64,000 nt of DNA from an uncultured bacterium. GTDB lineage: Bacteria; Acidobacteriota; Vicinamibacteria; Vicinamibacterales; UBA8438. The position numbers were made by a program, and so were the translations under genes. The stretch is taken from contig CAWWAF010000005.1 in the NCBI GenBank assembly GCA_963934795.1, positions 5,112 through 69,111 of the forward strand. Reading direction: 5' to 3'. Every line of letters begins with the position of its first letter. The stretch's first letter is position 1. This document shows positions 1-64,000 of this stretch, piece by piece. The notes below the pieces were generated by a model. It had not been told where the DNA came from. It was given only the letters and a program-made list of their open reading frames with translations, and searched no databases.

Positions 1-14
1 GGTAACCCCGTATC

Positions 15-1913
15 GTGACCGAGCCTGACCTCCCATCGACTGAACACGACTCCCAGTTGCACGACGCGCTGGCACGGTACTGGGGATACCGAGAGTTCAG
101 GCCGCTGCAGCGCGCCGCCATCGATGCCAACCTGCAGGGCCGTGACAGCGTGGTGGTGCTACCGACGGGCGGTGGCAAGTCGCTCTGCTTCCAAATGCCG
201 GCACTGGTTCGCCCGAACCGGGGTCTGGGGCTCGTCGTATCGCCGCTCCTGTCCCTGATGAAGGATCAGGTGGACGGCCTGGTGGCGAGCGGCGTCTCCG
301 CGGCGGCGCTAAACAGCTCGCTGGATGCAGACGAGCGCCGTCAGGTCTACCATGACCTCGACGCGGGGCGCTGCCAGCTGCTCTACGTCACGCCGGAGCG
401 ACTGGTCGGCGACGGTGGCGACGGGTTTCGCACTCGACTGCGCGACTGGGGCGTCAGTTTCGTCGCGGTGGACGAGGCCCACTGCATCAGTCAATGGGGA
501 CACGAGTTCCGGCCCGAGTATCGACGGCTCGCCGAACTCCGCGATGATTTCCCTGACATCTCCATCCACGCGTTCACGGCGACCGCCACGCTCCAGGTGC
601 GAGAGGACATCGCGAGCCAGCTCGCGCTTCGTGACCCAGAGTTCCTGGTCGGCAACTTCGATCGCCCGAACCTCCACTACCGCGTCCTCCTGCGCGCGGG
701 CCTGAAAGACCAGATTCGTCGCGTCGTGGACCGGCATCCCAACGAGGCCGGCATCATCTATTGCGTCTCTCGTAAAGAGGTCGAGAAGCTGGCGGCCTGG
801 CTCGATGAGTCTGGGCACCGGGCGCTCCCCTATCACGCTGGGCTTCCGGACGCGACGCGGCGGCGCAATCAGGAAGCGTTCTTGCAGGAGCGAGTCGACG
901 TCATGGTGGCGACCGTGGCGTTCGGCATGGGGATCGACCGCTCAAACATCCGCTACGTGATCCATGCGGGCTCCCCTCGCTCGGTCGAACACTACCAACA
1001 GGAGTCTGGTCGGGCCGGCCGCGACGGCCTTGAGGCCGAGTGTGTCCTGCTGTACTCCGGGGCCGACTATGCACGCTGGCGCCAGATGCTGGAGCAGAGC
1101 GGTGAACTCTCGGATACGGCACGACGCCTGTTGCGAGACATGGAACGATATGCGGCCGGCACTCGATGCCGGCATCGGTTTCTTGTCGAGTATTTCGGCC
1201 AGGCGTTCGACCGCGACGACTGTGGCGCGTGCGATTGGTGCCTGGAAGAACTGGAGCGCGTGGCCGACCCGGTTACCCTGGCCCAAAAGATTCTGTCGAC
1301 GGTCGTCCGTACCGGCCAGAGCTGGGGCGTCGGGCACGTGATCGACGTCCTGCGTGGTCGTACGACAGAGCAGGTAACGGCGCGACGGCACCACGAGCTG
1401 ACAACGTTTGGTCTGCTCGCCGACTTGTCGATTGCCGAGCTGCGCGGCTACGTCGACCAGCTGACCCAGCAGGACTTGCTCGTGCGGACCGACGGGCCCT
1501 ACCCCGTCCTCCAGTTGACGGAAGACGGCGTGGGCACCCTCAAGGGTCAGACCGACGTCGCACTGTTTCGACAGCCACGACCGACCCCGAGTCAACGACG
1601 ATCACGCCCCGAAGCTGACCCGGCCGCCTGGGACGGCGTCGACCGCGGGTTGTTCGAGGCCCTTCGCCAATGCCGGACCGAGGTGGCCCACGCACGCGGG
1701 GTGCCGCCCTACGTCGTGTTCCACGACAACACGCTTCGCGACTTGGCGCGTCAGCGGCCCACGACGCCGGACGAATTGCTGGGCTGCTACGGGATCGGTG
1801 CGCGGAAAGCTGAAGACCTGGGTCCGATCATCCTCGAGGTCATTCGCGACCACCGCGGAGAACCGAGTCTGGACGCGCCCCATGCACTCGACGACGACCA
1901 CCAGCCTGGTTGA
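15..1913 (+). CDS. recQ: ATP-dependent DNA helicase RecQ (helicase core, Zn-binding RQC, HRDC)
   Basis: Motifs LPTGGGKSLCFQ, VDEAHCISQWGHEFRPEY, ATVAFGMGIDR, QESGRAGRDG, CR...CGACDWC and C-terminal HRDC (VPPYVVFHDNTL). Confidence 0.95.
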   Translation: MTEPDLPSTEHDSQLHDALARYWGYREFRPLQRAAIDANLQGRDSVVVLPTGGGKSLCFQMPALVRPNRGLGLVVSPLLSLMKDQVDGLVASGVSAAALNSSLDADERRQVYHDLDAGRCQLLYVTPERLVGDGGDGFRTRLRDWGVSFVAVDEAHCISQWGHEFRPEYRRLAELRDDFPDISIHAFTATATLQVREDIASQLALRDPEFLVGNFDRPNLHYRVLLRAGLKDQIRRVVDRHPNEAGIIYCVSRKEVEKLAAWLDESGHRALPYHAGLPDATRRRNQEAFLQERVDVMVATVAFGMGIDRSNIRYVIHAGSPRSVEHYQQESGRAGRDGLEAECVLLYSGADYARWRQMLEQSGELSDTARRLLRDMERYAAGTRCRHRFLVEYFGQAFDRDDCGACDWCLEELERVADPVTLAQKILSTVVRTGQSWGVGHVIDVLRGRTTEQVTARRHHELTTFGLLADLSIAELRGYVDQLTQQDLLVRTDGPYPVLQLTEDGVGTLKGQTDVALFRQPRPTPSQRRSRPEADPAAWDGVDRGLFEALRQCRTEVAHARGVPPYVVFHDNTLRDLARQRPTTPDELLGCYGIGARKAEDLGPIILEVIRDHRGEPSLDAPHALDDDHQPG

Positions 1914-1978
1914 CGAGTCCCTCTGAGTCCGCATGTTGTAGTACCGTTCGTTGTCCGTTTTCGGCCAAGGAGGCACCC

Positions 1979-2896
1979 GTGAGTCTCGTCTCGCCCGACG
2001 CTGCCCTACCCCACGTCCCCGTGCGTGAGGACACCGACACGCCACCCGAAACGCGGCGGGCCGCCTGGACCAATCTTCCGTTCCTCGGTATGCATCTGGC
2101 CTGCGTGCTCGTGCTCTGGACCGGGATCAGCCCGACGGCAGCGTGGATCGGGCTGGCCACACTGCTGGTCCGCATGTTTGGACTGACCGGTGGGTACCAC
2201 CGCTACTTCTGCCACCACTCGTTCAAGACGTCGCGAGTCTTCCAGTTCATGCTGGCCTGGGCCGGCGCTGCCGCGGCCCAGAAAGGGCCTCTCTGGTGGG
2301 CTGGACACCACCGTAGTCACCATCGGTACTCAGACACCGAGGCCGATGTGCATCCCCCAGGGGTCAAGGGTTTCTACTGGGCCCACATCGGCTGGGTCAT
2401 GGCCGAAGCCAACGTGCGCACCAAGACCGAGTGGGTCCCGGATTGGCTCAAGTTCCGTGAACTGTCCTGGCTGGATCGCAACCACTATGTGGCACCGATC
2501 AGTCTGGCGGTTGGCCTGTTCGGACTTGGCACCTGGCTGAAAGCGGCACATCCCGAGCTGGGCACCTCAGGACTGCAGCTGCTCGCCGTCGCTTTTTTTC
2601 TGAGCACCACCGTGCTCTACCACGTGACGTTCGCCGTCAACTCGGTGGGTCACACGGTGGGTAGCCGCCGGTATGACACACGTGACGCCAGCCGCAACGG
2701 TCTGCTCCTCGCGTTGGTGACCGCCGGCGAGGGATGGCACAACAACCATCATCGGTATCCAACATCTGAGCGACAGGGTTTCTACTGGTGGGAAATCGAC
2801 GCAACCCACTACGTCGTCGCGCTACTCGGTTGGGTGCGCGTCGTGTGGGATATCCGCGGACCATCCGCCGAAGTCCTGGCTGAAGGCCGTCAATAG
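1979..2896 (+). CDS. Membrane fatty-acid (acyl-CoA delta-9-like) desaturase
   Basis: His boxes YHRYFCHHSF, HHRSHHRYSD, GEGWHNNHHRY; GTG at 1979 follows an AAGGAGG Shine-Dalgarno (open frame begins 1910). Confidence 0.9.
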   Translation: MSLVSPDAALPHVPVREDTDTPPETRRAAWTNLPFLGMHLACVLVLWTGISPTAAWIGLATLLVRMFGLTGGYHRYFCHHSFKTSRVFQFMLAWAGAAAAQKGPLWWAGHHRSHHRYSDTEADVHPPGVKGFYWAHIGWVMAEANVRTKTEWVPDWLKFRELSWLDRNHYVAPISLAVGLFGLGTWLKAAHPELGTSGLQLLAVAFFLSTTVLYHVTFAVNSVGHTVGSRRYDTRDASRNGLLLALVTAGEGWHNNHHRYPTSERQGFYWWEIDATHYVVALLGWVRVVWDIRGPSAEVLAEGRQ

Positions 2897-3597
2897 GACA
2901 CACCCGCTTCCCGCACCCACGCGTCCAGACGAGTCGCCGCGGCCGATACCTTGAGCGGAACCGCCTGGGACGCAATGTCCCCCGAGACGGTGTACCGCTC
3001 CAGCCGCTGCAGTTCCCCGATCAGGCGGACGGCGAAGGCAACCCGGTCTCGATCTCGGTGCGCGGCCGCGGAACCGGCCGGGGGACAGCCCCGCACCATT
3101 ACTTCCGGGTGCTGTTTCTTGAATGTCGCAAGGCAGCGTCGCGTCACAAACGGCTTGGAGACCAGGAGCGCGGACCGGGGCCGCTGGCCCACCGCGCGCA
3201 AGGCAGCCATCCCGAACCGGACGTTCTCGAGGGTGTTCCCGGCCTCCACCTCGATCGTAATGGCGTGTTCCGCGACCTTTTGCCGTATCAGCTCATCCCT
3301 GAAGACCAGGGCTTCCCCTTTCTCGAACACCTCAGCCGTCATCGGTCCGAACCGCCCGGTCACCAACACCGACGACGCGTGCCCCGCGCGGTACAACTCG
3401 GCCGCGCGCCGTGGCACCGCCAGATCCTGGCTGCCGAACACGAAAATTACGTCGCTGGGCGCGGGCCGATCCGCGCGCGCCAAATACTCCCAAATAGGCA
3501 GGACGACACGCTGAAACGCGGCCTCGTCGGGGCCGTTGACCGAATCAGGCGTGGGGACGTCTTGAGGGCCAACACGCATGCGGGCGTACGCTATCAT
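2890..3597 (-). CDS. YdcF/DUF218 (SanA/ElyC-like) family protein
   Basis: DVIFVFGS, LVTG, E..AGNTLENVRF, LLVSKPF..RR motifs; probable start at ATG 3579. Confidence 0.8.
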   Translation of the reverse strand: MIAYARMRVGPQDVPTPDSVNGPDEAAFQRVVLPIWEYLARADRPAPSDVIFVFGSQDLAVPRRAAELYRAGHASSVLVTGRFGPMTAEVFEKGEALVFRDELIRQKVAEHAITIEVEAGNTLENVRFGMAALRAVGQRPRSALLVSKPFVTRRCLATFKKQHPEVMVRGCPPAGSAAAHRDRDRVAFAVRLIGELQRLERYTVSGDIASQAVPLKVSAAATRLDAWVREAGVSY

Positions 3598-3631
3598 GCT
3601 GTGGACGGCTAGGCTGTAGTCGGCCCCTCAG

Positions 3632-5311
3632 GTGTCCAGGACTCGCATACCATTCCGCGGCATGACCGGTCGGCTTCTTGTCGCCTGCAGCCTCGTTTGG
3701 CTCGCGACGACTGCTGGGCGTGGACAAACCCCCGACGACCCGCTCACGCTCGTCACCCGTGAAGACCGACGGCCGCTGCCCACGGTGAGAATGGATGGAC
3801 GGCGCATGGTCGCTGTCAGCCAACTTGCGGCCTCATTCGACCTCACCATCGCCGACACCCCACAACCGGGCAGACTCACCCTGATGCGCGGGGACCGGAT
3901 CATCGTGTTAACCGCCAACGAGGGTCTCGTCTCGGTCGCCGGTCAGCTCGTGGCGCTTCCGTCTCCCCCCCTCGAACGCGACGGCGAGTGGTATGTCCCG
4001 ATCGACTTCATCGGGAGGGCGGTGGCGCTCGTGCACGATGAACCGGTGGAATTGCGCCGCCGATCGGGATTGGTCCTACTGGGTGCCGTGCGCGTACCTC
4101 AAGTAGTGGCCCGGTATCAGCGGTCTGGCCGGCAGTCGCGTCTGCGGCTCATGGTCACCCCGGCCACCGAATACGTGGTCGAGCAGGACGGCAACCGACT
4201 CGTGATCACCCTCGACGCCGACGCCCTCGATCTCGAGCTACGGGACGTACGCCCTGACTCCCTGGTGTCAGACATCCGGGGCGTCGACGGCTCGCCCGCG
4301 CTCGCCATCGACCTTCGCGAGAATTTCGGCAGTTTCGCGGCCACCGCTGAACCGGCACTCGGGGGGGCAGTCGAGATAGTGATCGATTTGCAACCCCGCC
4401 CGGCGGAGGTGACCCGCGCGGTGCCACCTCGGACACCATCCCCAGGGGCCAACCCAGGGCCCAACGCGACTCCCGGAGCCGGACCGGCTGGCCCGGGATC
4501 GGGACCAGCCGTGGCGGTCGCGGGTGGGACGGGCGCAGACGCCGGACTGCCGGTGTTGTCCGAGCTGGCGCCTCGACGAGAGGTCCGCGCGATCGCGATT
4601 GACGCTGGTCACGGTGGTGACGATATCGGCACCCGGGGACCCGAGGGCGCGCTCGAAAAGGATGTCACGCTGGCGGTCGCGCAAAGACTACGGAACCGGA
4701 TCGAAAGCGAGCTCGGTCTGCGGGTGGTGCTGACAAGAACCGGCGACAGCACCGTGTCTCTGGACGAACGCGCGGCCATCGCCAACAACGACCGCGCGGA
4801 CCTGTTCATCAGCCTGCATGCGAACGCGTCAGTTCGCGAAACCGCTACCGGGGCGGAGGTCTTCTATCTCAGCCTGGCTGAGTACGGGGACGAGGCAAGG
4901 GACGCCGGTTTCACCGGTCAGCTGGTCCCCACCGTCGGCGGCGGTACGCGGGTGCTCGACATCGTGCCCTGGGAGATGGCGCAGCTGAGACACGTGGACC
5001 AATCCGCGCGATGGGCAGAGACCGTTGCCGCCGAACTCAGCTTGCGCGTGCCGATGAGCCCGCGTGGCCTCCAGCAGGCGCCGTTCCGCGTGCTGGTGGG
5101 CGCCAACATGCCGGCGGTGGTGCTGGAGATGGGGTTCATCTCGAACCCTGACCAAGAGGCGCAGTTGACCTCGACCACATTCCAAAGTTCGATCGTCAGC
5201 GGCCTGCTTCGCAGCATCATCCGCTATCGAGACGAGATCGCCAGCGAAGCCACCCCGCCGGTCGCGCCACGCGATGCCGTGCCCCCCGATCCGACGGGAC
5301 GCAGCCGATGA
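3632..5311 (+). CDS. N-acetylmuramoyl-L-alanine amidase (Amidase_3), exported
   Basis: Signal peptide; IDAGHGG, EKDVTL, LFISLHAN, PAVVLEMGFISN; Pro/Gly-rich linker before the catalytic domain. Confidence 0.9.
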   Translation: MSRTRIPFRGMTGRLLVACSLVWLATTAGRGQTPDDPLTLVTREDRRPLPTVRMDGRRMVAVSQLAASFDLTIADTPQPGRLTLMRGDRIIVLTANEGLVSVAGQLVALPSPPLERDGEWYVPIDFIGRAVALVHDEPVELRRRSGLVLLGAVRVPQVVARYQRSGRQSRLRLMVTPATEYVVEQDGNRLVITLDADALDLELRDVRPDSLVSDIRGVDGSPALAIDLRENFGSFAATAEPALGGAVEIVIDLQPRPAEVTRAVPPRTPSPGANPGPNATPGAGPAGPGSGPAVAVAGGTGADAGLPVLSELAPRREVRAIAIDAGHGGDDIGTRGPEGALEKDVTLAVAQRLRNRIESELGLRVVLTRTGDSTVSLDERAAIANNDRADLFISLHANASVRETATGAEVFYLSLAEYGDEARDAGFTGQLVPTVGGGTRVLDIVPWEMAQLRHVDQSARWAETVAAELSLRVPMSPRGLQQAPFRVLVGANMPAVVLEMGFISNPDQEAQLTSTTFQSSIVSGLLRSIIRYRDEIASEATPPVAPRDAVPPDPTGRSR

Positions 5312-5922
5312 CGCGCGAGCACTGGCTCTACGGCGGTCTGGGCGCCGTGTCCCTCGTCGGCATCTGGGTGCTGTTCGTGGGGCTGCCCCGATGGTATCCC
5401 CCCGCGGGGACGGAGACGACGGCCGCGCCGACGGCTGTCGCCATGCCAGGCGACGACGAACTCGTCAACGCGACGTTGTTCTACATCTCTGACGACGGTA
5501 TGCGTCTGGTCGGGTTTGAGCGACCGCTTGAGCGAGACGCGGACCCGACCGCGCAGGCGCGCATCATTTTGGAGGCGCAACTCACGGAACCGCCCACCCC
5601 ACTGCTGTCCCCGATTCCACTCGGCACGGAGTTGCGCGCGTTCTACATGGCCGGTCAGGACGCCTTCGTAGACTTGAGCGCCGAAGTCACACTCGGTCAC
5701 TCAGGCGGTTCGCTCGAAGAACTGTTCACCGTGTACGCGATCGTGAACGCGCTGACCACCAATATTCCTGCGATCAATGCCGTCCAGATCCTTGTGAATG
5801 GGAACGAGGTCGACACGCTCGTTGGACACGTCGACCTCCAGCACCCACTTGAACGAAACCTGCAATGGGTCGCCGACCCGAACACGGCACCCCGTCCCAA
5901 TGACCAGACTGACCCCCTATGA
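5308..5922 (+). CDS. GerMN domain protein
   Basis: N-terminal TM helix; [44 protein letters not shown]; ATGA overlaps with both neighbours. Confidence 0.85.
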
Positions 5923-6653
5923 CCACATCAACTCGAACGCATGCACGCCCGGTGGACCAGCTACGCCCAACCGTTCTCACACCCCACTACCTCGAACACG
6001 CGGAGGGCTCGGTGCTCATCGAAGCGGGGCGCACCCGTGTCATCTGCACCGCGAGTGTCGAGGACAAGCTGCCCCCGTTTCTCCGCGGCTCCGGCAAGGG
6101 GTGGGTCACCGCGGAATACGGCATGCTGCCCAGGGCCACCTCGACGCGCAACTCGCGAGAGGCGAGCCGCGGCAAACAGAGCGGACGCACGCAAGAAATC
6201 CAGCGCCTGATCGGACGGTCGCTTCGAGCCGTCACCCAGCTCGAGGCCCTCGGTGAACGGACCGTCTGGATCGACTGTGACGTCATTCAGGCGGACGGCG
6301 GCACGCGCACGGCCGCAATCACCGGTGGCTTCGTGGCGCTCGTCTTGGCGCTCCAGCGCTTGAAGGAGCGCGGCACGCTCAAGCAGATACCGGTGACGGA
6401 CCATGTGGCCGCCATCAGCGTGGGCATCGTGAAAGGCACCCCGTTGCTAGATCTGGCCTATGACGAAGACTCGACGGCCGATGTCGACATGAATGTGGTG
6501 ATGACCGGGGACCGCCGGTTCATCGAAGTACAAGGCACCGCCGAAGGCGCGCCGTTCACCCGCGAGTCACACGACGCCCTGCTTGCGTTGGCGGAAGCCG
6601 GCATCGGTGAACTCGTTTCTCTTCAGCGTGAGCTCGTGGGCGAGTTCATCTAG
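5919..6653 (+). CDS. rph: Ribonuclease PH
   Basis: [54 protein letters not shown]. Confidence 0.97.
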
Positions 6654-6666
6654 CCGGCGGCGATCC

Positions 6667-7263
6667 ATGACGGACCCGGACCCGAAGCGACTACTGGTCG
6701 CCACCACCAACACAGGGAAGCTGCGCGAGATACGCGCCATCCTTGCCGATCTGCCGTTGACGATCACCACGCTGGCCGACTACAAGACGCTTCCAGAACC
6801 GGAAGAAACGGGGAACACATTTGCCGCCAACGCCCGGATCAAGGCGCTGGCCTACGCTGGCGCAACCGGCGAACTGACCGTCGCGGAAGACTCCGGGCTT
6901 GAAATCGACGCGCTCGACGGCGAACCGGGGGTGCGGTCAGCCAGATTCAACGGTGAGTCCTATGCCGAAAAGTTCGCCACCATCGCCCGCATGCTGGAAG
7001 AACGCGGGACGGAGTCAAGCACCGCCCGATTTGTCTGCGCGCTGGTCCTGACCCAACCGGACGGCGTAGCCTGGGAGACGACCGGCGTCGTCGAAGGTCG
7101 TCTGCAATTGCCGGCTCGTGGCCAGGGCGGCTTCGGATACGACCCGATTTTCTACTACCCGGAGTACGGTCGGACGTTGGCGGACGTGACCGACGCTGAA
7201 AAGGCAGCCGTCAGCCACCGCGGCCAGGCGTTTCGGCGTCTCCGTGACTACCTGGCCACCTAG
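6667..7263 (+). CDS. rdgB: Non-canonical purine NTP pyrophosphatase (RdgB/HAM1)
   Basis: ATTNTGKLREI, EDSGLEIDALDGEPGVRSAR, GFGYDPIF, K...SHRG; follows rph; start placed at ATG 6667. Confidence 0.93.
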   Translation: MTDPDPKRLLVATTNTGKLREIRAILADLPLTITTLADYKTLPEPEETGNTFAANARIKALAYAGATGELTVAEDSGLEIDALDGEPGVRSARFNGESYAEKFATIARMLEERGTESSTARFVCALVLTQPDGVAWETTGVVEGRLQLPARGQGGFGYDPIFYYPEYGRTLADVTDAEKAAVSHRGQAFRRLRDYLAT

Positions 7264-7361
7264 CCGAAAAGGCAGCTCAGCCACCGCGGCCGGGCGGAAC
7301 GACGCCTCCGTGGGTAATTGGCCAGTTAGCCCGTGCGGCGCCCGGGCCGCCATACCGCCGT

Positions 7362-7880
7362 CTAATGTGGCAACTTTCCGAACGGTAGCCGTCGCTGAAA
7401 GAGTTGGTAGATGTGGTGGGCTTCGTGATGGGCCATGTACTCCACCTGGAAATGCACATCGAACCGCGCATACTCGGGGTGCCGACCACCGCGATGCCAT
7501 GCCGCCGGACTCAGCTCAAGCAGCCGGTCTGCCAGACGCTCTCGGTCCGCGAGAAACGCATCCCGGGTCTCTGTCCCGTCATGGGCCACCAGCTTCTCGA
7601 AGTCGGTGTCATTGTCTGGACTGTAAGGGAGGAAGACCGGATCCTCCCTGGTCAGCATTGCCTCGATTCGCTCGTCGAACAGATGCTGCACGCGCCACAG
7701 GTGACACACCAACTCCTTCACTGACCACTTGTCTGGCAGCGTCCGCTCCGAGAGCTGGGCGTCATCGAGTCCTCGTGTCAAACGCTCGATCTCGGCACCT
7801 TGGCTGCGGAGCCGGTCCACGAGGCGCCGATGCGCCGCGTGCTTGTCGTGTCCGTTGGATGAGTGAGCGTGATCCGACAT
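7362..7880 (-). CDS. DinB family protein
   Basis: WSVKELVCHL and HHEAHHIYQ metal-binding His pattern. Confidence 0.8.
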   Translation of the reverse strand: MSDHAHSSNGHDKHAAHRRLVDRLRSQGAEIERLTRGLDDAQLSERTLPDKWSVKELVCHLWRVQHLFDERIEAMLTREDPVFLPYSPDNDTDFEKLVAHDGTETRDAFLADRERLADRLLELSPAAWHRGGRHPEYARFDVHFQVEYMAHHEAHHIYQLFQRRLPFGKLPH

Positions 7881-7984
7881 GCGCTCCAGTATAGCGCCCG
7901 TCTAGGTGCACGCCGGTCGCCCGATCCCACCCGGAGACGGGGCGTGTCGCGCGTCTCGTCGTGGCGCCGCTCGTCTCGGCCCCG

Positions 7985-9394
7985 TCATTCGCGGTGCGGA
8001 AGGGCAATCGTGAAGATCGAACCACCGCCATCACGGTGCGCAACCCGAACGGTGCCGCCGTGTAAGCCCACGAGATGTTTCACGATCGAAAGCCCTAGAC
8101 CGGTGCCCCCCTTCTCCCTGGAGCGCGCGGCATCGACGCGGTAGAACCGCTCGAAGACGCGCACGCGATCCGCATCGGGGATCCCCGGCCCTCGGTCCGC
8201 GACCGACAGATTATCCACGAAGTCGTCTGACACGGCAGTCAGCTCGATGACGCTGTCCTCCGGAGCGTAGGCGATAGCATTCTCGACCAGGTTGCGAAGG
8301 GCGTCGTGCAGCTTGACCGGGTCCGCTTGCACATGAGCCGCAGCGTCCTGCACCGACGTATCGACTCGTTGTCGCTTGGCGGCGCTCATCGGCTCCAACT
8401 CGTCGCGGATCGCGCCGAACACGGACTCCATTGAACACGACGTCAGACCGAGCACTTCCTGTCTTGCGTCCAGCCGTGCCAACCGCAGCAGGTCACTCAC
8501 GAGGCGCTCCATCCTGCCGCTGTTTCTCGCGATGATCGAGAGGAAGCGGGGATCCCCCCCCGGGAGGCCTTCATCGAGCAGCGCCTCCACACTCCCTCTG
8601 ATGGCGGTCAGCGGCGTCCGTAACTCGTGAGACACATTGGCCACGAAGTCCTGCCGGATGTGGTCCGCGTGCCGTTCCTCGGTCACGTTGTGGAACACCA
8701 AGGCCACGCCACGCTGGCTCTCCACGGTGAACGGTCGTGCGCCGGCGAGAAACACTTGAGGAGGCGTCGTGTTGAGCGTCACGTCGCATGGGGCCGTGCG
8801 CTCCCCTCGTAGCGCCGCCGTAATCATCCGTGTAATCTCCGGGTGCCGGATCCACTCGAGGTAGTGGCTACCAGCGGGCTCGTCGTCGACATCGAGCATC
8901 GACATCACGGATGGATTCGCCGTTTGCACGCGACCCGAGTCGTTGATGACGAGCACGCCCTCTGCGATACCCTCCAGTATGGCGGCGGTATGGGTCTGTT
9001 GGGCTGAGAGCTCCTCCACCCGGCGCTTCGACGCACCGGCGACTTGGTCGAGCGCATGCGCCACACGCCCCAGTTCGTCGTCTGCCGTGTCACGACCTAC
9101 ATCGTGTGGCGGGTCGTCTGGACCGCGAGGCAGCTGGGGCCCAGCAGCCTGGCGTCGCGCCCGGTCGGCAATGGCGTCAAGACGTTGACGGAGCGTACGA
9201 GACGTGACCCTGGCGAGCACGAATGCGGCACACAGCGCCACCAACAGCCCGGCGGCCACGGCTGCGGTTACCTCGCCGACCGACAGGCTACCCGAGGGCG
9301 GGCGCACCGCGGAGACGAGTAGCCCCCACGACACCGCGAGGCTCAACAGGGCCACCGTAACGGCCGTCACGAAGAACCGGGTCTGTAGCTTCAC
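7985..9394 (-). CDS. phoR: PhoR-like sensor histidine kinase (2 TM, HAMP, PAS, HisKA, HATPase)
   Basis: DFVANVSHELRTPLTAI, NLVENAI, DRGPGIP, FERFYRVD, GGTGLGLSIVKH; last gene of the pst-phoU-phoB operon; GTG start at 9394 inferred. Confidence 0.88.
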   Translation of the reverse strand: MKLQTRFFVTAVTVALLSLAVSWGLLVSAVRPPSGSLSVGEVTAAVAAGLLVALCAAFVLARVTSRTLRQRLDAIADRARRQAAGPQLPRGPDDPPHDVGRDTADDELGRVAHALDQVAGASKRRVEELSAQQTHTAAILEGIAEGVLVINDSGRVQTANPSVMSMLDVDDEPAGSHYLEWIRHPEITRMITAALRGERTAPCDVTLNTTPPQVFLAGARPFTVESQRGVALVFHNVTEERHADHIRQDFVANVSHELRTPLTAIRGSVEALLDEGLPGGDPRFLSIIARNSGRMERLVSDLLRLARLDARQEVLGLTSCSMESVFGAIRDELEPMSAAKRQRVDTSVQDAAAHVQADPVKLHDALRNLVENAIAYAPEDSVIELTAVSDDFVDNLSVADRGPGIPDADRVRVFERFYRVDAARSREKGGTGLGLSIVKHLVGLHGGTVRVAHRDGGGSIFTIALPHRE

Positions 9395-9419
9395 GTCGCT
9401 ATGGCGGTAGGGTTGTCGG

Positions 9420-10103
9420 TCACGGAGTGTCGACGAACTTATACCCGAACTGCTTGACGGTGACGATGTGCCCCCCCGTCGCAGGAAGCTTCTCCCGGAG
9501 GCGTCGAATGTGTACGTCGACCGTCCGGGTCCCCCCCGTATAGCGATACCCCCAGACGTCAGACAGCAGCAAGTCACGCGACAGGACGCGCCCCCGATGT
9601 TCGAGCAGGTATTGCAGCAGCAGAAACTCCTTGGCGGGCAGGTGGACCATGCGCCCGTCCTCCGTCACCTCGTGGCGGTCCAGGTCAATCACCAACGGAC
9701 CGAATCGCAAGACCGTGTCTGGATCCTCCGCCTGGGTCCTTCGCAACACGGCCCTCACCCGCGCCACCAACTCCTTGGGGCTGAATGGCTTCGTGACGTA
9801 GTCGTCCGCACCCAGCTCGAGCCCTCTCACACGGTCCTCTTCGTCAGCCCGAGCGGTCAACATGATGATGGGCGTGGATGCGAGTCGCGGGTCGGCCCTC
9901 ATCGACCTGCAGATCTCCAGACCGCTGAGACCGGGCAGCATCAGGTCGAGCACGACGAGAGCCGGGGTGTCCCGCCGCACCCGGTCCAGGACCTCTGACC
10001 CGGACGACAGGATGTCTGTCCGAAGACCGGCGCGAGACAGGTGGTAGGCGACCAGATCCGCAATGTCTCGATCGTCCTCCACCACGAGGATGCGACTAGC
10101 CAT
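9420..10103 (-). CDS. phoB: OmpR/PhoB family response regulator
   Basis: ILVVEDD, LDLMLPG, GADDYVTKPFS, RTVDVHIRRLREKL; lies between phoU and the kinase. Confidence 0.88.
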   Translation of the reverse strand: MASRILVVEDDRDIADLVAYHLSRAGLRTDILSSGSEVLDRVRRDTPALVVLDLMLPGLSGLEICRSMRADPRLASTPIIMLTARADEEDRVRGLELGADDYVTKPFSPKELVARVRAVLRRTQAEDPDTVLRFGPLVIDLDRHEVTEDGRMVHLPAKEFLLLQYLLEHRGRVLSRDLLLSDVWGYRYTGGTRTVDVHIRRLREKLPATGGHIVTVKQFGYKFVDTP

Positions 10104-10134
10104 TGTAGGTGCGCGGGGCGGCGGCCACAGGCGG

Positions 10135-10860
10135 CTAGGCGGTGGGCGCGCCGCCCTCACGCCCGTGATGTCGCACGTCGAGTCCGGAGACGATGAAGAT
10201 CGCCTCCTCGGCGATGTTCGTCGCGTGGTCGCCGATGCGTTCCAGATGTCGAGAAATCAGAAGCAACTCGAGGGCTGGCTGGGTCACCACGTTGTCGGAG
10301 CACATGAACCCTAGCAGGTCTCGGAATACCTGGTCCTTGAGCCCGTCGAGAGAATCGTCACGGTCGAGCACGTTCTGCGCAAGTACGGTGTCTTGTCGTA
10401 CGTAGGCATCTAGCGCATCACGCAGCATACCCTGTGCGATATCCGCCATGCGTGGAATGTCGACCAACGGCTTGACGGACGGTTGTTCTAGGTAACGGAG
10501 CGTGGCTTCTCCGATGTTGATCGCAAAGTCGCCGACCCGTTCCAGGTCGCTGTTGATCTTCACCGCTGACACGACCGCTCGCAGGTCGGTCGCCACGGGC
10601 TGGTGCAATGCGAGGAGCTGAAAGCACCGCTCATCGATCTCGATGTGGAGTTGGTTGATGGCCTCGTCGCCGGTCAGGACGCGCACGGCCGTCGCGTAGT
10701 CGCGATTAACCAGGGCGCGCATCGCGTCTCGAACCTGCTCTTCGGCGGCACCCGCCATCACGAGCAATCGCGCTTTGAGCTGCGCCATCTCGTCATGGAA
10801 GTGCGGGGTCAAATTGTGAGGTGCATCCACGAACGGTTCTCCTCGGCGGCCGGTCGCCAC
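10135..10860 (-). CDS. phoU: Phosphate signalling protein PhoU
   Basis: HQPVATDLR, DLERVGD, RHLERIGDHATNIAE; exact start uncertain. Confidence 0.95.
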   Translation of the reverse strand: MATGRRGEPFVDAPHNLTPHFHDEMAQLKARLLVMAGAAEEQVRDAMRALVNRDYATAVRVLTGDEAINQLHIEIDERCFQLLALHQPVATDLRAVVSAVKINSDLERVGDFAINIGEATLRYLEQPSVKPLVDIPRMADIAQGMLRDALDAYVRQDTVLAQNVLDRDDSLDGLKDQVFRDLLGFMCSDNVVTQPALELLLISRHLERIGDHATNIAEEAIFIVSGLDVRHHGREGGAPTA

Positions 10861-10871
10861 GCGGAACGGCG

Positions 10872-11711
10872 CTAGCCGAAACGGCCAGTGACATAGTCTT
10901 CCGTTAGTTTCGCCGTCGGAGCAGTGAACATTCGGCTCGTCAGATCGAATTCAATAAGCTTCCCCAACCAGAAGAACGCGGTCCTGTCCGAGACACGGGC
11001 CGCCTGTTGCATATTGTGCGTCACGATAACGACCGTGTAGTTGGCCTTGAGCTGAAACACCAGCTCCTCGATGTGCTGGGTGGCGATCGGATCGAGCGCC
11101 GACGCCGGCTCGTCCATCAGCAGCACCTCTGGCTTCACCGCCAACGCGCGCGCGATACAGAGCCGCTGCTGCTGCCCGCCCGACAGAGTCAGTGCCGACG
11201 CAGACAACCGGTCCTTCACCTCGCCCCACAGCGCCGCCGCCCGCAAGCTGACCTCTACCCTGTCCGCCAGGTCCATAGTGGAGGCGGCCAGGCCATTGAT
11301 CCGGAGGCCATACGCTACATTCTCGAAGATCGACTTGGGGAACGGGTTCGATTTCTGAAACACCATCCCGACGCGCTGCCGCAGGGTCACCGGGTCGGTC
11401 GAGGCCCCGTAGATATCCTCCCCGTCGATCAGCACCGTGCCGGTCACGCGCGCCCCAGGGATGATGTCGTTCATCCGGTTGAGCGTCCGCAGAAACGTGC
11501 TTTTGCCGCAGCCGGAGGGCCCGATGAACGCGGTGACCTGCTTCTCAGGAATCTGAATGGACACGTCCTTGAGCGCCTGCGTGTCACCGTAGTAGAAACT
11601 GAGGCCGCGCACCTCCACCTTGGTGGGCGTCTCTATCGTGCCGCGCTCGCTGGCCAGTGAGGCCACGGCGGCCAGTGACGGGATCGCAGTGTGGGAATCG
11701 ACAGTGGTCAT
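10872..11711 (-). CDS. pstB: Phosphate ABC transporter ATPase
   Basis: [52 protein letters not shown]. Confidence 0.97.
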
Positions 11712-11733
11712 AGCGTTCGCCGAAATGACGGCG

Positions 11734-12579
11734 TCAATGCTGATACCGATCCCGCAGCCACGCCGCGAAACCGTTCATGACCAGCAGCAACGCCAGAAGC
11801 ACAATGATACCGGCTGCCGCATTCGCCAGGAACGCTTCCTGGGGTCGCGACACCCAGTTGAAGACTTGGATCGGCAACACGGTGAACGGGGACCAGATGC
11901 CGTCAGGCGCAAACGGCACGTAGGTCAATGCACCGATAGTGATCAACGGAGCAGTCTCGCCGATGGTCCTCGAGAGCGCGAGGATCATCCCCGTAAGAAT
12001 GCCAGGCAGCGCCACCGGCAGCACCTGATGCCAGATCGTCTGCCACTTCGTGGCCCCCAACGCGTACGACGCCTCGCGCAGAGCCGGCGACACCGCGCGC
12101 AGCGCCTCGCGCGACGACAGAATGACCACCGGCAGGGCGAGTAGTGCCAACGTGGCGGCTCCGGCGATCACACTGCGCCCGAGCGCCAGGGTTCGGACGA
12201 ACAGCCCGAGGCCCAGTAGTCCGTAGATGACAGACGGCACACCGGCCAGGTTCGCGATGTTGATCTCAACGATGCGAGACCAGCGTCCACGCCCGCCGTA
12301 CTCTTCCAGGTAGATCGCGGCTCCGATGCCCACGGGGACCGCCAGCATGGCAGTCAGGGCAAGCACCCACAGAGTCCCCATGAGGGCAGCGTAGATGCCG
12401 GCGTTCTCCGCCCGCCGGGATGGAAAACTGGTTACGAAACCCCAAGAGATTCGCCCAAAACCGTCGCTGAAGATATCAAACAGGAGCGCGGCAAGCACCC
12501 CAAGGCCGAGCAGGGTCGCTCCGAGCCCGGCACCGTGCAGCGCGAGATCCAGCCAGTGGTTGCGTTGACGACGCGTCAC
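11734..12579 (-). CDS. pstA: Phosphate ABC transporter permease PstA
   Basis: [41 protein letters not shown]. Confidence 0.95.
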
Positions 12580-13466
12580 GCGTACTCCTCCCGAAAGCGC
12601 TCTCGGAGCCAGTTGCTGGCGAGATTCAACAGAAACGTGCTGACGAACAGCAGCATCCCGACCGCGAAGATCGTCCGATACGCGAGGGTCCCGGCCGGGG
12701 TGTCCCCCAGACTCACCTGCACGATGTAGGCGGTCATCGTTTCCACCGGCACGAGTGGATTGGCGGTGAGCCGCGGCTGCTGGCCGGCAGCAATGGTCAC
12801 GATCATGGTTTCGCCGATTGCCCGCGATGCGGCCAGGATGCCCGCGGCCGAGATACCTGAAAGGGCGGCCGGCAGCACGACGCGGGTCGTGGTCTGCATC
12901 TTGGTCGCGCCGAGCGCGTACGCCGCTTCGCGCAGCCCGCGTGGCACACCGTGGAGCGCATCTTCAGAGAGCGACGACACCATCGGGAGGATCATGATTC
13001 CCATGACCAGCCCGGGACTCAACGCGTTGAATCCAGACAACCCGGGAATCACCTGCTGGAGCAAGGGCGTGACGAACAGCAAGGCGAAGTAGCCGTAGAC
13101 GACCGTCGGTACGCCAGCCAGCACCTCAAGCACCGGTTTGACGATACGACGCACTTTCGCCGGTGCGTATTCGCTGAGATATACCGCCGCCAGTAGCCCG
13201 GCCGGCACCGCGACCGCCATCGCAATCGCGGACACCAGCAGGGTGCCGGCCACCAACGGCAGGACGCCGAACGACTTCTGGAAGAACAGAGGGGTCCAGA
13301 CGGTGCCGAAGAGAAATTCGAACGGGGAGACCTCCCGGAAGAACTGGAAGGTCTCGACCGCGAGCACCGACAGAATGCCGAGCGTGACCAGAATCGACAC
13401 GCCGGCGCAGGCGCGTAGCGCCCACTCGACGACCTGTTCGAGGAGGTCACGCCGTCTTCTCGACAT
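12576..13466 (-). CDS. pstC: Phosphate ABC transporter permease PstC
   Basis: [39 protein letters not shown]. Confidence 0.95.
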
Positions 13467-13468
13467 GG

Positions 13469-14524
13469 TCAGTGGCCACCCAGCAACGCCGTGAGCGATG
13501 CTGTCTTGTCTCCGTGTCCGAACATCGTCCCGGTGGCGCGATCATCGACCCGGCGCTGCACCAGCGCGTACTCGGCGTCACTCAACGGCACGTAGCCCAC
13601 CTCTCGCACGAGCGAGGCCCCGTCTGACAGAAAAAAATTCACAAACCCGCTCACCTCGGCCCGCTCCAATGCATCCGGATTGACATAAATGAAGATGGGG
13701 CGAGACAGTGGCTGATAGGTCCCCTCACGCACGGAGTCCGGCGACGGCGCAACGGCGCCAGCGCCGTTGGTCTCATCACCGTCGTCGACCGACAGCAGCT
13801 TCAATTTTCCGCGGTTGGCTTCGTAGTACGCGTAGCCGAAGAAGCCGAGCGCCAACGGATCGGTTGCCACTCCTTGCACCAACACGTTGTCGTCCTCGCT
13901 CGACGTGAAGTCACCGCGGCTGGCACTCTCTTGTCCGACGATCGCCTGCGTGAAGTAGTCGAACGTTCCTGAGTCGACGCCGGGACCAAACAGATGGAGT
14001 TCACTGTCTGGCCAGTCCGGTCGCACCTGATTCCAGGAGGTCACCGTTCCCTGCGCGGCCGGGTTCCACATCCGCTCGAGGTCGTCAGGGGTCAGCGTGC
14101 TGACCCAATCGTTGTCCGGGTGCACGACGACGGAGATCCCATCGTAGGCAATCGGCAACTCGACAAACTCAATTCCGGCCGCCGCACATGCGTCGATTTC
14201 GACGGCCTTGATCGGACGTGACCCATTCGAGATGTCGGTCTCACCGGCGCAGAATTTCTTGAAGCCACCACCGGTCCCAGAGACCCCCACCGTGACCCGT
14301 GCCGCCGCGTCGACCAGCTGGAATTCCTCAGCCACCGCCTCCGCGATCGGAAACACAGTGCTAGAGCCATCGACGGTAATGACGGCCGTGCTCGTGGCGT
14401 CGCCCGCACCCGCCGCGCCTCCACATCCGATGGTGCCGAGCAGGACGGCCGACACACTGGCGCACTGCATTCTGCGACGTGCCCGCTTCCCTGCCCGAAC
14501 GAGGCAACGGTCTGTCTTTGACAT
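13469..14524 (-). CDS. pstS: Phosphate-binding lipoprotein PstS
   Basis: [39 protein letters not shown]; lipobox-like LLGTIGC; start moved to ATG 14524 because the upstream ATG (14554) lies inside the Pho box. Confidence 0.93.
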
Positions 14525-14531
14525 ACTGATC

Positions 14532-14587
14532 ACAGTAGCCTCAGACAGTTTCATGGTTGTTACGGGACTGTTAAATCTACGTTACAG
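14532..14587 (-). promoter_or_regulatory. Putative Pho box (four 11-bp-periodic repeats) plus -10 element of pstS
   Basis: Minus strand reads ctGTAACgtag atTTAACagtc ccGTAACaacc atGAAAC, then 10 nt, then TACTGT; 11-bp direct-repeat spacing is typical of OmpR/PhoB sites. Confidence 0.75.
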
Positions 14588-14656
14588 ATGCGAAGTCGCT
14601 CCGTTGTGGGCCGACACCCCGCTTCTCGTACCGAACGGTAGGCTATAGTTCCAAAC

Positions 14657-16108
14657 ATGGCTGAGCGGCGGGATTTCCGACAAACCAAGATCATCTGCAC
14701 GCTCGGTCCGTCGAGCGACTCGGTCGACACGATCCGCGACCTCGCCAGGGCTGGGATGAACGTGGCGCGGCTGAACATGTCCCACGGGGACCATGACAGC
14801 CACCTGCGGACCATTCGTCACATAGACGACCTGCGCCACGAATTGAATCATCCGGTCGCGGTGCTGCTCGACCTACAGGGACCGGCTATCCGCACCGGGG
14901 AGCGACGAGGGAACCTCGAGCTTGCCGTCGGAGAAGAGTTCTCAGTCAGCGTCGCGCCGTCGGAGAATCCGGAGGAAAAGAGCATTCATGTCGACTACGA
15001 AGACATGGTGCACCAGTTGCACGCGGGAGATCGCATCACCGTCGACAACGGCTTGATCAACCTTGAGGTGTTGGAAGTGCGGGCTCGCGATCTCCGGTGC
15101 CGCGTCCTCGATGGGGGCACGCTGGGCTCTCGCAAGCACATCAACCTTCCGGGGATCCGGGTCAACCTGCCGTCGATCTCTGAGCAAGACAAGGCCGACA
15201 TACGTTTCGGCATCAGGCACAACGTCGACTTTCTCGCGGTGTCGTTCGTCCGCAGCGCGGAGGCTCTGCGAGAGGCGCGCCGGGTGATCGTGGACGCGGG
15301 GGGACACCACGCCAGATTGATCGCGAAGATCGAAAACCAGGAGGGTATCGACAACCTGGACGAGATCATCGCCGAGGCCGACGGCATCATGGTGGCCCGC
15401 GGCGATCTGGGCGTGGAAGTCCCGTTCGCTGAACTGCCGGTCGCCCAGCGGAACATGGTGCGTAAGTGCGCCGTCGCGGGCAAACCAGTCATTGTGGCCA
15501 CGCATCTGCTCGAGTCGATGATCGAGCACCCGATGCCCACTCGTGCGGAGGTTGGTGACGTCGCCAACGCGGTCCTCGAGGAAGTCGACGCGGTGATGCT
15601 GAGCGGAGAGACCGCGACCGGCAAACATCCTGTGCGATGCGTAGAGGTCCTGGGTCAGATCGCCCGTCGTTCCGAGAAAGAGGAGGGTCTCGGCTTTCAC
15701 GCCTTGCGGGACCCCACAACTGTGCGTCAACAACTGGCCCGCAGCGCGTGTCGTCTGGCCGACTCGCTCGCCTCGCCGGCCATCGTCGTCATCACCAGAA
15801 CCGGACGACTCGGCCGGCTCGTGAGCGGCTTCCGCCCCAAGAGCGCGATCATCTACGCGTTCACCAACGTCGCCGCCGTCGAGCGCGCGCTGTGGTTGTA
15901 CCGATCGGTGGTGCCGTTCGAGATGGAACGGTCTGACGAGCCTGAGCAGAGGGTGGTCGATGCCTTCGAGCGACTACAGCACCACAATCGGCTCGTGCCA
16001 GGAGACCCCATTGTCGTGATCTCCGACATCGCCACGAGTCACGGCGACGTCACCGCGATTCAAGTGCGACACATCGACAGCGACCGACGCTGTCCTTCGA
16101 TGGCATAA
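14657..16108 (+). CDS. pyk: Pyruvate kinase
   Basis: TKIICTLGP, ARLNMSHG, IAKIEN, DGIMVARGDLGVE, PTRAEVGDVANA, MLSGETA. Confidence 0.97.
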   Translation: MAERRDFRQTKIICTLGPSSDSVDTIRDLARAGMNVARLNMSHGDHDSHLRTIRHIDDLRHELNHPVAVLLDLQGPAIRTGERRGNLELAVGEEFSVSVAPSENPEEKSIHVDYEDMVHQLHAGDRITVDNGLINLEVLEVRARDLRCRVLDGGTLGSRKHINLPGIRVNLPSISEQDKADIRFGIRHNVDFLAVSFVRSAEALREARRVIVDAGGHHARLIAKIENQEGIDNLDEIIAEADGIMVARGDLGVEVPFAELPVAQRNMVRKCAVAGKPVIVATHLLESMIEHPMPTRAEVGDVANAVLEEVDAVMLSGETATGKHPVRCVEVLGQIARRSEKEEGLGFHALRDPTTVRQQLARSACRLADSLASPAIVVITRTGRLGRLVSGFRPKSAIIYAFTNVAAVERALWLYRSVVPFEMERSDEPEQRVVDAFERLQHHNRLVPGDPIVVISDIATSHGDVTAIQVRHIDSDRRCPSMA

Positions 16109-16141
16109 CCAGGCAGCTTACCTAACAGTTGGGGTGCGACC

Positions 16142-17113
16142 ATGCGCGGTTCAGCGGCGGCATCGAGCTCGACTCGAATGGCAAGGCGTCGGTCGGCGGC
16201 GATGACGGTTCACATCGCCGTGTGGGGTCTGCTGGCGGCCTGCGCGTCGCCGTCTGGCGCACAGACCGCGGACAGGCCTCGTACGGCCTGGAACACGCCT
16301 GACTTCAGTGGATATTGGGAATATCGCAGCAGCACGCCTTTGCAGCGCCCGGAGACGCTTGCAGACAAGGCGGTGTTGACGCCCGCCGAAGCGGCGGCCT
16401 ACCTGCCTCAGCGACTGACCGACATTGGGGCTGAGCGTGACCTGCAGCTGAACGCCGACTGGTGGGAACCAGGAGGACTGACAGACGATCGGACGTCGAT
16501 GATCGTCGACCCACCAAACGGCCGGCTGCCCACGATGACGGCCGACGCGCGGCACCGCGACCGGACGATTGGTCTGCGGTCACGGTCGCGGCCCGCTGAC
16601 GGACCAGAAGACCGAGAACGCTACGAGCGCTGCATCATGGGCCGCACCGTTCCGCTCATGGCGGTCGCTCCGAACCGGCTCGCACAATTTTTCCAGACCC
16701 CCGACCACCTGGTCATCCTGCACGAACAGAACTGGGACACACGGATTATTCGGATTTCTGACGGGCCCCATCCAGCGGATTATGTCCGCCAGTGGCAAGG
16801 AGACTCATACGCGCACTGGGACGGCGATACGCTGATCATTCAGTCCGCGAACTTCAACGGCGCATGGACGCTGAACGGCACCGGGCCAGACATGCGTGTG
16901 GAGGAGCGAATCGCCATCGGGCACAACGGCACGCTCGACTATCGGTTCACCGTCGACGACCCGGCGTCGTTCGCCGCGCGGTGGACGGTCGGGTTTCCGA
17001 TCACCCCCGCCCGTGGCCCGCTGTTTGAGAACGCCTGCCACGAAGGCAACTACAGCATGCCCTTGATCCTGAGCGGGGCCCGGGCCGAGGAGCGGCGCGA
17101 CTCGGCCCGCTAG
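16142..17113 (+). CDS. Secreted hypothetical protein, 'RC...ACHEGN' family (paralog 1)
   Basis: Signal-like N-terminus; PDFSGYW, DPPNGRLP, ERC, WQGDSYAHWDGDTL, ENACHEGNY shared with three other ORFs in the window. Confidence 0.8.
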   Translation: MRGSAAASSSTRMARRRSAAMTVHIAVWGLLAACASPSGAQTADRPRTAWNTPDFSGYWEYRSSTPLQRPETLADKAVLTPAEAAAYLPQRLTDIGAERDLQLNADWWEPGGLTDDRTSMIVDPPNGRLPTMTADARHRDRTIGLRSRSRPADGPEDRERYERCIMGRTVPLMAVAPNRLAQFFQTPDHLVILHEQNWDTRIIRISDGPHPADYVRQWQGDSYAHWDGDTLIIQSANFNGAWTLNGTGPDMRVEERIAIGHNGTLDYRFTVDDPASFAARWTVGFPITPARGPLFENACHEGNYSMPLILSGARAEERRDSAR

Positions 17114-17146
17114 CTGCCCGACGGGAATACCAATCGCGCCGGGGCC

Positions 17147-18001
17147 TCAGTCGAGGGGCCGTGCCACGTAGTCGTGCTTGAAGACCTGGCTCACGGAATA
17201 ATTGAGCGCCTCCAGCTTTCCCCGGGTGACCGCGATTCTCTCCAAGACATCGGGTGACGCGGTCTCGAGGTCTGTCCCCCCCATGATCTCGATGAGAATC
17301 ACCGGTCGGTTACGGCGAATGGTGTCCACCGCCCCGTCAAGCACCTCGTTCTCATAGGTCTCCACGTCGATCTTGAGCAGAGACACCCGCTCAAAATGGA
17401 AGCTGTCGAGCGACCGGAGTTCCGCTGCATCGCCACCGGCACCAACGCCAGTCCCACCCTCGTTACCGGGCGTCGTGGGGTTCATTTCAATGACCCGCGT
17501 GGCACCCGAACCGATGGCCATGCGCATCGCCACAACATTCGTCAGGCCGTTGAGCGCCAGGTTGTGGTGCAACTCCCGATAGATCTTCCGCTGCGGCTCG
17601 AATGCGTAGACGCGACCCCAGGGACCAGCCAGCTGCCCGATCCGCACGGTGTGGGTTCCGATGTGCGCCCCCACTTCGACGACGACTGAGCCGGGGACAA
17701 TGTGCTCTGCGAGGAGATCGAACGAGTGCCGCTCCCACTTGTCGCCCGCGACGATGACCTGCTTGATCATGTCCGCCGGATCGTCGACAAAGAAGCTGCC
17801 GACGTCGGGAACGTCGTACCGCTGGTAGTCAGCGAGGGGAAACGCGTTGAGGTAGCGACGGATTTCTTCGCGATCGTCAAGGAGCGCAGGCGACACCGAG
17901 ACGAGCGGTATCGGCTCGTATGGGGGCGGTGGCGCGTCGCAGGCGGCGACCAGCACCGCGATCACGGGCAGTGGCATCCATCCAGACGTTGAAATCTTCA
18001 T
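17147..18001 (-). CDS. FkbM family methyltransferase with lipoprotein-like signal peptide
   Basis: VEVGAHIGTHT, AFEPQ, LLKIDVETYE, RNRPVILIE; N-terminus VIAVLVAA-C. Confidence 0.85.
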   Translation of the reverse strand: MKISTSGWMPLPVIAVLVAACDAPPPPYEPIPLVSVSPALLDDREEIRRYLNAFPLADYQRYDVPDVGSFFVDDPADMIKQVIVAGDKWERHSFDLLAEHIVPGSVVVEVGAHIGTHTVRIGQLAGPWGRVYAFEPQRKIYRELHHNLALNGLTNVVAMRMAIGSGATRVIEMNPTTPGNEGGTGVGAGGDAAELRSLDSFHFERVSLLKIDVETYENEVLDGAVDTIRRNRPVILIEIMGGTDLETASPDVLERIAVTRGKLEALNYSVSQVFKHDYVARPLD

Positions 18002-18020
18002 CGCGTGCGCGCGCGAGCCG

Positions 18021-20063
18021 TCAGTCGGGCAGCCCGAGTGCGATCAATCCGGGCGGGTCTCCGCCGACCGTCATCCCGATGTACTGCTTGCCATCGAGTA
18101 GGTAGGTCATCGGGTTGCTGACCCCCGCGCCGGGTAAATCGAGCGACCCCAGCTCCTCGCCCGTCGCCTTGTCGTAGGCCACGAGCTGCGGTCCGTCGTT
18201 GGTGCCTCCGGCGGTCAAGCTGTAGAGCAGCAGCGTCTTGGTGACCAGCGGGCCATTGCGCGTCGCATCGCCGCCCAGCGGCGGCAGATCAAGATCGCGC
18301 AACAGCGGATTCCGCCGAAAGCGGTTACCGTCGCCGGTGGGCACCATCCACACGTGCTCCCCGGTGTTCATGTCGATGGCCGTCATCCGCGAGTATGGGG
18401 GCTTGACCAGCGGCAGTCCACGAGCCATGGTCGGCCGCGCCCCTCGACGGTTCTGCACGTAGGCGAGTGTCGACTCGTCCTCTGGCACCGTCTTCCGCAA
18501 CGGCATGACACTCCAGGCGTTGTGCGACGGAATGTAGATGATGCCGGTCTCCGGATCGACCGAACCGCCCCCCCAGTTGCCACCACCGGCCGCGCTCGGA
18601 CGAAACAGCGTGCCAGCGTTGCTGTGCGGCGTGTAGAGCGGGCCCAAACGAAACTCCGACACGGCGTCCATCGCCATCTGTCGTATCTCTGGGGTGAAGT
18701 CGATGAGGTCGTCCACGGTCAGTCCTTGATACTCGAACGGCGCAGGCTTCGTGGGAAATGGCTGCGTCCGTGACGGCAACTCGCCCTCGATGTCTGTGTC
18801 GGTCTCGACCGCCCGTTCTTCGATGGGCCAGAGCGGCTCGCCAGTCACCCGATCGAAAGCAAAGACGAATCCTTGCTTCGTCACCTGCACGACCGCCTTG
18901 ACCTGGCGCCCCTCAATCGTGAGGTCCATGAGGTTAGGGGCCGCCGGCAGGTCGTAGTCCCACAACCCGTGGTGCAGAATCTGGAAGTGCCAGACCCGTT
19001 CACCGGTTTCGACATCGAGCGCCACCAGGCTCTCGGCGAACAGGTTGTCGCCTGGCCGATGACCGCCGTAGTAGTCCGGCGCCGCCGTGTTCATCGGAAG
19101 ATAGAGGTACCCAAGCTCCTCATCGAAGCTCATCTGGGTCCAGACCCCGACCTTGCCGGTCTCGCGCCACGAATCGCCGCCCCAGGTGTCGTTACCAAAT
19201 TCGTCCCCCTGGGGAATCGTGTGAAAGACCCATTTCACGCCGCCGGTCTTCACGTCGAATCCACGCATCCATCCCGGAGGTGCTTCCTTGGTGTTGTTGT
19301 AGGACGAGATCGACGCCGGCGTGATGATGGTGTCGCGGACCACAAACGGTGGCGACTGCACTGAATACAGCAAGGCGTTCAGCCAGTCGCGGCGGCCACG
19401 GTCCGCGCGCGGAATACCCTCCATCAGGTCGACCCGGCCGCCTGTCCCGAAGTCGACGCAGGGCCGCCCAGTCGCGGCCATGACGCAGACAAGATATCCG
19501 TTCCCTGTCCCCCAGACGATTCGCGCATGCTCCGGTCCCTCCCGGTCCCAGTAGCCGACGCCCCGCTGGCTCCAGGTGAGACTCATGGTCGTCGTCCCCT
19601 CCTCGTAGCTCTTCGGGTTGTAGATCCAACGGGTCTCTCCGGTCCGGGCGTCGATGCCGGCGCCGATCGACAGGGGAGTATTCACGTACAGCATCCCGTC
19701 GGCCATGATCGGCGTCGGTTTGAAATTTCGATAGTGGGGCGCGTTGCTGTCGCGCCACCGGTTTGGATCCTCGGCATTCAGGGCGGTGACCACCTCTCTG
19801 ATGGGCGCGCTCCATTCCCCTCCACCCGGTGTCGTTGTACTGAGCATGCCGTCCGGCGACAGCCACCTCCACTTCACTTCCAGTTGTTCGAAGTTGTCGG
19901 CTGTAATCTGCGCGAGCGGGGAGTACTTGGTGCTTCCAAGGTCTCCGCCAAAGGTGCGCCACTCGCCGTCTGCCGGCGCACCCTGTTGGGCGCGAACGTT
20001 GCTAGCGGCAAGCAGGACAACGACGCCAACGAGAACGAGCCGAACCCTTTGCGATAGGCACAT
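18021..20063 (-). CDS. PQQ-dependent dehydrogenase, glucose-dehydrogenase-like, exported
   Basis: EWRTFGGDLGSTKYSPL, TPIMADG, HHGLWDYDLPAAP, KQGFVFAFDRVTGEP, PMTYLLDGKQY. Confidence 0.9.
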   Translation of the reverse strand: MCLSQRVRLVLVGVVVLLAASNVRAQQGAPADGEWRTFGGDLGSTKYSPLAQITADNFEQLEVKWRWLSPDGMLSTTTPGGGEWSAPIREVVTALNAEDPNRWRDSNAPHYRNFKPTPIMADGMLYVNTPLSIGAGIDARTGETRWIYNPKSYEEGTTTMSLTWSQRGVGYWDREGPEHARIVWGTGNGYLVCVMAATGRPCVDFGTGGRVDLMEGIPRADRGRRDWLNALLYSVQSPPFVVRDTIITPASISSYNNTKEAPPGWMRGFDVKTGGVKWVFHTIPQGDEFGNDTWGGDSWRETGKVGVWTQMSFDEELGYLYLPMNTAAPDYYGGHRPGDNLFAESLVALDVETGERVWHFQILHHGLWDYDLPAAPNLMDLTIEGRQVKAVVQVTKQGFVFAFDRVTGEPLWPIEERAVETDTDIEGELPSRTQPFPTKPAPFEYQGLTVDDLIDFTPEIRQMAMDAVSEFRLGPLYTPHSNAGTLFRPSAAGGGNWGGGSVDPETGIIYIPSHNAWSVMPLRKTVPEDESTLAYVQNRRGARPTMARGLPLVKPPYSRMTAIDMNTGEHVWMVPTGDGNRFRRNPLLRDLDLPPLGGDATRNGPLVTKTLLLYSLTAGGTNDGPQLVAYDKATGEELGSLDLPGAGVSNPMTYLLDGKQYIGMTVGGDPPGLIALGLPD

Positions 20064-20173
20064 GACCGGTGACTCCTCACGCGGCCGCCATCGGCCGTCG
20101 CCCGCATACTAGCAGGCTTGGGTTACGGCGGAGGGCGGCCCAAGCGTCCCTGCGCGTCCCTGGTTCTCCCTCG

Positions 20174-20878
20174 TTAACGCGAGACGCCTCCGTAGGCGAT
20201 GTCGGTGAGATGGGCCATGTCGCGGTCGAAGGTGGCCAGGTCGTCTCTACAGAACTCGCTGAGACGAGTGTGCCCACACGCACGAACCAACACCGTCATC
20301 AGCTCCTCGCTCGCGGACAAGAACTTGTGAAGTCGTTGTGCGGCCAGTTCCACCGGCAACCGCGCGCGCAGCTCAGGTTTCTGGGTCGCAATACCGACCG
20401 GGCAGTTATTCGACGAGCACGCCCGCATGCCGATGCACCCGATCGCCTGCATCGACAAATTGGACACCGCGACCGCATCCGCGCCGAGTGCCAGCGCCTT
20501 GGCGAAGTCGGTGTGGGTCCGCAGCCCGCCGGTGATCACGAGCGTGACGTTCCGGCGCCCGCGGGCGTCGAGATGACGCCGCGCCCGGGCCAGGGCGGGA
20601 ATGGTGGGCACGGAGATATGGTCCCGAAACACGACCGGCGCCGCACCGGTATCGCCGCCTCGACCGTCGAGCTGGAGACGCCTGTCTGAAACAGATAGTC
20701 CCACCCGTGCAACCCGCAGATGAAGTTGTCTCCGGAGACGGAACCGTCCGCCATCAGCGCGCCCCGATGCAAACAGCGCCCGTAGAGGACCGAGTGATTG
20801 TCGTCAAAGCGCACGATGACGAGGTCGGCGTTGCTGACTTGAGCGCCGACCATGTCGCGATCTTCACTTTCTCTGCAT
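20174..20878 (-). pseudogene. Decayed Rieske [2Fe-2S] plus FMN-binding glutamate-synthase-like fusion gene
   Basis: Rieske motifs CLHRGA...CGLHGWDY in one frame join at ~20672 to DGRGGDTGAAP...ITGGLR...KALALGADAV...C.GMRACSSNNCPVGIATQ in another frame; the middle of the FMN barrel is missing. Confidence 0.8.
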
Positions 20879-20898
20879 CGCTCTCTCTCCCTATTCGG

Positions 20899-22500
20899 CT
20901 ACGACCCCAGCGCGTACACCATGAGTGTTCCCGCCTGATTGGCGACCGGTAATTCCAATTGCTGTTCCGTAATCAAGTAGTCGATCTCATACTGGCCAGC
21001 CAACAGGACGGCCCTGTCGGCCGTCAGCTCGTTGAAGTGACCGACCGCTTCGACCCGCTCGGCCACGCGACGTGCGATTTCTGGCGAGTAGATAGCCAAC
21101 GCACTGTCCTTGATCAGTTCGAGAAACACATCTCGCCCGCTAGCCGCCCGGACGCTCGTCCCGTAGCGCGCCGCGTGAACCGGGTCAGCCAGGAAATGCG
21201 TGCCTACCGGTTGCGTGGCGGCCCATACCATCAGGTGGTTCCAGTCGCTGTTCTCAAACCCCACCTCCAAGACCGCTCGCTCCGGGCGTTCGATGAAACC
21301 GCGGTAACCGCCGCGGAACATTGCCAACACCACGACCACGCCCACGAGTATTCGGCGGGGTGCCACACGCCCGCCACGCCTGTCGGCCGCGCGCCACGGC
21401 CCCTCGAAGAGCAGCCACGCCAGCAGCAACACACCCACGTAGTCCATCAGCCAGAAGACCCGGTTCACCTGCAGCTGCACCGCCAGCGCCACCGACGCGT
21501 AGGAGAACACGGCCGACCCGAGGAACACGCCCAGCAACAGGCCGCACCCTGCGATCAGCGTGCGCTCCCAGCGACTCGCGATGCCAAGAGCGTGGCGATA
21601 GTGGTGAAGGCCGAAGACCAGCGCCGCGATACCCAAATTGCTGAGCCACGCCGACAGCGGCCACCCTGGCACGACCAGATAGTCCTTGTATTGAACGAGC
21701 AGCTGGAGCCACGCCGGGTCCATCACGACCAGTTGCTCTCGCAGCGGACCTCCCAAGGTCACGGCGCCGACCAGGACGGCGGCCACAGAGCCCACGAGCA
21801 ACGACCTCGCCGAAATGCCCCCATTCAGCAGGGCAGCCCCGCCGACCATGATCGCGAACCAGAAACCGATAGTCGGGTGAATAAGAATGGCGACGACGAC
21901 GAGGGCCAAGGCCAACTTGCCCCGTCCGTGCAGGTACAGCGCCGACGCTGCCAACCCCACCGCGAACGCGAGCATCCGCGGGTGAAAGTAGCCCTCCACG
22001 GAATTGGCACCGGTATCCGGAATGCGGTGTCGGACGGTCATAAGCGCCAGCAGACCACCAATGGTCCACCAGCTTCGATACAGCGCGACACCCAGACCGA
22101 TCAGCGCACCGTAGAGGAGCAGCAGGGTGATGACCTGACTGGTCAGAAACGCCACCGGCAACGAGACCCCGATGGCGGTGACGAGGGGCGCGAACCAATC
22201 GTCGAAAAAGAGAAAACGATCCTGGGCGGCGATCAGCGCGCCATCGTGCGGAAAGAGTCGCGGGTCGATCTCGTCAAGCACGACCGGGATGTAGAACGCC
22301 TGGTCTGACACTCCGTAGTGATACCCGCCCGAATTGAGCGTGACCAGGACGCAGAAGCCGATTGCTCCGGCGATGAGCAGGAGGAGGTGCCGCGGCCGAA
22401 TTGGGAGCCGCCCGACGAAGTGGTCTGCTGATTGCAATGTCGCGATGTCCGCATCCGCGGCGGGCCGCCCGTCGTGAACAACCCCGCAGCATTCTCGCAC
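20899..22500 (-). CDS. Multi-pass membrane protein, possibly GT-C glycosyltransferase-like
   Basis: About ten hydrophobic segments; SDQAFYIP, EGYFHPR, IHPT and a C-terminal soluble domain; start uncertain, function tentative. Confidence 0.6.
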   Translation of the reverse strand: MRECCGVVHDGRPAADADIATLQSADHFVGRLPIRPRHLLLLIAGAIGFCVLVTLNSGGYHYGVSDQAFYIPVVLDEIDPRLFPHDGALIAAQDRFLFFDDWFAPLVTAIGVSLPVAFLTSQVITLLLLYGALIGLGVALYRSWWTIGGLLALMTVRHRIPDTGANSVEGYFHPRMLAFAVGLAASALYLHGRGKLALALVVVAILIHPTIGFWFAIMVGGAALLNGGISARSLLVGSVAAVLVGAVTLGGPLREQLVVMDPAWLQLLVQYKDYLVVPGWPLSAWLSNLGIAALVFGLHHYRHALGIASRWERTLIAGCGLLLGVFLGSAVFSYASVALAVQLQVNRVFWLMDYVGVLLLAWLLFEGPWRAADRRGGRVAPRRILVGVVVVLAMFRGGYRGFIERPERAVLEVGFENSDWNHLMVWAATQPVGTHFLADPVHAARYGTSVRAASGRDVFLELIKDSALAIYSPEIARRVAERVEAVGHFNELTADRAVLLAGQYEIDYLITEQQLELPVANQAGTLMVYALGS

Positions 22501-22583
22501 AGGCCCCGCGCGCGTCGATGTTGTGCCCTGGCCTGACCGGTGCTAGTGTCGTGTTCGATGTATCCCGATACGCTGGAGAATTC

Positions 22584-23885
22584 ATGACGACCAGAAATCA
22601 CCGTTCCATGGTGGGTGCTGTCGCGCTCGCCGCGCTCGGCGTATGCGGCAGTTCGCCCTCTATCGCGGCACAAGGTGTAGATGCGTCCGCGGTTCACGAG
22701 GTTACATTTACGAAGGACGTGGTCCCCATTCTCCAGCGGTCCTGCCAGAGTTGTCATCGAGTCGATTCCATCGCGCCCATGTCGCTCATGACGTATGACG
22801 AGACTCGACCATGGGCTCGATCAATCAGACAGCGGGTGGCCCAGCGCGAAATGCCACCGTGGTACATCGAGCGTAACATCGGCATTCAGAAATTTGAGGA
22901 CGATCCGTCGCTCACCGACGACGAGATCGCCACGATCGTGAACTGGGTCGACGGAGGCACGCGTCGAGGCGACCCGGCCGATCTTCCCCCGCCCAAGGTC
23001 TTCGCCGAATTCGACGCATGGCAGATGGGCGAGCCCGATCTCGTCGTGAACCTGCCGGAGCCCATCGTGGTGCCAGCCGCCGCACCAGATTGGTGGGTTA
23101 ATGTCGACACCGAACCGATTGCACTGACCGAAGACCGGTACCTGAAGGCGGTCGAATCGCGACCGTCCCTCCCTGGCGCCGAGAAGGTGGTGCACCACGC
23201 CGTGGCATACGTCGTCTCGCCGGACGACGAACAGGGATTTCTGAACGAATACGCGGTTGGGAAAAACGCGGACATCTTCCCCGACGGCACGGGGCGGCTG
23301 ATGCGCGCCGGCTCACGGGTCCGCTACAACCTTCATCTGCATGCCATCGGCGAAGAGACTCCGGCCGACGTACAGATTGGGCTCAAGTTCTACCCCAAAG
23401 GCGTGCTACCTGACCACGTCGTGTTTGCCGCCCATGCCGGAGACAGTTACGACACCATCGATATTCCAGCGGGCGACAACAACGCACGCGTCGACGGCTA
23501 TTTTTTCCTTCACGAACCGGCTCAGGTCGTCTCGTTTCAGCCTCACCTGCACAACCGCGGAAAGCGACAATGCGTCGAGGCCATCTACCCCAGCGGGCTC
23601 GTCGAGACCTTGAGTTGCGCGCAGCACAATTTCGCTTGGATGCTCAACTACACCTACCAGGAAAATGTGCAACCGCTCTTGCCGGCCGGGACAAATCTGC
23701 ATCTCATTAGCTGGTACGACAACAGCGATGCGAACCGATACAACCCGGACTCGCGCAACTGGATCGGTTTCGGTAACCGGTCGATGGACGAGATGTCACA
23801 CACCTGGATGAACATCTTCTACATGTCAGAGGACGAGTTCGACCGACGGGTGCAAGCGCGTCAGGCGAAGCGCGCTAGCAACTGA
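22584..23885 (+). CDS. Exported c-type cytochrome fused to a copper type II (PHM/DBM-like) monooxygenase domain
   Basis: Signal peptide; TFTKDVVPILQRSCQSCH heme motif; MPPW; VVHHAV, NLHLH, QPHLHNRGK, DEMSH. Confidence 0.8.
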   Translation: MTTRNHRSMVGAVALAALGVCGSSPSIAAQGVDASAVHEVTFTKDVVPILQRSCQSCHRVDSIAPMSLMTYDETRPWARSIRQRVAQREMPPWYIERNIGIQKFEDDPSLTDDEIATIVNWVDGGTRRGDPADLPPPKVFAEFDAWQMGEPDLVVNLPEPIVVPAAAPDWWVNVDTEPIALTEDRYLKAVESRPSLPGAEKVVHHAVAYVVSPDDEQGFLNEYAVGKNADIFPDGTGRLMRAGSRVRYNLHLHAIGEETPADVQIGLKFYPKGVLPDHVVFAAHAGDSYDTIDIPAGDNNARVDGYFFLHEPAQVVSFQPHLHNRGKRQCVEAIYPSGLVETLSCAQHNFAWMLNYTYQENVQPLLPAGTNLHLISWYDNSDANRYNPDSRNWIGFGNRSMDEMSHTWMNIFYMSEDEFDRRVQARQAKRASN

Positions 23886-24793
23886 TGGCCGCTGCACGTC
23901 GGTTCACGCAGGTCGTGTGCATCTTGGCTGCGGCAGGATGTCTATGGCCCCCGCCACCCGTCTCGGCGCAGAACCTGCAATATTTAAGCGGACAAAACGT
24001 CGTGCCGGCGTTCGAGGGATGGGAGAGGAACGCCGACGACTCATTCACGTTTTACTTCGGTTACCTGAACCGAAACTATCGGGAGGAACTCAGCGTTCCT
24101 CTGGGTCCCGAGAACCGCATCGAACCTGACCACCTGGGTCAGCCCCAACCGACCTACTTCTACCCGCGACGTCATCGGTTTCTCTTCAGCGTGCAGGTCC
24201 CGCCGGACTGGGGAGACCGCGACGTCCTCTGGACGCTCACCTCGGCCGGGAAGACGGAAACCGCCTACGGATCATTGCTGCCGGTCTGGGAGGTCAACGA
24301 CCAGGTCATCTCTGAGAACCGCGCCGGTGGTGGATACGCTGACGACAATCGGCCGCCCACGATCGCCCTTGTCGACGCGGCCGACCGTACGGCGACCGTG
24401 GGTGAACCTCTCTCGTTGACCGTTCGCCTCGGCGACGACGGCATTCCAGAGCCACGCGCAGTTCGCGGCACCAAGGACCCGCGCATTGACGTGGATGCAT
24501 CCGGACGGCCCTTGTTCGGAGCTGGCCGTTTCGGCCGCCGAACCGCGCTGGGTCTGCGGGTCGCGTGGCTGCACTGGCGAGGTCCGGGCACGGTGACATT
24601 CGCGCCCTGGCACATGGCAGGCATCGACGACCGCATGCCCGGCTGGGCCCCTCCCGAAGTGCCTCCGGACGGACGAACCAGCACGACGGCCACCTTCGAC
24701 ACACCCGGCACCTACGTGGTGCGGGCGATGGCAGACGACGGCTATCTGTCGGCGCCGATCGACATCACAGTCACAGTCCACGAGCCGCGTTGA
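23885..24793 (+). CDS. Secreted hypothetical protein with C-terminal Ig/PKD-like fold, coupled to the monooxygenase
   Basis: TGATG overlap; signal peptide ending VSA-Q; GQNVVPAFEGW, FGYLNRN, QPTYFYPRR, ATFDTPGTYVVRAMADDG. Confidence 0.75.
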   Translation: MAAARRFTQVVCILAAAGCLWPPPPVSAQNLQYLSGQNVVPAFEGWERNADDSFTFYFGYLNRNYREELSVPLGPENRIEPDHLGQPQPTYFYPRRHRFLFSVQVPPDWGDRDVLWTLTSAGKTETAYGSLLPVWEVNDQVISENRAGGGYADDNRPPTIALVDAADRTATVGEPLSLTVRLGDDGIPEPRAVRGTKDPRIDVDASGRPLFGAGRFGRRTALGLRVAWLHWRGPGTVTFAPWHMAGIDDRMPGWAPPEVPPDGRTSTTATFDTPGTYVVRAMADDGYLSAPIDITVTVHEPR

Positions 24794-24879
24794 CGCTGAC
24801 GGCGTGAGTCACGCCCGCCCAACGAATCAGCGAGGGGCGCGCGATGCCCCCGTCCTTCGCATCATTCAATTGGTGCTGC

Positions 24880-24923
24880 GAGCAATGGTGGGAGCGAGCT
24901 TCGGCAGCTCCCTACCATTGCTC
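24880..24923. terminator. Long imperfect hairpin between convergent genes (candidate bidirectional terminator)
   Basis: gagcaatggt-gggagc pairs with gctccctaccattgctc (one bulge); cTTCGg lies in the loop region; no clear U-tract. Confidence 0.5.
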
Positions 24924-24976
24924 GGAGTGGGGCCGCGACGCGGCGGCGCGGGGTTCTGGGCGACGTCGCGTCTCAA

Positions 24977-25533
24977 TTAGAATCGCACAGTCGCGGCGAC
25001 GTGCGGCCGGGTGAGCCAGTTGTTGCTGGCTCCGGGATCGGTGTCGAGCCCGCGGGTGACGTGCATCGTCAGATCCAGCGACAGATTGGGCAGCGGGATG
25101 TAGGCGATGGTGAACATGTGCAATTCGGTGTCCGAGCCCGGAATGTCGCTGAACATGAACGTCGACAGCACCGCTTCCTGTTGAATCCGTCCGTAGGTAT
25201 ACCCGAGCGTGTAGGTCTTGAGCGTCCGAGACCCGCCGTACTCCGCCTCGAACCAGACGCCGGTATCGCGCTCTGACGCGGCCTTGGTATTCTTCAGATA
25301 CTCGCCCAGCACCCGGAAGCGGCTCCGATGACGCGTCTCGCGGCCGTCCTGGTAGAACCCCTCGTAGCGTGACCGAAATCGCCGCCGAACTGGATACGCT
25401 CGTACCAGGGGGCTGGAGCGGATCAAGTCTGAGCCGCCGCCGCCACGGGGATCACCACGGCGAGCGCGGCACCAGACACGACGAGACGACCGAAACGACG
25501 AATTGCACTGTTCACGATTGCTGATCTGTACAT
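24977..25533 (-). pseudogene. Decayed outer-membrane porin (putative-porin-like beta-barrel)
   Basis: Signal peptide MYRS...VAAAAQT, TGA at 25423-25425, in-frame SAPAPWYERIQFGGDF, 1-nt frameshift at ~25375 to RSRYEGFYQD...RHRSRFR, then an abrupt jump to C-terminal beta-strands ending TVRF. Confidence 0.75.
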
Positions 25534-25539
25534 GGGATG

Positions 25540-25573
25540 AGCATAGCGACGCTGGGTTTCACACCTGTTACGG
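25540..25573 (-). promoter_or_regulatory. Second putative Pho-box promoter, driving the porin pseudogene
   Basis: Minus strand ccGTAACaggt gtGAAAC, 10 nt, TATGCT; same half-sites and spacing as the pstS promoter. Confidence 0.7.
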
Positions 25574-25656
25574 ACACGCTAATTCTGTGTGACCAAGCAG
25601 CTCACGGGGTGTAAGATTCGTCTCACGGATCATTCATTCTAGAGGCAGAGGTCGGA

Positions 25657-28047
25657 ATGCGAAGATTTGAGGTTGGATCGGCGACTGCCGCACTCCTCGT
25701 AGTGGCGCTCGCCACCCCACCGCTCGCGTCCACCGCGTACGCCCAGGGGGGGGCCGGCGTTGCGGCGGTCGACACAGACCAAGCGACCATCAACCAGTAC
25801 TGCCTGGGCTGCCATAACGATCGTTCACTCCGCGGGGGACTGTCGCTGGAAGGCACGCCCTTGACGCAGGTTGCGGAACACACCGATGTCTGGGAGCGCG
25901 CCCTCCGGAAGCTACGAGCTGGTGCCATGCCGCCAGACGGTTCACCGCGACCAGATCCAGCGACCTATGCTGGCCTGGTGTCGTATCTCGAAACGACGCT
26001 CGACGCGGCGTCCATCGCCAGCCCGAATCCAGGCCGCACCGACACGTTCAGACGCCTGAACCGCACGGAATACCGGAACGCGATCAGGGATCTTCTGGCC
26101 CTCGACGTGGACGTCGCGACGCTCCTGCCACAGGACGATGCCAGCTTCGGCTTCGATAATGTCGGGGTCGTCGAGTTATCGCCAACCCTGATGGAGCGGT
26201 ATCTCACGGCGGCCCAGAAAATCAGCCGTCTGGCCGTCGGGAGCATGGCGATCGTGCCGGGCAGCCGCGTGGTCACCATGCGACCGGACGTGACGCAAGA
26301 AGGTCATCTGGCCGGGCTCCCGTTCGGCACCCGCGGGGGCACACGGGTCCAGCACACGTTTCCGCTCAACGGCGAGTACGAGATTGAGGTGCGACTGGCG
26401 CGTAACCGAAACGAGAACATTGAAGGGCTTCGGGAGCCGGATGTCCTGGAAATGACGCTGGACGGTGAACGGCTGGAACTGTTCACGGTGGTGCCGGACC
26501 GTAACCGGTTCGGCAGCTATTACGCGGACGAGGATGTCGACAAACACCTGAACGTCCGGGTGCCAATATCTGCCGGTCCGCACACGTTCGGCACCGCATT
26601 TCTGCAAAAGAATTCCGCGGTCATCGAAACAGAGCGTCAACCGTATCAAGCGCAGTTCAACCAGGACCGACACCCCCGCCAGCAGCCGGCGGTGCACTCC
26701 GTGTCCATCAGCGGACCGTTTCAACCGAGCGGTACTGGCGACACGCCCAGCCGGAGTCGCATTTTCAGCTGCCGACCCACCACGGCGGCCGATGAGGCAG
26801 ACTGCGCCGCGTCCATCATCTCTGGGCTGGCACGCCGCGCCTATCGACGGCCGGTCGCGTTCAGTGACATCGAGATGCCGATGGCCTTCTATGAGGAGGG
26901 CCGCACGGACGGCGACTTCGAGACAGGCATCGAGCTGGCGCTCCGGGCGTTGCTGACAAGCCCCGAGTTCCTGTTCCGCATCGAGCGCGACCCCGAGGGC
27001 GTGACCGACGGCGCCGCCTACGCGCTCAGTGACATCGAGCTGGCGTCGCGACTGTCCTTCTTCCTGTGGAGCAGCATTCCGGACGACGCGCTGATGGACG
27101 ACGCCGAGGCGGGGCGGCTGCGGACAGGATCCACACTCGAACGTCACGTGCGGCGCATGCTGGACGACCCCCGTTCGCGCTCGCTGACGACCAACTTTGC
27201 CGACCAGTGGCTGTATCTCCGTAACCTGGAGACGGTGGCCCCGAATCTTCGGCTGTTCCCCGATTTCGACGACAACCTGCGGACCGCGTTCCGACAGGAA
27301 ACGCAGATGTTGTTCGAGAGCATCGTGCGCGAAGACCGCAGCGTGGTCGATTTACTGGAGGCCAACTACACGTTCCTGAACGAGCGGTTGGCCCGCCACT
27401 ACGGCATCTCTGGCGTCTACGGGAACGACTTCCGCCGCGTGGAGCTGCCGGCGGACAGCGAGCGCCGCGGTCTGCTCGGACACGGCAGCATACTGACGGT
27501 CACCTCATACGCGACCCGCACCTCACCCGTGCTGCGAGGCAAGTGGATTCTCGAGAACTTGATGGGCATGCCACCGCCTCCACCGCCTCCGAACGTGCCC
27601 GCGCTGGAGGAGCCTGCACCAGGCGTCGCCGCCCGATCGATGCGCGAGCGGATGGAGCAACATCGCGCGAACGCCGTGTGCGCGTCGTGTCACCGGCTGA
27701 TGGACCCGGCGGGGCTCTCCATGGAGAACTTTGATGCCATCGGCCGCTGGCGAGACCGGGCCGATAACTCGACTCCGATTGACGCGTCAGGAAGTATTCC
27801 TGGCGGCGGCGCTTTCGACGGCGTAACCGGGCTGCGACAGGCCCTGCTGGCCCGGCCAGAGGTCTTTGTCGGCACGATGACCGAGAAGCTGTTGACCTAC
27901 GCCCTCGGACGCGGCCTCGCAACCCACGACGGCCCGGCCGTACGGCGCATCGTGCGCCGCGTCGCCGGCAACGACTACCAGTTCTCGGCCCTCGTCCTCG
28001 GTATCGTCGAGAGCAGTCCGTTCCAGATGCGGAGATCGCAACAATGA
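25657..28047 (+). CDS. DUF1592-family (DUF1587/1595/1592/1588/1585) diheme cytochrome c protein, copy 1
   Basis: YCLGCH, RKLRAGAMPP, RRLNRTEYRNAIRDLL, ELASRLSFFLWSSIPD, TSPVLRGKWILEN, CASCH, KLLTYALGR. Confidence 0.88.
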   Translation: MRRFEVGSATAALLVVALATPPLASTAYAQGGAGVAAVDTDQATINQYCLGCHNDRSLRGGLSLEGTPLTQVAEHTDVWERALRKLRAGAMPPDGSPRPDPATYAGLVSYLETTLDAASIASPNPGRTDTFRRLNRTEYRNAIRDLLALDVDVATLLPQDDASFGFDNVGVVELSPTLMERYLTAAQKISRLAVGSMAIVPGSRVVTMRPDVTQEGHLAGLPFGTRGGTRVQHTFPLNGEYEIEVRLARNRNENIEGLREPDVLEMTLDGERLELFTVVPDRNRFGSYYADEDVDKHLNVRVPISAGPHTFGTAFLQKNSAVIETERQPYQAQFNQDRHPRQQPAVHSVSISGPFQPSGTGDTPSRSRIFSCRPTTAADEADCAASIISGLARRAYRRPVAFSDIEMPMAFYEEGRTDGDFETGIELALRALLTSPEFLFRIERDPEGVTDGAAYALSDIELASRLSFFLWSSIPDDALMDDAEAGRLRTGSTLERHVRRMLDDPRSRSLTTNFADQWLYLRNLETVAPNLRLFPDFDDNLRTAFRQETQMLFESIVREDRSVVDLLEANYTFLNERLARHYGISGVYGNDFRRVELPADSERRGLLGHGSILTVTSYATRTSPVLRGKWILENLMGMPPPPPPPNVPALEEPAPGVAARSMRERMEQHRANAVCASCHRLMDPAGLSMENFDAIGRWRDRADNSTPIDASGSIPGGGAFDGVTGLRQALLARPEVFVGTMTEKLLTYALGRGLATHDGPAVRRIVRRVAGNDYQFSALVLGIVESSPFQMRRSQQ

Positions 28048-29390
28048 TGATCACAAAGAAGGCGCTTCCGCGCCGGACATTCCTCAAGGGTGTGGGCGCC
28101 TCGGTGGCACTGCCGTTACTCGATTCCATGGTGCCGGCCTTCACCGCCCACGCCGCCACGGTGGCCAATGCGCCGAGGCGACTGGGGTATGTCTTCATTC
28201 CGATGGGCATGAATCCCGCACCCTGGACACCCGAAGAGGTCGGCCCGCTCACGCGGCTGTCGCCCTCACTCGCGTCGCTCACACCCCATCTGAACGACGT
28301 GACGGTCGTCACGAACATGGAGTTGGAGAACGCTCACACCACGGGGAACCACGCGTCGTCGAACGCGGCGTTTCTCAGTTGCCTCCGTGGAAAGCGGACC
28401 GAGGGCAGCGACTACGAGCTGGGCGTGACGGTCGACCAGCTTGCGGCCCAATCCATCGGCGGCGATACCCCGATTCCATCGCTCGAACTGGGCACCGACA
28501 TGATCGTGCAGGTTGGTGCCTGCGACAACGGCTACGCGTGCGTCTACCAAAACAGCCTGTCGTGGGCGTCTCCCACCTCGCCGTTACCGACCGAAGCCGA
28601 CCCGCGTGTGGTCTTCGAGCGACTGTTCGGTGACGGGGGCACGCCGGACGAGCGTCGGGCCGAAATGAAGAAGAACGCCAGCATCCTTGACTGGGTGCTG
28701 GGAGACATGTCGAAGCTGCAGCAATCGCTGGGCTCCGGCGACCGGACCAAGGTCGACGAGTACGTCACGACCGTTCGTGAGGTCGAACGACGTATCCAGT
28801 TGGCCGAGCATCAGACGGCCGGTTCGCCACTACCGGATCTGACCCGTCCCACGAGCGTACCGACAGACTGGGAAGACCACGTCAAGCTGATGTACGACCT
28901 CCAGATACTGGCGATGCAAGCGGACTTGACGCGGGTCATCACGTTCCAGATGGCTCGGGAGGCGAGCACCCGCAGCTACCCGCAGATCGGCGTGCCGGAA
29001 CCGCATCACCCGGTCTCGCACCACGTCAACGACCCTGAAAAGCTCGCCAAGCTGGCCAAGATCAACGCGTATCACGTGTCCTTGTTCGCTTACATGGTCG
29101 GCAGGATGGCATCCACGCCGGACGGCGACGGGTCGCTGCTCGACCATTCGACCTTCATGCTCGGCAGCGGCATGGGGAATCCGGATGTGCACGACCACCG
29201 GAACCTACCCATCATCGTGGCCCGAGGTGGCAGCGACAAGTCCTGGGGCGGCCGGCACGTGAAATACGAGCAGGCAACGCCGCTGGCCAATTTACACCTG
29301 ACGCTGTTGGACGATGTCGGCGTGCACCTCGACCGCTTCGTCGACAGTACCGGTCACGCCGTCGAGGTGACCGAACCGCTGTCGCTCTAG
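28044..29390 (+). CDS. DUF1552 family protein, copy 1
   Basis: PRRTFLKGVGASVALPLLDSMVPA, SLELG, CDNGYACVY, PRVVFERLFG, HHPVSHH; ATGA overlap with the upstream gene. Confidence 0.88.
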   Translation: MMITKKALPRRTFLKGVGASVALPLLDSMVPAFTAHAATVANAPRRLGYVFIPMGMNPAPWTPEEVGPLTRLSPSLASLTPHLNDVTVVTNMELENAHTTGNHASSNAAFLSCLRGKRTEGSDYELGVTVDQLAAQSIGGDTPIPSLELGTDMIVQVGACDNGYACVYQNSLSWASPTSPLPTEADPRVVFERLFGDGGTPDERRAEMKKNASILDWVLGDMSKLQQSLGSGDRTKVDEYVTTVREVERRIQLAEHQTAGSPLPDLTRPTSVPTDWEDHVKLMYDLQILAMQADLTRVITFQMAREASTRSYPQIGVPEPHHPVSHHVNDPEKLAKLAKINAYHVSLFAYMVGRMASTPDGDGSLLDHSTFMLGSGMGNPDVHDHRNLPIIVARGGSDKSWGGRHVKYEQATPLANLHLTLLDDVGVHLDRFVDSTGHAVEVTEPLSL

Positions 29391-29494
29391 TGATTGGACG
29401 ACTGCGCCCCTCGGACGGCGCGCAGCCACTGCGAGAGCCGTTGCGTCGGCTCCCGTGAGAGAGTGCCGGGGTTCAAAATGTCGGGAGATTTGTC

Positions 29495-30985
29495 ATGACT
29501 CGTTCCGTATCCTTTAGTACCGCCGCACTAGTCGCGTGCGTGCTCAGCGCGTCGGCCGCGACCGCGACCGCAGCAGTGGATGTGCCGCTCGTCGACGCGG
29601 TGAAAGCGGGCGACGTGGCGCGAGCGCGAACGCTGATCGAGCAAGGCGCCGGCGTCAATGACGCAGAGCCAGACGGCACCACGCCCCTGCACTGGGCCGC
29701 CCACAAGCGGCACTTGGAGCTCACACAGCTGTTGCTCGGAGCCGGCGCTGTCGCGAACACCGGGAACCGCTACGGCGTCCGGCCGTTGTCGCTCGCTGCG
29801 GTCAACGGCGACGGCCCTGTCATCAAGGCGCTCCTCGAAGCCGGCGCGAATCCGAACAGCACGCTCATGGAAGGTGAGACGGCACTGATGACCGCTGCCC
29901 GGTCTGGCAGCGTCGAGGCCGTGGAACTGCTGCTAGACGCCGGTGCCAACGTCAATGTCCAGGAAAGCTGGAAGGGGCAGACGGCGCTCATGTGGGCTGC
30001 CGCCGAAGGCCATGCCGCCGTTATCCCCCCACTCGTGGCCCACGGCGCGGACCCTGGACTCCGCTCGAATCGAGGCTTCACCGCGCTGCTCTTCGCCGCA
30101 CGCGACGGGCAGACCGATGTGGTCCAGACGCTCCTGGAGGCCGGGGCTGACCTCGATGAACAGCTGTCAATCAACTCGACGCTCACCGCCGGCGGCGTTG
30201 AACAGCGTCGGGCATCCGACGCCGGGTTGAATGCGTTTCTCCTGGCGGCGGGCAACGCGCACTTCGAATTGGCCGCATATCTCATGGACCGTGGCGCCGA
30301 TCCCAACGCTGCGCCGCGCGGGTGGACCGCGCTGCATCAGCTCTCATGGGTCCGCAAAGCGGGTATCGCCGGCAGCAACAATCCAGCGCCACGTGGGTCC
30401 GGCGTCATGACAAGTCTCGCGTTTGCGCGCAAACTCATTGCCAGTGGCGCGGACCTCAATGCGCGGGTGACGACGCGACCGCCCGCCGGCATCACGGAGC
30501 TGAACTTCATCGGCGGCACGCCGATGCTGTTGGCCGCGCGCACCGCCGACGCCGAATACATGCGACTGCTCGCGGACGCTGGCGCCGACCCGATGCTCAC
30601 CAATGACGACGGCTCCACGACGCTCATGGTCGCGGCCGGGCTCGGCACCTCATCGCCAGGTGAAGACCCCGGCACCGAAACCGAGGTCCTGGAAGCGGTG
30701 CAACTCGCTCTGGAGCTTGGCCTGGACATCGACGCGGTCGACGGCAAGGGCGAGACCGCCATGCACGGCGCGGCCTACAAGCACCTCCCCCGGGTCACCA
30801 CCTTCCTGGTGAATGCTGGCGCCGACATCGCGGTGTGGAACCGACAGAACGACCGCGGTGCATCCCCGCTCGACATCGCTATCGGGATGCACCGGGGAAT
30901 GAACATCCTGAGCTCACCTGCCACGGCGGACGCCATTCGCGATGCCATGCGCGTGGGCGGCGCCGATCCTGATTCAGCGCCTTGA
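29495..30985 (+). CDS. Exported ankyrin-repeat protein, copy 1
   Basis: Signal peptide; repeated GxTPLHWAA / GETALMTAAR / GQTALMWAA / GFTALLFAAR units. Confidence 0.9.
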   Translation: MTRSVSFSTAALVACVLSASAATATAAVDVPLVDAVKAGDVARARTLIEQGAGVNDAEPDGTTPLHWAAHKRHLELTQLLLGAGAVANTGNRYGVRPLSLAAVNGDGPVIKALLEAGANPNSTLMEGETALMTAARSGSVEAVELLLDAGANVNVQESWKGQTALMWAAAEGHAAVIPPLVAHGADPGLRSNRGFTALLFAARDGQTDVVQTLLEAGADLDEQLSINSTLTAGGVEQRRASDAGLNAFLLAAGNAHFELAAYLMDRGADPNAAPRGWTALHQLSWVRKAGIAGSNNPAPRGSGVMTSLAFARKLIASGADLNARVTTRPPAGITELNFIGGTPMLLAARTADAEYMRLLADAGADPMLTNDDGSTTLMVAAGLGTSSPGEDPGTETEVLEAVQLALELGLDIDAVDGKGETAMHGAAYKHLPRVTTFLVNAGADIAVWNRQNDRGASPLDIAIGMHRGMNILSSPATADAIRDAMRVGGADPDSAP

Positions 30986-33099
30986 CGGATCACTCGGTCG
31001 TCGACGTCAGCAACCCCCTGCTCAGCGACTGGACCGGGCCATTCGGCGGGGTTCCGGACTTCCATCGACTGGACCTCGACGCGCTGAAACCAGCGCTCGA
31101 GGCGGCCATGGCTCGCCAGCTCGCCGAGGTTGCGGCGGTTGCATCCAACCCGGAGTCCCCAACGTTCGAGAACACGATCGTCGCCCTGGAGCGCGCCGGC
31201 CGCGAGCTTGCCCGGGTCGCGGCCTACTACGAAGTCTGGAGTGCGAACCTCTCCACCCCGGCGTTCCGTGCGGTCGAAGCAGAGATGGCGCCACGCCTGG
31301 CCGAGTGTGAATCGACAATTTTTCACAATGCGGCGTTGTTCGCGCGGGTCCAGGCCGTGCACAGCAGCCTGGGTCGCCCACCGCGTACCTCTGACCCAAA
31401 TCCAGCCGCCGTCGACACGCTGCGGCCCGATCAACAACGATTGGTTCAGATCATCTACGAGCGCTTCGCGCGCAACGGTGCGACCCTCGACGAAGCGTCG
31501 CAGACACGGTATGCCGACATCGAGCAACAGCTTGCGGCACTACAGACACGCTTCTCGAACAACGTGCTGGCCGATGAAGAGGGTCACGTGACCTATCTCA
31601 ACGCCGCGCAATTGGACGGACTGCCAGACGCCTTCATCCAGGCCGCGGCAACGGCCGCCGCCTCGCACGGACGCGACGCTGATTACGCGATCACGAACAC
31701 CCGCTCGTCGGTGGACCCGTTCCTGACGTTTTCGGACGAACGGCCTCTGCGAGAGCGCGTCTGGCGCGCCTACTACGCGCGTGGAGACAACGGCGACGAG
31801 CACGACAACAACGCGATCCTCGCTGAGATCCTTCGGCTGCGCCATGCGCGCGTGCGGCTGCTGGGGTACGACGACTACGCCACCTGGCGGCTCGAGAACC
31901 GGATGGCCAAGACACCGCAACAGGCCCTCGATCTCATCGGAGCGGTGTGGCCCGCTGCCCTGGCGCGGGTGGAGGCGGAGGTGGCCGACATGCAGGCAGT
32001 GGCTGACGCCGAGGGCGCCGACATCGCCATCGAACCGTGGGACTACCGCTACTACGCCGAGAAGGTGCGGCAGACGACCTTCGACCTCGACTCGAACGAG
32101 GTAAAACAGTATCTCCAGCTCGACAAGCTCCGCGATGGCATGTTCTTCGTAGCCGGGGCGTTGTTCGATTTCGCATTCTCCGCGATCACCGACGGCTCCG
32201 TCCCGGTGTTTCACGAAGATGTCAGCGTGTGGGAGGTCACACGCCGCACGACCGGCGAGCACGTCGGAGTCTGGTATCTGGACCCCTACGCGCGGCCGGG
32301 CAAGGCGTCTGGCGCCTGGGCCACCACCTTTCGCAGTCACGAATCCTTCGAGATGACCGTCGGGGTGCTGGGCTCGAACAATTCAAACTTTATCAAGCCG
32401 GCGGCTGGTGCACCGACCCTGGTCTCGTGGGACGACGCCACCACCTTGTTTCACGAATTCGGACACGCACTTCACTATTTCTCATCGACGGTCGACTACC
32501 CGTCACTGAACGGCGGCGTGCGTGACTACATCGAGGTGCAGTCACAGTTGCTTGAGCGCTGGTTGCTCACCAACGAGGTCATCACCGGTTTCCTCGTGCA
32601 CCACGAGACCGGGGAGACGATTCCCGACCACCTCGTCGCCCGGATCAGAAACGCCGCGACCTTCAACCAGGGTTTCGCGACGGCCGAATATCTGGCCTGC
32701 GCCCAGATGGACATGCGGTTTCACACGACGGACCCGACCTCGCTCGATCCCAAGACGTTCGAACGCGAGGTGCTGGCTGACTTGCGGATGCCGGACCAGA
32801 TCGTGATGCGGCACCGAAGCACACACTTCAGCCACATCTTCTCGGGTGAGGGGTACGCGGCGGGCTACTACGGCTACATGTGGGCGGATGTGCTGACGGC
32901 GGACGCGGCGGAGGCATTCGCGGAGGCGCCGGACGGGTTCTACGATGCAGAGTTGGCCCAGAAGCTCGTAACTCACGTCTTTGCCGCGGCCAACGCCGTC
33001 GATCCCGCAGACGGGTATCGCGCGTTCCGGGGACGGGACGCCACGATCGGCGCTCTCATGCGTGGCCGCGGCTTCCCCGTGCCGGAGAACGACGCGTGA
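30982..33099 (+). CDS. M3 family metallopeptidase (peptidyl-dipeptidase Dcp-like)
   Basis: PTFENTIVALE, DPYARPGKASGAW, TLFHEFGHALH, HFSHIFSGEGYAAGYYGYMWA. Confidence 0.92.
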   Translation: MTDHSVVDVSNPLLSDWTGPFGGVPDFHRLDLDALKPALEAAMARQLAEVAAVASNPESPTFENTIVALERAGRELARVAAYYEVWSANLSTPAFRAVEAEMAPRLAECESTIFHNAALFARVQAVHSSLGRPPRTSDPNPAAVDTLRPDQQRLVQIIYERFARNGATLDEASQTRYADIEQQLAALQTRFSNNVLADEEGHVTYLNAAQLDGLPDAFIQAAATAAASHGRDADYAITNTRSSVDPFLTFSDERPLRERVWRAYYARGDNGDEHDNNAILAEILRLRHARVRLLGYDDYATWRLENRMAKTPQQALDLIGAVWPAALARVEAEVADMQAVADAEGADIAIEPWDYRYYAEKVRQTTFDLDSNEVKQYLQLDKLRDGMFFVAGALFDFAFSAITDGSVPVFHEDVSVWEVTRRTTGEHVGVWYLDPYARPGKASGAWATTFRSHESFEMTVGVLGSNNSNFIKPAAGAPTLVSWDDATTLFHEFGHALHYFSSTVDYPSLNGGVRDYIEVQSQLLERWLLTNEVITGFLVHHETGETIPDHLVARIRNAATFNQGFATAEYLACAQMDMRFHTTDPTSLDPKTFEREVLADLRMPDQIVMRHRSTHFSHIFSGEGYAAGYYGYMWADVLTADAAEAFAEAPDGFYDAELAQKLVTHVFAAANAVDPADGYRAFRGRDATIGALMRGRGFPVPENDA

Positions 33100-33115
33100 A
33101 CATGGAGGTAGACCT

Positions 33116-34411
33116 GTGAAGAACAGCCAGACAAAACAGTGGTTCGCACTCCTCACCGTGGCCCTCATGTCGGCCGCGTGTACGACCGCCGCCGGCGCAC
33201 GCGCGGACGATGTCGAAAGCCCGCGCGACCTCGCGGTGGCCGCCCCCGAGTCGGTGGGCCTCTCGTCCACCCGCGTGGAGCGTCTGGAGGCAGGTATGCG
33301 GCAGTTCGTCGAGGACGGTCGGCTGGCGGGGGTCCATACGCTGCTGGCCAGGCACGGCAAGATTGTCAGCTCCAGCGTGGCCGGCGTGACCAGCGTCGAG
33401 AATGGCACGCCCCTCACCGAGGACGCCATTTACCTCATCTATTCGATGAGCAAGCCGATCACCGGCGTCGCCATGATAATGCTCTACGAAGAAGGCAAGT
33501 GGCGTCTGAATGATCCAGTGACGAAGTTCATCCCGGAATTCGAGAACTTGCAGGTCTACGCTGGCGACGGTGCAGATGGCGAACCCCTGCTCGAAGACTC
33601 GAACCGGTCGATGACCATGCGCGAACTGATGACCCACTCGTCAGGGCTGGCCTACGGTCTGGGGTCCGGAAACGTCGTCGACCGGATGTATCGCGAATCG
33701 GGGGTACTCGACTTCCGGAACAAACCGCTACAGTCAATGATAGACACGCTGGCCGAGACACCGCTGCTGTATCAACCCGGCGAGCGCTGGTACTACAGCA
33801 TCGCCGTGGACGTGCAGGGATATCTGGTCGAGAAACTCTCGGGACAGCCGTTCGATGAATTCCTCCAGGAGCGGATCTTCGCGCCGCTGGGCATGGTGGA
33901 CACGGCCTTCTACGTGCCAGCGGACAAACTCGACCGCCTTGCCCTGATTCATGGCGAGAACGAAGACGGCACCCTGACGGTGCAGCAGAACGGCGACCCA
34001 ACGCAGGCACCGGCCGGGCCCTCAGGCGGTGGCGGTCTCTACAGCACCACGCTCGACTACATGCGGTTCAGCCAGATGGTGCTTAACGGCGGCGCGCTCG
34101 ACGGCGTTCGGCTGCTGGCGCCGCGCAGCGTCGAGATGATGCGCACGAATCACCTGCAGGAACAGGCGCTCAGTACGATGGCACCGGGATCCGGATTCGG
34201 GCTCGACTTCGGCGTCGTCATGGATCCGGCTGCCGCTGGTGAACCGTACTCGAAGGGCTCGTTCCGGTGGGGCGGGGCCGCCGGCACCTGGTTCTGGATC
34301 GATCCGGTCGAGGACTTCGTGTTCGTTGGGATGATTCAGCACCGCGGTCGTGCCGTTCGTGATGTGCAGGGCGTCTCCCGGAACCTGACCTATTCGGCGA
34401 TCATCGACTAG
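33116..34411 (+). CDS. Serine hydrolase, beta-lactamase class C-like, probable lipoprotein
   Basis: IYSMSKPIT (SxxK), LMTHSSGL, YQPGERWYYS, GGGGLYST, WGGAAGTWFWIDP; GTG 33116 follows GGAGGT; LMSAA-C lipobox-like. Confidence 0.88.
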   Translation: MKNSQTKQWFALLTVALMSAACTTAAGARADDVESPRDLAVAAPESVGLSSTRVERLEAGMRQFVEDGRLAGVHTLLARHGKIVSSSVAGVTSVENGTPLTEDAIYLIYSMSKPITGVAMIMLYEEGKWRLNDPVTKFIPEFENLQVYAGDGADGEPLLEDSNRSMTMRELMTHSSGLAYGLGSGNVVDRMYRESGVLDFRNKPLQSMIDTLAETPLLYQPGERWYYSIAVDVQGYLVEKLSGQPFDEFLQERIFAPLGMVDTAFYVPADKLDRLALIHGENEDGTLTVQQNGDPTQAPAGPSGGGGLYSTTLDYMRFSQMVLNGGALDGVRLLAPRSVEMMRTNHLQEQALSTMAPGSGFGLDFGVVMDPAAAGEPYSKGSFRWGGAAGTWFWIDPVEDFVFVGMIQHRGRAVRDVQGVSRNLTYSAIID

Positions 34412-34449
34412 GGACCCGGCGGGGTCGGCGCTAGTAGGCCTCCGCGCGG

Positions 34450-35235
34450 CTACGGCTGGCAGACTTCGGCGAGACTCTGCACCGACGTCACATTCAGACT
34501 GGCGGGTCCGCCTCCCGACTCATCGCGGATGAGCAACCCCTTGGTCTCCACTCGATGCCCGAGATACGGCTCCGGGCTGGGAAACACATACATGAGGCCA
34601 TATTCATGGTTCCCAAGGGGAATCGCCTGGGCCTCGACCAACTCGTCACCACTCGACGGGGCGGGGTCACCAGCACGTACCTCGGCACTCGCGCTGGACA
34701 AGACCCACTTGGACGCGTCGCCGCCCAGGCACCCGACGACGCGCACGAGCGCAAAATTCGGCACCACGCCGGGGCCGTCCTCGCCCTCGACCGTGACGCT
34801 TGTGAGCCCTGCCGTGGACAGTTCCTCGTCGCCGGCCGGGTATCCATTTCGCTCCAGGACGTACGTGATGATGTCGACGTATGCGTCGCCGGCCAGCGTC
34901 TCTGAGGCACCGGGCGGCATCGATTGCATGCGGTCAAAGAGACGGTCCAGGGTCAGGCCGGTCCAGTCCCGCACAAAGACGTCGCCGGTCAGCGACCGCC
35001 CCGCGCCACCAGACAGATCCGCCCCATGGCACCGCATGCAGGTGGCTTCATACTGGGTGCGTCCACGGACGGCCTGCGCCGGGGAATAGACGCCCTCCTT
35101 CACGGTCCGCCCCTCCTGGGCACGAGTCACCGCCGACGTGCAACAGATGCCGACGACGGTTGCACTCAGCGCCCACGCCATCCCTCGCGCGGTTCGGTGC
35201 CAATGTAGTGCTTTCATAGTGACTCGCATTCTCAC
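34450..35235 (-). CDS. Exported monoheme cytochrome c with a C-terminal Cys-pair domain
   Basis: GVYSPAQAVRG, CMRCHGADLSG, MQSMPP axial Met, VVGCL...EVCQP; last gene of cassette 2. Confidence 0.85.
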   Translation of the reverse strand: MRMRVTMKALHWHRTARGMAWALSATVVGICCTSAVTRAQEGRTVKEGVYSPAQAVRGRTQYEATCMRCHGADLSGGAGRSLTGDVFVRDWTGLTLDRLFDRMQSMPPGASETLAGDAYVDIITYVLERNGYPAGDEELSTAGLTSVTVEGEDGPGVVPNFALVRVVGCLGGDASKWVLSSASAEVRAGDPAPSSGDELVEAQAIPLGNHEYGLMYVFPSPEPYLGHRVETKGLLIRDESGGGPASLNVTSVQSLAEVCQP

Positions 35236-36788
35236 GACGCGCCGAGCGAGCGGAGCAGAGCGGTGGTGGCCGCCGCTGCCTCCACGTTGCCAGTCAGGCC
35301 GCGCTCCACGATGGACAAAGGCGTCTGACCGCGACTGTTCGCCACCGCGAGGTCAGCCCCACGGTCGACGAGGCGCTGGACGACCGCAGCGAACCCCTTG
35401 TCAACGACGTGGTGCAACGCGGTGCTCCCGTCCGCATCGACCGCATTGAGGTCGACGCCGAGGTCCGCCACCAGCGTCACGGCCGCCAACGTCGCCACCT
35501 CGTCGTACATCTGCGCCTGAAAGGCGGGCGCTTTGGCGAGCGCCCGGTCACGTCGATCCCACACGGCGTAGCGCCAACTCGCACCCGCCGCGAGCATCAG
35601 CGGCGTCCAGCCATTCTTCAGCGGCAACCTGGCGTCGGCGTCGGCTGCCGCGAGCACCCGCATGATCTCCACCTCTGTGAACTTCGCCGCGAGTGCAAAC
35701 GGCGTGGCCCCCAAGAGGTGCTCTCCAATCATCAGCACCTGGCCGTTCCGGGTCACCTTCGTGGCCAGGGTCACCTGCGCGTCAGGCCGAGCGCCATGGG
35801 CCAACAGTGCCTCGACCACCACCACGTCGCCGGTCAGCGCGGCGGCGTGGAGCGCGGTGTAGCCGGCCGACGCCGCCGCGGGGTTCGCGCCCTGCTCGAG
35901 TAGGAATAGTGCCAGCGCCCGGTGGTCGCTGTGGACCGCCACGACCAGCGCGGTGGCCCCGTCTGGCGCACGGTCATTGACATCCGCTCCGGCCTCGAGC
36001 AGCAGACGTGCCGACGCGACGTCGCCGTGCCGGGCGGCGAACAGCAGTGGGGTGAACCCGCCGACGCGGGTCTCCTCCGCGTCGGTCCCGTAGTTACGAC
36101 CCAACTCGCCATATTTGAGTTCGGACTGCAAGCGCCGACTAATCACTTTTCGACGCTCTCGCGACCGGGCCGCTACATCGGCGCCATACTCGATGAGGAG
36201 ACGCACAACACCGGCATGTCGCTGGGCGACCCCCCACATCAGAGCTGTTTGGTGCTCGGACTGTTCGCGCGCGTCGACATCGGCGCCGGCCACCAGTAGG
36301 GCACGCACGGCGTCGGTGCTGCCCGTCCGGGCGCACCCCATCAGGACGGTCTCACCGGTACCCATCGCGGCGTTCGGATCGGCGCCCGCCTTCAGCAACA
36401 GACCGACCATGGCTGCGCTGCCGTTCTCGCATGCGAGCGACAGCGGCGTCACGCCCAGATCGTTCGCGGCGCCGGCGTCGGCACCGGACGCCACCAACCG
36501 CGCCGCCAGCATCTCGTCGTCGAAGTACGTCGCCCAGTGCAACGCGGTGGCCCCATCGGCCTGCGCCGCGTTGACGTCGACGTCCGGTACGAATGCCATC
36601 GCTCGCTCGGACTGCCCTGCCCTCACCGCCTCAATAAGACGCAGCTCGGGCGTCTGCGCCGACAGGTTGGCGCCTCCAACGACTGCGACCAGGGCTGCGC
36701 CCACGAGACATCGTGGGAACCGCCCCCATCGGGCTCGGTCGTCGGGCCTCAGCCGCGAGATCGAATGCTTGTCACGCCGGTAGGCCAC
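35232..36788 (-). CDS. Exported ankyrin-repeat protein, copy 2
   Basis: DGATALHWA, GVTPLSLACENG, QTALMWGVA, GFTPLLFAARHG, GWTPLMLAAG. Confidence 0.9.
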   Translation of the reverse strand: MAYRRDKHSISRLRPDDRARWGRFPRCLVGAALVAVVGGANLSAQTPELRLIEAVRAGQSERAMAFVPDVDVNAAQADGATALHWATYFDDEMLAARLVASGADAGAANDLGVTPLSLACENGSAAMVGLLLKAGADPNAAMGTGETVLMGCARTGSTDAVRALLVAGADVDAREQSEHQTALMWGVAQRHAGVVRLLIEYGADVAARSRERRKVISRRLQSELKYGELGRNYGTDAEETRVGGFTPLLFAARHGDVASARLLLEAGADVNDRAPDGATALVVAVHSDHRALALFLLEQGANPAAASAGYTALHAAALTGDVVVVEALLAHGARPDAQVTLATKVTRNGQVLMIGEHLLGATPFALAAKFTEVEIMRVLAAADADARLPLKNGWTPLMLAAGASWRYAVWDRRDRALAKAPAFQAQMYDEVATLAAVTLVADLGVDLNAVDADGSTALHHVVDKGFAAVVQRLVDRGADLAVANSRGQTPLSIVERGLTGNVEAAAATTALLRSLGAS

Positions 36789-38146
36789 TAGATCCCCGAC
36801 AGCCGCGCCGCGCTCCCCCCGGCCAGTAGGGTCGGGAGCGGCCCAGTGCTGTCCCCGATCTGCTCGACTGGTGCGCCGAGCTTGTCGAGCAGGCTGACGT
36901 GCAAGTTCGCCAGCGGGGTCCGGTCGCGTTCGTCGAACGCCACATGACGACCACCACGGAGGGCGCCGGCCCCGCCGCCGAGCAGCACGATCGGCAGGTT
37001 GTATGGCGAATGGGCATTGCTATCGCTCATGCCCGCTCCGTACATCAGCACCATGTGGTCGAGCAGCGAGCCATCGCCGTCCGGTGTCGCGCGGAGCTTC
37101 TCGACGAACGTGGCAAAAAGACCCATGTGATAGCGATTGATCTTCGTGAGCTTGGCCAGGGCGTCTGGCACGCCCCGATGGTGCGACAACGGGTGGTGCG
37201 CGTCCGGCACATCGATCTCCGGATAGGTCCGACCGCTCAACTCATGGCCACTCATGAACGTCGTCACGCGCGTCCGGTCGGTCTGGTGAGCGAGCAGTTG
37301 CAGGTCGTACATGAGAGCCGCATGGTCTGCGAACCCTGCGGGCACACCCATCGGACGGACCACGAGCGGCACCTCGCGGTCGCCCTGGGCTTCGGCCACT
37401 TCGATACGCCTCTCAACGTCGCGGACGGCATCGAGGTACGCGCCGAGCTTCCGCTGATCGCCGGTGCCCAGTGCCCCCTGCAGCCGTGCCACGTCTTCGC
37501 GAACGGAATCAAGAATGCTGCGCTGCTCACGCCGGCGCGTCTCCCGTGCGACCGGATCAGTGGTGCTGTTGTCCCCGAACAGCCGCTCGAAGACCGCGCG
37601 CGGGTTGTGCTCCATCGGTAGCGGAGTCTCCGAATCGCGCCACGAGATGGTGTAGGAAAATGCGCAGCCGAACCCGCCGCTGTCACATGAGCCCGCGAAG
37701 TTCGCCCCCTCGAGTCCGAGTTCCAGTGACGCCAGCGGGGTGTGCTGGCCCAGGGCGCGCGCCGCGATCTGGTCCATGGACACCGCCGCCGGGTTCCAGA
37801 CACCAGGATGGACATCCGTGAGGAACCGGGTCGCCGCGCGCGAGTGGGTCCCACCACGGGTCCCTGGCGGCGGCGTGCAATTGAGACCAGACACCACGAG
37901 CAGCTGGTCCTTGAACGGGGCCAGCGGCTCGAGAATCGGAGTCAGTTCAAACCCCGCTCCAGTCGCGGCCGGCGTCCAGTTCTGCATCACCATCCCGTTC
38001 GGCACATAGACGGCGCCAAACCGTACCGTCGCACTCGCGGCGGTCAGGGCTGGCGTCATACTGTCGAGGAACGGTAAGGCCACGGTCGCGCCCAACCCGC
38101 GAAGCACCATGCGCCGCGATATCGCACGTTTGGTGATTACGCTCAT
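36788..38146 (-). CDS. DUF1552 family protein, copy 2
   Basis: SRRMVLRGLGATVALPFLDSMTPA, YVPNG, CDSGGFGCAF, PRAVFERLFGD, HHPLSHH; start ATG 38146 overlaps the upstream stop. Confidence 0.88.
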   Translation of the reverse strand: MSVITKRAISRRMVLRGLGATVALPFLDSMTPALTAASATVRFGAVYVPNGMVMQNWTPAATGAGFELTPILEPLAPFKDQLLVVSGLNCTPPPGTRGGTHSRAATRFLTDVHPGVWNPAAVSMDQIAARALGQHTPLASLELGLEGANFAGSCDSGGFGCAFSYTISWRDSETPLPMEHNPRAVFERLFGDNSTTDPVARETRRREQRSILDSVREDVARLQGALGTGDQRKLGAYLDAVRDVERRIEVAEAQGDREVPLVVRPMGVPAGFADHAALMYDLQLLAHQTDRTRVTTFMSGHELSGRTYPEIDVPDAHHPLSHHRGVPDALAKLTKINRYHMGLFATFVEKLRATPDGDGSLLDHMVLMYGAGMSDSNAHSPYNLPIVLLGGGAGALRGGRHVAFDERDRTPLANLHVSLLDKLGAPVEQIGDSTGPLPTLLAGGSAARLSGI

Positions 38147-40626
38147 GACTCCGATCTCCTCATCTGAAACGGCATGCTTTCGACGACACCAAGGATAATC
38201 GACGACCAGCGATAGTCGTCTGCCGCCTCGGCGACAATCTTCCGGATGGCCGGCTGATCGGCCGCCGCCATGCGTCGGCCAATCGCGTAGGTCAGCAATT
38301 TTTCGGTCACGGTTCGCACAAAACTCGTTTCGTGGGCCAACACCGCACGACGCAGCGCCGCCGGCCCGTCGATCTGGGTGCCATCGGCCAAGGCGCCGGC
38401 CGCGTCGACGGGGGCCCCATACGGATCGACGGTCCGCCACCGCCCGATGGCATCAAAATGTTCCATGGCGAAACCGGGCGGGTCCATCATTCGATGACAC
38501 GTCGCGCATGCCGGATTCGCACGATGCATCTCTAGGCGCTCGCGGACCGACTTGGGCTCGACGTCTCCATGATTGTCTTCGAGCGCGGGCACATCATCCG
38601 GTGGAGCGGACGGCGGCATGCCGAGCAGGTTATCCAGCACCCACTTGCCTCGGAGGACTGGCGACGTACGGGTCGGGTAGGCGGTCAGGGTCAGCAGGCT
38701 CGCCTGCCCGAGAAGGCCACCTCGGTCGTCGTCCACCGCGACGCGCCGAAACCGCTCGCCGTATACCCCGGTGATGCCGTAGTGACGTGCAAGTCGCTCG
38801 TTGACGAACGTGTGGTTCGCGCTCAGCAACTGGGGCAGTCCGTAGTCCTGCTCGATGGCGTCTTCAAGAAACAACCGGGTCTCTTGCTCCATGTCCGAGC
38901 GGAGGTTCTCGTCAAAATCGTAGAACACATCTGTGTCAGGAATCACCCCGCGAATGCGGCCGAGCTGCAACCACTGGGTGGCGAAGGTGTCCACCAACGC
39001 GCGCGCCTTCGGGTGAGACAGCATTCTGCGCACCTGCCGTTCGCGCTCCGCGGGGTCACTCAGCCGACCGGCCTCCGCTGCCGCGAGCAACGGCTCGTCG
39101 GGGATATCGCTCCACAAGAAGAGCGACAAACGCGACGCTAGTTCCAGATCGCTGAGTCCGTACGCCGCACCAGTCTCCACGTCGACAGGATCTCGTTCAA
39201 TGCGAAACAGAAACTCCGGAGCTACCAATAGCCGCTCGATCGCCTTCTGAATTCCGGTGTCGAACCCATTGGCGTCCCGCCCGGCCTCATAGAACGGTCG
39301 CAGCGTTGCCACATCCGCATCGGTGGCCGGTCGCCGATACGCGCGCCGAGCCAACTCGGACAAAATCTGGGTGGCGCACGCCGTTTCGGCCGCCGACGCG
39401 ACGCTGCCAGTGTCCGTTGCGCCATCGGCCGAGCTACTGGGAGAGCACGTAAAGATCTGCCTTCGACTGGCGGTCTCTCCTGCGCCGCTCGCGGCATACG
39501 GACCGGCTACCTCGATTCGCTCGACCGCGGCGTTCCCGTCGTAGAAACCCAGCCCGCTGAGGGAAAAGCCGGACAGGCGCCGCTCGAGCACGCCGGTGGG
39601 CTCGGTGCGTGCCCCCACGAAGGACACGCCCAAACGATGCATGCCGGCCTCGGCGGGGAACCGGACCACGAGTCCAGCGTCCGCGTCGATAGACACAAAC
39701 TGCTCCCAGTCCGGGTCTCCCCGAATGGTTCCAAAGAAGCTATAGGCCGAGGGATACCCCACCCGATCCGCCCCCCCTACCGTGAACCGTTTCACCAACG
39801 CCCCATCCAGGCGCACCTCGACCTGCTGCTCGGTCCCCATGCCGACGATGTAGTCGTAGATCATCCGGCGCAGGCGGACCTTCACCTCGTACTCGCCGTC
39901 CAACGGAAAGTAGTGCCGAACCGCCAACCCACCGCGTGACCCGAACGGCAGGTCATCGCTCATCCGTTCGTCTTGGTAGAGCAGACGCGGGGTGTCGTAG
40001 GTCGTCGCGGCAAACCCCGGTCCGACGCTCAGGTCACCCACGGCCAATCGGCTGATCCGATTCGCTGCCGACAGGTAGCGGTCGAAGAGGGCGGGTGATA
40101 CCGACAAGACGTCGCCGTTGGTGGCAAAGCCGTCCTGGTCGACATCGTCTGGCGGAAACAGCAACCAACGTTCGTCAGCATCGACCGCGAGCAGGCTGCT
40201 GACGGCGTGTCGGTACTCTGTGGCGGTGAGGCGACGAACGGGTGGACGACCTGGATCGGGATGGCTCGCCGCCGCCTCGTCGAGCGCCGTTTCCAACTGC
40301 GTCACGAACCGTCGGTGTTCATCAGGATCGGGCTGCGGGCTGCCAACCGGCGGCATCATGCCGAGGCGCAGTTTACGCACCGCCTGTTCCCAGAGCTCGG
40401 TATCGGCCGATACGTCGGCGGCGTCCACGTGCTCGAACGAGACGGGCGCCGCCCCTTGCGCCACACGCTGGTCACTGTGGCAACTCACGCAGTACTGGTT
40501 CACCAGCGCCTGGCGTGCCTCCGCCTCTGCGACCGTGGGAGCCGGTTGAGCCCAGACGGCACTCTGCATCAACAGTGCGGCGGTTGCCGTCACTGCTCCC
40601 GCACGCCGCGCCAACCGTCTGGACAT
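38143..40626 (-). CDS. DUF1592-family diheme cytochrome c protein, copy 2
   Basis: YCVSCH, RKLRLGMMPP, ELASRLSLFLWSDIPD, TSPVLRGKWVLDN, CATCH, KLLTYAIGR; ATG 40626 follows GGGAG. Confidence 0.88.
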   Translation of the reverse strand: MSRRLARRAGAVTATAALLMQSAVWAQPAPTVAEAEARQALVNQYCVSCHSDQRVAQGAAPVSFEHVDAADVSADTELWEQAVRKLRLGMMPPVGSPQPDPDEHRRFVTQLETALDEAAASHPDPGRPPVRRLTATEYRHAVSSLLAVDADERWLLFPPDDVDQDGFATNGDVLSVSPALFDRYLSAANRISRLAVGDLSVGPGFAATTYDTPRLLYQDERMSDDLPFGSRGGLAVRHYFPLDGEYEVKVRLRRMIYDYIVGMGTEQQVEVRLDGALVKRFTVGGADRVGYPSAYSFFGTIRGDPDWEQFVSIDADAGLVVRFPAEAGMHRLGVSFVGARTEPTGVLERRLSGFSLSGLGFYDGNAAVERIEVAGPYAASGAGETASRRQIFTCSPSSSADGATDTGSVASAAETACATQILSELARRAYRRPATDADVATLRPFYEAGRDANGFDTGIQKAIERLLVAPEFLFRIERDPVDVETGAAYGLSDLELASRLSLFLWSDIPDEPLLAAAEAGRLSDPAERERQVRRMLSHPKARALVDTFATQWLQLGRIRGVIPDTDVFYDFDENLRSDMEQETRLFLEDAIEQDYGLPQLLSANHTFVNERLARHYGITGVYGERFRRVAVDDDRGGLLGQASLLTLTAYPTRTSPVLRGKWVLDNLLGMPPSAPPDDVPALEDNHGDVEPKSVRERLEMHRANPACATCHRMMDPPGFAMEHFDAIGRWRTVDPYGAPVDAAGALADGTQIDGPAALRRAVLAHETSFVRTVTEKLLTYAIGRRMAAADQPAIRKIVAEAADDYRWSSIILGVVESMPFQMRRSES

Positions 40627-40924
40627 AACTCCCCGTAGCCAACCCGTCGGCCGGCACACTCAAATATCGCGATGGAACCACTGTAGTGGCGGGCGACGGG
40701 TAAATCAACACCGTTCGACTCGGCGGAATCGTCCACTGGCGGCGTCCTTGGCTCACCCCTGCGACCGCGACACGGCGCGGTCACCGTCTTACATGGTCTC
40801 GTGGTCAATCCGAGCGGCACCATCGATATCGGCGAAACCCTGGAAACGACCGCGTCCAGCGAACACCCCCTTGTGCCGACGGGAATGCTATCCTGACGAC
40901 GGTTCTCCCCACTGAGGTATCTGT

Positions 40925-41911
40925 GTGACCACGCAACCCGCTCGACACGCCGTGCGACTGGCGCTCGTCATCGTCACGTTGACCCTGACCACGCCCGCGA
41001 GTGTGCTCGCACAATCGTCGCAGGGACTACGTACGCCCTGGGGTGACCCTGACCTGCAAGGTCTGTGGACGAACGCCACCCTGACACCGGTGGAGCGGCC
41101 AGATGCGATGGCCGACAAGACCGTGCTGACGGCCGAGGAAGCGGCGGAGCTCGAGGTCAGGTCGGCCGAGGACCGCGCCGCATCGGACACCTTTATTCCT
41201 GGCAACGTCGGGGCCTACAACCAGTTTTGGATGGACGGCGGCACGAACGTGACGGGCGACCGACGAACGGCGCTGATCGTCGATCCGCCCGATGGCAAAA
41301 TTCCCTGGACCCCCGCAGGACGCCAGCGACTGGCCTCGGATTCGGCCAGATACGGCGTGGGACCGTTCAACACCTACGAAGACGCGGACACAGGAGAGCG
41401 CTGTCTTACGGACGGTCTCCCTTTTGTTCCGCTCCAGGGATACAACATGAACTACCACATCCTGCAGTCGCCAGGGTGGGTGGCCATTCTCACCGAGATG
41501 TTCCACGACGTGCGTTTGATTCCGGTCGATGGCCGGGACCACGTGCCGCCGCATGTCGGCCAGACGCTGGGAGACTCCCGCGGGCGATGGGAGGGCGAGA
41601 CGCTGGTCGTAGAGACCACCAGCTTCTCCGACAAGAGCGACTTTCTGTGGCGAGCGACCTGGCGCGCAGCGCGGCCCAGCCTGCATCTGGTCGAACGGTT
41701 CACCCGGCTGGACGACGAGACCATCGACTACCAGTTCACCATGTCGGACCCGGACATGTTCACCCAACCGTGGACAGCATCGGTGCCGATGACGACCAAC
41801 CAAGCGTCCCGCGGCGTCACCGCGGGACCGATGTATGAGTACGCGTGCCACGAAGGCAACTACGGCCTCCGCAACATTCTCCGTGGCGCACGCACCGAAG
41901 AACTTGACTGA
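40925..41911 (+). CDS. Secreted hypothetical protein, 'RC...ACHEGN' family (paralog 2)
   Basis: RTPWGDPDLQGLW, DPPDGKIP, GERC, GDSRGRWEGETLVVET, YEYACHEGNY; TGATG overlap with the PQQ gene. Confidence 0.8.
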   Translation: MTTQPARHAVRLALVIVTLTLTTPASVLAQSSQGLRTPWGDPDLQGLWTNATLTPVERPDAMADKTVLTAEEAAELEVRSAEDRAASDTFIPGNVGAYNQFWMDGGTNVTGDRRTALIVDPPDGKIPWTPAGRQRLASDSARYGVGPFNTYEDADTGERCLTDGLPFVPLQGYNMNYHILQSPGWVAILTEMFHDVRLIPVDGRDHVPPHVGQTLGDSRGRWEGETLVVETTSFSDKSDFLWRATWRAARPSLHLVERFTRLDDETIDYQFTMSDPDMFTQPWTASVPMTTNQASRGVTAGPMYEYACHEGNYGLRNILRGARTEELD

Positions 41912-44022
41912 TGACCAATCGCACCCTGCTCTCATTCATCTGTGCGCTCTCCGTGTTGGCCTGCGCGGCCCCCGCGTCGCAGGCCCAGCCCTGGCAGACC
42001 TACGACACCTCGAATGGCGAGTGGCGCAGCTACGCCGGTGACATCGGTGGCACGAAGTATTCGCCGCTGGCTCAAATAGACGCCGGTAACTTCGCCGATC
42101 TCGAGCTGGCCTGGGAATGGACCTCGGTCGACAATTTCGTCAGCAAGACGATGCCAGACGGCAGCGAATGGTGGGCCCCGCTGGACACCATCGTCGACCA
42201 TCTCGTGGAAGAAACCCCCGACCTCTACCGGATTGGGCATCCGCCGAACCCCAGCGGCTTCCAGGCGACGCCACTGATGGTCGGTGGCGTCCTGTATTTC
42301 AATACCCCGCTGTCCCAGGGGGTAGCAGTCGACGCGGTAACCGGCGAGACGCTGTGGGTCTTCAACCCGAAGAGCTACGAGGCGGGCACAACCACGATGA
42401 CCGGCACGTGGCGTCAGCGCGGTGTTGCCTACTGGACGGATGGCGACGCGGACGAACGAATCTACTGGGGCACTGGCGACGGCTACCTTGTGTGCGCGAA
42501 CGCGAAGAACGGCCAACCGTGCGCCAACTTCGGACCCGACGGCAGCGGGATGGTTGACGCCATGACCGGCGTCCCCCGAGCCAACCGAGGCGAGCGTGAC
42601 TATCTGAATGCGTTGACCTACGGCATTCACTCCCCGCCGATCGTGGTCCGTGACCGGATCATCCACGGTTCGCACGTGGCGGACCGACGCATTACCAAGG
42701 AGGCCATTCCTGGATGGGTTCGCGCCTGGGACGCCCGCACGGGCGAGCATGCGTGGGATTTCCACACCATTCCGAACAGTGGTGATGAATTTGGCGCTGA
42801 CACGTGGGCCAACGAATCGTGGCGCTATTCAGGGAATGCGAATGTCTGGTCGATGCTGGCCGGCGACAACGAACTGGGCTATGTCTACCTGCCCACCGGA
42901 ACCACCACCAACGACTACTACGGTGCCGACCGACTCGGGGACAATCTCTACTCGGAGACGTTGATTGCCGTCGACATCGAGACCGGTCAACGGGCCTGGC
43001 ACTTCCAGGCGGTGCATCACGGATTGTGGGACTACGACTTCCCCACCCACCCGAATCTCCTCGACGTCACCGTGGATGGGCGCGACATTCAGGCGATCAC
43101 CCAGGTCAGCAAGCAGGGGTTTGTCTATACGTTCGACCGGGTGACTGGCGAACCAGTCTGGCCCATCGAAGAGCGACCGGTGCCACAAGAGACCAACATG
43201 CCGGGCGAGGTACCGGCGGCCACCCAGCCCTTCCCCACCCGACCGGCGCCGTTCGACTACCAGGGCATCACGATTGATGACCTCGTCGACTTCACGCCAG
43301 AGATACGCCAGATGGCGATCGACGCGGTCGAGGGCTTCACGCTTGGCCCACTGTTCCAGCCGCCGAATCGTCCCGTCGCAGGCGAGACCCTCGGCACCAT
43401 CATGCGCCCCCCCCCGGGTGGCAGCGCTGGATGGGCGGGCGGCGCGGTCGACCCGGAGACGGGCATGCTCTACATCCCGTCACGCAATCAAGTCTCCGTC
43501 GTCGGGCTATATGCGGCGCAGAGCACAGCCGGCGCCACCGTCGAATTTACCCACGGCGCGCCGGAGGCGGAGCGCATGCAGCAACTGCGGGACGGTGTCC
43601 GGACGGGGCCGCAGATGCCCCAGGGCCTGCCGCTCCTCAAACCGCCCTACTCCCGCATGTCAGCCATCGACATGAACACTGGCGACTACGAATGGGTGGT
43701 GCCGACCGGCAGTGGGGATCGCGTTCGCAACCACCCGCGCCTCCGGGATCTCAACCTACCCCCACTCGGCGGAGACAACGCGACCAACGGACCGCTGCTG
43801 ACGAAGACGCTGCTCATCTATTGCCTGACGGCCGGCAGCTCATCCGGTGGACCGCGCCTGGTGGCCTATGACAAGGCATCGGGTGACGAGCTGGCCTCCC
43901 TCGATCTCCCGTCGGGCGCAATCGGCACCCCCATGACCTATATGGTGGACGGCCGCCAGTACATCGCCCTTACGGTTGGTGGAGGCCCCCGCCTGGTCGC
44001 ATTCGCCCTCCCCGAAGCGTAG
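41911..44022 (+). CDS. PQQ-dependent dehydrogenase, glucose-dehydrogenase-like, exported
   Basis: EWRSYAGDIGGTKYSPL, QATPLMVGG, HHGLWDYDFPT, KQGFVYTFDRVTGEP, PMTYMVDGRQY. Confidence 0.9.
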   Translation: MTNRTLLSFICALSVLACAAPASQAQPWQTYDTSNGEWRSYAGDIGGTKYSPLAQIDAGNFADLELAWEWTSVDNFVSKTMPDGSEWWAPLDTIVDHLVEETPDLYRIGHPPNPSGFQATPLMVGGVLYFNTPLSQGVAVDAVTGETLWVFNPKSYEAGTTTMTGTWRQRGVAYWTDGDADERIYWGTGDGYLVCANAKNGQPCANFGPDGSGMVDAMTGVPRANRGERDYLNALTYGIHSPPIVVRDRIIHGSHVADRRITKEAIPGWVRAWDARTGEHAWDFHTIPNSGDEFGADTWANESWRYSGNANVWSMLAGDNELGYVYLPTGTTTNDYYGADRLGDNLYSETLIAVDIETGQRAWHFQAVHHGLWDYDFPTHPNLLDVTVDGRDIQAITQVSKQGFVYTFDRVTGEPVWPIEERPVPQETNMPGEVPAATQPFPTRPAPFDYQGITIDDLVDFTPEIRQMAIDAVEGFTLGPLFQPPNRPVAGETLGTIMRPPPGGSAGWAGGAVDPETGMLYIPSRNQVSVVGLYAAQSTAGATVEFTHGAPEAERMQQLRDGVRTGPQMPQGLPLLKPPYSRMSAIDMNTGDYEWVVPTGSGDRVRNHPRLRDLNLPPLGGDNATNGPLLTKTLLIYCLTAGSSSGGPRLVAYDKASGDELASLDLPSGAIGTPMTYMVDGRQYIALTVGGGPRLVAFALPEA

Positions 44023-44040
44023 CGGACCGCCCGCCCCGGC

Positions 44041-45456
44041 ATGACCGCCAAGAGAGCGACATCGGCATCCGCGTCCGTGGTGGCAGCGCGGCGCACCCGA
44101 TGCCATGCCGGCGCGCTAGCGATGCTAGTGTTCCTTGGCGCCTGCGGCGGTGTCGCCCCCCTCTCGGCCCAAGACGAACCTCGACTGCTCGACAAGAACC
44201 GCGGCGCGTTCCCGGCCGCACCCAGATCCGGCACCGGCGCACTGGCTGGTCCCGTCCGCGATGCGCTAACAGACATCGCGCCGGCCTTGCGGCAGCAGCG
44301 GTTTCCGACGGATGCGGTTCGCACCATTGGCTCCTCCGGGGACCCGCGCCTCCTTTGGTACCTCTATGACCTGCTGCGTCTCACGTCGAGCGACTCGCTA
44401 CCTGTGGTGGTCCAGGCATTCGAGACGCTGAGTGGCAGTTCACTGGCCAGCGAGCCGTTGACCACCATGGGTGATCGCATCTTGGCGTGGGATCTCCCGG
44501 CCCCTCCAGACTATCGGCGCCTCAAACGCGATCTGTTTCTGCTGATCGAGCCGCGCTGGGCGCCGTTCTTCGACGACGAAGACTCCACCATCGACTGGCG
44601 GCTTGTCGGGTGGGGTGGCGTGTTCATCGACGACCGGCCCGTCGCCACCGCGGGCGAAATCTGCCCTCGCGGGTGCATCCCGGCCCTGGACGAACCGGCT
44701 GTGACCGATGCTGAGGGCGGGTCCTGGTATCCGGACCAGTCCCTGGTGTTTGGCGTGGTCGTCGGCGGGGAGGCCCGCGCGTACCCGAAGCACATCATGG
44801 AAATACACGAGATGGTCAACGACACCCTCGGCGGGCGACGGCTGGCCATCCCCTACTGCACGCTGTGTCTGTCTGCGCAGGCGTACTTCACCGACGACGT
44901 CGACGGGTTTGAACCCCTCCTGCGAACCTCGGGGCTGTTGTCACGCTCAAACAAGTTCATGTACGACGTCACCACCTTCTCGGCCGTGGATACCTTCACG
45001 GGAGAAGCCATCTCTGGACCGCTGCTCGATGCCGATGTCACGCTCGCGCAGACCACTGTCGTCACGTCCCCCTGGGGTGCCTGGCGCGCGGCGCACCCGG
45101 ACACGACGATCATCGCGGAGGATGGCGGTATCGGCCGGCGCTACCCGGTCAATCCTCTACGCGGGCGGGACGACGCCGGGCCGATCTTTCCGGTGGGCGA
45201 CGTCGATCCCCGGCTGGGCGTGCACGAGGTGGTGGTGGGAGTACTCAATGCGGAAGGGCTCCCGGTCGCGTTCCCGGTCGCACCAACTCGGCTGGCACTG
45301 AACGCGGGTGAGGAGGTCTCCCTGGCCGGGGTCACACTGCAACCTGATTCCGGTGGCCTCCGCGCGTTCATCAACGGTTCGGAGACCCCCGCGCATGAAG
45401 CGTTCTGGTTTGCGTGGAGTCAGTTTCAACCGAGAACGCGCTTGTGGGCGCGCTAG
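44041..45456 (+). CDS. DUF3179 domain protein, probable lipoprotein
   Basis: WGGV, IPALDEP, GEARAYP..IM..HEMVND, YCTLC, TSGLLSRSNKFMYD, FWFAWSQFQPRT; FLGA-C lipobox-like. Confidence 0.8.
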   Translation: MTAKRATSASASVVAARRTRCHAGALAMLVFLGACGGVAPLSAQDEPRLLDKNRGAFPAAPRSGTGALAGPVRDALTDIAPALRQQRFPTDAVRTIGSSGDPRLLWYLYDLLRLTSSDSLPVVVQAFETLSGSSLASEPLTTMGDRILAWDLPAPPDYRRLKRDLFLLIEPRWAPFFDDEDSTIDWRLVGWGGVFIDDRPVATAGEICPRGCIPALDEPAVTDAEGGSWYPDQSLVFGVVVGGEARAYPKHIMEIHEMVNDTLGGRRLAIPYCTLCLSAQAYFTDDVDGFEPLLRTSGLLSRSNKFMYDVTTFSAVDTFTGEAISGPLLDADVTLAQTTVVTSPWGAWRAAHPDTTIIAEDGGIGRRYPVNPLRGRDDAGPIFPVGDVDPRLGVHEVVVGVLNAEGLPVAFPVAPTRLALNAGEEVSLAGVTLQPDSGGLRAFINGSETPAHEAFWFAWSQFQPRTRLWAR

Positions 45457-45532
45457 GGAACGCCTCGGTGGCGGTGAAGGGACGGGCCCGAGTCGCTCTC
45501 TCGGTGACCGTCACCGGGGCGCGAACCAGCCC

Positions 45533-46549
45533 TCAACGACCGTCCACTGCCGCGTCCGCCAACCGAGCAGTTCGGAGCATGCCGCCCATCGAGACATTGC
45601 CTTCGTGACAGGCGAATTCGAAGAGCGTCTGGTCGCGGCGCTTCAACGGGATCTCCGCCGTCCACGGTGACTCCCAAGTGGTGGGGTCAGTGAATGTGAG
45701 CTGATACAGGATGGTGTCTGGCCCGGTCCGCGTGAACCGCTCGACGAGGTGCAACTCGCCGGCGGAACCGTAGAAGTAGCTACCAGACGCGAAGTTTCGC
45801 GTCTCGACCACCAGCGTGTCGCCATCCCAGTGGCCCCGCGGGTCGCCGTTCCACTGCCGGATGTTCTGCGACAGGTGTGGGTGTCCGTCGAGCGCGATCA
45901 GCCGGGCGTCATGAAACGCTTCACTCAGGAACGCCAGATGATCCGGGGTCTGCACGATTTGATAGAAGGTGTAGGGGCCCGAACCGAAATTCCCCCCCAG
46001 CCTCGGCACGCCGGTCGTCACGCAACGGTGAAAGTTGTTCAGGTCCTCTGGACCGGTCTTGAACTCCCAGCCGGTGTCCACACGCGCCTCGCGCGCCTGC
46101 CCGGCTGCGGTTAGGGCTGGAATGCGACCGTCGGGCGGGTCGATGACCTGCGACGTCCTGTTCGTGAACTCCACATCGACCATCCCAAGAGAGTTGCTGG
46201 TCGAGGACGGACCACCGTAGGTATCAACGTCATTCAACGCCGCGAAGAACGCCCCTTCCGGCGTCGTGAAGGCGCTACGGCCGTTCTGGAAAATACGGCC
46301 CGCGCGCGCGCGGAGCGTCGCGACCTCTTCATCGGTCAGAAACTCGCGCCCCTCGAAAACCGGCGGACGCTGCAACGGCGTGGCAGTGTTGCTGAGCCAG
46401 ACGCCTTGCAGATCAGGCCGCCCGTCGGACAAGCGAGGCGGGGTCCAGTCCTCAGCCGACTCGGTCTGCGCACCGGCGGGCACGACCGCACACAGCAACC
46501 CGATCGACGCCATCACCACCACGACGCGAGCCAGACCACTGAAGCACAT
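45533..46549 (-). CDS. Secreted hypothetical protein, 'RC...ACHEGN' family (paralog 3)
   Basis: DGRPDLQGVW, TPLQRP, DPPDGRIP, HRC, WNGDPRGHWDGDTLVVET, FEFACHEGNV; AAGGAGG Shine-Dalgarno. Confidence 0.8.
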   Translation of the reverse strand: MCFSGLARVVVVMASIGLLCAVVPAGAQTESAEDWTPPRLSDGRPDLQGVWLSNTATPLQRPPVFEGREFLTDEEVATLRARAGRIFQNGRSAFTTPEGAFFAALNDVDTYGGPSSTSNSLGMVDVEFTNRTSQVIDPPDGRIPALTAAGQAREARVDTGWEFKTGPEDLNNFHRCVTTGVPRLGGNFGSGPYTFYQIVQTPDHLAFLSEAFHDARLIALDGHPHLSQNIRQWNGDPRGHWDGDTLVVETRNFASGSYFYGSAGELHLVERFTRTGPDTILYQLTFTDPTTWESPWTAEIPLKRRDQTLFEFACHEGNVSMGGMLRTARLADAAVDGR

Positions 46550-46691
46550 ACGCCCCTCCTTCGGTTGCGGCCATTCTATGGCACACCGCTCGCTTCGCCT
46601 ACCGCCGTGCCGACGCTCGACGCCTCCTGGTATCCGAGAGAGAGCCCATGAGCAGACTCACCCGCCGGGGCGGTCCCGGCCATCCAGTGTC

Positions 46692-49483
46692 TCAGAACCG
46701 GAACAAGCGGGTGAGCTTGATAACGAACGCCCGATTCTCGAGCGTCGGATACCGGGGCGAGAGCGTGTCACGCTCATCCGTGTACACGACGAAGAGCTCA
46801 CTGCCCGGCAGATACTCCCATCGAAAGCGGACGTTCGTGCCAAGTGAGTCGGCCCCCGAGTTGTATTGCAGAAGAGCAGACACGAACATCCGTGGCGTGA
46901 GCGTGTAGGTGCTCCGGGCCGCCACGACCTCGGTGGTGAAGGCACCCTGCGGCAGGTCGATCCAGTTGAGCGATACCGACGGCTCGACGGTCAACCGGGG
47001 CATCAGCCCGATCCGGCCGTTGAAGAAACTGACACTGGTCCGGTCGCCGCTAAAGAAGCTTCCGCGGTCGAGCGCCAGCGCCCCGGACCACGGCCGCTGC
47101 TGGGCGAGAGCGTAGACGACCCGGGTGTTCACGAACGAGTAGCCGCCCACCGGAATCGACACGCCACTGGCGATCTCGAACGGCGCTTTCAAGAACTCGT
47201 AGCTGTCGGTCACGCCGGAATAGAACCGGTCGCCGTTCTCGAGCTCAATACCGAAGAGCCCCTGCTGGATGCGCGTCTCGAGCATCCCGGCCCCATCCGT
47301 CGTGTAGTCGAACGAGCCCTCCCACAGGAACTTCCGGATGGCAGCGATCGACCGGGGGCGCGGACTGAAACGGAAGGACCCAAAATTCCGCCGAAAGTCG
47401 TCTCGGCGGAGGAATCCGACCTCGGGGTTGAAGTTCGCCCCGACGGCCAACCGCTCGGCTACGACGCCCAGGTGTCGCCGCTGTAGTCGAACTGCGCTTG
47501 ATAACTGATGTCATCCCCGCTCACATCAGGCGTCTGGGTGCGAGCCAGGTAGGTATTCACGTTCAGGTTGTCGAAGAACGAAAAGACGCCGTCCACGCCG
47601 TAGGTGCTGTTGGCGCCGCCGCCGTCGATGGCCACGGACCGCCGCGCGACCAGAGCGCCCACGGTACTCCGGCGCAGCACATCGCGTTTCACGCGAGCGA
47701 CCGCGAAGTTGGTCCCGAGGGCGCCAGCCTCGAGGTCCTCGCCGGTCTGCACGTCCAGCAGTCCGATGCTGTATGGCCCTGCCCGTCCGGTGAGCCGCCC
47801 GCCGCCCTGAATGGGTACCGCGCCGTCTTCAGACACCCCGATTTGCCGGCTGAAGAACATGACGGGCGCCGTCCCCCCGAATCCCTGCCCGCTGAAGAAG
47901 TAGGCCGTGGGATTCGGTCGAAACCCGCCACCGAAATCGAAGATACCCTGCCCTTCCAGGAAGAACTCCCGCTTCTCCGGGTAGAACAGGCTGAAGCGCG
48001 TCAGGTTGACTTGCTGCTCGTCCACCTCGACCTGCGCAAAGTCGGTGTTGTACGTGAAATCAGCCGTCAGTCCCTGCGTCACCCCGTACTTGACGTCGAA
48101 CCCGACATCCCCGGCCAGTTCGTTGCGGAAGGTCGGCACCGATGCCAGGTTGGTCGTGGCGTCAGCAATGGCATACGTCTTCAACTCGAGGCGCGTACCG
48201 GCTTCCGGCACCTCGAGCCCAACGAGCGTCGCGGCCGACGACAACTTGAACAAACCAGCGAAGGAAAGCGCGGCCGGGATCGGCGTCAAGAACGAAATCT
48301 CGTTCTTGGATGCCGCTCGGCGCTGCACGTTGAAGCCCCAGATCTGCTCTGGTCCGGCGCCATAACGCAGCGACTTGAACGGCACCGCCATCTCGACCGT
48401 CCACCCGCCGTCGAACCGGCCGGTGCGCACGTCCCATACCGTGTTCCAGTCGCGGTTCGGTGTCCGCTCGTTGGTGATCGTCGCGTCGAAAAGACCGCCC
48501 AGGGGGTTGGTGATGAAATTGAACGCGCTTCGCCGGTCGTAGAAAGTGTCGAGTACGACCCCAAGCGTCTCGTTGCCGAACATACCGGCGGCGTCACGCT
48601 TCATCTCGTTCGCAACTAGGCGGTCGGGAAACTCGCTCCAACACCGCGCAGCGATATACAACATGTCGTCGTCGAACAGTACCCACAGCTCGGTCTGGTC
48701 GGTCGCCGGCGCACCTTCGTCCGGCTCCTGCTGGATGAAATCGGTGACCGGGTCCACGTCCGCGTATACCCCTTCGTCGAGGAGGCCATCGAGCTGCAGG
48801 GGACCGCCCAGCCGTACGGCGCGCATCGTCATCCGGCCCTGCGAGTCACGCGCCACCACCGCTGGCGGCGCCGGCGGCGGCGGGCCGTCGATGATGGCGG
48901 ACCGTGTCATCGCGAAGCCACCGGTTCCCGGCCGCGATTCCACCGGCGCGGCATCGACGTTCGGCGACGACTCGGCGCGCGGCTCAGCCCGCTTGAGGCG
49001 GCCGGCGACACCCTCTTCGCCGCCACCGGGGACGGGAGCGGCGTCCCCCATCGTCACCTGGCGTCCGAGCAGGCCAGCCAGCCGCGCCGCCAGCTCGTCC
49101 TGCAACGCGAACAGGTCGCTGACGACACCGTCGATTTTCACGGCGTCCTCCATCGGTCCGACAACCCCATCGACCAACGTCGCCGTAATCCGCACGCGAT
49201 CGCCAATCCGCTGGTAGCTCCCCCGCACGCGCGGCCCCACCGCTCCATCTCCTGTGTCGACGCGGCCCCCGAGGTCGGCCGCCACCGCCTCGGCGATACC
49301 GCGTCCGATCCACTCGTCGGCGGCGGCGCCACTCAGATTCTCGAACGCCTCGACCACCACCGACGGCGCCGCCCCACCGCCAGCCGAACCACGCCCCGTC
49401 TGCGCGGACGCCGCCCCAGGCGACGCAAGCGTCGCCGCGACGACCAGGCACACTGTCACGACGTTCGTCTGTCTTCGTATCAC
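46692..49483 (-). pseudogene. TolB-N-like + CBM9-like + DUF5916-like outer-membrane protein split by a 1-nt frameshift (pseudogene or sequence error)
   Basis: ORFs 47459..49642 and 46692..47450 join as DYSGDTW-G-VVAERLAVGANFNP if one G is added at 47467-47469; motifs DFAQVEVD, RFSLFYPEKREFFLEG; C-terminal FRF; start inferred. Confidence 0.75.
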
Positions 49484-49550
49484 GGGGGGCACGGGAGGAA
49501 GCTTTCGGGGACGGCCAAACGTAGTAGTGTACCGATTTTGAAGGGGGAGC

Positions 49551-50519
49551 ATGCTTACTGACCAGCCACGCCGCACCGCCGCCCGGCTTCCCTGGATCTT
49601 GACGGGCGTCTGTGTCGTTGCCGTGTGCCTGACCTTCGCCACCGTCGCGGCTCAACCGTCGCCGGAGCGTCTCAACCCGCTGGTCGCCAAGCTGGCCGGG
49701 GGCGACCGCGCATTCGGGGTCAGCACCTACGACCTCTCACTCGAGAACGCGCGGTCACTCGCTCGGTCCAACCTCGACTATGTCTATGTCGACATGGAGC
49801 ACGGCCCGATGGACTTCGCCGCGTTGCAGGAGTTCCTGCTGGGTCTGACGGACCGCGCCGCCGTAGCCGAACGCGGGAGCGTGGCGCAAAGCCTGACACC
49901 ATTGGCCCGCCTGGCACCCTATGGCCGTGAGTCCCCGCAATGGGCCGTGAAGCAGGCGCTCGATATCGGCGTCATGGGATTGATTTTCCCCGCGATCGAC
50001 ACCCCGGACCAGGCGCTCCGTGCGGTGCAGTCGATGCGATACCCGCAGCGCCGTGACGCCCCCTACCCTGACCCGCCCGGACAGCGGGGCTCAGGACCGA
50101 CAGCCGCCGCCTGGTTCTGGGGACTATCGACTGGCGACTACGTCCGTTACGCCGACACGTGGCCGCTCAACCCAGCGGGGGAACTGGTGGCCATCATGAT
50201 GATCGAGTCCACGGAGGCGGTCCGCAACGTCGAGGCGATTGCCGAGGTCCCAGGCGTCGCCGGCTTCTACCTCGGTCCCAGTGACCTGTCCAATTCGCTG
50301 GGCCTTCCCCGCGACGACCCGCGCGTCGAGGCGGCGATTCAAACGGTGGTCGACGCCTGCCAAGGCCACGGAATCGCATGCGGCATCACCGCCAGCGCGG
50401 CCGACATGCCGCGCCGAATCGAACAGGGCTTCACCATCCTCGGCGGGGGCCGCGCCGGAGGCGGTCTTCCCACGGCGGTCGACGCTGCGGTCGCGGCTGG
50501 CCGCGCCGTGCCCGACTAG
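49551..50519 (+). CDS. HpcH/HpaI aldolase/citrate-lyase family protein with signal peptide
   Basis: YVDMEHGP, KQALDIG, MRYP, MMIES, YLGPSDLS; N-terminal hydrophobic segment ending TVAA-Q. Confidence 0.85.
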   Translation: MLTDQPRRTAARLPWILTGVCVVAVCLTFATVAAQPSPERLNPLVAKLAGGDRAFGVSTYDLSLENARSLARSNLDYVYVDMEHGPMDFAALQEFLLGLTDRAAVAERGSVAQSLTPLARLAPYGRESPQWAVKQALDIGVMGLIFPAIDTPDQALRAVQSMRYPQRRDAPYPDPPGQRGSGPTAAAWFWGLSTGDYVRYADTWPLNPAGELVAIMMIESTEAVRNVEAIAEVPGVAGFYLGPSDLSNSLGLPRDDPRVEAAIQTVVDACQGHGIACGITASAADMPRRIEQGFTILGGGRAGGGLPTAVDAAVAAGRAVPD

Positions 50520-50652
50520 CGCTGCGGCAGTTCCCCGGGGGAGCACGGGCTAGACACCCACCTGCTCAGCGCTCCCAGGCCGGGTCCGACCCGCGCACAA
50601 CTGGCCCGTCCATGGCTGGTCCTCGGTCGACGCTCACAGCAGTGCCACCCAG

Positions 50653-52359
50653 CTATGGAAGCGCGTAGACGAAGATGCCATTCCCTGCTCGAGGGTTCTT
50701 CATCTCCGGCAGGAGATCTCCTGGGAGCAAGCTGGTCCAGCTTGATCCGCCGAGCGGGCTCCCCGCCCCGAACGCCACGTATTGGCGCCCGTCGACGGCA
50801 TACGTGATCGGATAGCCATTGGCCATGGTGGAGAGTCGGCTCCGCCAGAGCTCCTCGCCGGTCTGCGCGTCATACGCGAACACGTAGCGCTCCCAGTCGC
50901 CTATGAACACGAGACCGCCTGCGGTGGTCAGCGCAGCGGTGTTGTAGGGCGCTCGACGGCGCTGCTTCCACAACGCCTCTCCCGTACGAATGTCCAGGGC
51001 CTGGAGTTCGCCGAGCTGGTCTGGCGCATCCGGATGAAAGTGGTTCTGACGATCACGAACACCACCCGTCCCGCCGCCGCCGAGACGTTGCTCGACCGGC
51101 AGGAACGCGGCAGTCTCGCAGTTCAGGTTCAATGGAATATACAGGGCGGTGGTGTCCGGGTGATAGGCCATCGCCCGGAGGCTCTTGAAGCCGCCGGTGC
51201 TCGGGCAGAAATAGAGTTCCTCGCCCACGTCCGAGATCATGTCCTCGCGATGGGTAACGGCACCAGTTTCCGTATTGACGTCGACGATGTTCTGGTAGCC
51301 GAGGTCGATGGCGTTCTGGTACTGGCCATTGGCCCGATCAAGTTCCCACAAGACGCCCAACTTGCCCATACTGAAGACAGACTGCTTGCCGTCGTAGTCG
51401 ATCAGGATTCGCTCGAACGTCTCGTCCATGTCGTGGCTGTCGCCAGGAATGTGCTGGAAGTACCACTGCATCTCGCCGGTGGCCGGGTCTAGCGCGAGTG
51501 TCGAGTTGCTGTAGAGTGCGTCGCCGTCGGTGCCCCGGGCGTCACGCGACCACGGCTTGGCCTGCGAGGTGCCGTAGTAGACCAGCCCAGTCACCGGGTC
51601 GTAGCTCCCGGGAATCCAGGCATCGCTGCCGGCGCGCATCAGCAAGGGCAGGTCGCCCCAGGTATCGCCGCCACGCTCGCCAGGGCGGGCGACGGTTGAT
51701 GTCCGCCAGAGCACCTGCCCGCTGCGGCCATCCACGCCGATGATGTAGCACGTGTCCTCGCGGAACCGCTCGCAGCCGCGGAGCCCGGCCACGACGACGC
51801 CATCGGCGATCACCGGACCGCTGGAAAAGCCATAGCCTTCCTGGTCTGGGGGGGCGGCTGGCGTGTCGTAGCGCACGACTCCTGTGCGCGCATCGAGACC
51901 CACCACATGCGCGTCGACGGTATTCAGGATGACCAGATCCTCGTAGATGGCCAGACTCCGCATCTGCGCGCCTGGCCTCCGGCGCTCATCCATTTCGTAC
52001 CGGAACTCCCAGATGAAGTCGCCGTTCCGCGCATCGAGCGCCTGCACGACATTGCCCGGGTTGGCGATGTACATCGTTCCGTCGTGCACCACTGGCGTAG
52101 TCTGCGACACCCCTGCCTCGAGGCCCCAGGCCCACGCCAGCTGCAGGTCGCCGACATTACTCTTCTCGATCTCGTCGAGTGGGCTGTAGCCCCAACCGTC
52201 AAGCGTGCGTCGCCAGCTCAACCAGTCGCCATCATCGGGGTTCTGCAGAACCGCGTCCGTGACGGGGGTGAAGTTCTCGATCTGCGCCTGGGCCGGAACG
52301 GCCGCGGCGAACACGAACGTGGCACACGCGAATAGCGTACGGCGTCTCTTGGGCGACAT
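50653..52359 (-). CDS. PQQ-dependent dehydrogenase, alcohol-dehydrogenase-like, exported
   Basis: DWLSWRRTLDGWGYSPL, TTPVVHDG, AWIPGSYDP, WYFQHIPGDSHDMD, LTTAGGLVF, PITYAVDGRQY. Confidence 0.88.
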   Translation of the reverse strand: MSPKRRRTLFACATFVFAAAVPAQAQIENFTPVTDAVLQNPDDGDWLSWRRTLDGWGYSPLDEIEKSNVGDLQLAWAWGLEAGVSQTTPVVHDGTMYIANPGNVVQALDARNGDFIWEFRYEMDERRRPGAQMRSLAIYEDLVILNTVDAHVVGLDARTGVVRYDTPAAPPDQEGYGFSSGPVIADGVVVAGLRGCERFREDTCYIIGVDGRSGQVLWRTSTVARPGERGGDTWGDLPLLMRAGSDAWIPGSYDPVTGLVYYGTSQAKPWSRDARGTDGDALYSNSTLALDPATGEMQWYFQHIPGDSHDMDETFERILIDYDGKQSVFSMGKLGVLWELDRANGQYQNAIDLGYQNIVDVNTETGAVTHREDMISDVGEELYFCPSTGGFKSLRAMAYHPDTTALYIPLNLNCETAAFLPVEQRLGGGGTGGVRDRQNHFHPDAPDQLGELQALDIRTGEALWKQRRRAPYNTAALTTAGGLVFIGDWERYVFAYDAQTGEELWRSRLSTMANGYPITYAVDGRQYVAFGAGSPLGGSSWTSLLPGDLLPEMKNPRAGNGIFVYALP

Positions 52360-52514
52360 AAGGACCTCCTGGAGCCGAAACGTGAGACCAGATACTGAAG
52401 GACACTGATGAACGATGCGGCGAATTGTACCGTGGCCGGACGCGAACGCCGAAACGGCGCGCTCGCATCAGCAAGCGCGCCGCTTTGTCTCCCCGCACAT
52501 CGTTCGGCCGCTCG

Positions 52515-53510
52515 CTACTGACCGGCCTCTTCCTGACGGGCGCCGCCGAGCGCGTTCGGTACCGAGTAGTTCCCTTCGTGGCAGGCGTACTCGAACTGGA
52601 GATACTCGTCATCTCGGTTGAACGGGAACGCCGCGGTCCAGGGCGCGGTATAGGTGTCCTCATCGTCCATCCTCACCGAATAGCGAATCTCGTCCGGACC
52701 GACGACGGTGAACCGCTCGACCATGTGCTGCTGCTCGGACTGCCGAGACCGCGTGCCCGCGGTTGGGCCGCGCATGTTCTTGACGGCTTTGAAGTTTGTC
52801 GACTCGACGACCAGGGTGTTCCCTTCCCAGCGCCCGCGTGGGTCGCCTTCCCACTGCTTCACCTTTGTGTCGGCATGTGGCTCGTCGATCGGGATGATCC
52901 GGACGTTGTGGATCATCTCGCTGTGAATCGTGACGTAGCCGGGCGACTGCAGAATCAGCGTGCCGTTGTTGTACTCGGTGGGCATCATCATGCCGAGCAC
53001 GCCGCGAGAGATGCACCGGTCGCCCGATTCCATATTCCCGGCTTCGTCGTGCAGCTCCGCCATGGCCATGGCCACAGACTCCCGGGCGTTGGCGGTGGGT
53101 GCCGGAATACGGCCGTTCGGTGGGTCCACGATGATCGACGCCTGACCGATATCGTCCGGGGTCTCCCAGTACCAGTCGAACCAGTAGGTGCCGTAGCCAC
53201 CGACCCCGCCCGCGTTCTCCTCGTGCCCCTTCCACTCCGACCCCGCGATGCGCCCTTCGCCGCGCGCCGTCGCCCGCTCCTGCAATTCCTCAGGCGAGAG
53301 CTCTTTCCCGGCGAGTTCCTCCGGCAATTCGAGCGGGGTGAATATCGCTCGCGAGTTGTTCCACATGCCGGTGATATTGGGCTGGCCATCCGCCAACAGC
53401 TCGGGCGTATACCCTGACGCCCCGGGGGTATTCTGCGCAGCTGCCGGCGACGCCGACGCGACCATCAATCCACCCGCCAACGCTGCGACGGTGAGTAATG
53501 CACGATTCAT
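52515..53510 (-). CDS. Secreted hypothetical protein, 'RC...ACHEGN' family (paralog 4)
   Basis: DGQPNITGMW, DPPNGRIP, GDRC, WEGDPRGRWEGNTLVVES, FEYACHEGNY; lies between two PQQ genes on the same strand. Confidence 0.8.
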   Translation of the reverse strand: MNRALLTVAALAGGLMVASASPAAAQNTPGASGYTPELLADGQPNITGMWNNSRAIFTPLELPEELAGKELSPEELQERATARGEGRIAGSEWKGHEENAGGVGGYGTYWFDWYWETPDDIGQASIIVDPPNGRIPAPTANARESVAMAMAELHDEAGNMESGDRCISRGVLGMMMPTEYNNGTLILQSPGYVTIHSEMIHNVRIIPIDEPHADTKVKQWEGDPRGRWEGNTLVVESTNFKAVKNMRGPTAGTRSRQSEQQHMVERFTVVGPDEIRYSVRMDDEDTYTAPWTAAFPFNRDDEYLQFEYACHEGNYSVPNALGGARQEEAGQ

Positions 53511-53597
53511 AAACTGTCTCCTTTACGGCACCGCTGGCCTCTCTGGCCTCGCAGCGTGTCGTCTGTAGTCCCTACGCTGAACGCGCGCGGAATACGC

Positions 53598-55595
53598 CTA
53601 CTCGGGCGGCAAACGATACGCGAGCAACCGACCCGACTCGCCGCTTCCACTGACGGCGACCACGATGTACTGAGTCCCATCGAGCATGTATGTCATGGGT
53701 GACCCGGTCTGCGGAGCCGGCATGTAGACCTCGCCGACCTCCTCGCCCGTCATCTTGTCGTATGCCCGCAGCATGGCTCCCCGTTCTCCGGACGGCGTCG
53801 TGAACATTCCGCCCTCCCCGGCGACGACGAGCGTTTTCGTGTTCAGCGTGCCGATACGTCCCACGCGGCCGGTGCGAGGCACGTCGACGCCCTGAAGCCG
53901 CGGGTGATTGCGAATGTTGTCCGGGGTGGCGCCATGCGGCACCTGCCACAAAATCTCGCCGCCATTCAGATCGATCGCGGTGATGCGGCCCCACGGTGGT
54001 TTGATAATCGGAATCCCGTCGATGGTCAGGGCCGCCTCACGCGCGCTGATCTCGGAGGCACGGCCGCGAATGAAGTTCATATCCGACCGCTCCGGGTCGT
54101 TGATGAGCCCCAGGGACACGACCTGGGTGTAGCTGTACAAGTAGATGATGCCGGTCTCCGGGTCCAGCGACGCGCCTGGCCAGTTAGTCCCGCCAGCCTG
54201 CGAGGGCAGCATCAGTGTCCCCCACGGTCCCTCTGGGACAGAGGCCGTCGGCGGGGTAAAGATCGGCCCGATCCGGTAGTGGGACGCCACCTCCTCGGCT
54301 GCGGCCCGGAGCTCTGGCGTGAAGTCGATCAGGTCGTCGACGGCCACCCCTTGTCGGTCGTAGGCCGGTGGCTTTGTCGGGAAGGGCTGCGTGGGCGCCA
54401 GCAGCTCGCCCGGCACGTTCGAGGCTTCGACCGCGCGCTCCTCGATTGGCCAGACCGGTTCACCGGTCACCCGGTCAAAGACATACAACCAGGTCTGCTT
54501 GCTCGGTTGGGCAATCGCCTTGATCTCTCGCCCGTCGACGGTGATGTCGACCAGGATCGGCGCGCACGGGAGATCCCAATCCCAGACGTCATGGTGAATG
54601 AACTGGTAGTACCACAGTCGCTCACCGGTCTTCAGGTCGACCGCTACCAGGCTGTCGGCGAACAGATTGTCGCCATGACGGTGACCACCGTAGTAGTCAT
54701 TGGTTGGCATCTCGGTGGCGAAATACGCGATACCCAGTTCTTCGTCAATGGTCATCTGTCCCCAGACGCCCGTATTGCCGGAATACCGCCACGATTCATT
54801 CAGCCACGTATCGGCACCGAACTCGTCGCCACCCGGAACCGTGTGGAAGATCCAGTTGCGCTCGCCGGTGTTCGCGTCGAATCCGCGGACGTGCCCTTTG
54901 ACGTTTTCCATGGACTCGGGCGCGCTGCCAGGCAGGTGCGCCGCTCCGATCAAGATCGTGTCGCCGGCAACGATTGGCGCAGCGTGCAGGCCGACCTCAC
55001 CCGTGACCAGATCGATGTTCTGGTCCATGTTCTCCTTGAGATCCACGACGCCACCGGAACCGAAACTCGCGAGCCGCCGTCCCGTGGCCGCATCGAGGCC
55101 AACGAGTTGATAGCCTGGCGTGACGTAGAAGATCTCGCCGACGCCATCGTGGTCGCGGTACGCCAGACCACGGCCCGACAGGCGACGCGGCGCCGCGGCG
55201 CCGCGCTCCGCCTCATCCAGTCGATGGATCCACAGCAACTCGCCCGTAGCGGCGTCCGCCGCGATGACCGACCGTCGCGTCCCAACGGTGGAGTACAGGA
55301 CACCGCCAACCATCAGCGGCGTCGACTGTAGGTTGAACTCCGGCTCGGGACCGAAATTGTCGGTCCGCAGACTCCACGCCAGTTCGAGATCATTGAAGTT
55401 GGCGGCGTCGATCTGGTCAGCGGGAGAGTAGCGAGTACTCGCAAGGTCCCCACCGTAGGTGCGCCACTCGATGTCCTGCGCGGCCGTAGGAATAGACCAC
55501 ACGACCGCGACCACAGCACAGCCGAACGAACGCCAGCCTCTGACGGTACAGGACACAATTCCCCCCGGGTTAAGAGCGCGCGGCCGGTGCCTCAC
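53598..55595 (-). CDS. PQQ-dependent dehydrogenase, glucose-dehydrogenase-like, exported
   Basis: EWRTYGGDLASTRYSP, QSTPLMVGG, HHDVWDWDLPCAP, KPPWGRITA, PMTYMLDGTQY; start uncertain. Confidence 0.9.
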   Translation of the reverse strand: MRHRPRALNPGGIVSCTVRGWRSFGCAVVAVVWSIPTAAQDIEWRTYGGDLASTRYSPADQIDAANFNDLELAWSLRTDNFGPEPEFNLQSTPLMVGGVLYSTVGTRRSVIAADAATGELLWIHRLDEAERGAAAPRRLSGRGLAYRDHDGVGEIFYVTPGYQLVGLDAATGRRLASFGSGGVVDLKENMDQNIDLVTGEVGLHAAPIVAGDTILIGAAHLPGSAPESMENVKGHVRGFDANTGERNWIFHTVPGGDEFGADTWLNESWRYSGNTGVWGQMTIDEELGIAYFATEMPTNDYYGGHRHGDNLFADSLVAVDLKTGERLWYYQFIHHDVWDWDLPCAPILVDITVDGREIKAIAQPSKQTWLYVFDRVTGEPVWPIEERAVEASNVPGELLAPTQPFPTKPPAYDRQGVAVDDLIDFTPELRAAAEEVASHYRIGPIFTPPTASVPEGPWGTLMLPSQAGGTNWPGASLDPETGIIYLYSYTQVVSLGLINDPERSDMNFIRGRASEISAREAALTIDGIPIIKPPWGRITAIDLNGGEILWQVPHGATPDNIRNHPRLQGVDVPRTGRVGRIGTLNTKTLVVAGEGGMFTTPSGERGAMLRAYDKMTGEEVGEVYMPAPQTGSPMTYMLDGTQYIVVAVSGSGESGRLLAYRLPPE

Positions 55596-55658
55596 GCCGT
55601 CTGTCGGTGCTCGATGGTCATCCTACCGGCGGAACGCCGCCAACACAACGCGGGGCTC

Positions 55659-57020
55659 TCACTCCACCGGCGTCACGAGGAGGTTCACGGCCGCGGTCGG
55701 TGAATCGACATCAGCAAACCAGGCGACCTCTTCAGCCACCATATCGAAACGCATGACATACTCGCCCGCGGTAGCGATGGCCGGCAGGTCCACCTCGATG
55801 GTGACCACCCCACCTGGTCCGACGTCGCCCGGGAGGGCAGCCCGATGCCAGTCTCCGTCGAGCAGCGCCGCATCATGCGCCGCATGCAGTCGGATACCGA
55901 GGCGGGTCCAGCCTGCCTGTCGGGGAATCCCAGCCAGCCACAGGGTGTCACCGGTGTTCTCGATCTCCACCGCCACCCGGCCCGGCTGGCCGACAATCAT
56001 GGTTGCGGGATCCGTCGAGGGTCGCGGGGTGATGCGAGCGGTCAACCGCCCGGGACGTCGCGTATCCGGGACCGAGTCCCCCTTGTACATGAGGATAAAG
56101 CTGGTGTAGACGAGTGCGGCGCAGAGCGGCTCCCAAAAATGACGCAGGTTCTTCCCCTGCATGAAATCGCCCAGCTCGGACGCCGGCACTTCCACCGACT
56201 CGTCGATCGTCAGTGGCACAATCGTCGTCCGGTCGAGCCCATACCGTCGGCCCAGTTTCTCGATCTCCTCCACGACGATGTTGTTCTCGAGCACGCCGAA
56301 CTCGCGTACCTCGGCCAGGCTCTTCTCCGCCCCTGCGTGATGACGACCCGGCTCTCGCATCCCGATGATGCCGCCCTCGCGTAGCACGCGAGCCATCTCT
56401 GCCAACACCGCCTCATAGTTGGGAATATGGTGAAACGCGTCGTAGACGATGATCTTGTCGACCGAGCCGTCCTCAAGCGGCAACCGGTGCCCGTCGTAGA
56501 GCACAAACTCGGGCTCGACCGTCCAGTTCGTATGCTGGTCGGAGTCGAAGAGCTCGCGCCCGATACCCAGGGCCGTCTCCGACACGTCCACCGATATGGT
56601 CTTGCACCCGTATCGATTGAGCAGATGAGACAGCCAGCAGGACCCGGCTCCCATCTCGAGCACGGTATCCCCGGGGGCGATGCGCAACCAGTGGAAGAGC
56701 ACCCCCAGATCAAACAGCCGCCGGGCAAAGAACATCCGGTCGGTGAACGGTTTACCGAGCAGGTACTCGCGGTCACTGCGCACGAAGTAGTCCTCGGCCG
56801 CGACGTTGAGATCATCGGTCCGACGATTCAAGTCGGCTGGGTCGTAGTGCGGTGAGACGGCGTGGAGGGGAAGTTGGTCGAGCCCCATGCCCGCGCTCAG
56901 AAACAGGCGGCTCCCGACGTCGTCGCATAACAGTCGGAACCGGACGGAGCGCCTGGACAGCCAGAGGCAGCCGTTGGCAATGGCTCTGGCGAGTCGGTCT
57001 CGTTTTCCTTCTCCTGGCAT
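55659..57020 (-). CDS. Class I SAM-dependent methyltransferase with a C-terminal Ig-like domain
   Basis: VLEMGAGSCW, LPLEDGSVD, DAFHHIP, RVLREGG..EPG; C-terminal VEIENTGDTLW...GEYVMRFDMVAE; true start may be ATG 56888. Confidence 0.8.
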   Translation of the reverse strand: MPGEGKRDRLARAIANGCLWLSRRSVRFRLLCDDVGSRLFLSAGMGLDQLPLHAVSPHYDPADLNRRTDDLNVAAEDYFVRSDREYLLGKPFTDRMFFARRLFDLGVLFHWLRIAPGDTVLEMGAGSCWLSHLLNRYGCKTISVDVSETALGIGRELFDSDQHTNWTVEPEFVLYDGHRLPLEDGSVDKIIVYDAFHHIPNYEAVLAEMARVLREGGIIGMREPGRHHAGAEKSLAEVREFGVLENNIVVEEIEKLGRRYGLDRTTIVPLTIDESVEVPASELGDFMQGKNLRHFWEPLCAALVYTSFILMYKGDSVPDTRRPGRLTARITPRPSTDPATMIVGQPGRVAVEIENTGDTLWLAGIPRQAGWTRLGIRLHAAHDAALLDGDWHRAALPGDVGPGGVVTIEVDLPAIATAGEYVMRFDMVAEEVAWFADVDSPTAAVNLLVTPVE

Positions 57021-57026
57021 GGGAAG

Positions 57027-58037
57027 CTAAGCCGTCCTGGGACGGCCCTTGATGTGGACACCCTCGTCCTGGATCGTCTTGTTCAACAGACTTGCGCACG
57101 CATAGACCGCGCGCAACGTCGGCACCTCTACGCCGGTGATCTCGGCCAGTTCGACGACGACGCCCAGCATCCCGTCGATCTCGAGGGGCTTCCCTGCCTC
57201 GACATCTTGCAGCATCGAGGTCTTGTGTCTACCGACGCTTTCGGCGCCGGCGATCCGACGCTCCATCGGCACACGGAAGCTGGCGCCCAAGCGTTCGGCA
57301 ATCGTCTTCGCCTCGGTCATCATGGTCGCCGCCAGCGCCCTGGACAGTGGGAACTGACAGATATCCACCAGCGTCGCGTGCGTCAGTGCGCTGATGGGAT
57401 TGAAGGTCAGGTTCCCCCAAAGTTTCAGCCAAATCTCGGACCGGATGTCGTCGAGCACGCGAGCCTTGAACCCACCCTCCCCGAACAAGGCGGATACCAT
57501 GGCCACCCGGTCGGATGCGCTACCGTCGAGTTCACCGACCGGGAAGCGGTTCCCTTCGATGTGCTGGATGACGCCGGGCTCAGCCACGGTGGCGGCCGGA
57601 TACGCGATACAGCCAACCACCTGATTCGGATCGATCGCGTTGAACAGCACGCCGCCCGGATCGACGGTCTCGACCACACGGCCGGCATACGGCCCGCCCA
57701 GCTTCTGGAAGTACCACCAGGGGATCCCGTTCTGGAGCGTCACGAGCACCGTCTCGGGGCCAACGATAGCTGGCAGGTCCTGAACAACCGCCGCAATCTG
57801 GTGCGCCTTGAGCGCGAGCAGTACGACATCCTGCGTGCCCAAATCTGGAATGGTGTCGGTCGCGGTCAGTGTCGTCGCTACCAGTTCCTGGTCGCCCTCC
57901 AGCAAGGTCAGGCCCTTGGCCCGAATGGCCGCCAGGTGTGGCCCCCGGGCGATTGCCGACACCTCGTGCCCGGCGTGCGCAAGCCGCACCGCCATATACC
58001 CACCGATGGCTCCCGCCCCTACGACGCACACTTTCAT
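57027..58037 (-). CDS. Ketopantoate-reductase family protein (PanE2-like, possible oxalyl-CoA reductase)
   Basis: VVGAGAIGG, LQNGIPWWYF, EIWLKLWGNLTFNPISALT, HKTSMLQDVEAG; directly downstream of frc. Confidence 0.85.
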   Translation of the reverse strand: MKVCVVGAGAIGGYMAVRLAHAGHEVSAIARGPHLAAIRAKGLTLLEGDQELVATTLTATDTIPDLGTQDVVLLALKAHQIAAVVQDLPAIVGPETVLVTLQNGIPWWYFQKLGGPYAGRVVETVDPGGVLFNAIDPNQVVGCIAYPAATVAEPGVIQHIEGNRFPVGELDGSASDRVAMVSALFGEGGFKARVLDDIRSEIWLKLWGNLTFNPISALTHATLVDICQFPLSRALAATMMTEAKTIAERLGASFRVPMERRIAGAESVGRHKTSMLQDVEAGKPLEIDGMLGVVVELAEITGVEVPTLRAVYACASLLNKTIQDEGVHIKGRPRTA

Positions 58038-58045
58038 GTCGGCCT

Positions 58046-59290
58046 CTATACGGCGCCGTCGGCCTTTGCCGCGGCAATGGCGTCCAGGTCCATTCCCAGC
58101 ACGCCGCCGAGTACTTCGTCCGTATGCTCTCCGAGAAGCGGCGAGCGCTTCACGTCGACGGGGGAATCTGACAATTTGATGGGATTGCCGACGCTCAGAT
58201 ACGCCCCCCTGGTCGGGTGATCGACTTCAACGATGGTCCCGGTTTCCCGCAATGACGGTTCCTGCGACAGCTCTTTCATTGACAGCACCGGCCCACAGGG
58301 CACGTTCAAGGGGTTCAAGATGGCCATGACCTCGAACTTCTCCTTGGTCTGGGTCCATTTCTCGATCTCATTGAACATGGTGTCGATCTTCGGGAGCCGG
58401 GCCGCCGGGGTGTTCCAATCGGGATCGTCCAACCAATCCTCACGGCCCACCGCCCGCGCCAGACCAGCAAACGCGGCCGCCTGGGCAATCACGTAGATGT
58501 ACGCATCCGGATCCGTTTCCCATCCTTTGCACTTGACGATCCACCCCGGCTGGCCACCACCAGACGCGTTGCCGGCCCGCGGGGTCGCCTCCCCAAACGT
58601 GCCATTGGGATACTGGGGGTACTCCGTCAGCGGCCCGTGCGCAAGCCGCTGTTGGTCTCGCAACTTGACCCGACACAAATTGAGCACTCCGTCCTGCATG
58701 GCACACACGACCTTTTGGCCACGACCGCTCTTCTCTCGTTGGAACAACGCGGTCACGATGCCGAGGGCCAAATGCAGTCCCGTCCCGCTGTCACCAATCT
58801 GGGCGCCCGTCACGACCGGAGGACCGTCGGGGAACCCGGTGGTGCTGGCACCGCCACCGGTGCACTGAGCGACGTTCTCATACACCTTGCAGTCTTCATA
58901 CGGACCAGGACCGAACCCCTTGATCGATGCGTAGATGATGCGCGGGTTGATCTCCTGGATACGCTCCCAGGAAAACCCCATCCGGTCGAGCGCGCCCGGG
59001 GCAAAGTTCTCAGCTAGGACGTCGCACTCTTGAATCAGCTTGGTGAAGATCGCCTTCCCGCTGTCGTGCTTGGTATTGAGCGTGATGCTTCGTTTGTTGT
59101 GGTTGAGCATCGTGAAATACAAGCTGTCGACATCCGGAATGTCCCGCAACTGGCTTCGAGTCGCGTCACCCGACCCCGGACGTTCAACCTTGATCACGTC
59201 AGCGCCGAACCACGCCAGTAGCTGCGTGCATGTCGGGCCCGACTGCACGTGGGTCATGTCGAGTATCCGTACTCCCTCGAGAGCTTTCAT
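58046..59290 (-). CDS. frc: Formyl-CoA:oxalate CoA-transferase
   Basis: [65 protein letters not shown] glycine loop. Confidence 0.93.
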
Positions 59291-59471
59291 CGCGTTCTCC
59301 GTAGGATGGTCGTATTCTATGAACTGCGGCCCCACATTATGGCACCGACCGGTGACGGACGACAGCCGCGACGCGACGGCCTACGCCGACGCCGTAACCG
59401 GCCCTTGGACGACCCACGAACCCGAACATGCGGCACTCCGCGATTCTTCGTCGTGGCCGGCGACGTCCCCT

Positions 59472-59756
59472 CTACCCTCGATCCATCGGTAGCCCTATAA
59501 CGAACACAGCCCCGCCGGCATCATCAGAATCGGCAGTGAGCGTGCCGCTATGCATTTCCACCACGCGGCGGGCCGTGGCCAGTCCCAACCCGCTGCCTCG
59601 GTGCTTGGTCGTAACGAACGGTTCGAACAGGCAGTGTCGAATCTCGGGGTCGATGCCAGGGCCATGGTCGCGAACCCGAATCTCGCAGCCGGTCGCCATG
59701 ACGCCAAGGCACACACCGGCGACGCCGCCCAACCACCTGCCGCCCTCATGCCTCAT
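59472..59756 (-). pseudogene. Orphan histidine-kinase ATPase fragment fused to a lipoprotein-like signal peptide (94 aa)
   Basis: MRHEGGRWLGGVAGVCLGVMATG-C followed directly by EIRVRDHGPGI...LFEPFVTTK..GSGLGLA...HSG; no H-box or N-box. Confidence 0.65.
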
Positions 59757-59891
59757 CCTGGTCCCCCTCTGGAGTCCCCATTCTAGTGCGCAGTCACCGT
59801 CGAGCGTGCGACGGTCGAATCGGCGCCGCAGTCGGCTGACCGGGCGAGACTCAGGCGCGCGTCGTATACTGGCGCGGCGGTCGTTCCGGTC

Positions 59892-61043
59892 ATGCTCATC
59901 TGCCAGAAATCCCATTTCGCCCTGCCTCCCGGGGTGCACTATCTGAACTGCGCCTACATGGCGCCGCTCGCGCACGCGGTCCGATCGGCTGGCATCGCCG
60001 GTATCGATCGGCGCGCGACGCCACACCTGATTCGTCCCCGCGATTTCTTTGAGGAGAGCGACGTGGTCCGGTCCCTCTTCTCGCGGATCGTCAACGCTCC
60101 GGATCCCAATCGCATCGCGATCGTGCCGTCTGTCTCCTACGGCCTCGCCACCGTCGCACGGAATGTGCGTGCCACCGCGGGTGACAACATCGTGGTGCTG
60201 GAGGAGCAGTTCCCCAGCAACGTCTACGCCTGGCGACGGCTCTGCGCCGAGCAGGGCCTCACGCTTCGGACCGTTGCGTCGCCTCCGCACCAGCACAGCG
60301 GACGCGCCGCCGAATGGAACGCTCGCGTGCTGACGGCAATCGACCGTCGGACCGCGGTGGTCGCTCTCCCGCAGGTCCATTGGACGGACGGGACGCTGTT
60401 CGACCTGGAACGCGTGGGCCAGCGAGCCCGCGAGTGTCGTGCGCTCTTCGTGGTCGATGGCACCCAATCAGTGGGAGCGTTACCATTCGACACGCGACGG
60501 ATTCAACCGGACGCGCTGATCTGTGCCGGCTACAAGTGGCTGCTCGGTCCCTATTCGACCGGATTGGCCTACTACGGCCGAGCCTTCGACGATGGCACCC
60601 CTCTGGAAGAAGGCTGGATCACCCGGCGCGAAAGCGAGAACTTCGCCGATCTGGTTCGGTATCGAGATGACTATCAGGGCGCAGCCATCCGATACGACGT
60701 GGGTGAGCGCTCCAACTTCACGTTGCTGCCGATGCTGGCGGCCGCGCTCGAACTCGTCCTCCAGTGGACCGTGCCCGCGATTCAAGACTATTGCCGCAGT
60801 GTGTCGACCGAGGTGACCCAGACCTTGCGAGAGCGCGGGTACTGGGTTGAAGAGGACGAGTGGCGCGCCCCGCACCTGTTCGGCCTACGCCCGGCAGACG
60901 CAGGCAGCACCAACACCCTGTCAGACCGACTCGCGGCACGGGACGTAACGGTCTCACTGCGGGGTGACGCGATTCGGGTCTCTCCCCACCTCTACAACGA
61001 CTCCGGAGACGTCGAAGCCCTGTTGGACGCACTCGCGCTGTAA
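59892..61043 (+). CDS. PLP-dependent aminotransferase class V family enzyme
   Basis: YLNCAYMAP, QFPSNVYAW, VVDGTQSVGA, AGYKWLLGP, IRVSPHLYN. Confidence 0.88.
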   Translation: MLICQKSHFALPPGVHYLNCAYMAPLAHAVRSAGIAGIDRRATPHLIRPRDFFEESDVVRSLFSRIVNAPDPNRIAIVPSVSYGLATVARNVRATAGDNIVVLEEQFPSNVYAWRRLCAEQGLTLRTVASPPHQHSGRAAEWNARVLTAIDRRTAVVALPQVHWTDGTLFDLERVGQRARECRALFVVDGTQSVGALPFDTRRIQPDALICAGYKWLLGPYSTGLAYYGRAFDDGTPLEEGWITRRESENFADLVRYRDDYQGAAIRYDVGERSNFTLLPMLAAALELVLQWTVPAIQDYCRSVSTEVTQTLRERGYWVEEDEWRAPHLFGLRPADAGSTNTLSDRLAARDVTVSLRGDAIRVSPHLYNDSGDVEALLDALAL

Positions 61044-61052
61044 CGAGGGCGG

Positions 61053-61946
61053 TTACGGCCAGGGACGCGTCACCACGCGACTCGCAGGACCCAGCGCCTC
61101 CCCGAGCCGGAACGCCCGGCGGGTGCGCAAGTCGAACCGGTCACCGGCTTCAAGAAAATAGAATCGGCCGCCGGAGTCCAGTTGGCGCGCGTGGTCGTAG
61201 ATGGCCACGTAGCTACGTCCGATGACCTCGAACTCGTCGCCGCGCACGACAATCGCCGTATCTTCATCGAGCCCTATTCCCAGCAGCGCGGGGTGCGCCT
61301 CAACCACGCTGATGAGGTCGAACTGACGATTGCGTCGCAACAGGTGCTGATCGATGGCGGTGTCGCGCAGAAAGCCGAACCCGACGACGTGGTCGCCCAT
61401 CATGATGGTGTTGGTGGCAGAGTCGCCCCGGGCGAGATAGGAACCCAAAATCGTTGCCCCGGCCGAGGAGCCGCCCACAACGCCCCCGCGGCGTAAGACG
61501 TCACGGAGCGCCTCCTGCACGGCGGTATCAAGATACGCGTCGGCCAGCCGCCACTGCCGTCCACCCGGAAACCAGACCCCACGTGCGCGACGCAGCGGAG
61601 CCACGAACGACTCGCTGTTGGCCACGTCGCGGTCAGTCGTGTGCAATACCAGCAAATCGGTGGCGCCAAGGTCCCGGAACGGCTGCAGCCCCGGATACGA
61701 CTGGTCGTAGATCTCGCTACCACCCGCGGTCGGGATGACGACTATGGGCGCGTCGGGTCCGCCGGCCAGCCCGACAAACCGTTCGAGAATCGCCGGGTCG
61801 CGCAGACCACCGCCCACGACCACCAGCGTCCCGGCGGGAGGTCCGACGGTGGCAGTGGCCGTCTGCGCGCTCGACCCATCTGACACGGCAAGCGCCAGTC
61901 CCAGAACAGCCGCCATCCGCATGACGTACTTCGCGTCGGTGCTCAC
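61053..61946 (-). CDS. Cyanophycinase-like peptidase S51 with signal peptide
   Basis: LVVVGGG, IPTAG, WFPGGRQWRL, GGSSAGA nucleophile, IDQHLLRRNR, GIGLDEDTA. Confidence 0.85.
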   Translation of the reverse strand: MSTDAKYVMRMAAVLGLALAVSDGSSAQTATATVGPPAGTLVVVGGGLRDPAILERFVGLAGGPDAPIVVIPTAGGSEIYDQSYPGLQPFRDLGATDLLVLHTTDRDVANSESFVAPLRRARGVWFPGGRQWRLADAYLDTAVQEALRDVLRRGGVVGGSSAGATILGSYLARGDSATNTIMMGDHVVGFGFLRDTAIDQHLLRRNRQFDLISVVEAHPALLGIGLDEDTAIVVRGDEFEVIGRSYVAIYDHARQLDSGGRFYFLEAGDRFDLRTRRAFRLGEALGPASRVVTRPWP

Positions 61947-62061
61947 ATGTCACTCCTTCTGATAGAAATAATTGTATATCCCACATCCGAGCCGCCGGGT
62001 GCCATTCGAGATCTACTACAATGTGCGGGTTACTCCCTGCGCTGAGGCTGGAATTACACTT

Positions 62062-63753
62062 ATGCACGCGCTGAACCGATTCGTCTTCAGTGCCGTTCTC
62101 TTCACTCTGCTGACCCTGCCCAGACCGAGTTCGGCACAGCCCCCCGCCTCAAACGGGGTCCTCACGCTGTCTGCTGGTTCAGGTTCAGCCCTCACTGCGC
62201 TCCGCGAGGCTGACACGCTGGTCAATCAGCTGAGTCGCGACGGATCTCTGCGGGTCGTAGCGCTAGACGCTGACCCTCTGCTGGCCGACCGTGGCCACGA
62301 GCGGCTGCAGCAGTTTCACAACGGAATCCCGGTCTTCGGCGCGACTGTCACGCGCCAGACGTCGGGTGGCATTCCCGTCTCCGTGTTCGGCACCCTCCAC
62401 GTCGGCATCGCCCTGGAGACCACGCCGGCATTGTCAGCCGATGACGCCGCGCGCGTCGTGCAGGAACTGAGCGGCCGGACGCTGTTTCGCTCGGCCGCCC
62501 CCCAGCTGGTCGTCTTCCCGGACCGAGGCGGTGAGGGCGTGTACCGTCTGGTGTACGAGGCGCGGGCATTCACCGGCTCGCAGCTCATGGTCTATTTCGT
62601 TGACGCCGCGACGGGCACGCTGGTTTGGTCCTACAACGATCTCAAGACACAGCAGACTGTCCTGCCATGCTCGCGGTGCGTTATTGGCGAGGGGCTGGGG
62701 ATCAAGAGCGACCACAAAAAGATGAGCGTGACAGCCGTCGGCGGGGCGTTCTTCGCCCACGACCAGCTGCGCCCGGCTGAGGTCTTCACGTTCGACATGC
62801 GCGGCGATGTACAGCGCACCATGCAAGTCCTCGAGGGAACCGCGCCACTGTTCGACGCCGATCTCGCCACCGACACCGACAATCGATGGCTCGACGGCGC
62901 AAGCGTCGACGCCCACGTCGGCATGGGCTGGACACACGACTACCTGCTCAACCGCTTCAACCGCCAGAGCCTGAACAATGAAAATATGCGCCTGCTCAGT
63001 CTGGTCCACCCGGTCGACCGCGCCGACTTGCTCTCGGCGTCGCCAGAGGTGATCGGGTTGTTTTTTCTCAACGCATTCTATTGCGGACTCTGCGGCCCCG
63101 ATGGGGCAGGAGTCGCCGTCTTTGGCGAGGGGCTGCCGCCGAACATCCTGCTTGGCGGCCAGCGTTTTAACTTTTTTTCAGGCGCGCTCGATATCGTGGC
63201 CCACGAGCTGGCGCACGCAGTGACGGACTTCACCTCGGCGCTACTATATGTGGATGAGTCCGGCGCATTGAACGAGGCGTTCTCTGATTTCATCGGGGTC
63301 GGCACGGAGTTCTACGCGGAGTCTTTGTTCCGGGATGGAGCGGGCGCCGCAGAATACTCGCTTGGCGAGGACGTCATCGAACCAGGCGGGATCCGGTCGC
63401 TGGCCACGCCTCAGCAGTTCGGCGACCCAGACCACTACAGCTTGCGGTTCCTCGGTGAGTCCGACAACGGTGGCGTTCACACGAATTCGCTTATCCCCGG
63501 CCACGCGTTCTATCTCGCTATCGAGGGTGGCGTGAATCGGGTGTCGGGGCTGAGTGTCGCCGGCGTCGGCGCGCAGAATCGGGAACAGATCGAGCAGGTC
63601 TTCTTCCGAGCGTTCACCGTGCTACTGACGCGGAGTGCCGACTTTGCAGCGGCCCGGGTCGCCACGATCCAGTCGGCGCGCGACCTCTACGGTGCCAACA
63701 GCGCCGCGGAACTCGCCATTACGCAGGCCTGGACCGCCGTGGGCGTGAACTGA
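62062..63753 (+). CDS. Secreted M4 (thermolysin-family) metallopeptidase with propeptide
   Basis: Signal peptide; propeptide QFHNGIPVFG; NAFY, DIVAHELAHAVT, GALNEAFSD, DNGGVHTNS. Confidence 0.92.
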   Translation: MHALNRFVFSAVLFTLLTLPRPSSAQPPASNGVLTLSAGSGSALTALREADTLVNQLSRDGSLRVVALDADPLLADRGHERLQQFHNGIPVFGATVTRQTSGGIPVSVFGTLHVGIALETTPALSADDAARVVQELSGRTLFRSAAPQLVVFPDRGGEGVYRLVYEARAFTGSQLMVYFVDAATGTLVWSYNDLKTQQTVLPCSRCVIGEGLGIKSDHKKMSVTAVGGAFFAHDQLRPAEVFTFDMRGDVQRTMQVLEGTAPLFDADLATDTDNRWLDGASVDAHVGMGWTHDYLLNRFNRQSLNNENMRLLSLVHPVDRADLLSASPEVIGLFFLNAFYCGLCGPDGAGVAVFGEGLPPNILLGGQRFNFFSGALDIVAHELAHAVTDFTSALLYVDESGALNEAFSDFIGVGTEFYAESLFRDGAGAAEYSLGEDVIEPGGIRSLATPQQFGDPDHYSLRFLGESDNGGVHTNSLIPGHAFYLAIEGGVNRVSGLSVAGVGAQNREQIEQVFFRAFTVLLTRSADFAAARVATIQSARDLYGANSAAELAITQAWTAVGVN

Positions 63754-64000
63754 TGGCCGCGGTCCCGCTAGCCCGCGACGTCACGGTGTGCTCGCCAGGA
63801 GTTCTAGGAGCCAGACCGGTACGGACTCGGCCACCGACTTCCTCACGGCCGGGTGCCCTAATCGGATCCCTACTCTGGGTCATCGCAGGGGTGCTTGTGA
63901 CCGCACCGGCGACAACGGCTCAGCCTGCAACCGACCGGACCATCGTGCGACTGGACTCGGGCTGGCGACCAGCGTCACGGACCTTCGCGGACACGCGCCT
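63753..64000 (+). CDS. Partial exported protein running off the window end
   Basis: TGATG overlap with the M4 gene; frame stays open to 64000 and includes ALIGSLLWVIAGVLVTAPATTA-Q, a signal-like segment. Confidence 0.5.
   Translation, partial: MAAVPLARDVTVCSPGVLGARPVRTRPPTSSRPGALIGSLLWVIAGVLVTAPATTAQPATDRTIVRLDSGWRPASRTFADTR

Follow-up and report, generated by a model that had tools for sequence, protein, structure and literature searches.

The four paralogous genes for exported 'RC...CHEGN' proteins in the window, the whole stretch of 64,000 nucleotides that was analysed, belong to a family that, in its phyletic distribution, is paired almost perfectly with DUF6152 and not with PQQ. With about even confidence, the family is regarded as a general periplasmic accessory module and not as a dedicated quinoprotein subunit, PQQ dehydrogenases being one recurrent client. 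The PQQ link itself is genuine in some clades, namely for gammaproteobacterial genes of the paralog-4 type and for the lineage of the window, and shows also in the joint expansion of the two families in two phyla. The question is narrowed from a 'quinoprotein partner' to a 'general enzyme-accessory barrel with one conserved site'.

The paralogs are located at positions 16142-17113 (paralog 1, plus strand, 323 aa), 40925-41911 (paralog 2, plus strand, 328 aa, GTG start), 45533-46549 (paralog 3, minus strand, 338 aa) and 52515-53510 (paralog 4, minus strand, 331 aa). The sequence-only reading was silent on strand; paralogs 3 and 4 are both encoded on the minus strand. Identity among the four proteins is 34-38% (35-36% to the first sequence), and the 54 invariant columns of their alignment include G..W, DPP.G..P, R-C, GD....W.G.TL and E.ACHEGN. 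Each of them matched a joint profile at an E value of 1e-145 to 1e-153, far beyond chance. All four N-termini contain a hydrophobic stretch closing with A/L-x-A-Q, and a crude h-region test was positive for 55 of the 60 full-length family paralogs of the genome. The earlier description of four proteins of ~325-340 aa with signal-like N-termini and shared motifs was thus confirmed (323-338 aa; profile E <=1e-145). It had also called the family unnamed, which is correct because no match is present in Pfam, in NCBIfam or among PDB sequences: a search of Pfam and NCBIfam with the four paralogs gave nothing at E<=1 other than a chance match to a signal peptide, the profile of the four proteins retrieved no PDB chain at E<=10, and no confident match to a characterised unrelated family was found in these collections. 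In the ESM Atlas, all nearest clusters were unnamed; among those with a name, the closest (Glyoxalase, DUF3471 and DUF6152, at 0.75-0.81) are leads only. A literature search on the CHEGN motif family retrieved nothing relevant.

At E<=0.001, the family comprises 24,379 clusters at 50% identity. With 69 members it is the largest paralog family of this genome (~3316 genes), followed by the PQQ family with 66. Of 625 distinct domains, 622 had both members of a Cys pair (C160 and C308 when numbered as in paralog 2, thus 148 residues apart), and 417 contained two Cys and no more. Ten further residues, all polar (R159, Q181, E191, R197, E257, R258, D275, H309, E310 and N312 in the same numbering) were each conserved in 608-624 of the 625 domains (>=97%), against an overall identity of ~35-45%. 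Such a set is no less in keeping with the active site of an enzyme, or with a fixed site for a cofactor or metal, than with a binding pocket.

The AF2 model of paralog 2 (pLDDT 86.3, pTM 0.84) shows a predicted topology of an N-terminal strand, helices and eight more strands, and the core of the family proteins is predicted to be a fatty acid-binding protein (FABP)-like beta-barrel with helical inserts. Foldseek matched the model to FABP structures with a probability of 0.99-1.00 and an E value of 2.5e-3, and a Foldseek-independent fold search led again to the FABP-like class. FABP5 (4azq) was superposed with a Z score of 8.2 and an rmsd of 3.5 over 117 of 136 residues, a Z level common for this tool. 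The same score was obtained for 5b0u_B, and 339 of 997 chains reached Z>=5; a Z score of ~8 is therefore taken as likeness of the modelled fold to FABP and not as proven kinship. The closest known systems in terms of fold are the iLBPs (FABP, CRBP, CRABP) and the Oplophorus/NanoLuc barrel of the calycin superfamily, with the predicted core superposing on nearly whole FABP chains. In fold likeness only, the model resembles the ten-stranded antiparallel beta-barrel with helical lid that characterises iLBPs; there is no detectable sequence kinship in Pfam, NCBIfam or PDB. The iLBPs are small (~130 aa), cytosolic proteins that lack a signal peptide, in which Arg/Tyr residues within the barrel anchor a carboxylate ligand. 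R197, R258 and Y269 are conserved in the sequence alignment of the family. In contrast to FABP, however, the family proteins are ~330 aa long and exported, contain long inserts of helices, and carry a CHEGN segment with a helix at the C-terminus; a Cys pair and a polar set of their own are invariant, and the proteins occur in up to dozens of copies per bacterial genome.

DUF6152 (PF19649) was matched seven times in this genome, on contigs C82, C23, C3, C13, C109, C6 and C69. All five clustered DUF6152 genes, identified at E ~1e-30, adjoin family genes. The window's contig (C5) contains no PF19649 match, and none of the four window genes adjoins DUF6152; the four paralogs nevertheless fall into one 69-member cluster together with the long barrels that flank DUF6152. 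Among 201 genomes of the phylum, 17 of 18 family-positive genomes were DUF6152-positive, and the reverse count was also 17 of 18; in an independent gammaproteobacterial order (121 genomes), the domain was detected in 13 of 15 family-positive genomes. The window proteins thus share the long-barrel cluster and nearly the same phyletic distribution with the barrel/DUF6152 module, but differ as 'orphan' long barrels set among PQQ genes. For DUF6152 itself, a literature search found no paper.

The surroundings of the four genes in the window are as the sequence-only reading had described them. The stop codon of paralog 2 overlaps the ATG of a soluble PQQ-dependent dehydrogenase gene (41911-44022, plus strand, 703 aa) in a TGATG at 41909-41913 on the plus strand, so that the overlap noted earlier was confirmed. 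The product of this gene carries a full PQQ propeller (PF01011, E 5.5e-177) but did not reach the cut-off of any NCBIfam PQQ subfamily. Paralog 4 indeed lies co-oriented between two PQQ-type genes, a PQQ-dependent dehydrogenase gene upstream (53598-55595, minus strand, 665 aa; gap 87 bp) and a gene for a shorter PQQ-type propeller protein downstream (50653-52359, minus strand, 568 aa; gap 155 bp). Paralogs 1 and 3 are each one gene away from a PQQ gene, as claimed: an FkbM-type methyltransferase gene (17147-18001, minus strand) separates paralog 1 from a convergent PQQ-dependent dehydrogenase gene (18021-20063, minus strand, 680 aa), and a DUF3179 gene (44041-45456, plus strand) separates the PQQ gene at 41911-44022 from paralog 3; both intervening genes are context only. 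Prediction of a complex between paralog 2 (residues 31-328) and the coupled dehydrogenase (residues 26-703) gave 0.00 against a mark of 0.32, which is evidence neither way. RNA contigs from four runs included none over 46648-49671 and none that spans the junction at 41911 by 31 letters; given possible DNA carry-over, neither result is evidence.

Neighbourhoods in this genome were compared with gene-order permutations (1000 shuffles, 69 family and 66 PQQ genes). A PQQ gene was found at +-1 gene for 6 of the 69 family genes (expected 2.6+-1.6, shuffle maximum 9), within +-2 genes for 14 (expected 4.9+-2.1, shuffle maximum 13) and within 3 kb for 21 of 64 (expected 7.4+-2.6, shuffle maximum 17). 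The genome contains seven adjacent family-PQQ pairs, including a second overlapping pair on contig C9 (4-base overlap). PQQ-type genes made up 10 of 106 flanking genes as compared to 5 of 106 random genes; the other neighbours included MBL (3) as well as epoxide/alpha-beta hydrolase, NHL, amidohydrolase, M28 and VOC genes (2 each). The expected enrichment next to PQQ genes was thus obtained in part: at 2.9-fold, the association exceeds the copy-number expectation about threefold, but it falls far below the 28-41-fold of dedicated partner families in the same genome (21/25 and 16/20). Scores comparable to it were obtained for the family with an MBL-type cluster (3.7-fold) and for PQQ with DUF5916 (3.8-fold). 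If PQQ dehydrogenases are one recurrent client, as favoured here, the pattern in the window would be explained by their also being the second largest family of this genome.

Loci in other genomes were collected by pattern-based searches, and their counts refer to the matches listed. Among these, genes of the paralog-4 type in the gammaproteobacterial clade had a same-strand PQQ gene at <=1.7 kb in 15 of 16 cases, in three arrangements, and those of the window's own subclade showed operon-like linkage with PQQ genes in 7 of 8, whereas the other Vicinamibacterales members of the orthogroup had a nearby PQQ gene in 1 of 57 listed. A PQQ gene was present within 2.5 kb for 2 of 17 paralog-1 and 7 of 17 paralog-3 orthologs, and a family gene upstream of a PQQ2-like gene in at least 2 of 72 matches listed. 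In general samples, PQQ genes were found within 300 bp of 2 of 80 and within 600 bp of 3 of 63 family loci. Their density near family genes of other genomes was 0.063 per kb at 0-1 kb, compared with 0.019 per kb at 1-8 kb. The interleaved family-PQQ cluster of the window was found again in several genera, and a family-PQQ pair is conserved in loci L086, L156, L424, L425, L426 and L435; coupling of paralog 2 with its PQQ gene is not claimed to be confined to the closest relatives, because such pairs also occur in the last four. Expansions of the two families coincide in two phyla. In the 121 gammaproteobacterial genomes, the five highest counts of PQQ candidates were all found in genomes with expanded long-form barrels; genomes with large expansions of DUF6152 and short barrels had few (10, 6 and 4 in G280, G292 and G232, respectively).

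Fusions were collected as longer proteins matching at E<=1e-10 (588 in total), and domains were counted in the 120 listed. The barrel is joined to at least 15 domain types, mostly C-terminally, with SGNH (32), NHL-type (14), VOC (8), DUF2911 (8), Big_7 (7), PQQ (6), amidohydrolase (5), tannase (5), LRR (5), ankyrin (4), alpha/beta-hydrolase (3), M28 (2) and prenyltransferase-like repeat (2) partners, eight single cases and 11 proteins with no Pfam domain. The partners were therefore non-PQQ domains in 114 of these 120, mostly hydrolases. The barrel was C-terminal in 32/32 SGNH, 14/14 NHL and 5/6 PQQ fusions listed, a CHEGN-like motif was retained in 115/120, and tandem double barrels made up 7/120. 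Fusions of cytochrome c, PQQ and barrel domains are genuine, and no inter-domain signal sequence was present in 5 of the 6 PQQ fusions listed. The set of neighbouring genes in trans partly repeats that of the domains fused in cis. LRR, ankyrin and Ig-like repeats as partners do not suit the role of an enzyme accessory.

That two hugely expanded families, each with ~2% of the genes, merely fall close together is already disfavoured and considered very unlikely. With 69 and 66 copies among ~3316 genes, 2.6 adjacent cases and 4.9 within two genes are expected, the observed adjacency of 6 lies within the range of the shuffles (up to 9), and the census of flanking genes is indecisive on its own; however, the 14 cases within two genes exceed any of the 1000 shuffles and the 21 within 3 kb exceed their maximum, the PQQ density peaks at 0-1 kb in other genomes, family-PQQ domain fusions exist, and linkage is clade-wide in Gammaproteobacteria. 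It is likewise improbable, if less so, that the window copies, at least paralogs 2 and 4, physically associate with the adjacent quinoproteins as partners dedicated to them, whether as accessory subunit, as chaperone for a cofactor or metal, or as redox relay. Such a role would fit the TGATG overlap and the second overlapping pair on contig C9, the fusions with cytochrome c and PQQ domains, the linkage of the paralog-4 type in gammaproteobacterial loci and those of the window's subclade, and the pairs conserved in the six loci named above. It would also fit a demand for cofactor loading: no match to PqqC or PqqE above cut-off was obtained in the genome, so that imported PQQ must be loaded into 66 apo-enzymes. 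Against it, 69 family and 66 PQQ genes form just seven adjacent pairs, 56/57 paralog-4 (other Vicinamibacterales), 15/17 paralog-1 and 10/17 paralog-3 orthologs are without a nearby PQQ gene, the fusions listed are overwhelmingly to other domains, PQQ candidates are few where DUF6152 and short barrels have expanded, and 69 diverged paralogs are more than delivery of just one cofactor or metal would readily account for. Of the quinoprotein partner originally proposed, the link in some clades, the fusions and the roughly threefold enrichment have stood, but the association is neither specific nor general. A chaperone for lanthanide, calcium or PQQ was rejected in view of the 69 diverged paralogs and the hydrolase fusions. 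A haem site, with single-Cys attachment at A-C-H or of the nitrobindin type, was dropped as it lacked any support.

Unlikely, though less so than a dedicated partner, is a barrel that forms a new periplasmic catalytic domain (Cys/His/Glu/Arg) with substrate-specific paralogs, acting before or after hydrolases and dehydrogenases in the breakdown of organic matter. The conservation of ten polar residues and two Cys in >=97% of the 625 domains is a pattern typical of catalytic sites, the fold class includes enzymes (e.g. Oplophorus/NanoLuc luciferase, matched with Z scores of 7.8-8.2), the LRR, ankyrin and Big_7 fusions would be sensible if the barrel were the active part, and tandem double barrels occur. 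On the other hand, there is no sequence similarity to characterised enzyme families in Pfam, NCBIfam or PDB, two invariant Cys in an exported protein are likelier to form a disulfide than to provide a nucleophile, and the data suggest no reaction.

For the general accessory module, the ancestral unit may have had three members: a short barrel, a long barrel and DUF6152. The long barrel would then have multiplied to dozens of 'orphan' copies in some lineages and become joined, mostly C-terminally, to unrelated secreted enzymes, such as SGNH, tannase and alpha/beta esterases, amidohydrolases, peptidases, lactonase-like propellers, VOC enzymes and PQQ dehydrogenases. We speculate that in every paralog the common polar site, in or at the mouth of the barrel, holds a chemical group that substrates or products of these enzymes have in common, by analogy with FABP and fatty acids most likely a carboxylate, with specificity possibly set by variable residues and the Cys pair conceivably acting as a disulfide staple. 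By the same analogy, the barrel might capture or pass on small molecules beside whichever periplasmic enzyme it accompanies. We also consider, as rather unlikely, a catalytic or cofactor-bearing periplasmic barrel, ancestrally acting with a His-His-tipped DUF6152, that carries out one conserved step on reactive products (aldehydes, lactones, quinones, acids) of PQQ dehydrogenases, esterases and amidases. If this were true, the 30-160 barrel copies per genome and the quinoprotein expansion would represent a new two-component strategy by which abundant heterotrophs of marine and soil habitats oxidise dilute organic matter without taking it into the cytoplasm.

The family accounts for ~2% of the genes in this marine acidobacterium and is similarly expanded in Gammaproteobacteria and Gemmatimonadota. 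Its role could explain how oligotrophs that import PQQ and possess dozens of dehydrogenases and hydrolases in the periplasm handle the substrates or products of these enzymes, and assignment of a function would annotate many 'hypothetical' genes among tens of thousands of sequence clusters that carry neither a name nor a Pfam model. Tractable cases are the coupled pair of the window and the paralog-4-type PQQ operons of Pseudohongiella-like Gammaproteobacteria.

Known accessory proteins of PQQ dehydrogenases are MxaJ/XoxJ, the small subunit MxaI and cytochrome cL/XoxG. The family resembles them in its periplasmic site, its adjacency to quinoproteins in some lineages and the occasional cytochrome c-PQQ fusion, but it shares no sequence family with them, lacks CxxCH and is a predicted barrel; most of its copies do not adjoin PQQ genes, and its fusions are mostly to hydrolases. 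A purely functional analogy may be drawn to carbohydrate-binding modules and other promiscuous domains that accompany secreted enzymes, which are likewise appended to unrelated catalytic domains or found alone. Compared with these modules, the fold and conserved site of the family are unrelated, and its stand-alone copies far exceed the fused ones.

The four open reading frames assigned to the unnamed exported barrel family (paralogs 1 and 2, 16142-17113 and 40925-41911, on the plus strand; paralogs 3 and 4, 45533-46549 and 52515-53510, on the minus strand) were all confirmed. As proposed in the sequence-only reading, they are paralogous: in the alignment of the four, identity to the first sequence is 35-36% and 54 columns are invariant. 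Every claimed motif falls within these columns, and the signal-like N-termini are represented in each protein by a hydrophobic stretch ending in A/L-x-A-Q. The genetic settings described for them were likewise recovered. In a TGATG at 41909-41913, the stop codon of paralog 2 shares bases with the start codon (ATG) of PQQ2 (41911-44022), which encodes a full-length PQQ propeller. Paralog 4 lies between two PQQ-type genes of the same orientation, at distances of 155 and 87 bp. Paralog 1 is separated from a PQQ gene by a single gene, for an FkbM methyltransferase, and paralog 3 likewise by a single DUF3179 gene. For the PQQ proteins of the window, scores stayed under the cut-off in all curated NCBIfam PQQ subfamilies; the proteins are soluble propellers whose type is uncharacterised.

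The family was also correctly described as nameless: sequence searches of Pfam, NCBIfam and the PDB returned zero matches, and the few source names, chiefly from MAGs of Acidobacteria/Vicinamibacterales, were 'hypothetical protein'. In a 90%-identity database, 8000 of the 8000 candidates scored were significant, and 50%-identity clusters were matched in numbers of 24,379 at E≤0.001 and 2,368 at 1e-30. An AlphaFold2 model of paralog 2, based on an alignment of 126 sequences, was confident (pLDDT 86.3, pTM 0.84), and three fold searches with this model concordantly identified an FABP/iLBP-type calycin barrel. The top matches were 4azq (FABP5) and 5b0u_B (Oplophorus luciferase), with a Z value of 8.2 each over 115-117 aligned residues (~85% of an FABP chain), and Z≥5 was reached by 339 of 997 chains. 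Since the search tool calls Z values at this level common, a likeness of fold is claimed rather than kinship. Both cysteines were present in 622 of 625 distinct domains (exactly two cysteines in 417), and R159, Q181, E191, R197, E257, R258, D275, H309, E310 and N312 (paralog 2 numbering) were each retained in 608-624 of the 625. Judged by residue conservation, these near-invariant polar residues and the cysteine pair point to one conserved polar site that is probably common to all paralogs.

Genes of the genome containing the window (G000; 3.87 Mb, 96.5% complete) were called crudely, giving 3316 genes and 91% coding sequence, and were clustered all against all. The barrel family formed the biggest paralog cluster (69 genes) and the PQQ-type dehydrogenases the second biggest (66 genes). 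Labels were then permuted over the gene order (1000 shuffles, 69 family genes). A PQQ gene was observed at ±1 of 6/69 family genes (expected 2.6±1.6; shuffle maximum 9), within ±2 of 14/69 (4.9±2.1; maximum 13) and within ±4 of 22/69 (8.9±2.8; maximum 21). A distance-based test was concordant, with a PQQ gene within 3 kb of 21/64 family genes vs. 7.4±2.6 expected. A second family gene was found at ±1 in 17/69 cases (expected 2.5; maximum 12), and a small cluster of five genes, identified as DUF6152 (PF19649, E ~1e-30), was observed five times at ±1 (expected 0.2; maximum 3). The 69 copies are flanked by 106 genes from outside the family; of these, 10 were PQQ-type (5/106 in a random-gene control), four DUF6152 and three metallo-beta-lactamase, with two each for epoxide/alpha-beta hydrolase, NHL, amidohydrolase, M28, M20 and VOC.

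The proposed partnership with quinoproteins was therefore upheld as an enrichment of PQQ genes near the family (14/69 within ±2 vs. 4.9), but not as a dedicated pairing, because the association amounts to 2.9x expectation vs. 28-41x for dedicated partners in the same genome (DUF1592/DUF1552/ankyrin triads, 21/25; an unnamed gene pair, 16/20). Comparable values were obtained for the family with an MBL-type cluster (3.7x) and for PQQ genes with a 15-member DUF5916 paralog cluster, for which their vicinity is enriched 3.8-fold. This cluster is represented in the window by a DUF5916/CBM9-like protein of 727 aa (47459-49642, minus strand).

Across genomes, the neighbourhood comparison showed a loose and clade-dependent tie to quinoproteins. 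Among the matches listed for relatives of paralog 2 (80 loci), a PQQ gene lay within 300 bp in 2/80 and a further family gene in 26/80; ten PQQ genes lay within 1 kb, and PQQ density peaked locally (0.063/kb at ≤1 kb vs. 0.019/kb at 1-8 kb). Reciprocally, among the PQQ2-like genes listed, a family gene was immediately upstream in 2/72 and within 1 kb in 10/80. Paralog 1 orthologs, among the matches listed, had a PQQ gene within 600 bp in 1/17 and within 2.5 kb in 2/17 cases, and 63 more distant loci, again among the matches listed, had one within 600 bp in 3/63, another family gene in 23 and a DUF6152-like gene in six. For paralog 3 orthologs, a PQQ gene lay within 2.5 kb in 7/17, and a DUF6152 gene within ~2.6 kb in four other genomes (within ~100 bp in three). 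The interleaved cluster of family and PQQ genes in the window was additionally found at four loci in other genomes (L424, L425, L426 and L435), which shows that the pattern-based locus samples were incomplete and that the pair of paralog 2 type and PQQ2 is retained in several genera of the organism's taxonomic family, beyond the closest relatives.

The clearest result was obtained for paralog 4, in whose tree (81 orthogroup members; quick IQ-TREE run, LG+G4, paralogs 1-3 as outgroup) PQQ linkage is clade-bound. Linkage was seen in 15/16 sequences of a clade from Gammaproteobacteria (support 99), where it takes three different arrangements, all same-strand, and where the lone exception has a locus that stops at a contig edge. 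It was also seen in 7/8 sequences of the subclade to which the window belongs (support 96) vs. 1/57 of the remaining Vicinamibacterales members. At least 5 changes of linkage state were required on the tree, compared with a shuffled mean of 20, and 0/500 shuffles were as low. Operon-like clusters (loci L295-L311) that combine a relative of paralog 4 with one or two genes for PQQ dehydrogenases, in three different orders, occur in MAGs of Gammaproteobacteria, Pseudohongiella and OM182 among them; they would be a good starting point for experiments if cultured relatives possess them.

In a phylum sample of 201 genomes, the family was detected in 18, PQQ-type genes in 61 and DUF6152 in 18. All 18 family-positive genomes were PQQ-positive and 17/18 were DUF6152-positive, the reverse comparison also giving 17/18. 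In genomes with a single DUF6152 gene, this gene forms a fixed trio with a short-barrel and a long-barrel gene. An independent sample of 121 genomes from one gammaproteobacterial order contained 15 that were positive for the family, 16 for DUF6152 and 13 for both, the three DUF6152-only genomes having weak single matches. PQQ-type genes were present in 94/121, so that their presence or absence is uninformative in this order. The top five PQQ candidate counts among the 121 genomes (73, 70, 62, 60 and 46) all came from genomes with expanded long-form barrels, and counts were low (10, 6 and 4) in genomes with expansions of DUF6152 and short barrels only; these are first-look candidates and a rough proxy (only 6-18 scored per genome), and the genomes are related and hence not independent. 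Two PQQ-positive, family-negative genomes flagged as unpublished (G049 of the phylum and G220 of the gammaproteobacterial PQQ sample) bear no conclusion.

The domain was further detected at E≤1e-10 in 588 proteins of 575-2000 aa. Partners were tallied from precomputed Pfam annotations for the best 120 of these 588 fusions and comprised SGNH esterase (32), NHL-type propeller (14), VOC (8), DUF2911 (8), Big_7 (7), PQQ dehydrogenase (6, four also containing a cytochrome c domain), amidohydrolase (5), tannase/feruloyl esterase (5), LRR (5), ankyrin (4), alpha/beta-hydrolase (3), M28 (2) and prenyltransferase-like repeats (2), in addition to eight partners seen once each and 11 fusions that lack a Pfam annotation. 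Among these 120, the barrel is C-terminal in nearly all partner classes, and a CHEGN-like motif is retained in 115. The PQQ-barrel fusions are genuine; the barrel begins at its mature end without a signal sequence between the domains. The 580-aa paralogs of G000 are VOC-barrel fusions flanking a DUF6152 gene: on contig C23 (locus L081), two VOC/glyoxalase-barrel fusions (1447-3186 and 3964-5709) surround the DUF6152 gene (3262-3693), and a short barrel paralog precedes the group.

The tie to quinoproteins is partly supported: it is real, but loose, depends on the clade and forms part of a much wider role. The evidence best supports a barrel that serves as a general accessory in the periplasm and has a single conserved site; ancestrally it would have been paired with DUF6152, and many secreted enzymes would have recruited it as a neighbour or as a fused domain. 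What the barrel does biochemically may be ligand capture or catalysis.

Neither PqqC nor PqqE was found above cut-off in G000 (96.5% complete, 66 PQQ-type dehydrogenase genes), and the organism apparently relies on PQQ import. This result is in line with PMC12124388, according to which PQQ synthesis is absent from those Vicinamibacteria in which the importer PqqU is encoded. The locus was found in marine and seawater metagenomes from several studies. Within 40600-55700, paralogs 2, 3 and 4 and the PQQ genes are partly covered by short contigs from four metatranscriptome libraries, and 11/12 RNA-library pieces from one run were ≥99% identical, with DNA carry-over possible in both cases. One piece (53519-53724), for which DNA carry-over is equally possible, extends from the end of a PQQ gene into the spacer and ends 9 bases before the start of paralog 4.

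Other expanded modules were noted in the window. A three-gene set encoding DUF1592/PSCyt multidomain cytochrome-like, DUF1552 (HXXSHH) and ankyrin-repeat proteins is present in two copies, at 25657-28047, 28044-29390 and 29495-30985 (plus strand) and at 38143-40659, 36788-38440 and 35232-36788 (minus strand), the latter copy being accompanied by a cytochrome c gene (34450-35235, minus strand). Its families are nearly always co-located genome-wide (21/25 and 15/20 within two genes, 28-37x expectation), and the set represents a second uncharacterised periplasmic module that has expanded. The match of a 176-aa ORF at 20174-20704 (minus strand) to the glutamate synthase conserved region is confined to the final third of that region (profile positions 232-367 of 369), and the ORF may be a gene fragment or have a mis-called start. 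Two adjacent genes without Pfam match (22401-23885 and 23885-24793, plus strand), whose paralog clusters of 20 and 16 members are neighbours in 16/20 cases (~41x expectation), constitute another unnamed expanded gene pair.

Follow-up and report, generated by a model that had tools for sequence, protein, structure and literature searches.

The window (the whole 64,000-nucleotide stretch of DNA that was analysed) holds two copies of the same three-gene unit, converging on each other. Each copy, here called a cassette, encodes a large DUF1592-type protein, a DUF1552 protein and an ankyrin-repeat protein, and a gene for a small cytochrome lies next to the second copy. The genes are the following:

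25657-28047, + strand: cassette 1 DUF1592-type protein, 796 aa; PSD3-PSD5-PSD4(DUF1592)-PSCyt3-PSD2 and an N-terminal Cytochrome_CBB3 match (Pfam)
28044-29390, + strand: cassette 1 DUF1552 protein, 448 aa; Pfam HXXSHH/DUF1552, E 1.5e-94; begins 4 nt inside the end of the preceding gene
29495-30985, + strand: cassette 1 ankyrin-repeat protein, 496 aa; ankyrin families; hydrophobic N-terminal segment
38143-40626, - strand: cassette 2 DUF1592-type protein with two CxxCH motifs, 827 aa from the ATG at 40626; domains as in copy 1
36788-38146, - strand: cassette 2 DUF1552 protein, 452 aa when counted from the conserved start; begins 4 nt inside the end of the preceding gene
35232-36788, - strand: cassette 2 ankyrin-repeat protein; start uncertain, the candidates being the GTG at 36788 and an internal one near 36704
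34450-35235, - strand: predicted monohaem cytochrome c, 261 aa; one CxxCH; overlaps the cassette 2 ankyrin stop by 4 nt

An earlier note on this DNA had described one gene order occurring twice in convergent orientation, and all the features it named were found in the sequence. The open reading frame of the cassette 2 DUF1552 protein extends to 38440, and the conserved start (MSVITK...) sits at 38146. The two cassettes are old copies of one unit, with 48% identity between the DUF1592-type proteins and 45-46% between the DUF1552 proteins. Throughout this work, export of the three proteins was read from the N-termini of their sequences.

In both copies of the large protein, PSD3, PSD5, PSD4 (DUF1592), PSCyt3 (DUF1588) and PSD2 (DUF1585) follow one another in this order, all above the Pfam cut-off; a search of NCBIfam gave no family for these proteins. 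The copy 1 protein begins with a hydrophobic N-terminus and a cytochrome-c-like domain (C49xxCH, M91PP), while its C-terminal half is helical and carries the second CxxCH (C675). The N-terminal Cytochrome_CBB3 match scored 35.1 bits in copy 1 and 26.4 bits in copy 2, the cut-off being 27. Two CxxCH motifs had been reported for each large protein, and both copies do carry them. An alignment of 19 paralogues revealed that the N-terminal CxxCH with M91PP and the motif within PSCyt3 (C675xxC678H679) are invariant (19/19). The most variable region comprises residues 197-358, which differ in length (149-183) and have a mean pairwise identity of 0.34 among the paralogues and of 0.30 between the window copies, against 0.48-0.62 for the remaining mature regions. 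This bears out the earlier observation that the copies differ most in the central part of the protein. Residues ~197-359 were modelled as a jelly-roll beta-sandwich closest to CBM35/36/6. The matches (Z 7-8.3 over 103-129 residues) are borderline, in a range that the tool calls a common arrangement; TNF/C1q domains match the model about as well as CBMs do, and a Pfam scan of the DUF1592-type proteins gave no CBM match. Nearly all Foldseek and VIA rows for the model fall on residues 197-359, and the helical C-terminal half was barely covered. Judged from its N-terminus, motifs and model, the large protein is a predicted Sec-type protein with two putative c-haem attachment motifs and a variable domain of probable jelly-roll fold.

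The DUF1552 proteins begin with the motifs RRTFLKG (copy 1) and SRRMVLRG (copy 2). These starts had been called twin-arginine-like, and the RR is indeed present in both copies and in all 53 aligned sequences. Behind the motif come a hydrophobic stretch and then an AxA-type site, an arrangement that suggests export by the Tat pathway. The His cluster pointed out previously is conserved across the homologues as well: H322, H326 and H327 are invariant in 53/53 sequences, together with R10 and R11. Among the aligned DUF1552 sequences, D131, D294 and H383 are likewise invariant, and H103, H321, H344 and H405 are nearly so; at least 90% of the 53 have H321, C160 and C166. The two cysteines form a C-D-x-G-x-x-C pair in copy 1, which is one residue longer in copy 2 and absent from one divergent paralogue. 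Because its spacing varies and one paralogue dispenses with it, the pair is more plausible as a disulfide than as a metal site.

The model of the DUF1552 protein (pLDDT 81, pTM 0.83; residues 1-38 disordered) matched sulfatases in Foldseek at E ~1e-5. In VIA, it aligned with sulfatases, NPPs, phosphonate monoester hydrolases and phosphoethanolamine transferases at Z 15.6-16.6 over 242-286 residues, with an rmsd of 3.6-5.0 and a sequence identity of 6-12%. According to the model, DUF1552 has the core fold of the alkaline-phosphatase/sulfatase superfamily, with a long helical hairpin inserted at ~201-292; this assignment is new relative to the earlier note. On our reading of the alignment, the conserved His and Asp residues follow one another as the ligands of the superfamily would be expected to; neither its usual Ser/Thr/formylglycine nucleophile nor its first Asp ligand is conserved. 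A profile of DUF1552 run against solved chains returned two chance-level rows only (E 0.35), and NCBIfam gave no match to the DUF1552 proteins at E <= 0.01. DUF1552 was also considered as a relative of DUF1501, and this was rejected: the profile-profile comparison with the DUF1501 proteins of this genome gave a probability of 3%, over a C-terminal stretch only.

To our knowledge, the known members of the alkaline-phosphatase superfamily are hydrolases, transferases and mutases, and include no redox enzymes; therefore, "oxidoreductase" is just one of two live readings for DUF1552. On the other, the module would be a hydrolase: DUF1552 would act as a divergent phosphatase, sulfatase or phosphodiesterase-type hydrolase or transferase, the DUF1592 jelly-roll would deliver or hold the substrate, the haems would be structural or redox-sensing, and the ankyrin protein would serve as an adaptor or regulator. 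The modelled fold, which matches only hydrolases, transferases and mutases of this superfamily, speaks for such a function, as do the many paralogues with a variable binding domain, which resemble hydrolase families, and the sulfatase genes reported near PSCyt genes in the part of He et al. 2017 (PMC5615132) that was consulted. However, the alignment as we read it has no conserved Ser/Thr/Cys where the nucleophile would be expected, and the CxPxR motif of sulfatases is absent from it. A purely structural role would also make the two invariant CxxCH motifs and the class-I-like cytochrome domain an expensive feature, and one cassette subtype has a dedicated cytochrome c. We regard a hydrolase as unlikely, though as the most serious competitor to a redox function.

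The third gene of each cassette encodes a protein with a hydrophobic N-terminus and multiple tandem-repeat stretches (Ank_2, E 2.3e-63 and 2.6e-55, Pfam); in NCBIfam, only ankyrin-containing models far under the cut-off were obtained. In this 3.87 Mb assembly, an ankyrin gene adjoins 18 of the 21 close DUF1592/DUF1552 pairs in four arrangements (same strand downstream, same strand upstream, divergent, convergent). It is absent beside three close pairs and beside all three divergent pairs, so the pair can occur without it. In five other genera, a full-length ankyrin match lies within 5 kb of 109/125 DUF1552 matches (chance ~2-8% per gene), and in the reverse direction DUF1552 adjoins 106/116 ankyrin matches. 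Among 301 sampled Acidobacteriota genomes, 50 have both families, 8 only DUF1552, 3 only the ankyrin and 240 neither. Loci collected with the ankyrin as the seed contain DUF1552 in 74/80 cases and both partners in 66/80, including 10/11 loci labelled Verrucomicrobiota and 5/6 labelled Planctomycetota; by record label, the trio recurs in several phyla. Kin genomes are not independent observations, which makes the linkage look statistically stronger in these counts than it is. The ankyrin link to DUF1592/DUF1552 is not local chance. The earlier note would have given up its proposal if the ankyrin genes were unlinked in other genomes; they are linked in 109/125 and 74/80 cases, and the adjacency across genomes is that of one conserved unit with the ankyrin as dedicated partner.

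The three families have correlated distance matrices (Mantel r 0.49-0.60, p <= 8e-4). In 60/74 loci, the best own-genome paralogue is the same for the ankyrin as for the DUF1552 beside it; among 10,000 permutations, the average was 19.9 and the highest value 34. The subtypes match, and therefore each cassette keeps its own ankyrin. The ankyrin co-diverges with the pair and keeps subtype-for-subtype pairing across genomes and phyla. It could be argued that the ankyrin gene merely hitchhiked during cassette duplication and that the linkage carries no functional meaning. The three families were co-duplicated, and therefore adjacency within one genome is partly inherited. Nevertheless, adjacency persists through the changes of gene order seen in the four arrangements, at paralogue divergence down to ~40% identity and in records labelled as several phyla, and it holds in the reverse direction given above, for the ankyrins of the cassette family. 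Hitchhiking was already disfavoured, and we consider it very improbable.

Rather than a stable subunit, the ankyrin might be a factor that acts transiently while the haem protein or DUF1552 matures, trafficking haem or keeping its partner in shape, as proposed for Cj1386/AnkB with catalases. In the portions consulted of two papers (PMC10294975, PMC3349705), ankyrin proteins encoded beside catalase genes are described as interacting with the catalases and promoting their activity or haem loading. A general helper, however, would need no diverged copy per cassette (ankyrin paralogues of different cassettes are 36-55% identical) and would not hold its subtype pairing across phyla in 60 of 74 loci. 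The cassette ankyrin, with about 500 residues, is also far longer than the catalase-associated helpers, and none of the window genes scanned, beside the ankyrin or elsewhere, matched a catalase family. A transient maturation role is in our opinion slightly less probable than the hydrolase reading.

The small cytochrome had been noted as an overlapping addition to copy 2, and the gene was found as described, with a Cytochrome_CBB3 score of 34.7 bits (cut-off 27) and one CxxCH as putative haem site; the C-terminal half of the protein is uncharacterised. Copy 2 is the sole cassette in this genome with such a gene adjacent. In four other genera, full-length homologues of this cytochrome adjoin a cassette ankyrin in 5/6 cases. 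The monohaem cytochrome belongs to one cassette subtype and not to the module at large. Two other families were considered as further components and rejected. PQQ dehydrogenases lie within 10 kb of a cassette in 11/59 cases, against 8.5% of the genome (P ~0.01), and no link was called because the excess is too weak in a genome with ~60 copies. For a 330-aa family, 10/67 copies lie within 10 kb of a cassette (P ~0.06).

The 21 cassettes of this marine acidobacterium occupy ~105 kb, or ~2.7% of the 3.87 Mb assembly, and relatives have up to 42 or more DUF1552 genes per genome. The DUF1592 and DUF1552 genes overlap by 4 nt in 11 of the 21 pairs, including both window copies. Metatranscriptome contigs span this junction in both cassettes, although RNA-library contigs may contain DNA and a two-gene contig is no proof of a single transcript. 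Parts of the 15 kb stretch lack cover in some RNA runs, a gap that carries no information. Contigs from seawater RNA libraries cover the cassette genes, which suggests that abundant marine and soil bacteria make use of the system.

Most likely, the three proteins of each cassette work together in the periplasm. Our preferred explanation, to which we assign a probability of about 0.45, is a periplasmic metalloenzyme complex that has diversified by substrate, is connected to c-haems and includes the ankyrin as its cognate subunit. DUF1552 would be the catalytic subunit with a His-ligated metal site, folded or metal-loaded in the cytoplasm and then exported via the Tat pathway. The two haems of the DUF1592 protein would shuttle electrons between the DUF1552 site and soluble periplasmic carriers, such as the copy 2 cytochrome c, and the variable jelly-roll domain may pick the substrate, which could be a carbohydrate or some other small organic molecule. 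The ankyrin solenoid would be a stoichiometric, cognate subunit or adaptor of the DUF1592-DUF1552 complex and no general chaperone, and the 20-40 paralogous cassettes per genome would form a substrate-diversified enzyme family. A complex prediction with DUF1552 (residues 39-448) and the ankyrin (27-496), each supplied as an alignment, returned a score of 0.00, which means "no answer" and counts neither for nor against an interaction.

Taken further, the trio could be a new class of periplasmic redox enzyme, in which a two-haem protein feeds a His-ligated metal centre built on an alkaline-phosphatase-type scaffold and the ankyrin holds the assembly together, with dozens of substrate-specific paralogues that account for 2-3% of the genome in some marine and soil acidobacteria. 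We consider this bolder version rather improbable, about on a par with the maturation role. If true, it would reveal a major, unrecognised path of oxidative turnover of organic matter, possibly of carbohydrates. Few uncharacterised gene families of Planctomycetes, Verrucomicrobia and Acidobacteria are as large as the DUF1592/DUF1552 pair and its sister, the DUF1501 module, and the scale matters: one 3.87 Mb genome contains the 21 cassettes counted above. The constant third partner gives an experimental handle for pull-downs and co-expression. The predicted DUF1552 fold offers a second one, through a candidate metal site for mutagenesis and through screens with esters or redox substrates.

The PSCyt3 and PSD domains were reportedly defined in Rhodopirellula baltica by Studholme and co-workers in 2004. 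The DUF1592/DUF1552 gene pair itself is already known, and the Pfam domain set and order of the window protein are shared with the "group III" planctomycete-specific cytochromes. These too have an adjoining DUF1552 gene and many copies per genome, with no function assigned in the part of He et al. 2017 (PMC5615132) consulted, where CBM domains are reported in other PSCyt proteins and a carbohydrate role is suggested. In their main text, the papers searched under these family names give no function for the pair, as had been remarked before, and the word ankyrin occurs in none of them. Unlike the published pair, which is from the PVC group, the window unit is from Acidobacteriota (Vicinamibacterales) and has a large cognate ankyrin as third gene.

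The DUF1501 module with PSCyt1/PSCyt2/PSD1 from Planctomycetes and Verrucomicrobia resembles the window unit in combining a Tat-motif protein with a large cytochrome-motif protein. In the sections of Kamneva et al. 2012 (PMC3542564) consulted, the latter often has carbohydrate-binding domains, many paralogous clusters occur per genome, and electron transport is proposed while no function is known. The module differs from the window unit in its Pfam families, and no ankyrin partner is reported for it in those sections; the present genome has 6 DUF1501 matches. With the alkaline-phosphatase superfamily, DUF1552 appears to share the core fold, as modelled, but its conserved residues are mostly His and it is partnered by a cytochrome. 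AnkB/KatB of Pseudomonas aeruginosa, Cj1386/KatA of Campylobacter jejuni and AnkB/CatB of Xanthomonas are likewise, in the part of the source seen (PMC10294975), cases of a bacterial ankyrin beside the haem protein that it serves. Those ankyrins serve a catalase, whereas the partner of the window ankyrin is a predicted c-type haem protein together with DUF1552, and the window ankyrin comes as one diverged copy per cassette.

Two cassettes with the same gene order face each other in the window. They and the neighbouring genes considered here are as follows:

25657-30985, + strand: cassette 1, convergent with cassette 2
40626-34450, - strand: cassette 2, convergent with cassette 1
30982-33099, + strand: M3 peptidase gene, between the cassettes
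32981-34411, + strand: beta-lactamase-family gene, between the cassettes
18021-20063, - strand: PQQ-dependent dehydrogenase beta-propeller gene
41911-44022, + strand: PQQ-dependent dehydrogenase beta-propeller gene, beyond copy 2
44041-45456, + strand: DUF3179 protein gene, directly after the preceding PQQ dehydrogenase gene
40925-41911, + strand: 328-residue protein with a hydrophobic N-terminus, no Pfam match
22401-24793, + strand: two ORFs (494 and 302 aa) of lower G+C (0.61)

The repeated, convergent gene order, reported in an earlier note made from the sequence alone, was confirmed by the Pfam domain content and ORF coordinates of both cassettes. The first gene codes for a protein of ~800 residues with PSD3, PSD5, PSD4 (DUF1592), PSCyt3 (DUF1588), and PSD2 domains, preceded at the N-terminus by a cytochrome-c-like domain. 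The second gene, whose start overlaps the DUF1592 stop by 4 nt in both cassettes, codes for a DUF1552/HXXSHH protein of ~450 residues (E 1.5e-94 and 7.4e-93), and the third for an ankyrin-repeat protein of ~500 residues. In copy 2, a 4-nt overlap joins the ankyrin stop to the last gene, which codes for a 261-residue protein with one CxxCH and a Cytochrome_CBB3 match. Copies 1 and 2 are 48% identical in DUF1592, 45-46% in DUF1552, and 40% in the ankyrin protein, and are old paralogues.

As called, the M3 peptidase and beta-lactamase-family ORFs share 119 nt; therefore, the latter gene probably starts later. The two ORFs at 22401-24793 gave no Pfam match and fail the GC3 filter passed by the other genes. 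The source genome has about 59-61 PQQ-dependent dehydrogenase genes, 11 of them within 10 kb of a cassette, a zone that covers 8.5% of the genome (P about 0.01). The family of the 328-residue protein has about 67 copies, ten of them within the same distance (P about 0.06). DUF1501, which supplies the sister PSCyt1/2 module with its Tat-motif protein, gave six matches, on contigs C105, C19, C91, C37, C9, and C15. Sulfatase families gave one weak match in the whole genome.

The cassette is highly repeated in the source genome (a 3.87 Mb assembly in 202 contigs). Searches by tblastn and ORF calling recovered 21 close DUF1592/DUF1552 pairs, three divergent pairs, and fragments at contig ends; a profile search gave 25 PF07586 matches. 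Together, these 21 cassettes occupy 104.5 kb (2.7% of the assembly), and 11 of their DUF1592/DUF1552 junctions show the 4-nt overlap. A homologue of the window ankyrin gene adjoins 18 of the 21 close pairs, mostly downstream on the same strand; it lies upstream on that strand at C10, C46, and C64, is divergent at C39, C42, and C106, and convergent at C60. Among the three close pairs lacking it, contig C186 ends 25 nt past DUF1552, and the flanks at C68 and C74 are occupied by other genes. No ankyrin gene was found on the same contig as any of the three divergent pairs.

The linkage extends to other genomes, as the earlier note had required of its ankyrin proposal. Among 40 relatives, DUF1552 was present in 23 of 24 same-family genomes, whose match counts ran from 1 to at least 42 (mostly 15-42), and in 9 of the 16 other families of the order (1-13 matches). 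In five complete or nearly complete genomes of other genera, 109 of 125 DUF1552 genes had a full-length ankyrin-profile match within 5 kb, against a chance expectation of 2-8% per gene, and 106 of 116 full-length ankyrin matches lay beside DUF1552. The 16 DUF1552 genes lacking such a partner were mostly the lowest-scoring, divergent ones. An evenly drawn sample of 301 Acidobacteriota genomes contained both families in 50 cases, DUF1552 only in 8, ankyrin only in 3 (all near the E threshold), and neither in 240. In families other than the window's own, at least 69 of the 115 listed DUF1552 matches had a listed ankyrin match within 5 kb, spanning at least 37 of the 49 genomes and at least 11 of the 17 families listed. 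One unpublished genome, G085, contributes one genome with both families and one adjacent pair to these counts, and no conclusion rests on it.

When species-representative genomes were searched from the ankyrin alignment, 80 loci were obtained, of which 74 had DUF1552 within 5 kb and 66 also DUF1592; the misses were mostly at contig ends. By record label, some of which may be binning errors, DUF1552 was found at this distance in 52/56 Acidobacteriota, 10/11 Verrucomicrobiota, 5/6 Planctomycetota, 3/3 Acidimicrobiia, 2/2 Candidatus Multivorans, 1/1 Rhodospirillales, and 1/1 Bifidobacteriaceae loci. The repeated trio is real and far beyond chance. In loci L087-L136, from Verrucomicrobiota and Planctomycetota records, the DUF1552 proteins beside P0003-like ankyrins are 55-62% identical to copy 1, which is higher than all but one or two paralogues of the source genome (30-59%). 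This identity across phyla points to either very old paralogue lineages or transfer between phyla.

Cognate pairing within cassettes, for which a phylogenetic check had been proposed, was supported by the co-divergence of the three families. In 18 triples of the source genome, the distance matrices were correlated for DUF1592 and DUF1552 (Mantel r 0.52, p 2e-4), DUF1552 and ankyrin (r 0.60, p 2e-4), and DUF1592 and ankyrin (r 0.49, p 8e-4), and the nearest-neighbour pairs C5a-C144, C40b-C65, and C42-C164 were concordant across all three. Paralogues share 40-67% identity in DUF1552 and 36-55% in ankyrin; therefore, the duplications are old. The ankyrin and the neighbouring DUF1552 indicated the same paralogue of the source genome in 60 of the 74 ankyrin-seeded loci, whereas 10,000 permutations gave 19.9 on average and never more than 34; therefore, each cassette subtype retains its own ankyrin across genomes. 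The DUF1592 figure (31/65) is depressed because the DUF1592 of C144 is a 208-residue fragment, so that 23 loci of the C144 type are assigned to C5a, its nearest relative. An ankyrin kept by subtype argues for a specific protein partner rather than a general helper or a hitch-hiker.

The two CxxCH motifs noticed in each large protein proved invariant in 19 DUF1592 paralogues of the genome, as did an MPP motif that follows the first haem site. The DUF1552 comparison comprised 53 sequences, drawn from the source genome, from 28 loci of relatives, and from 7 database proteins. Of their residues, R10, R11, D131, Q132, D294, R297, H322, H326, H327, and H383 were invariant, and H103, C160, C166, H321, H344, D367, and H405 were kept in at least 90%. 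The histidine part of the clusters claimed earlier stands. The cysteine pair varies in spacing, and one divergent paralogue has lost the loop that carries it; we read the pair as a probable disulfide rather than a metal site. In the presumed Tat signal (residues 1-38, window 28044-28160), L23, L26, M29, and P31 were invariant besides RR, and P24 was kept in at least 90%. Such conservation is unusual for a signal peptide and may mean that a dedicated factor recognises the segment or that it serves a second purpose.

The AlphaFold2 model of DUF1552 (pLDDT 81.2, pTM 0.83; residues 1-38 disordered) matched type I sulfatases and other alkaline-phosphatase-superfamily enzymes in Foldseek (E about 1e-5) and in VIA-align (Z 15.6-16.6, 242-286 residues, rmsd 3.6-5.0). 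It differs from that superfamily by a long helical hairpin inserted at about residues 201-292. N54/G55, H103, D131, H322/H326/H327, H383, and H405 fall, in fold order, at what we take from topology to be the metal-ligand and nucleophile places of this superfamily. From this topology and the ligand patterns of the superfamily, we infer that a histidine would occupy the nucleophile position. In the DUF1592 model (pLDDT 78.8, pTM 0.75), the N-terminal part is helical and resembles a cytochrome, about residues 197-359 form a beta-sandwich, and the C-terminal half is large and helical. Structural matches were obtained for the beta-sandwich only, at Z 7-8.3, and comprised CBM35/36/6 modules, PNGase F, and TNF/C1q jelly rolls. 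These establish a predicted jelly roll and fall short of assigning a carbohydrate-binding module. The beta-sandwich is also the most variable region, the central insert singled out earlier as most divergent, with a mean identity of 0.34 vs 0.48-0.62 elsewhere and a length of 149-183 residues. A haem-wired metalloenzyme with substrate-specific paralogues is a tentative reading of the whole unit, at somewhat less than even odds. A plain hydrolase is a less likely reading.

Full-length homologues of the copy-2 cytochrome lay beside a cassette ankyrin, on the opposite strand, in 5 of 6 cases from four other genera, and no other cassette of the source genome has a directly adjacent small cytochrome. 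The gene is a subtype-specific fourth member. A 204-residue ORF (L014:3526-4140), 22 nt after the ankyrin-less C74 cassette, matched cytochrome c' below the cut-off (E 3.5e-4). The window stretch was found in marine and seawater metagenomes of 12 studies. Contigs of four metatranscriptomic libraries partially covered all three genes of both cassettes, and in one run they lay on all six genes, none differing by more than one letter. One contig bridged each DUF1592/DUF1552 junction (27583-28726 in cassette 1, 37730-38470 in cassette 2); such libraries may contain DNA, and a bridging contig is no proof of a single transcript. The M3 peptidase gene was also covered.

In the main texts of the literature searched, no paper named ankyrin together with DUF1552, DUF1592, or related families. 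He et al. 2017 (PMC5615132) state that PSCyt3 genes usually adjoin an unknown gene family and that no function is known, and suggest a carbohydrate role from CBM domains. In Kamneva et al. 2012 (PMC3542564), electron transport is proposed for the analogous module of DUF1501 with PSCyt1/2/PSD1. Two further papers describe ankyrin helpers of catalases (PMC10294975, PMC3349705). We place the probability that the ankyrin protein is a cognate partner at about 0.9. The trio is a variant of the known, uncharacterised PSCyt3/PSD and DUF1552 pair: it shares the same two genes and differs by a dedicated ankyrin gene as the third.
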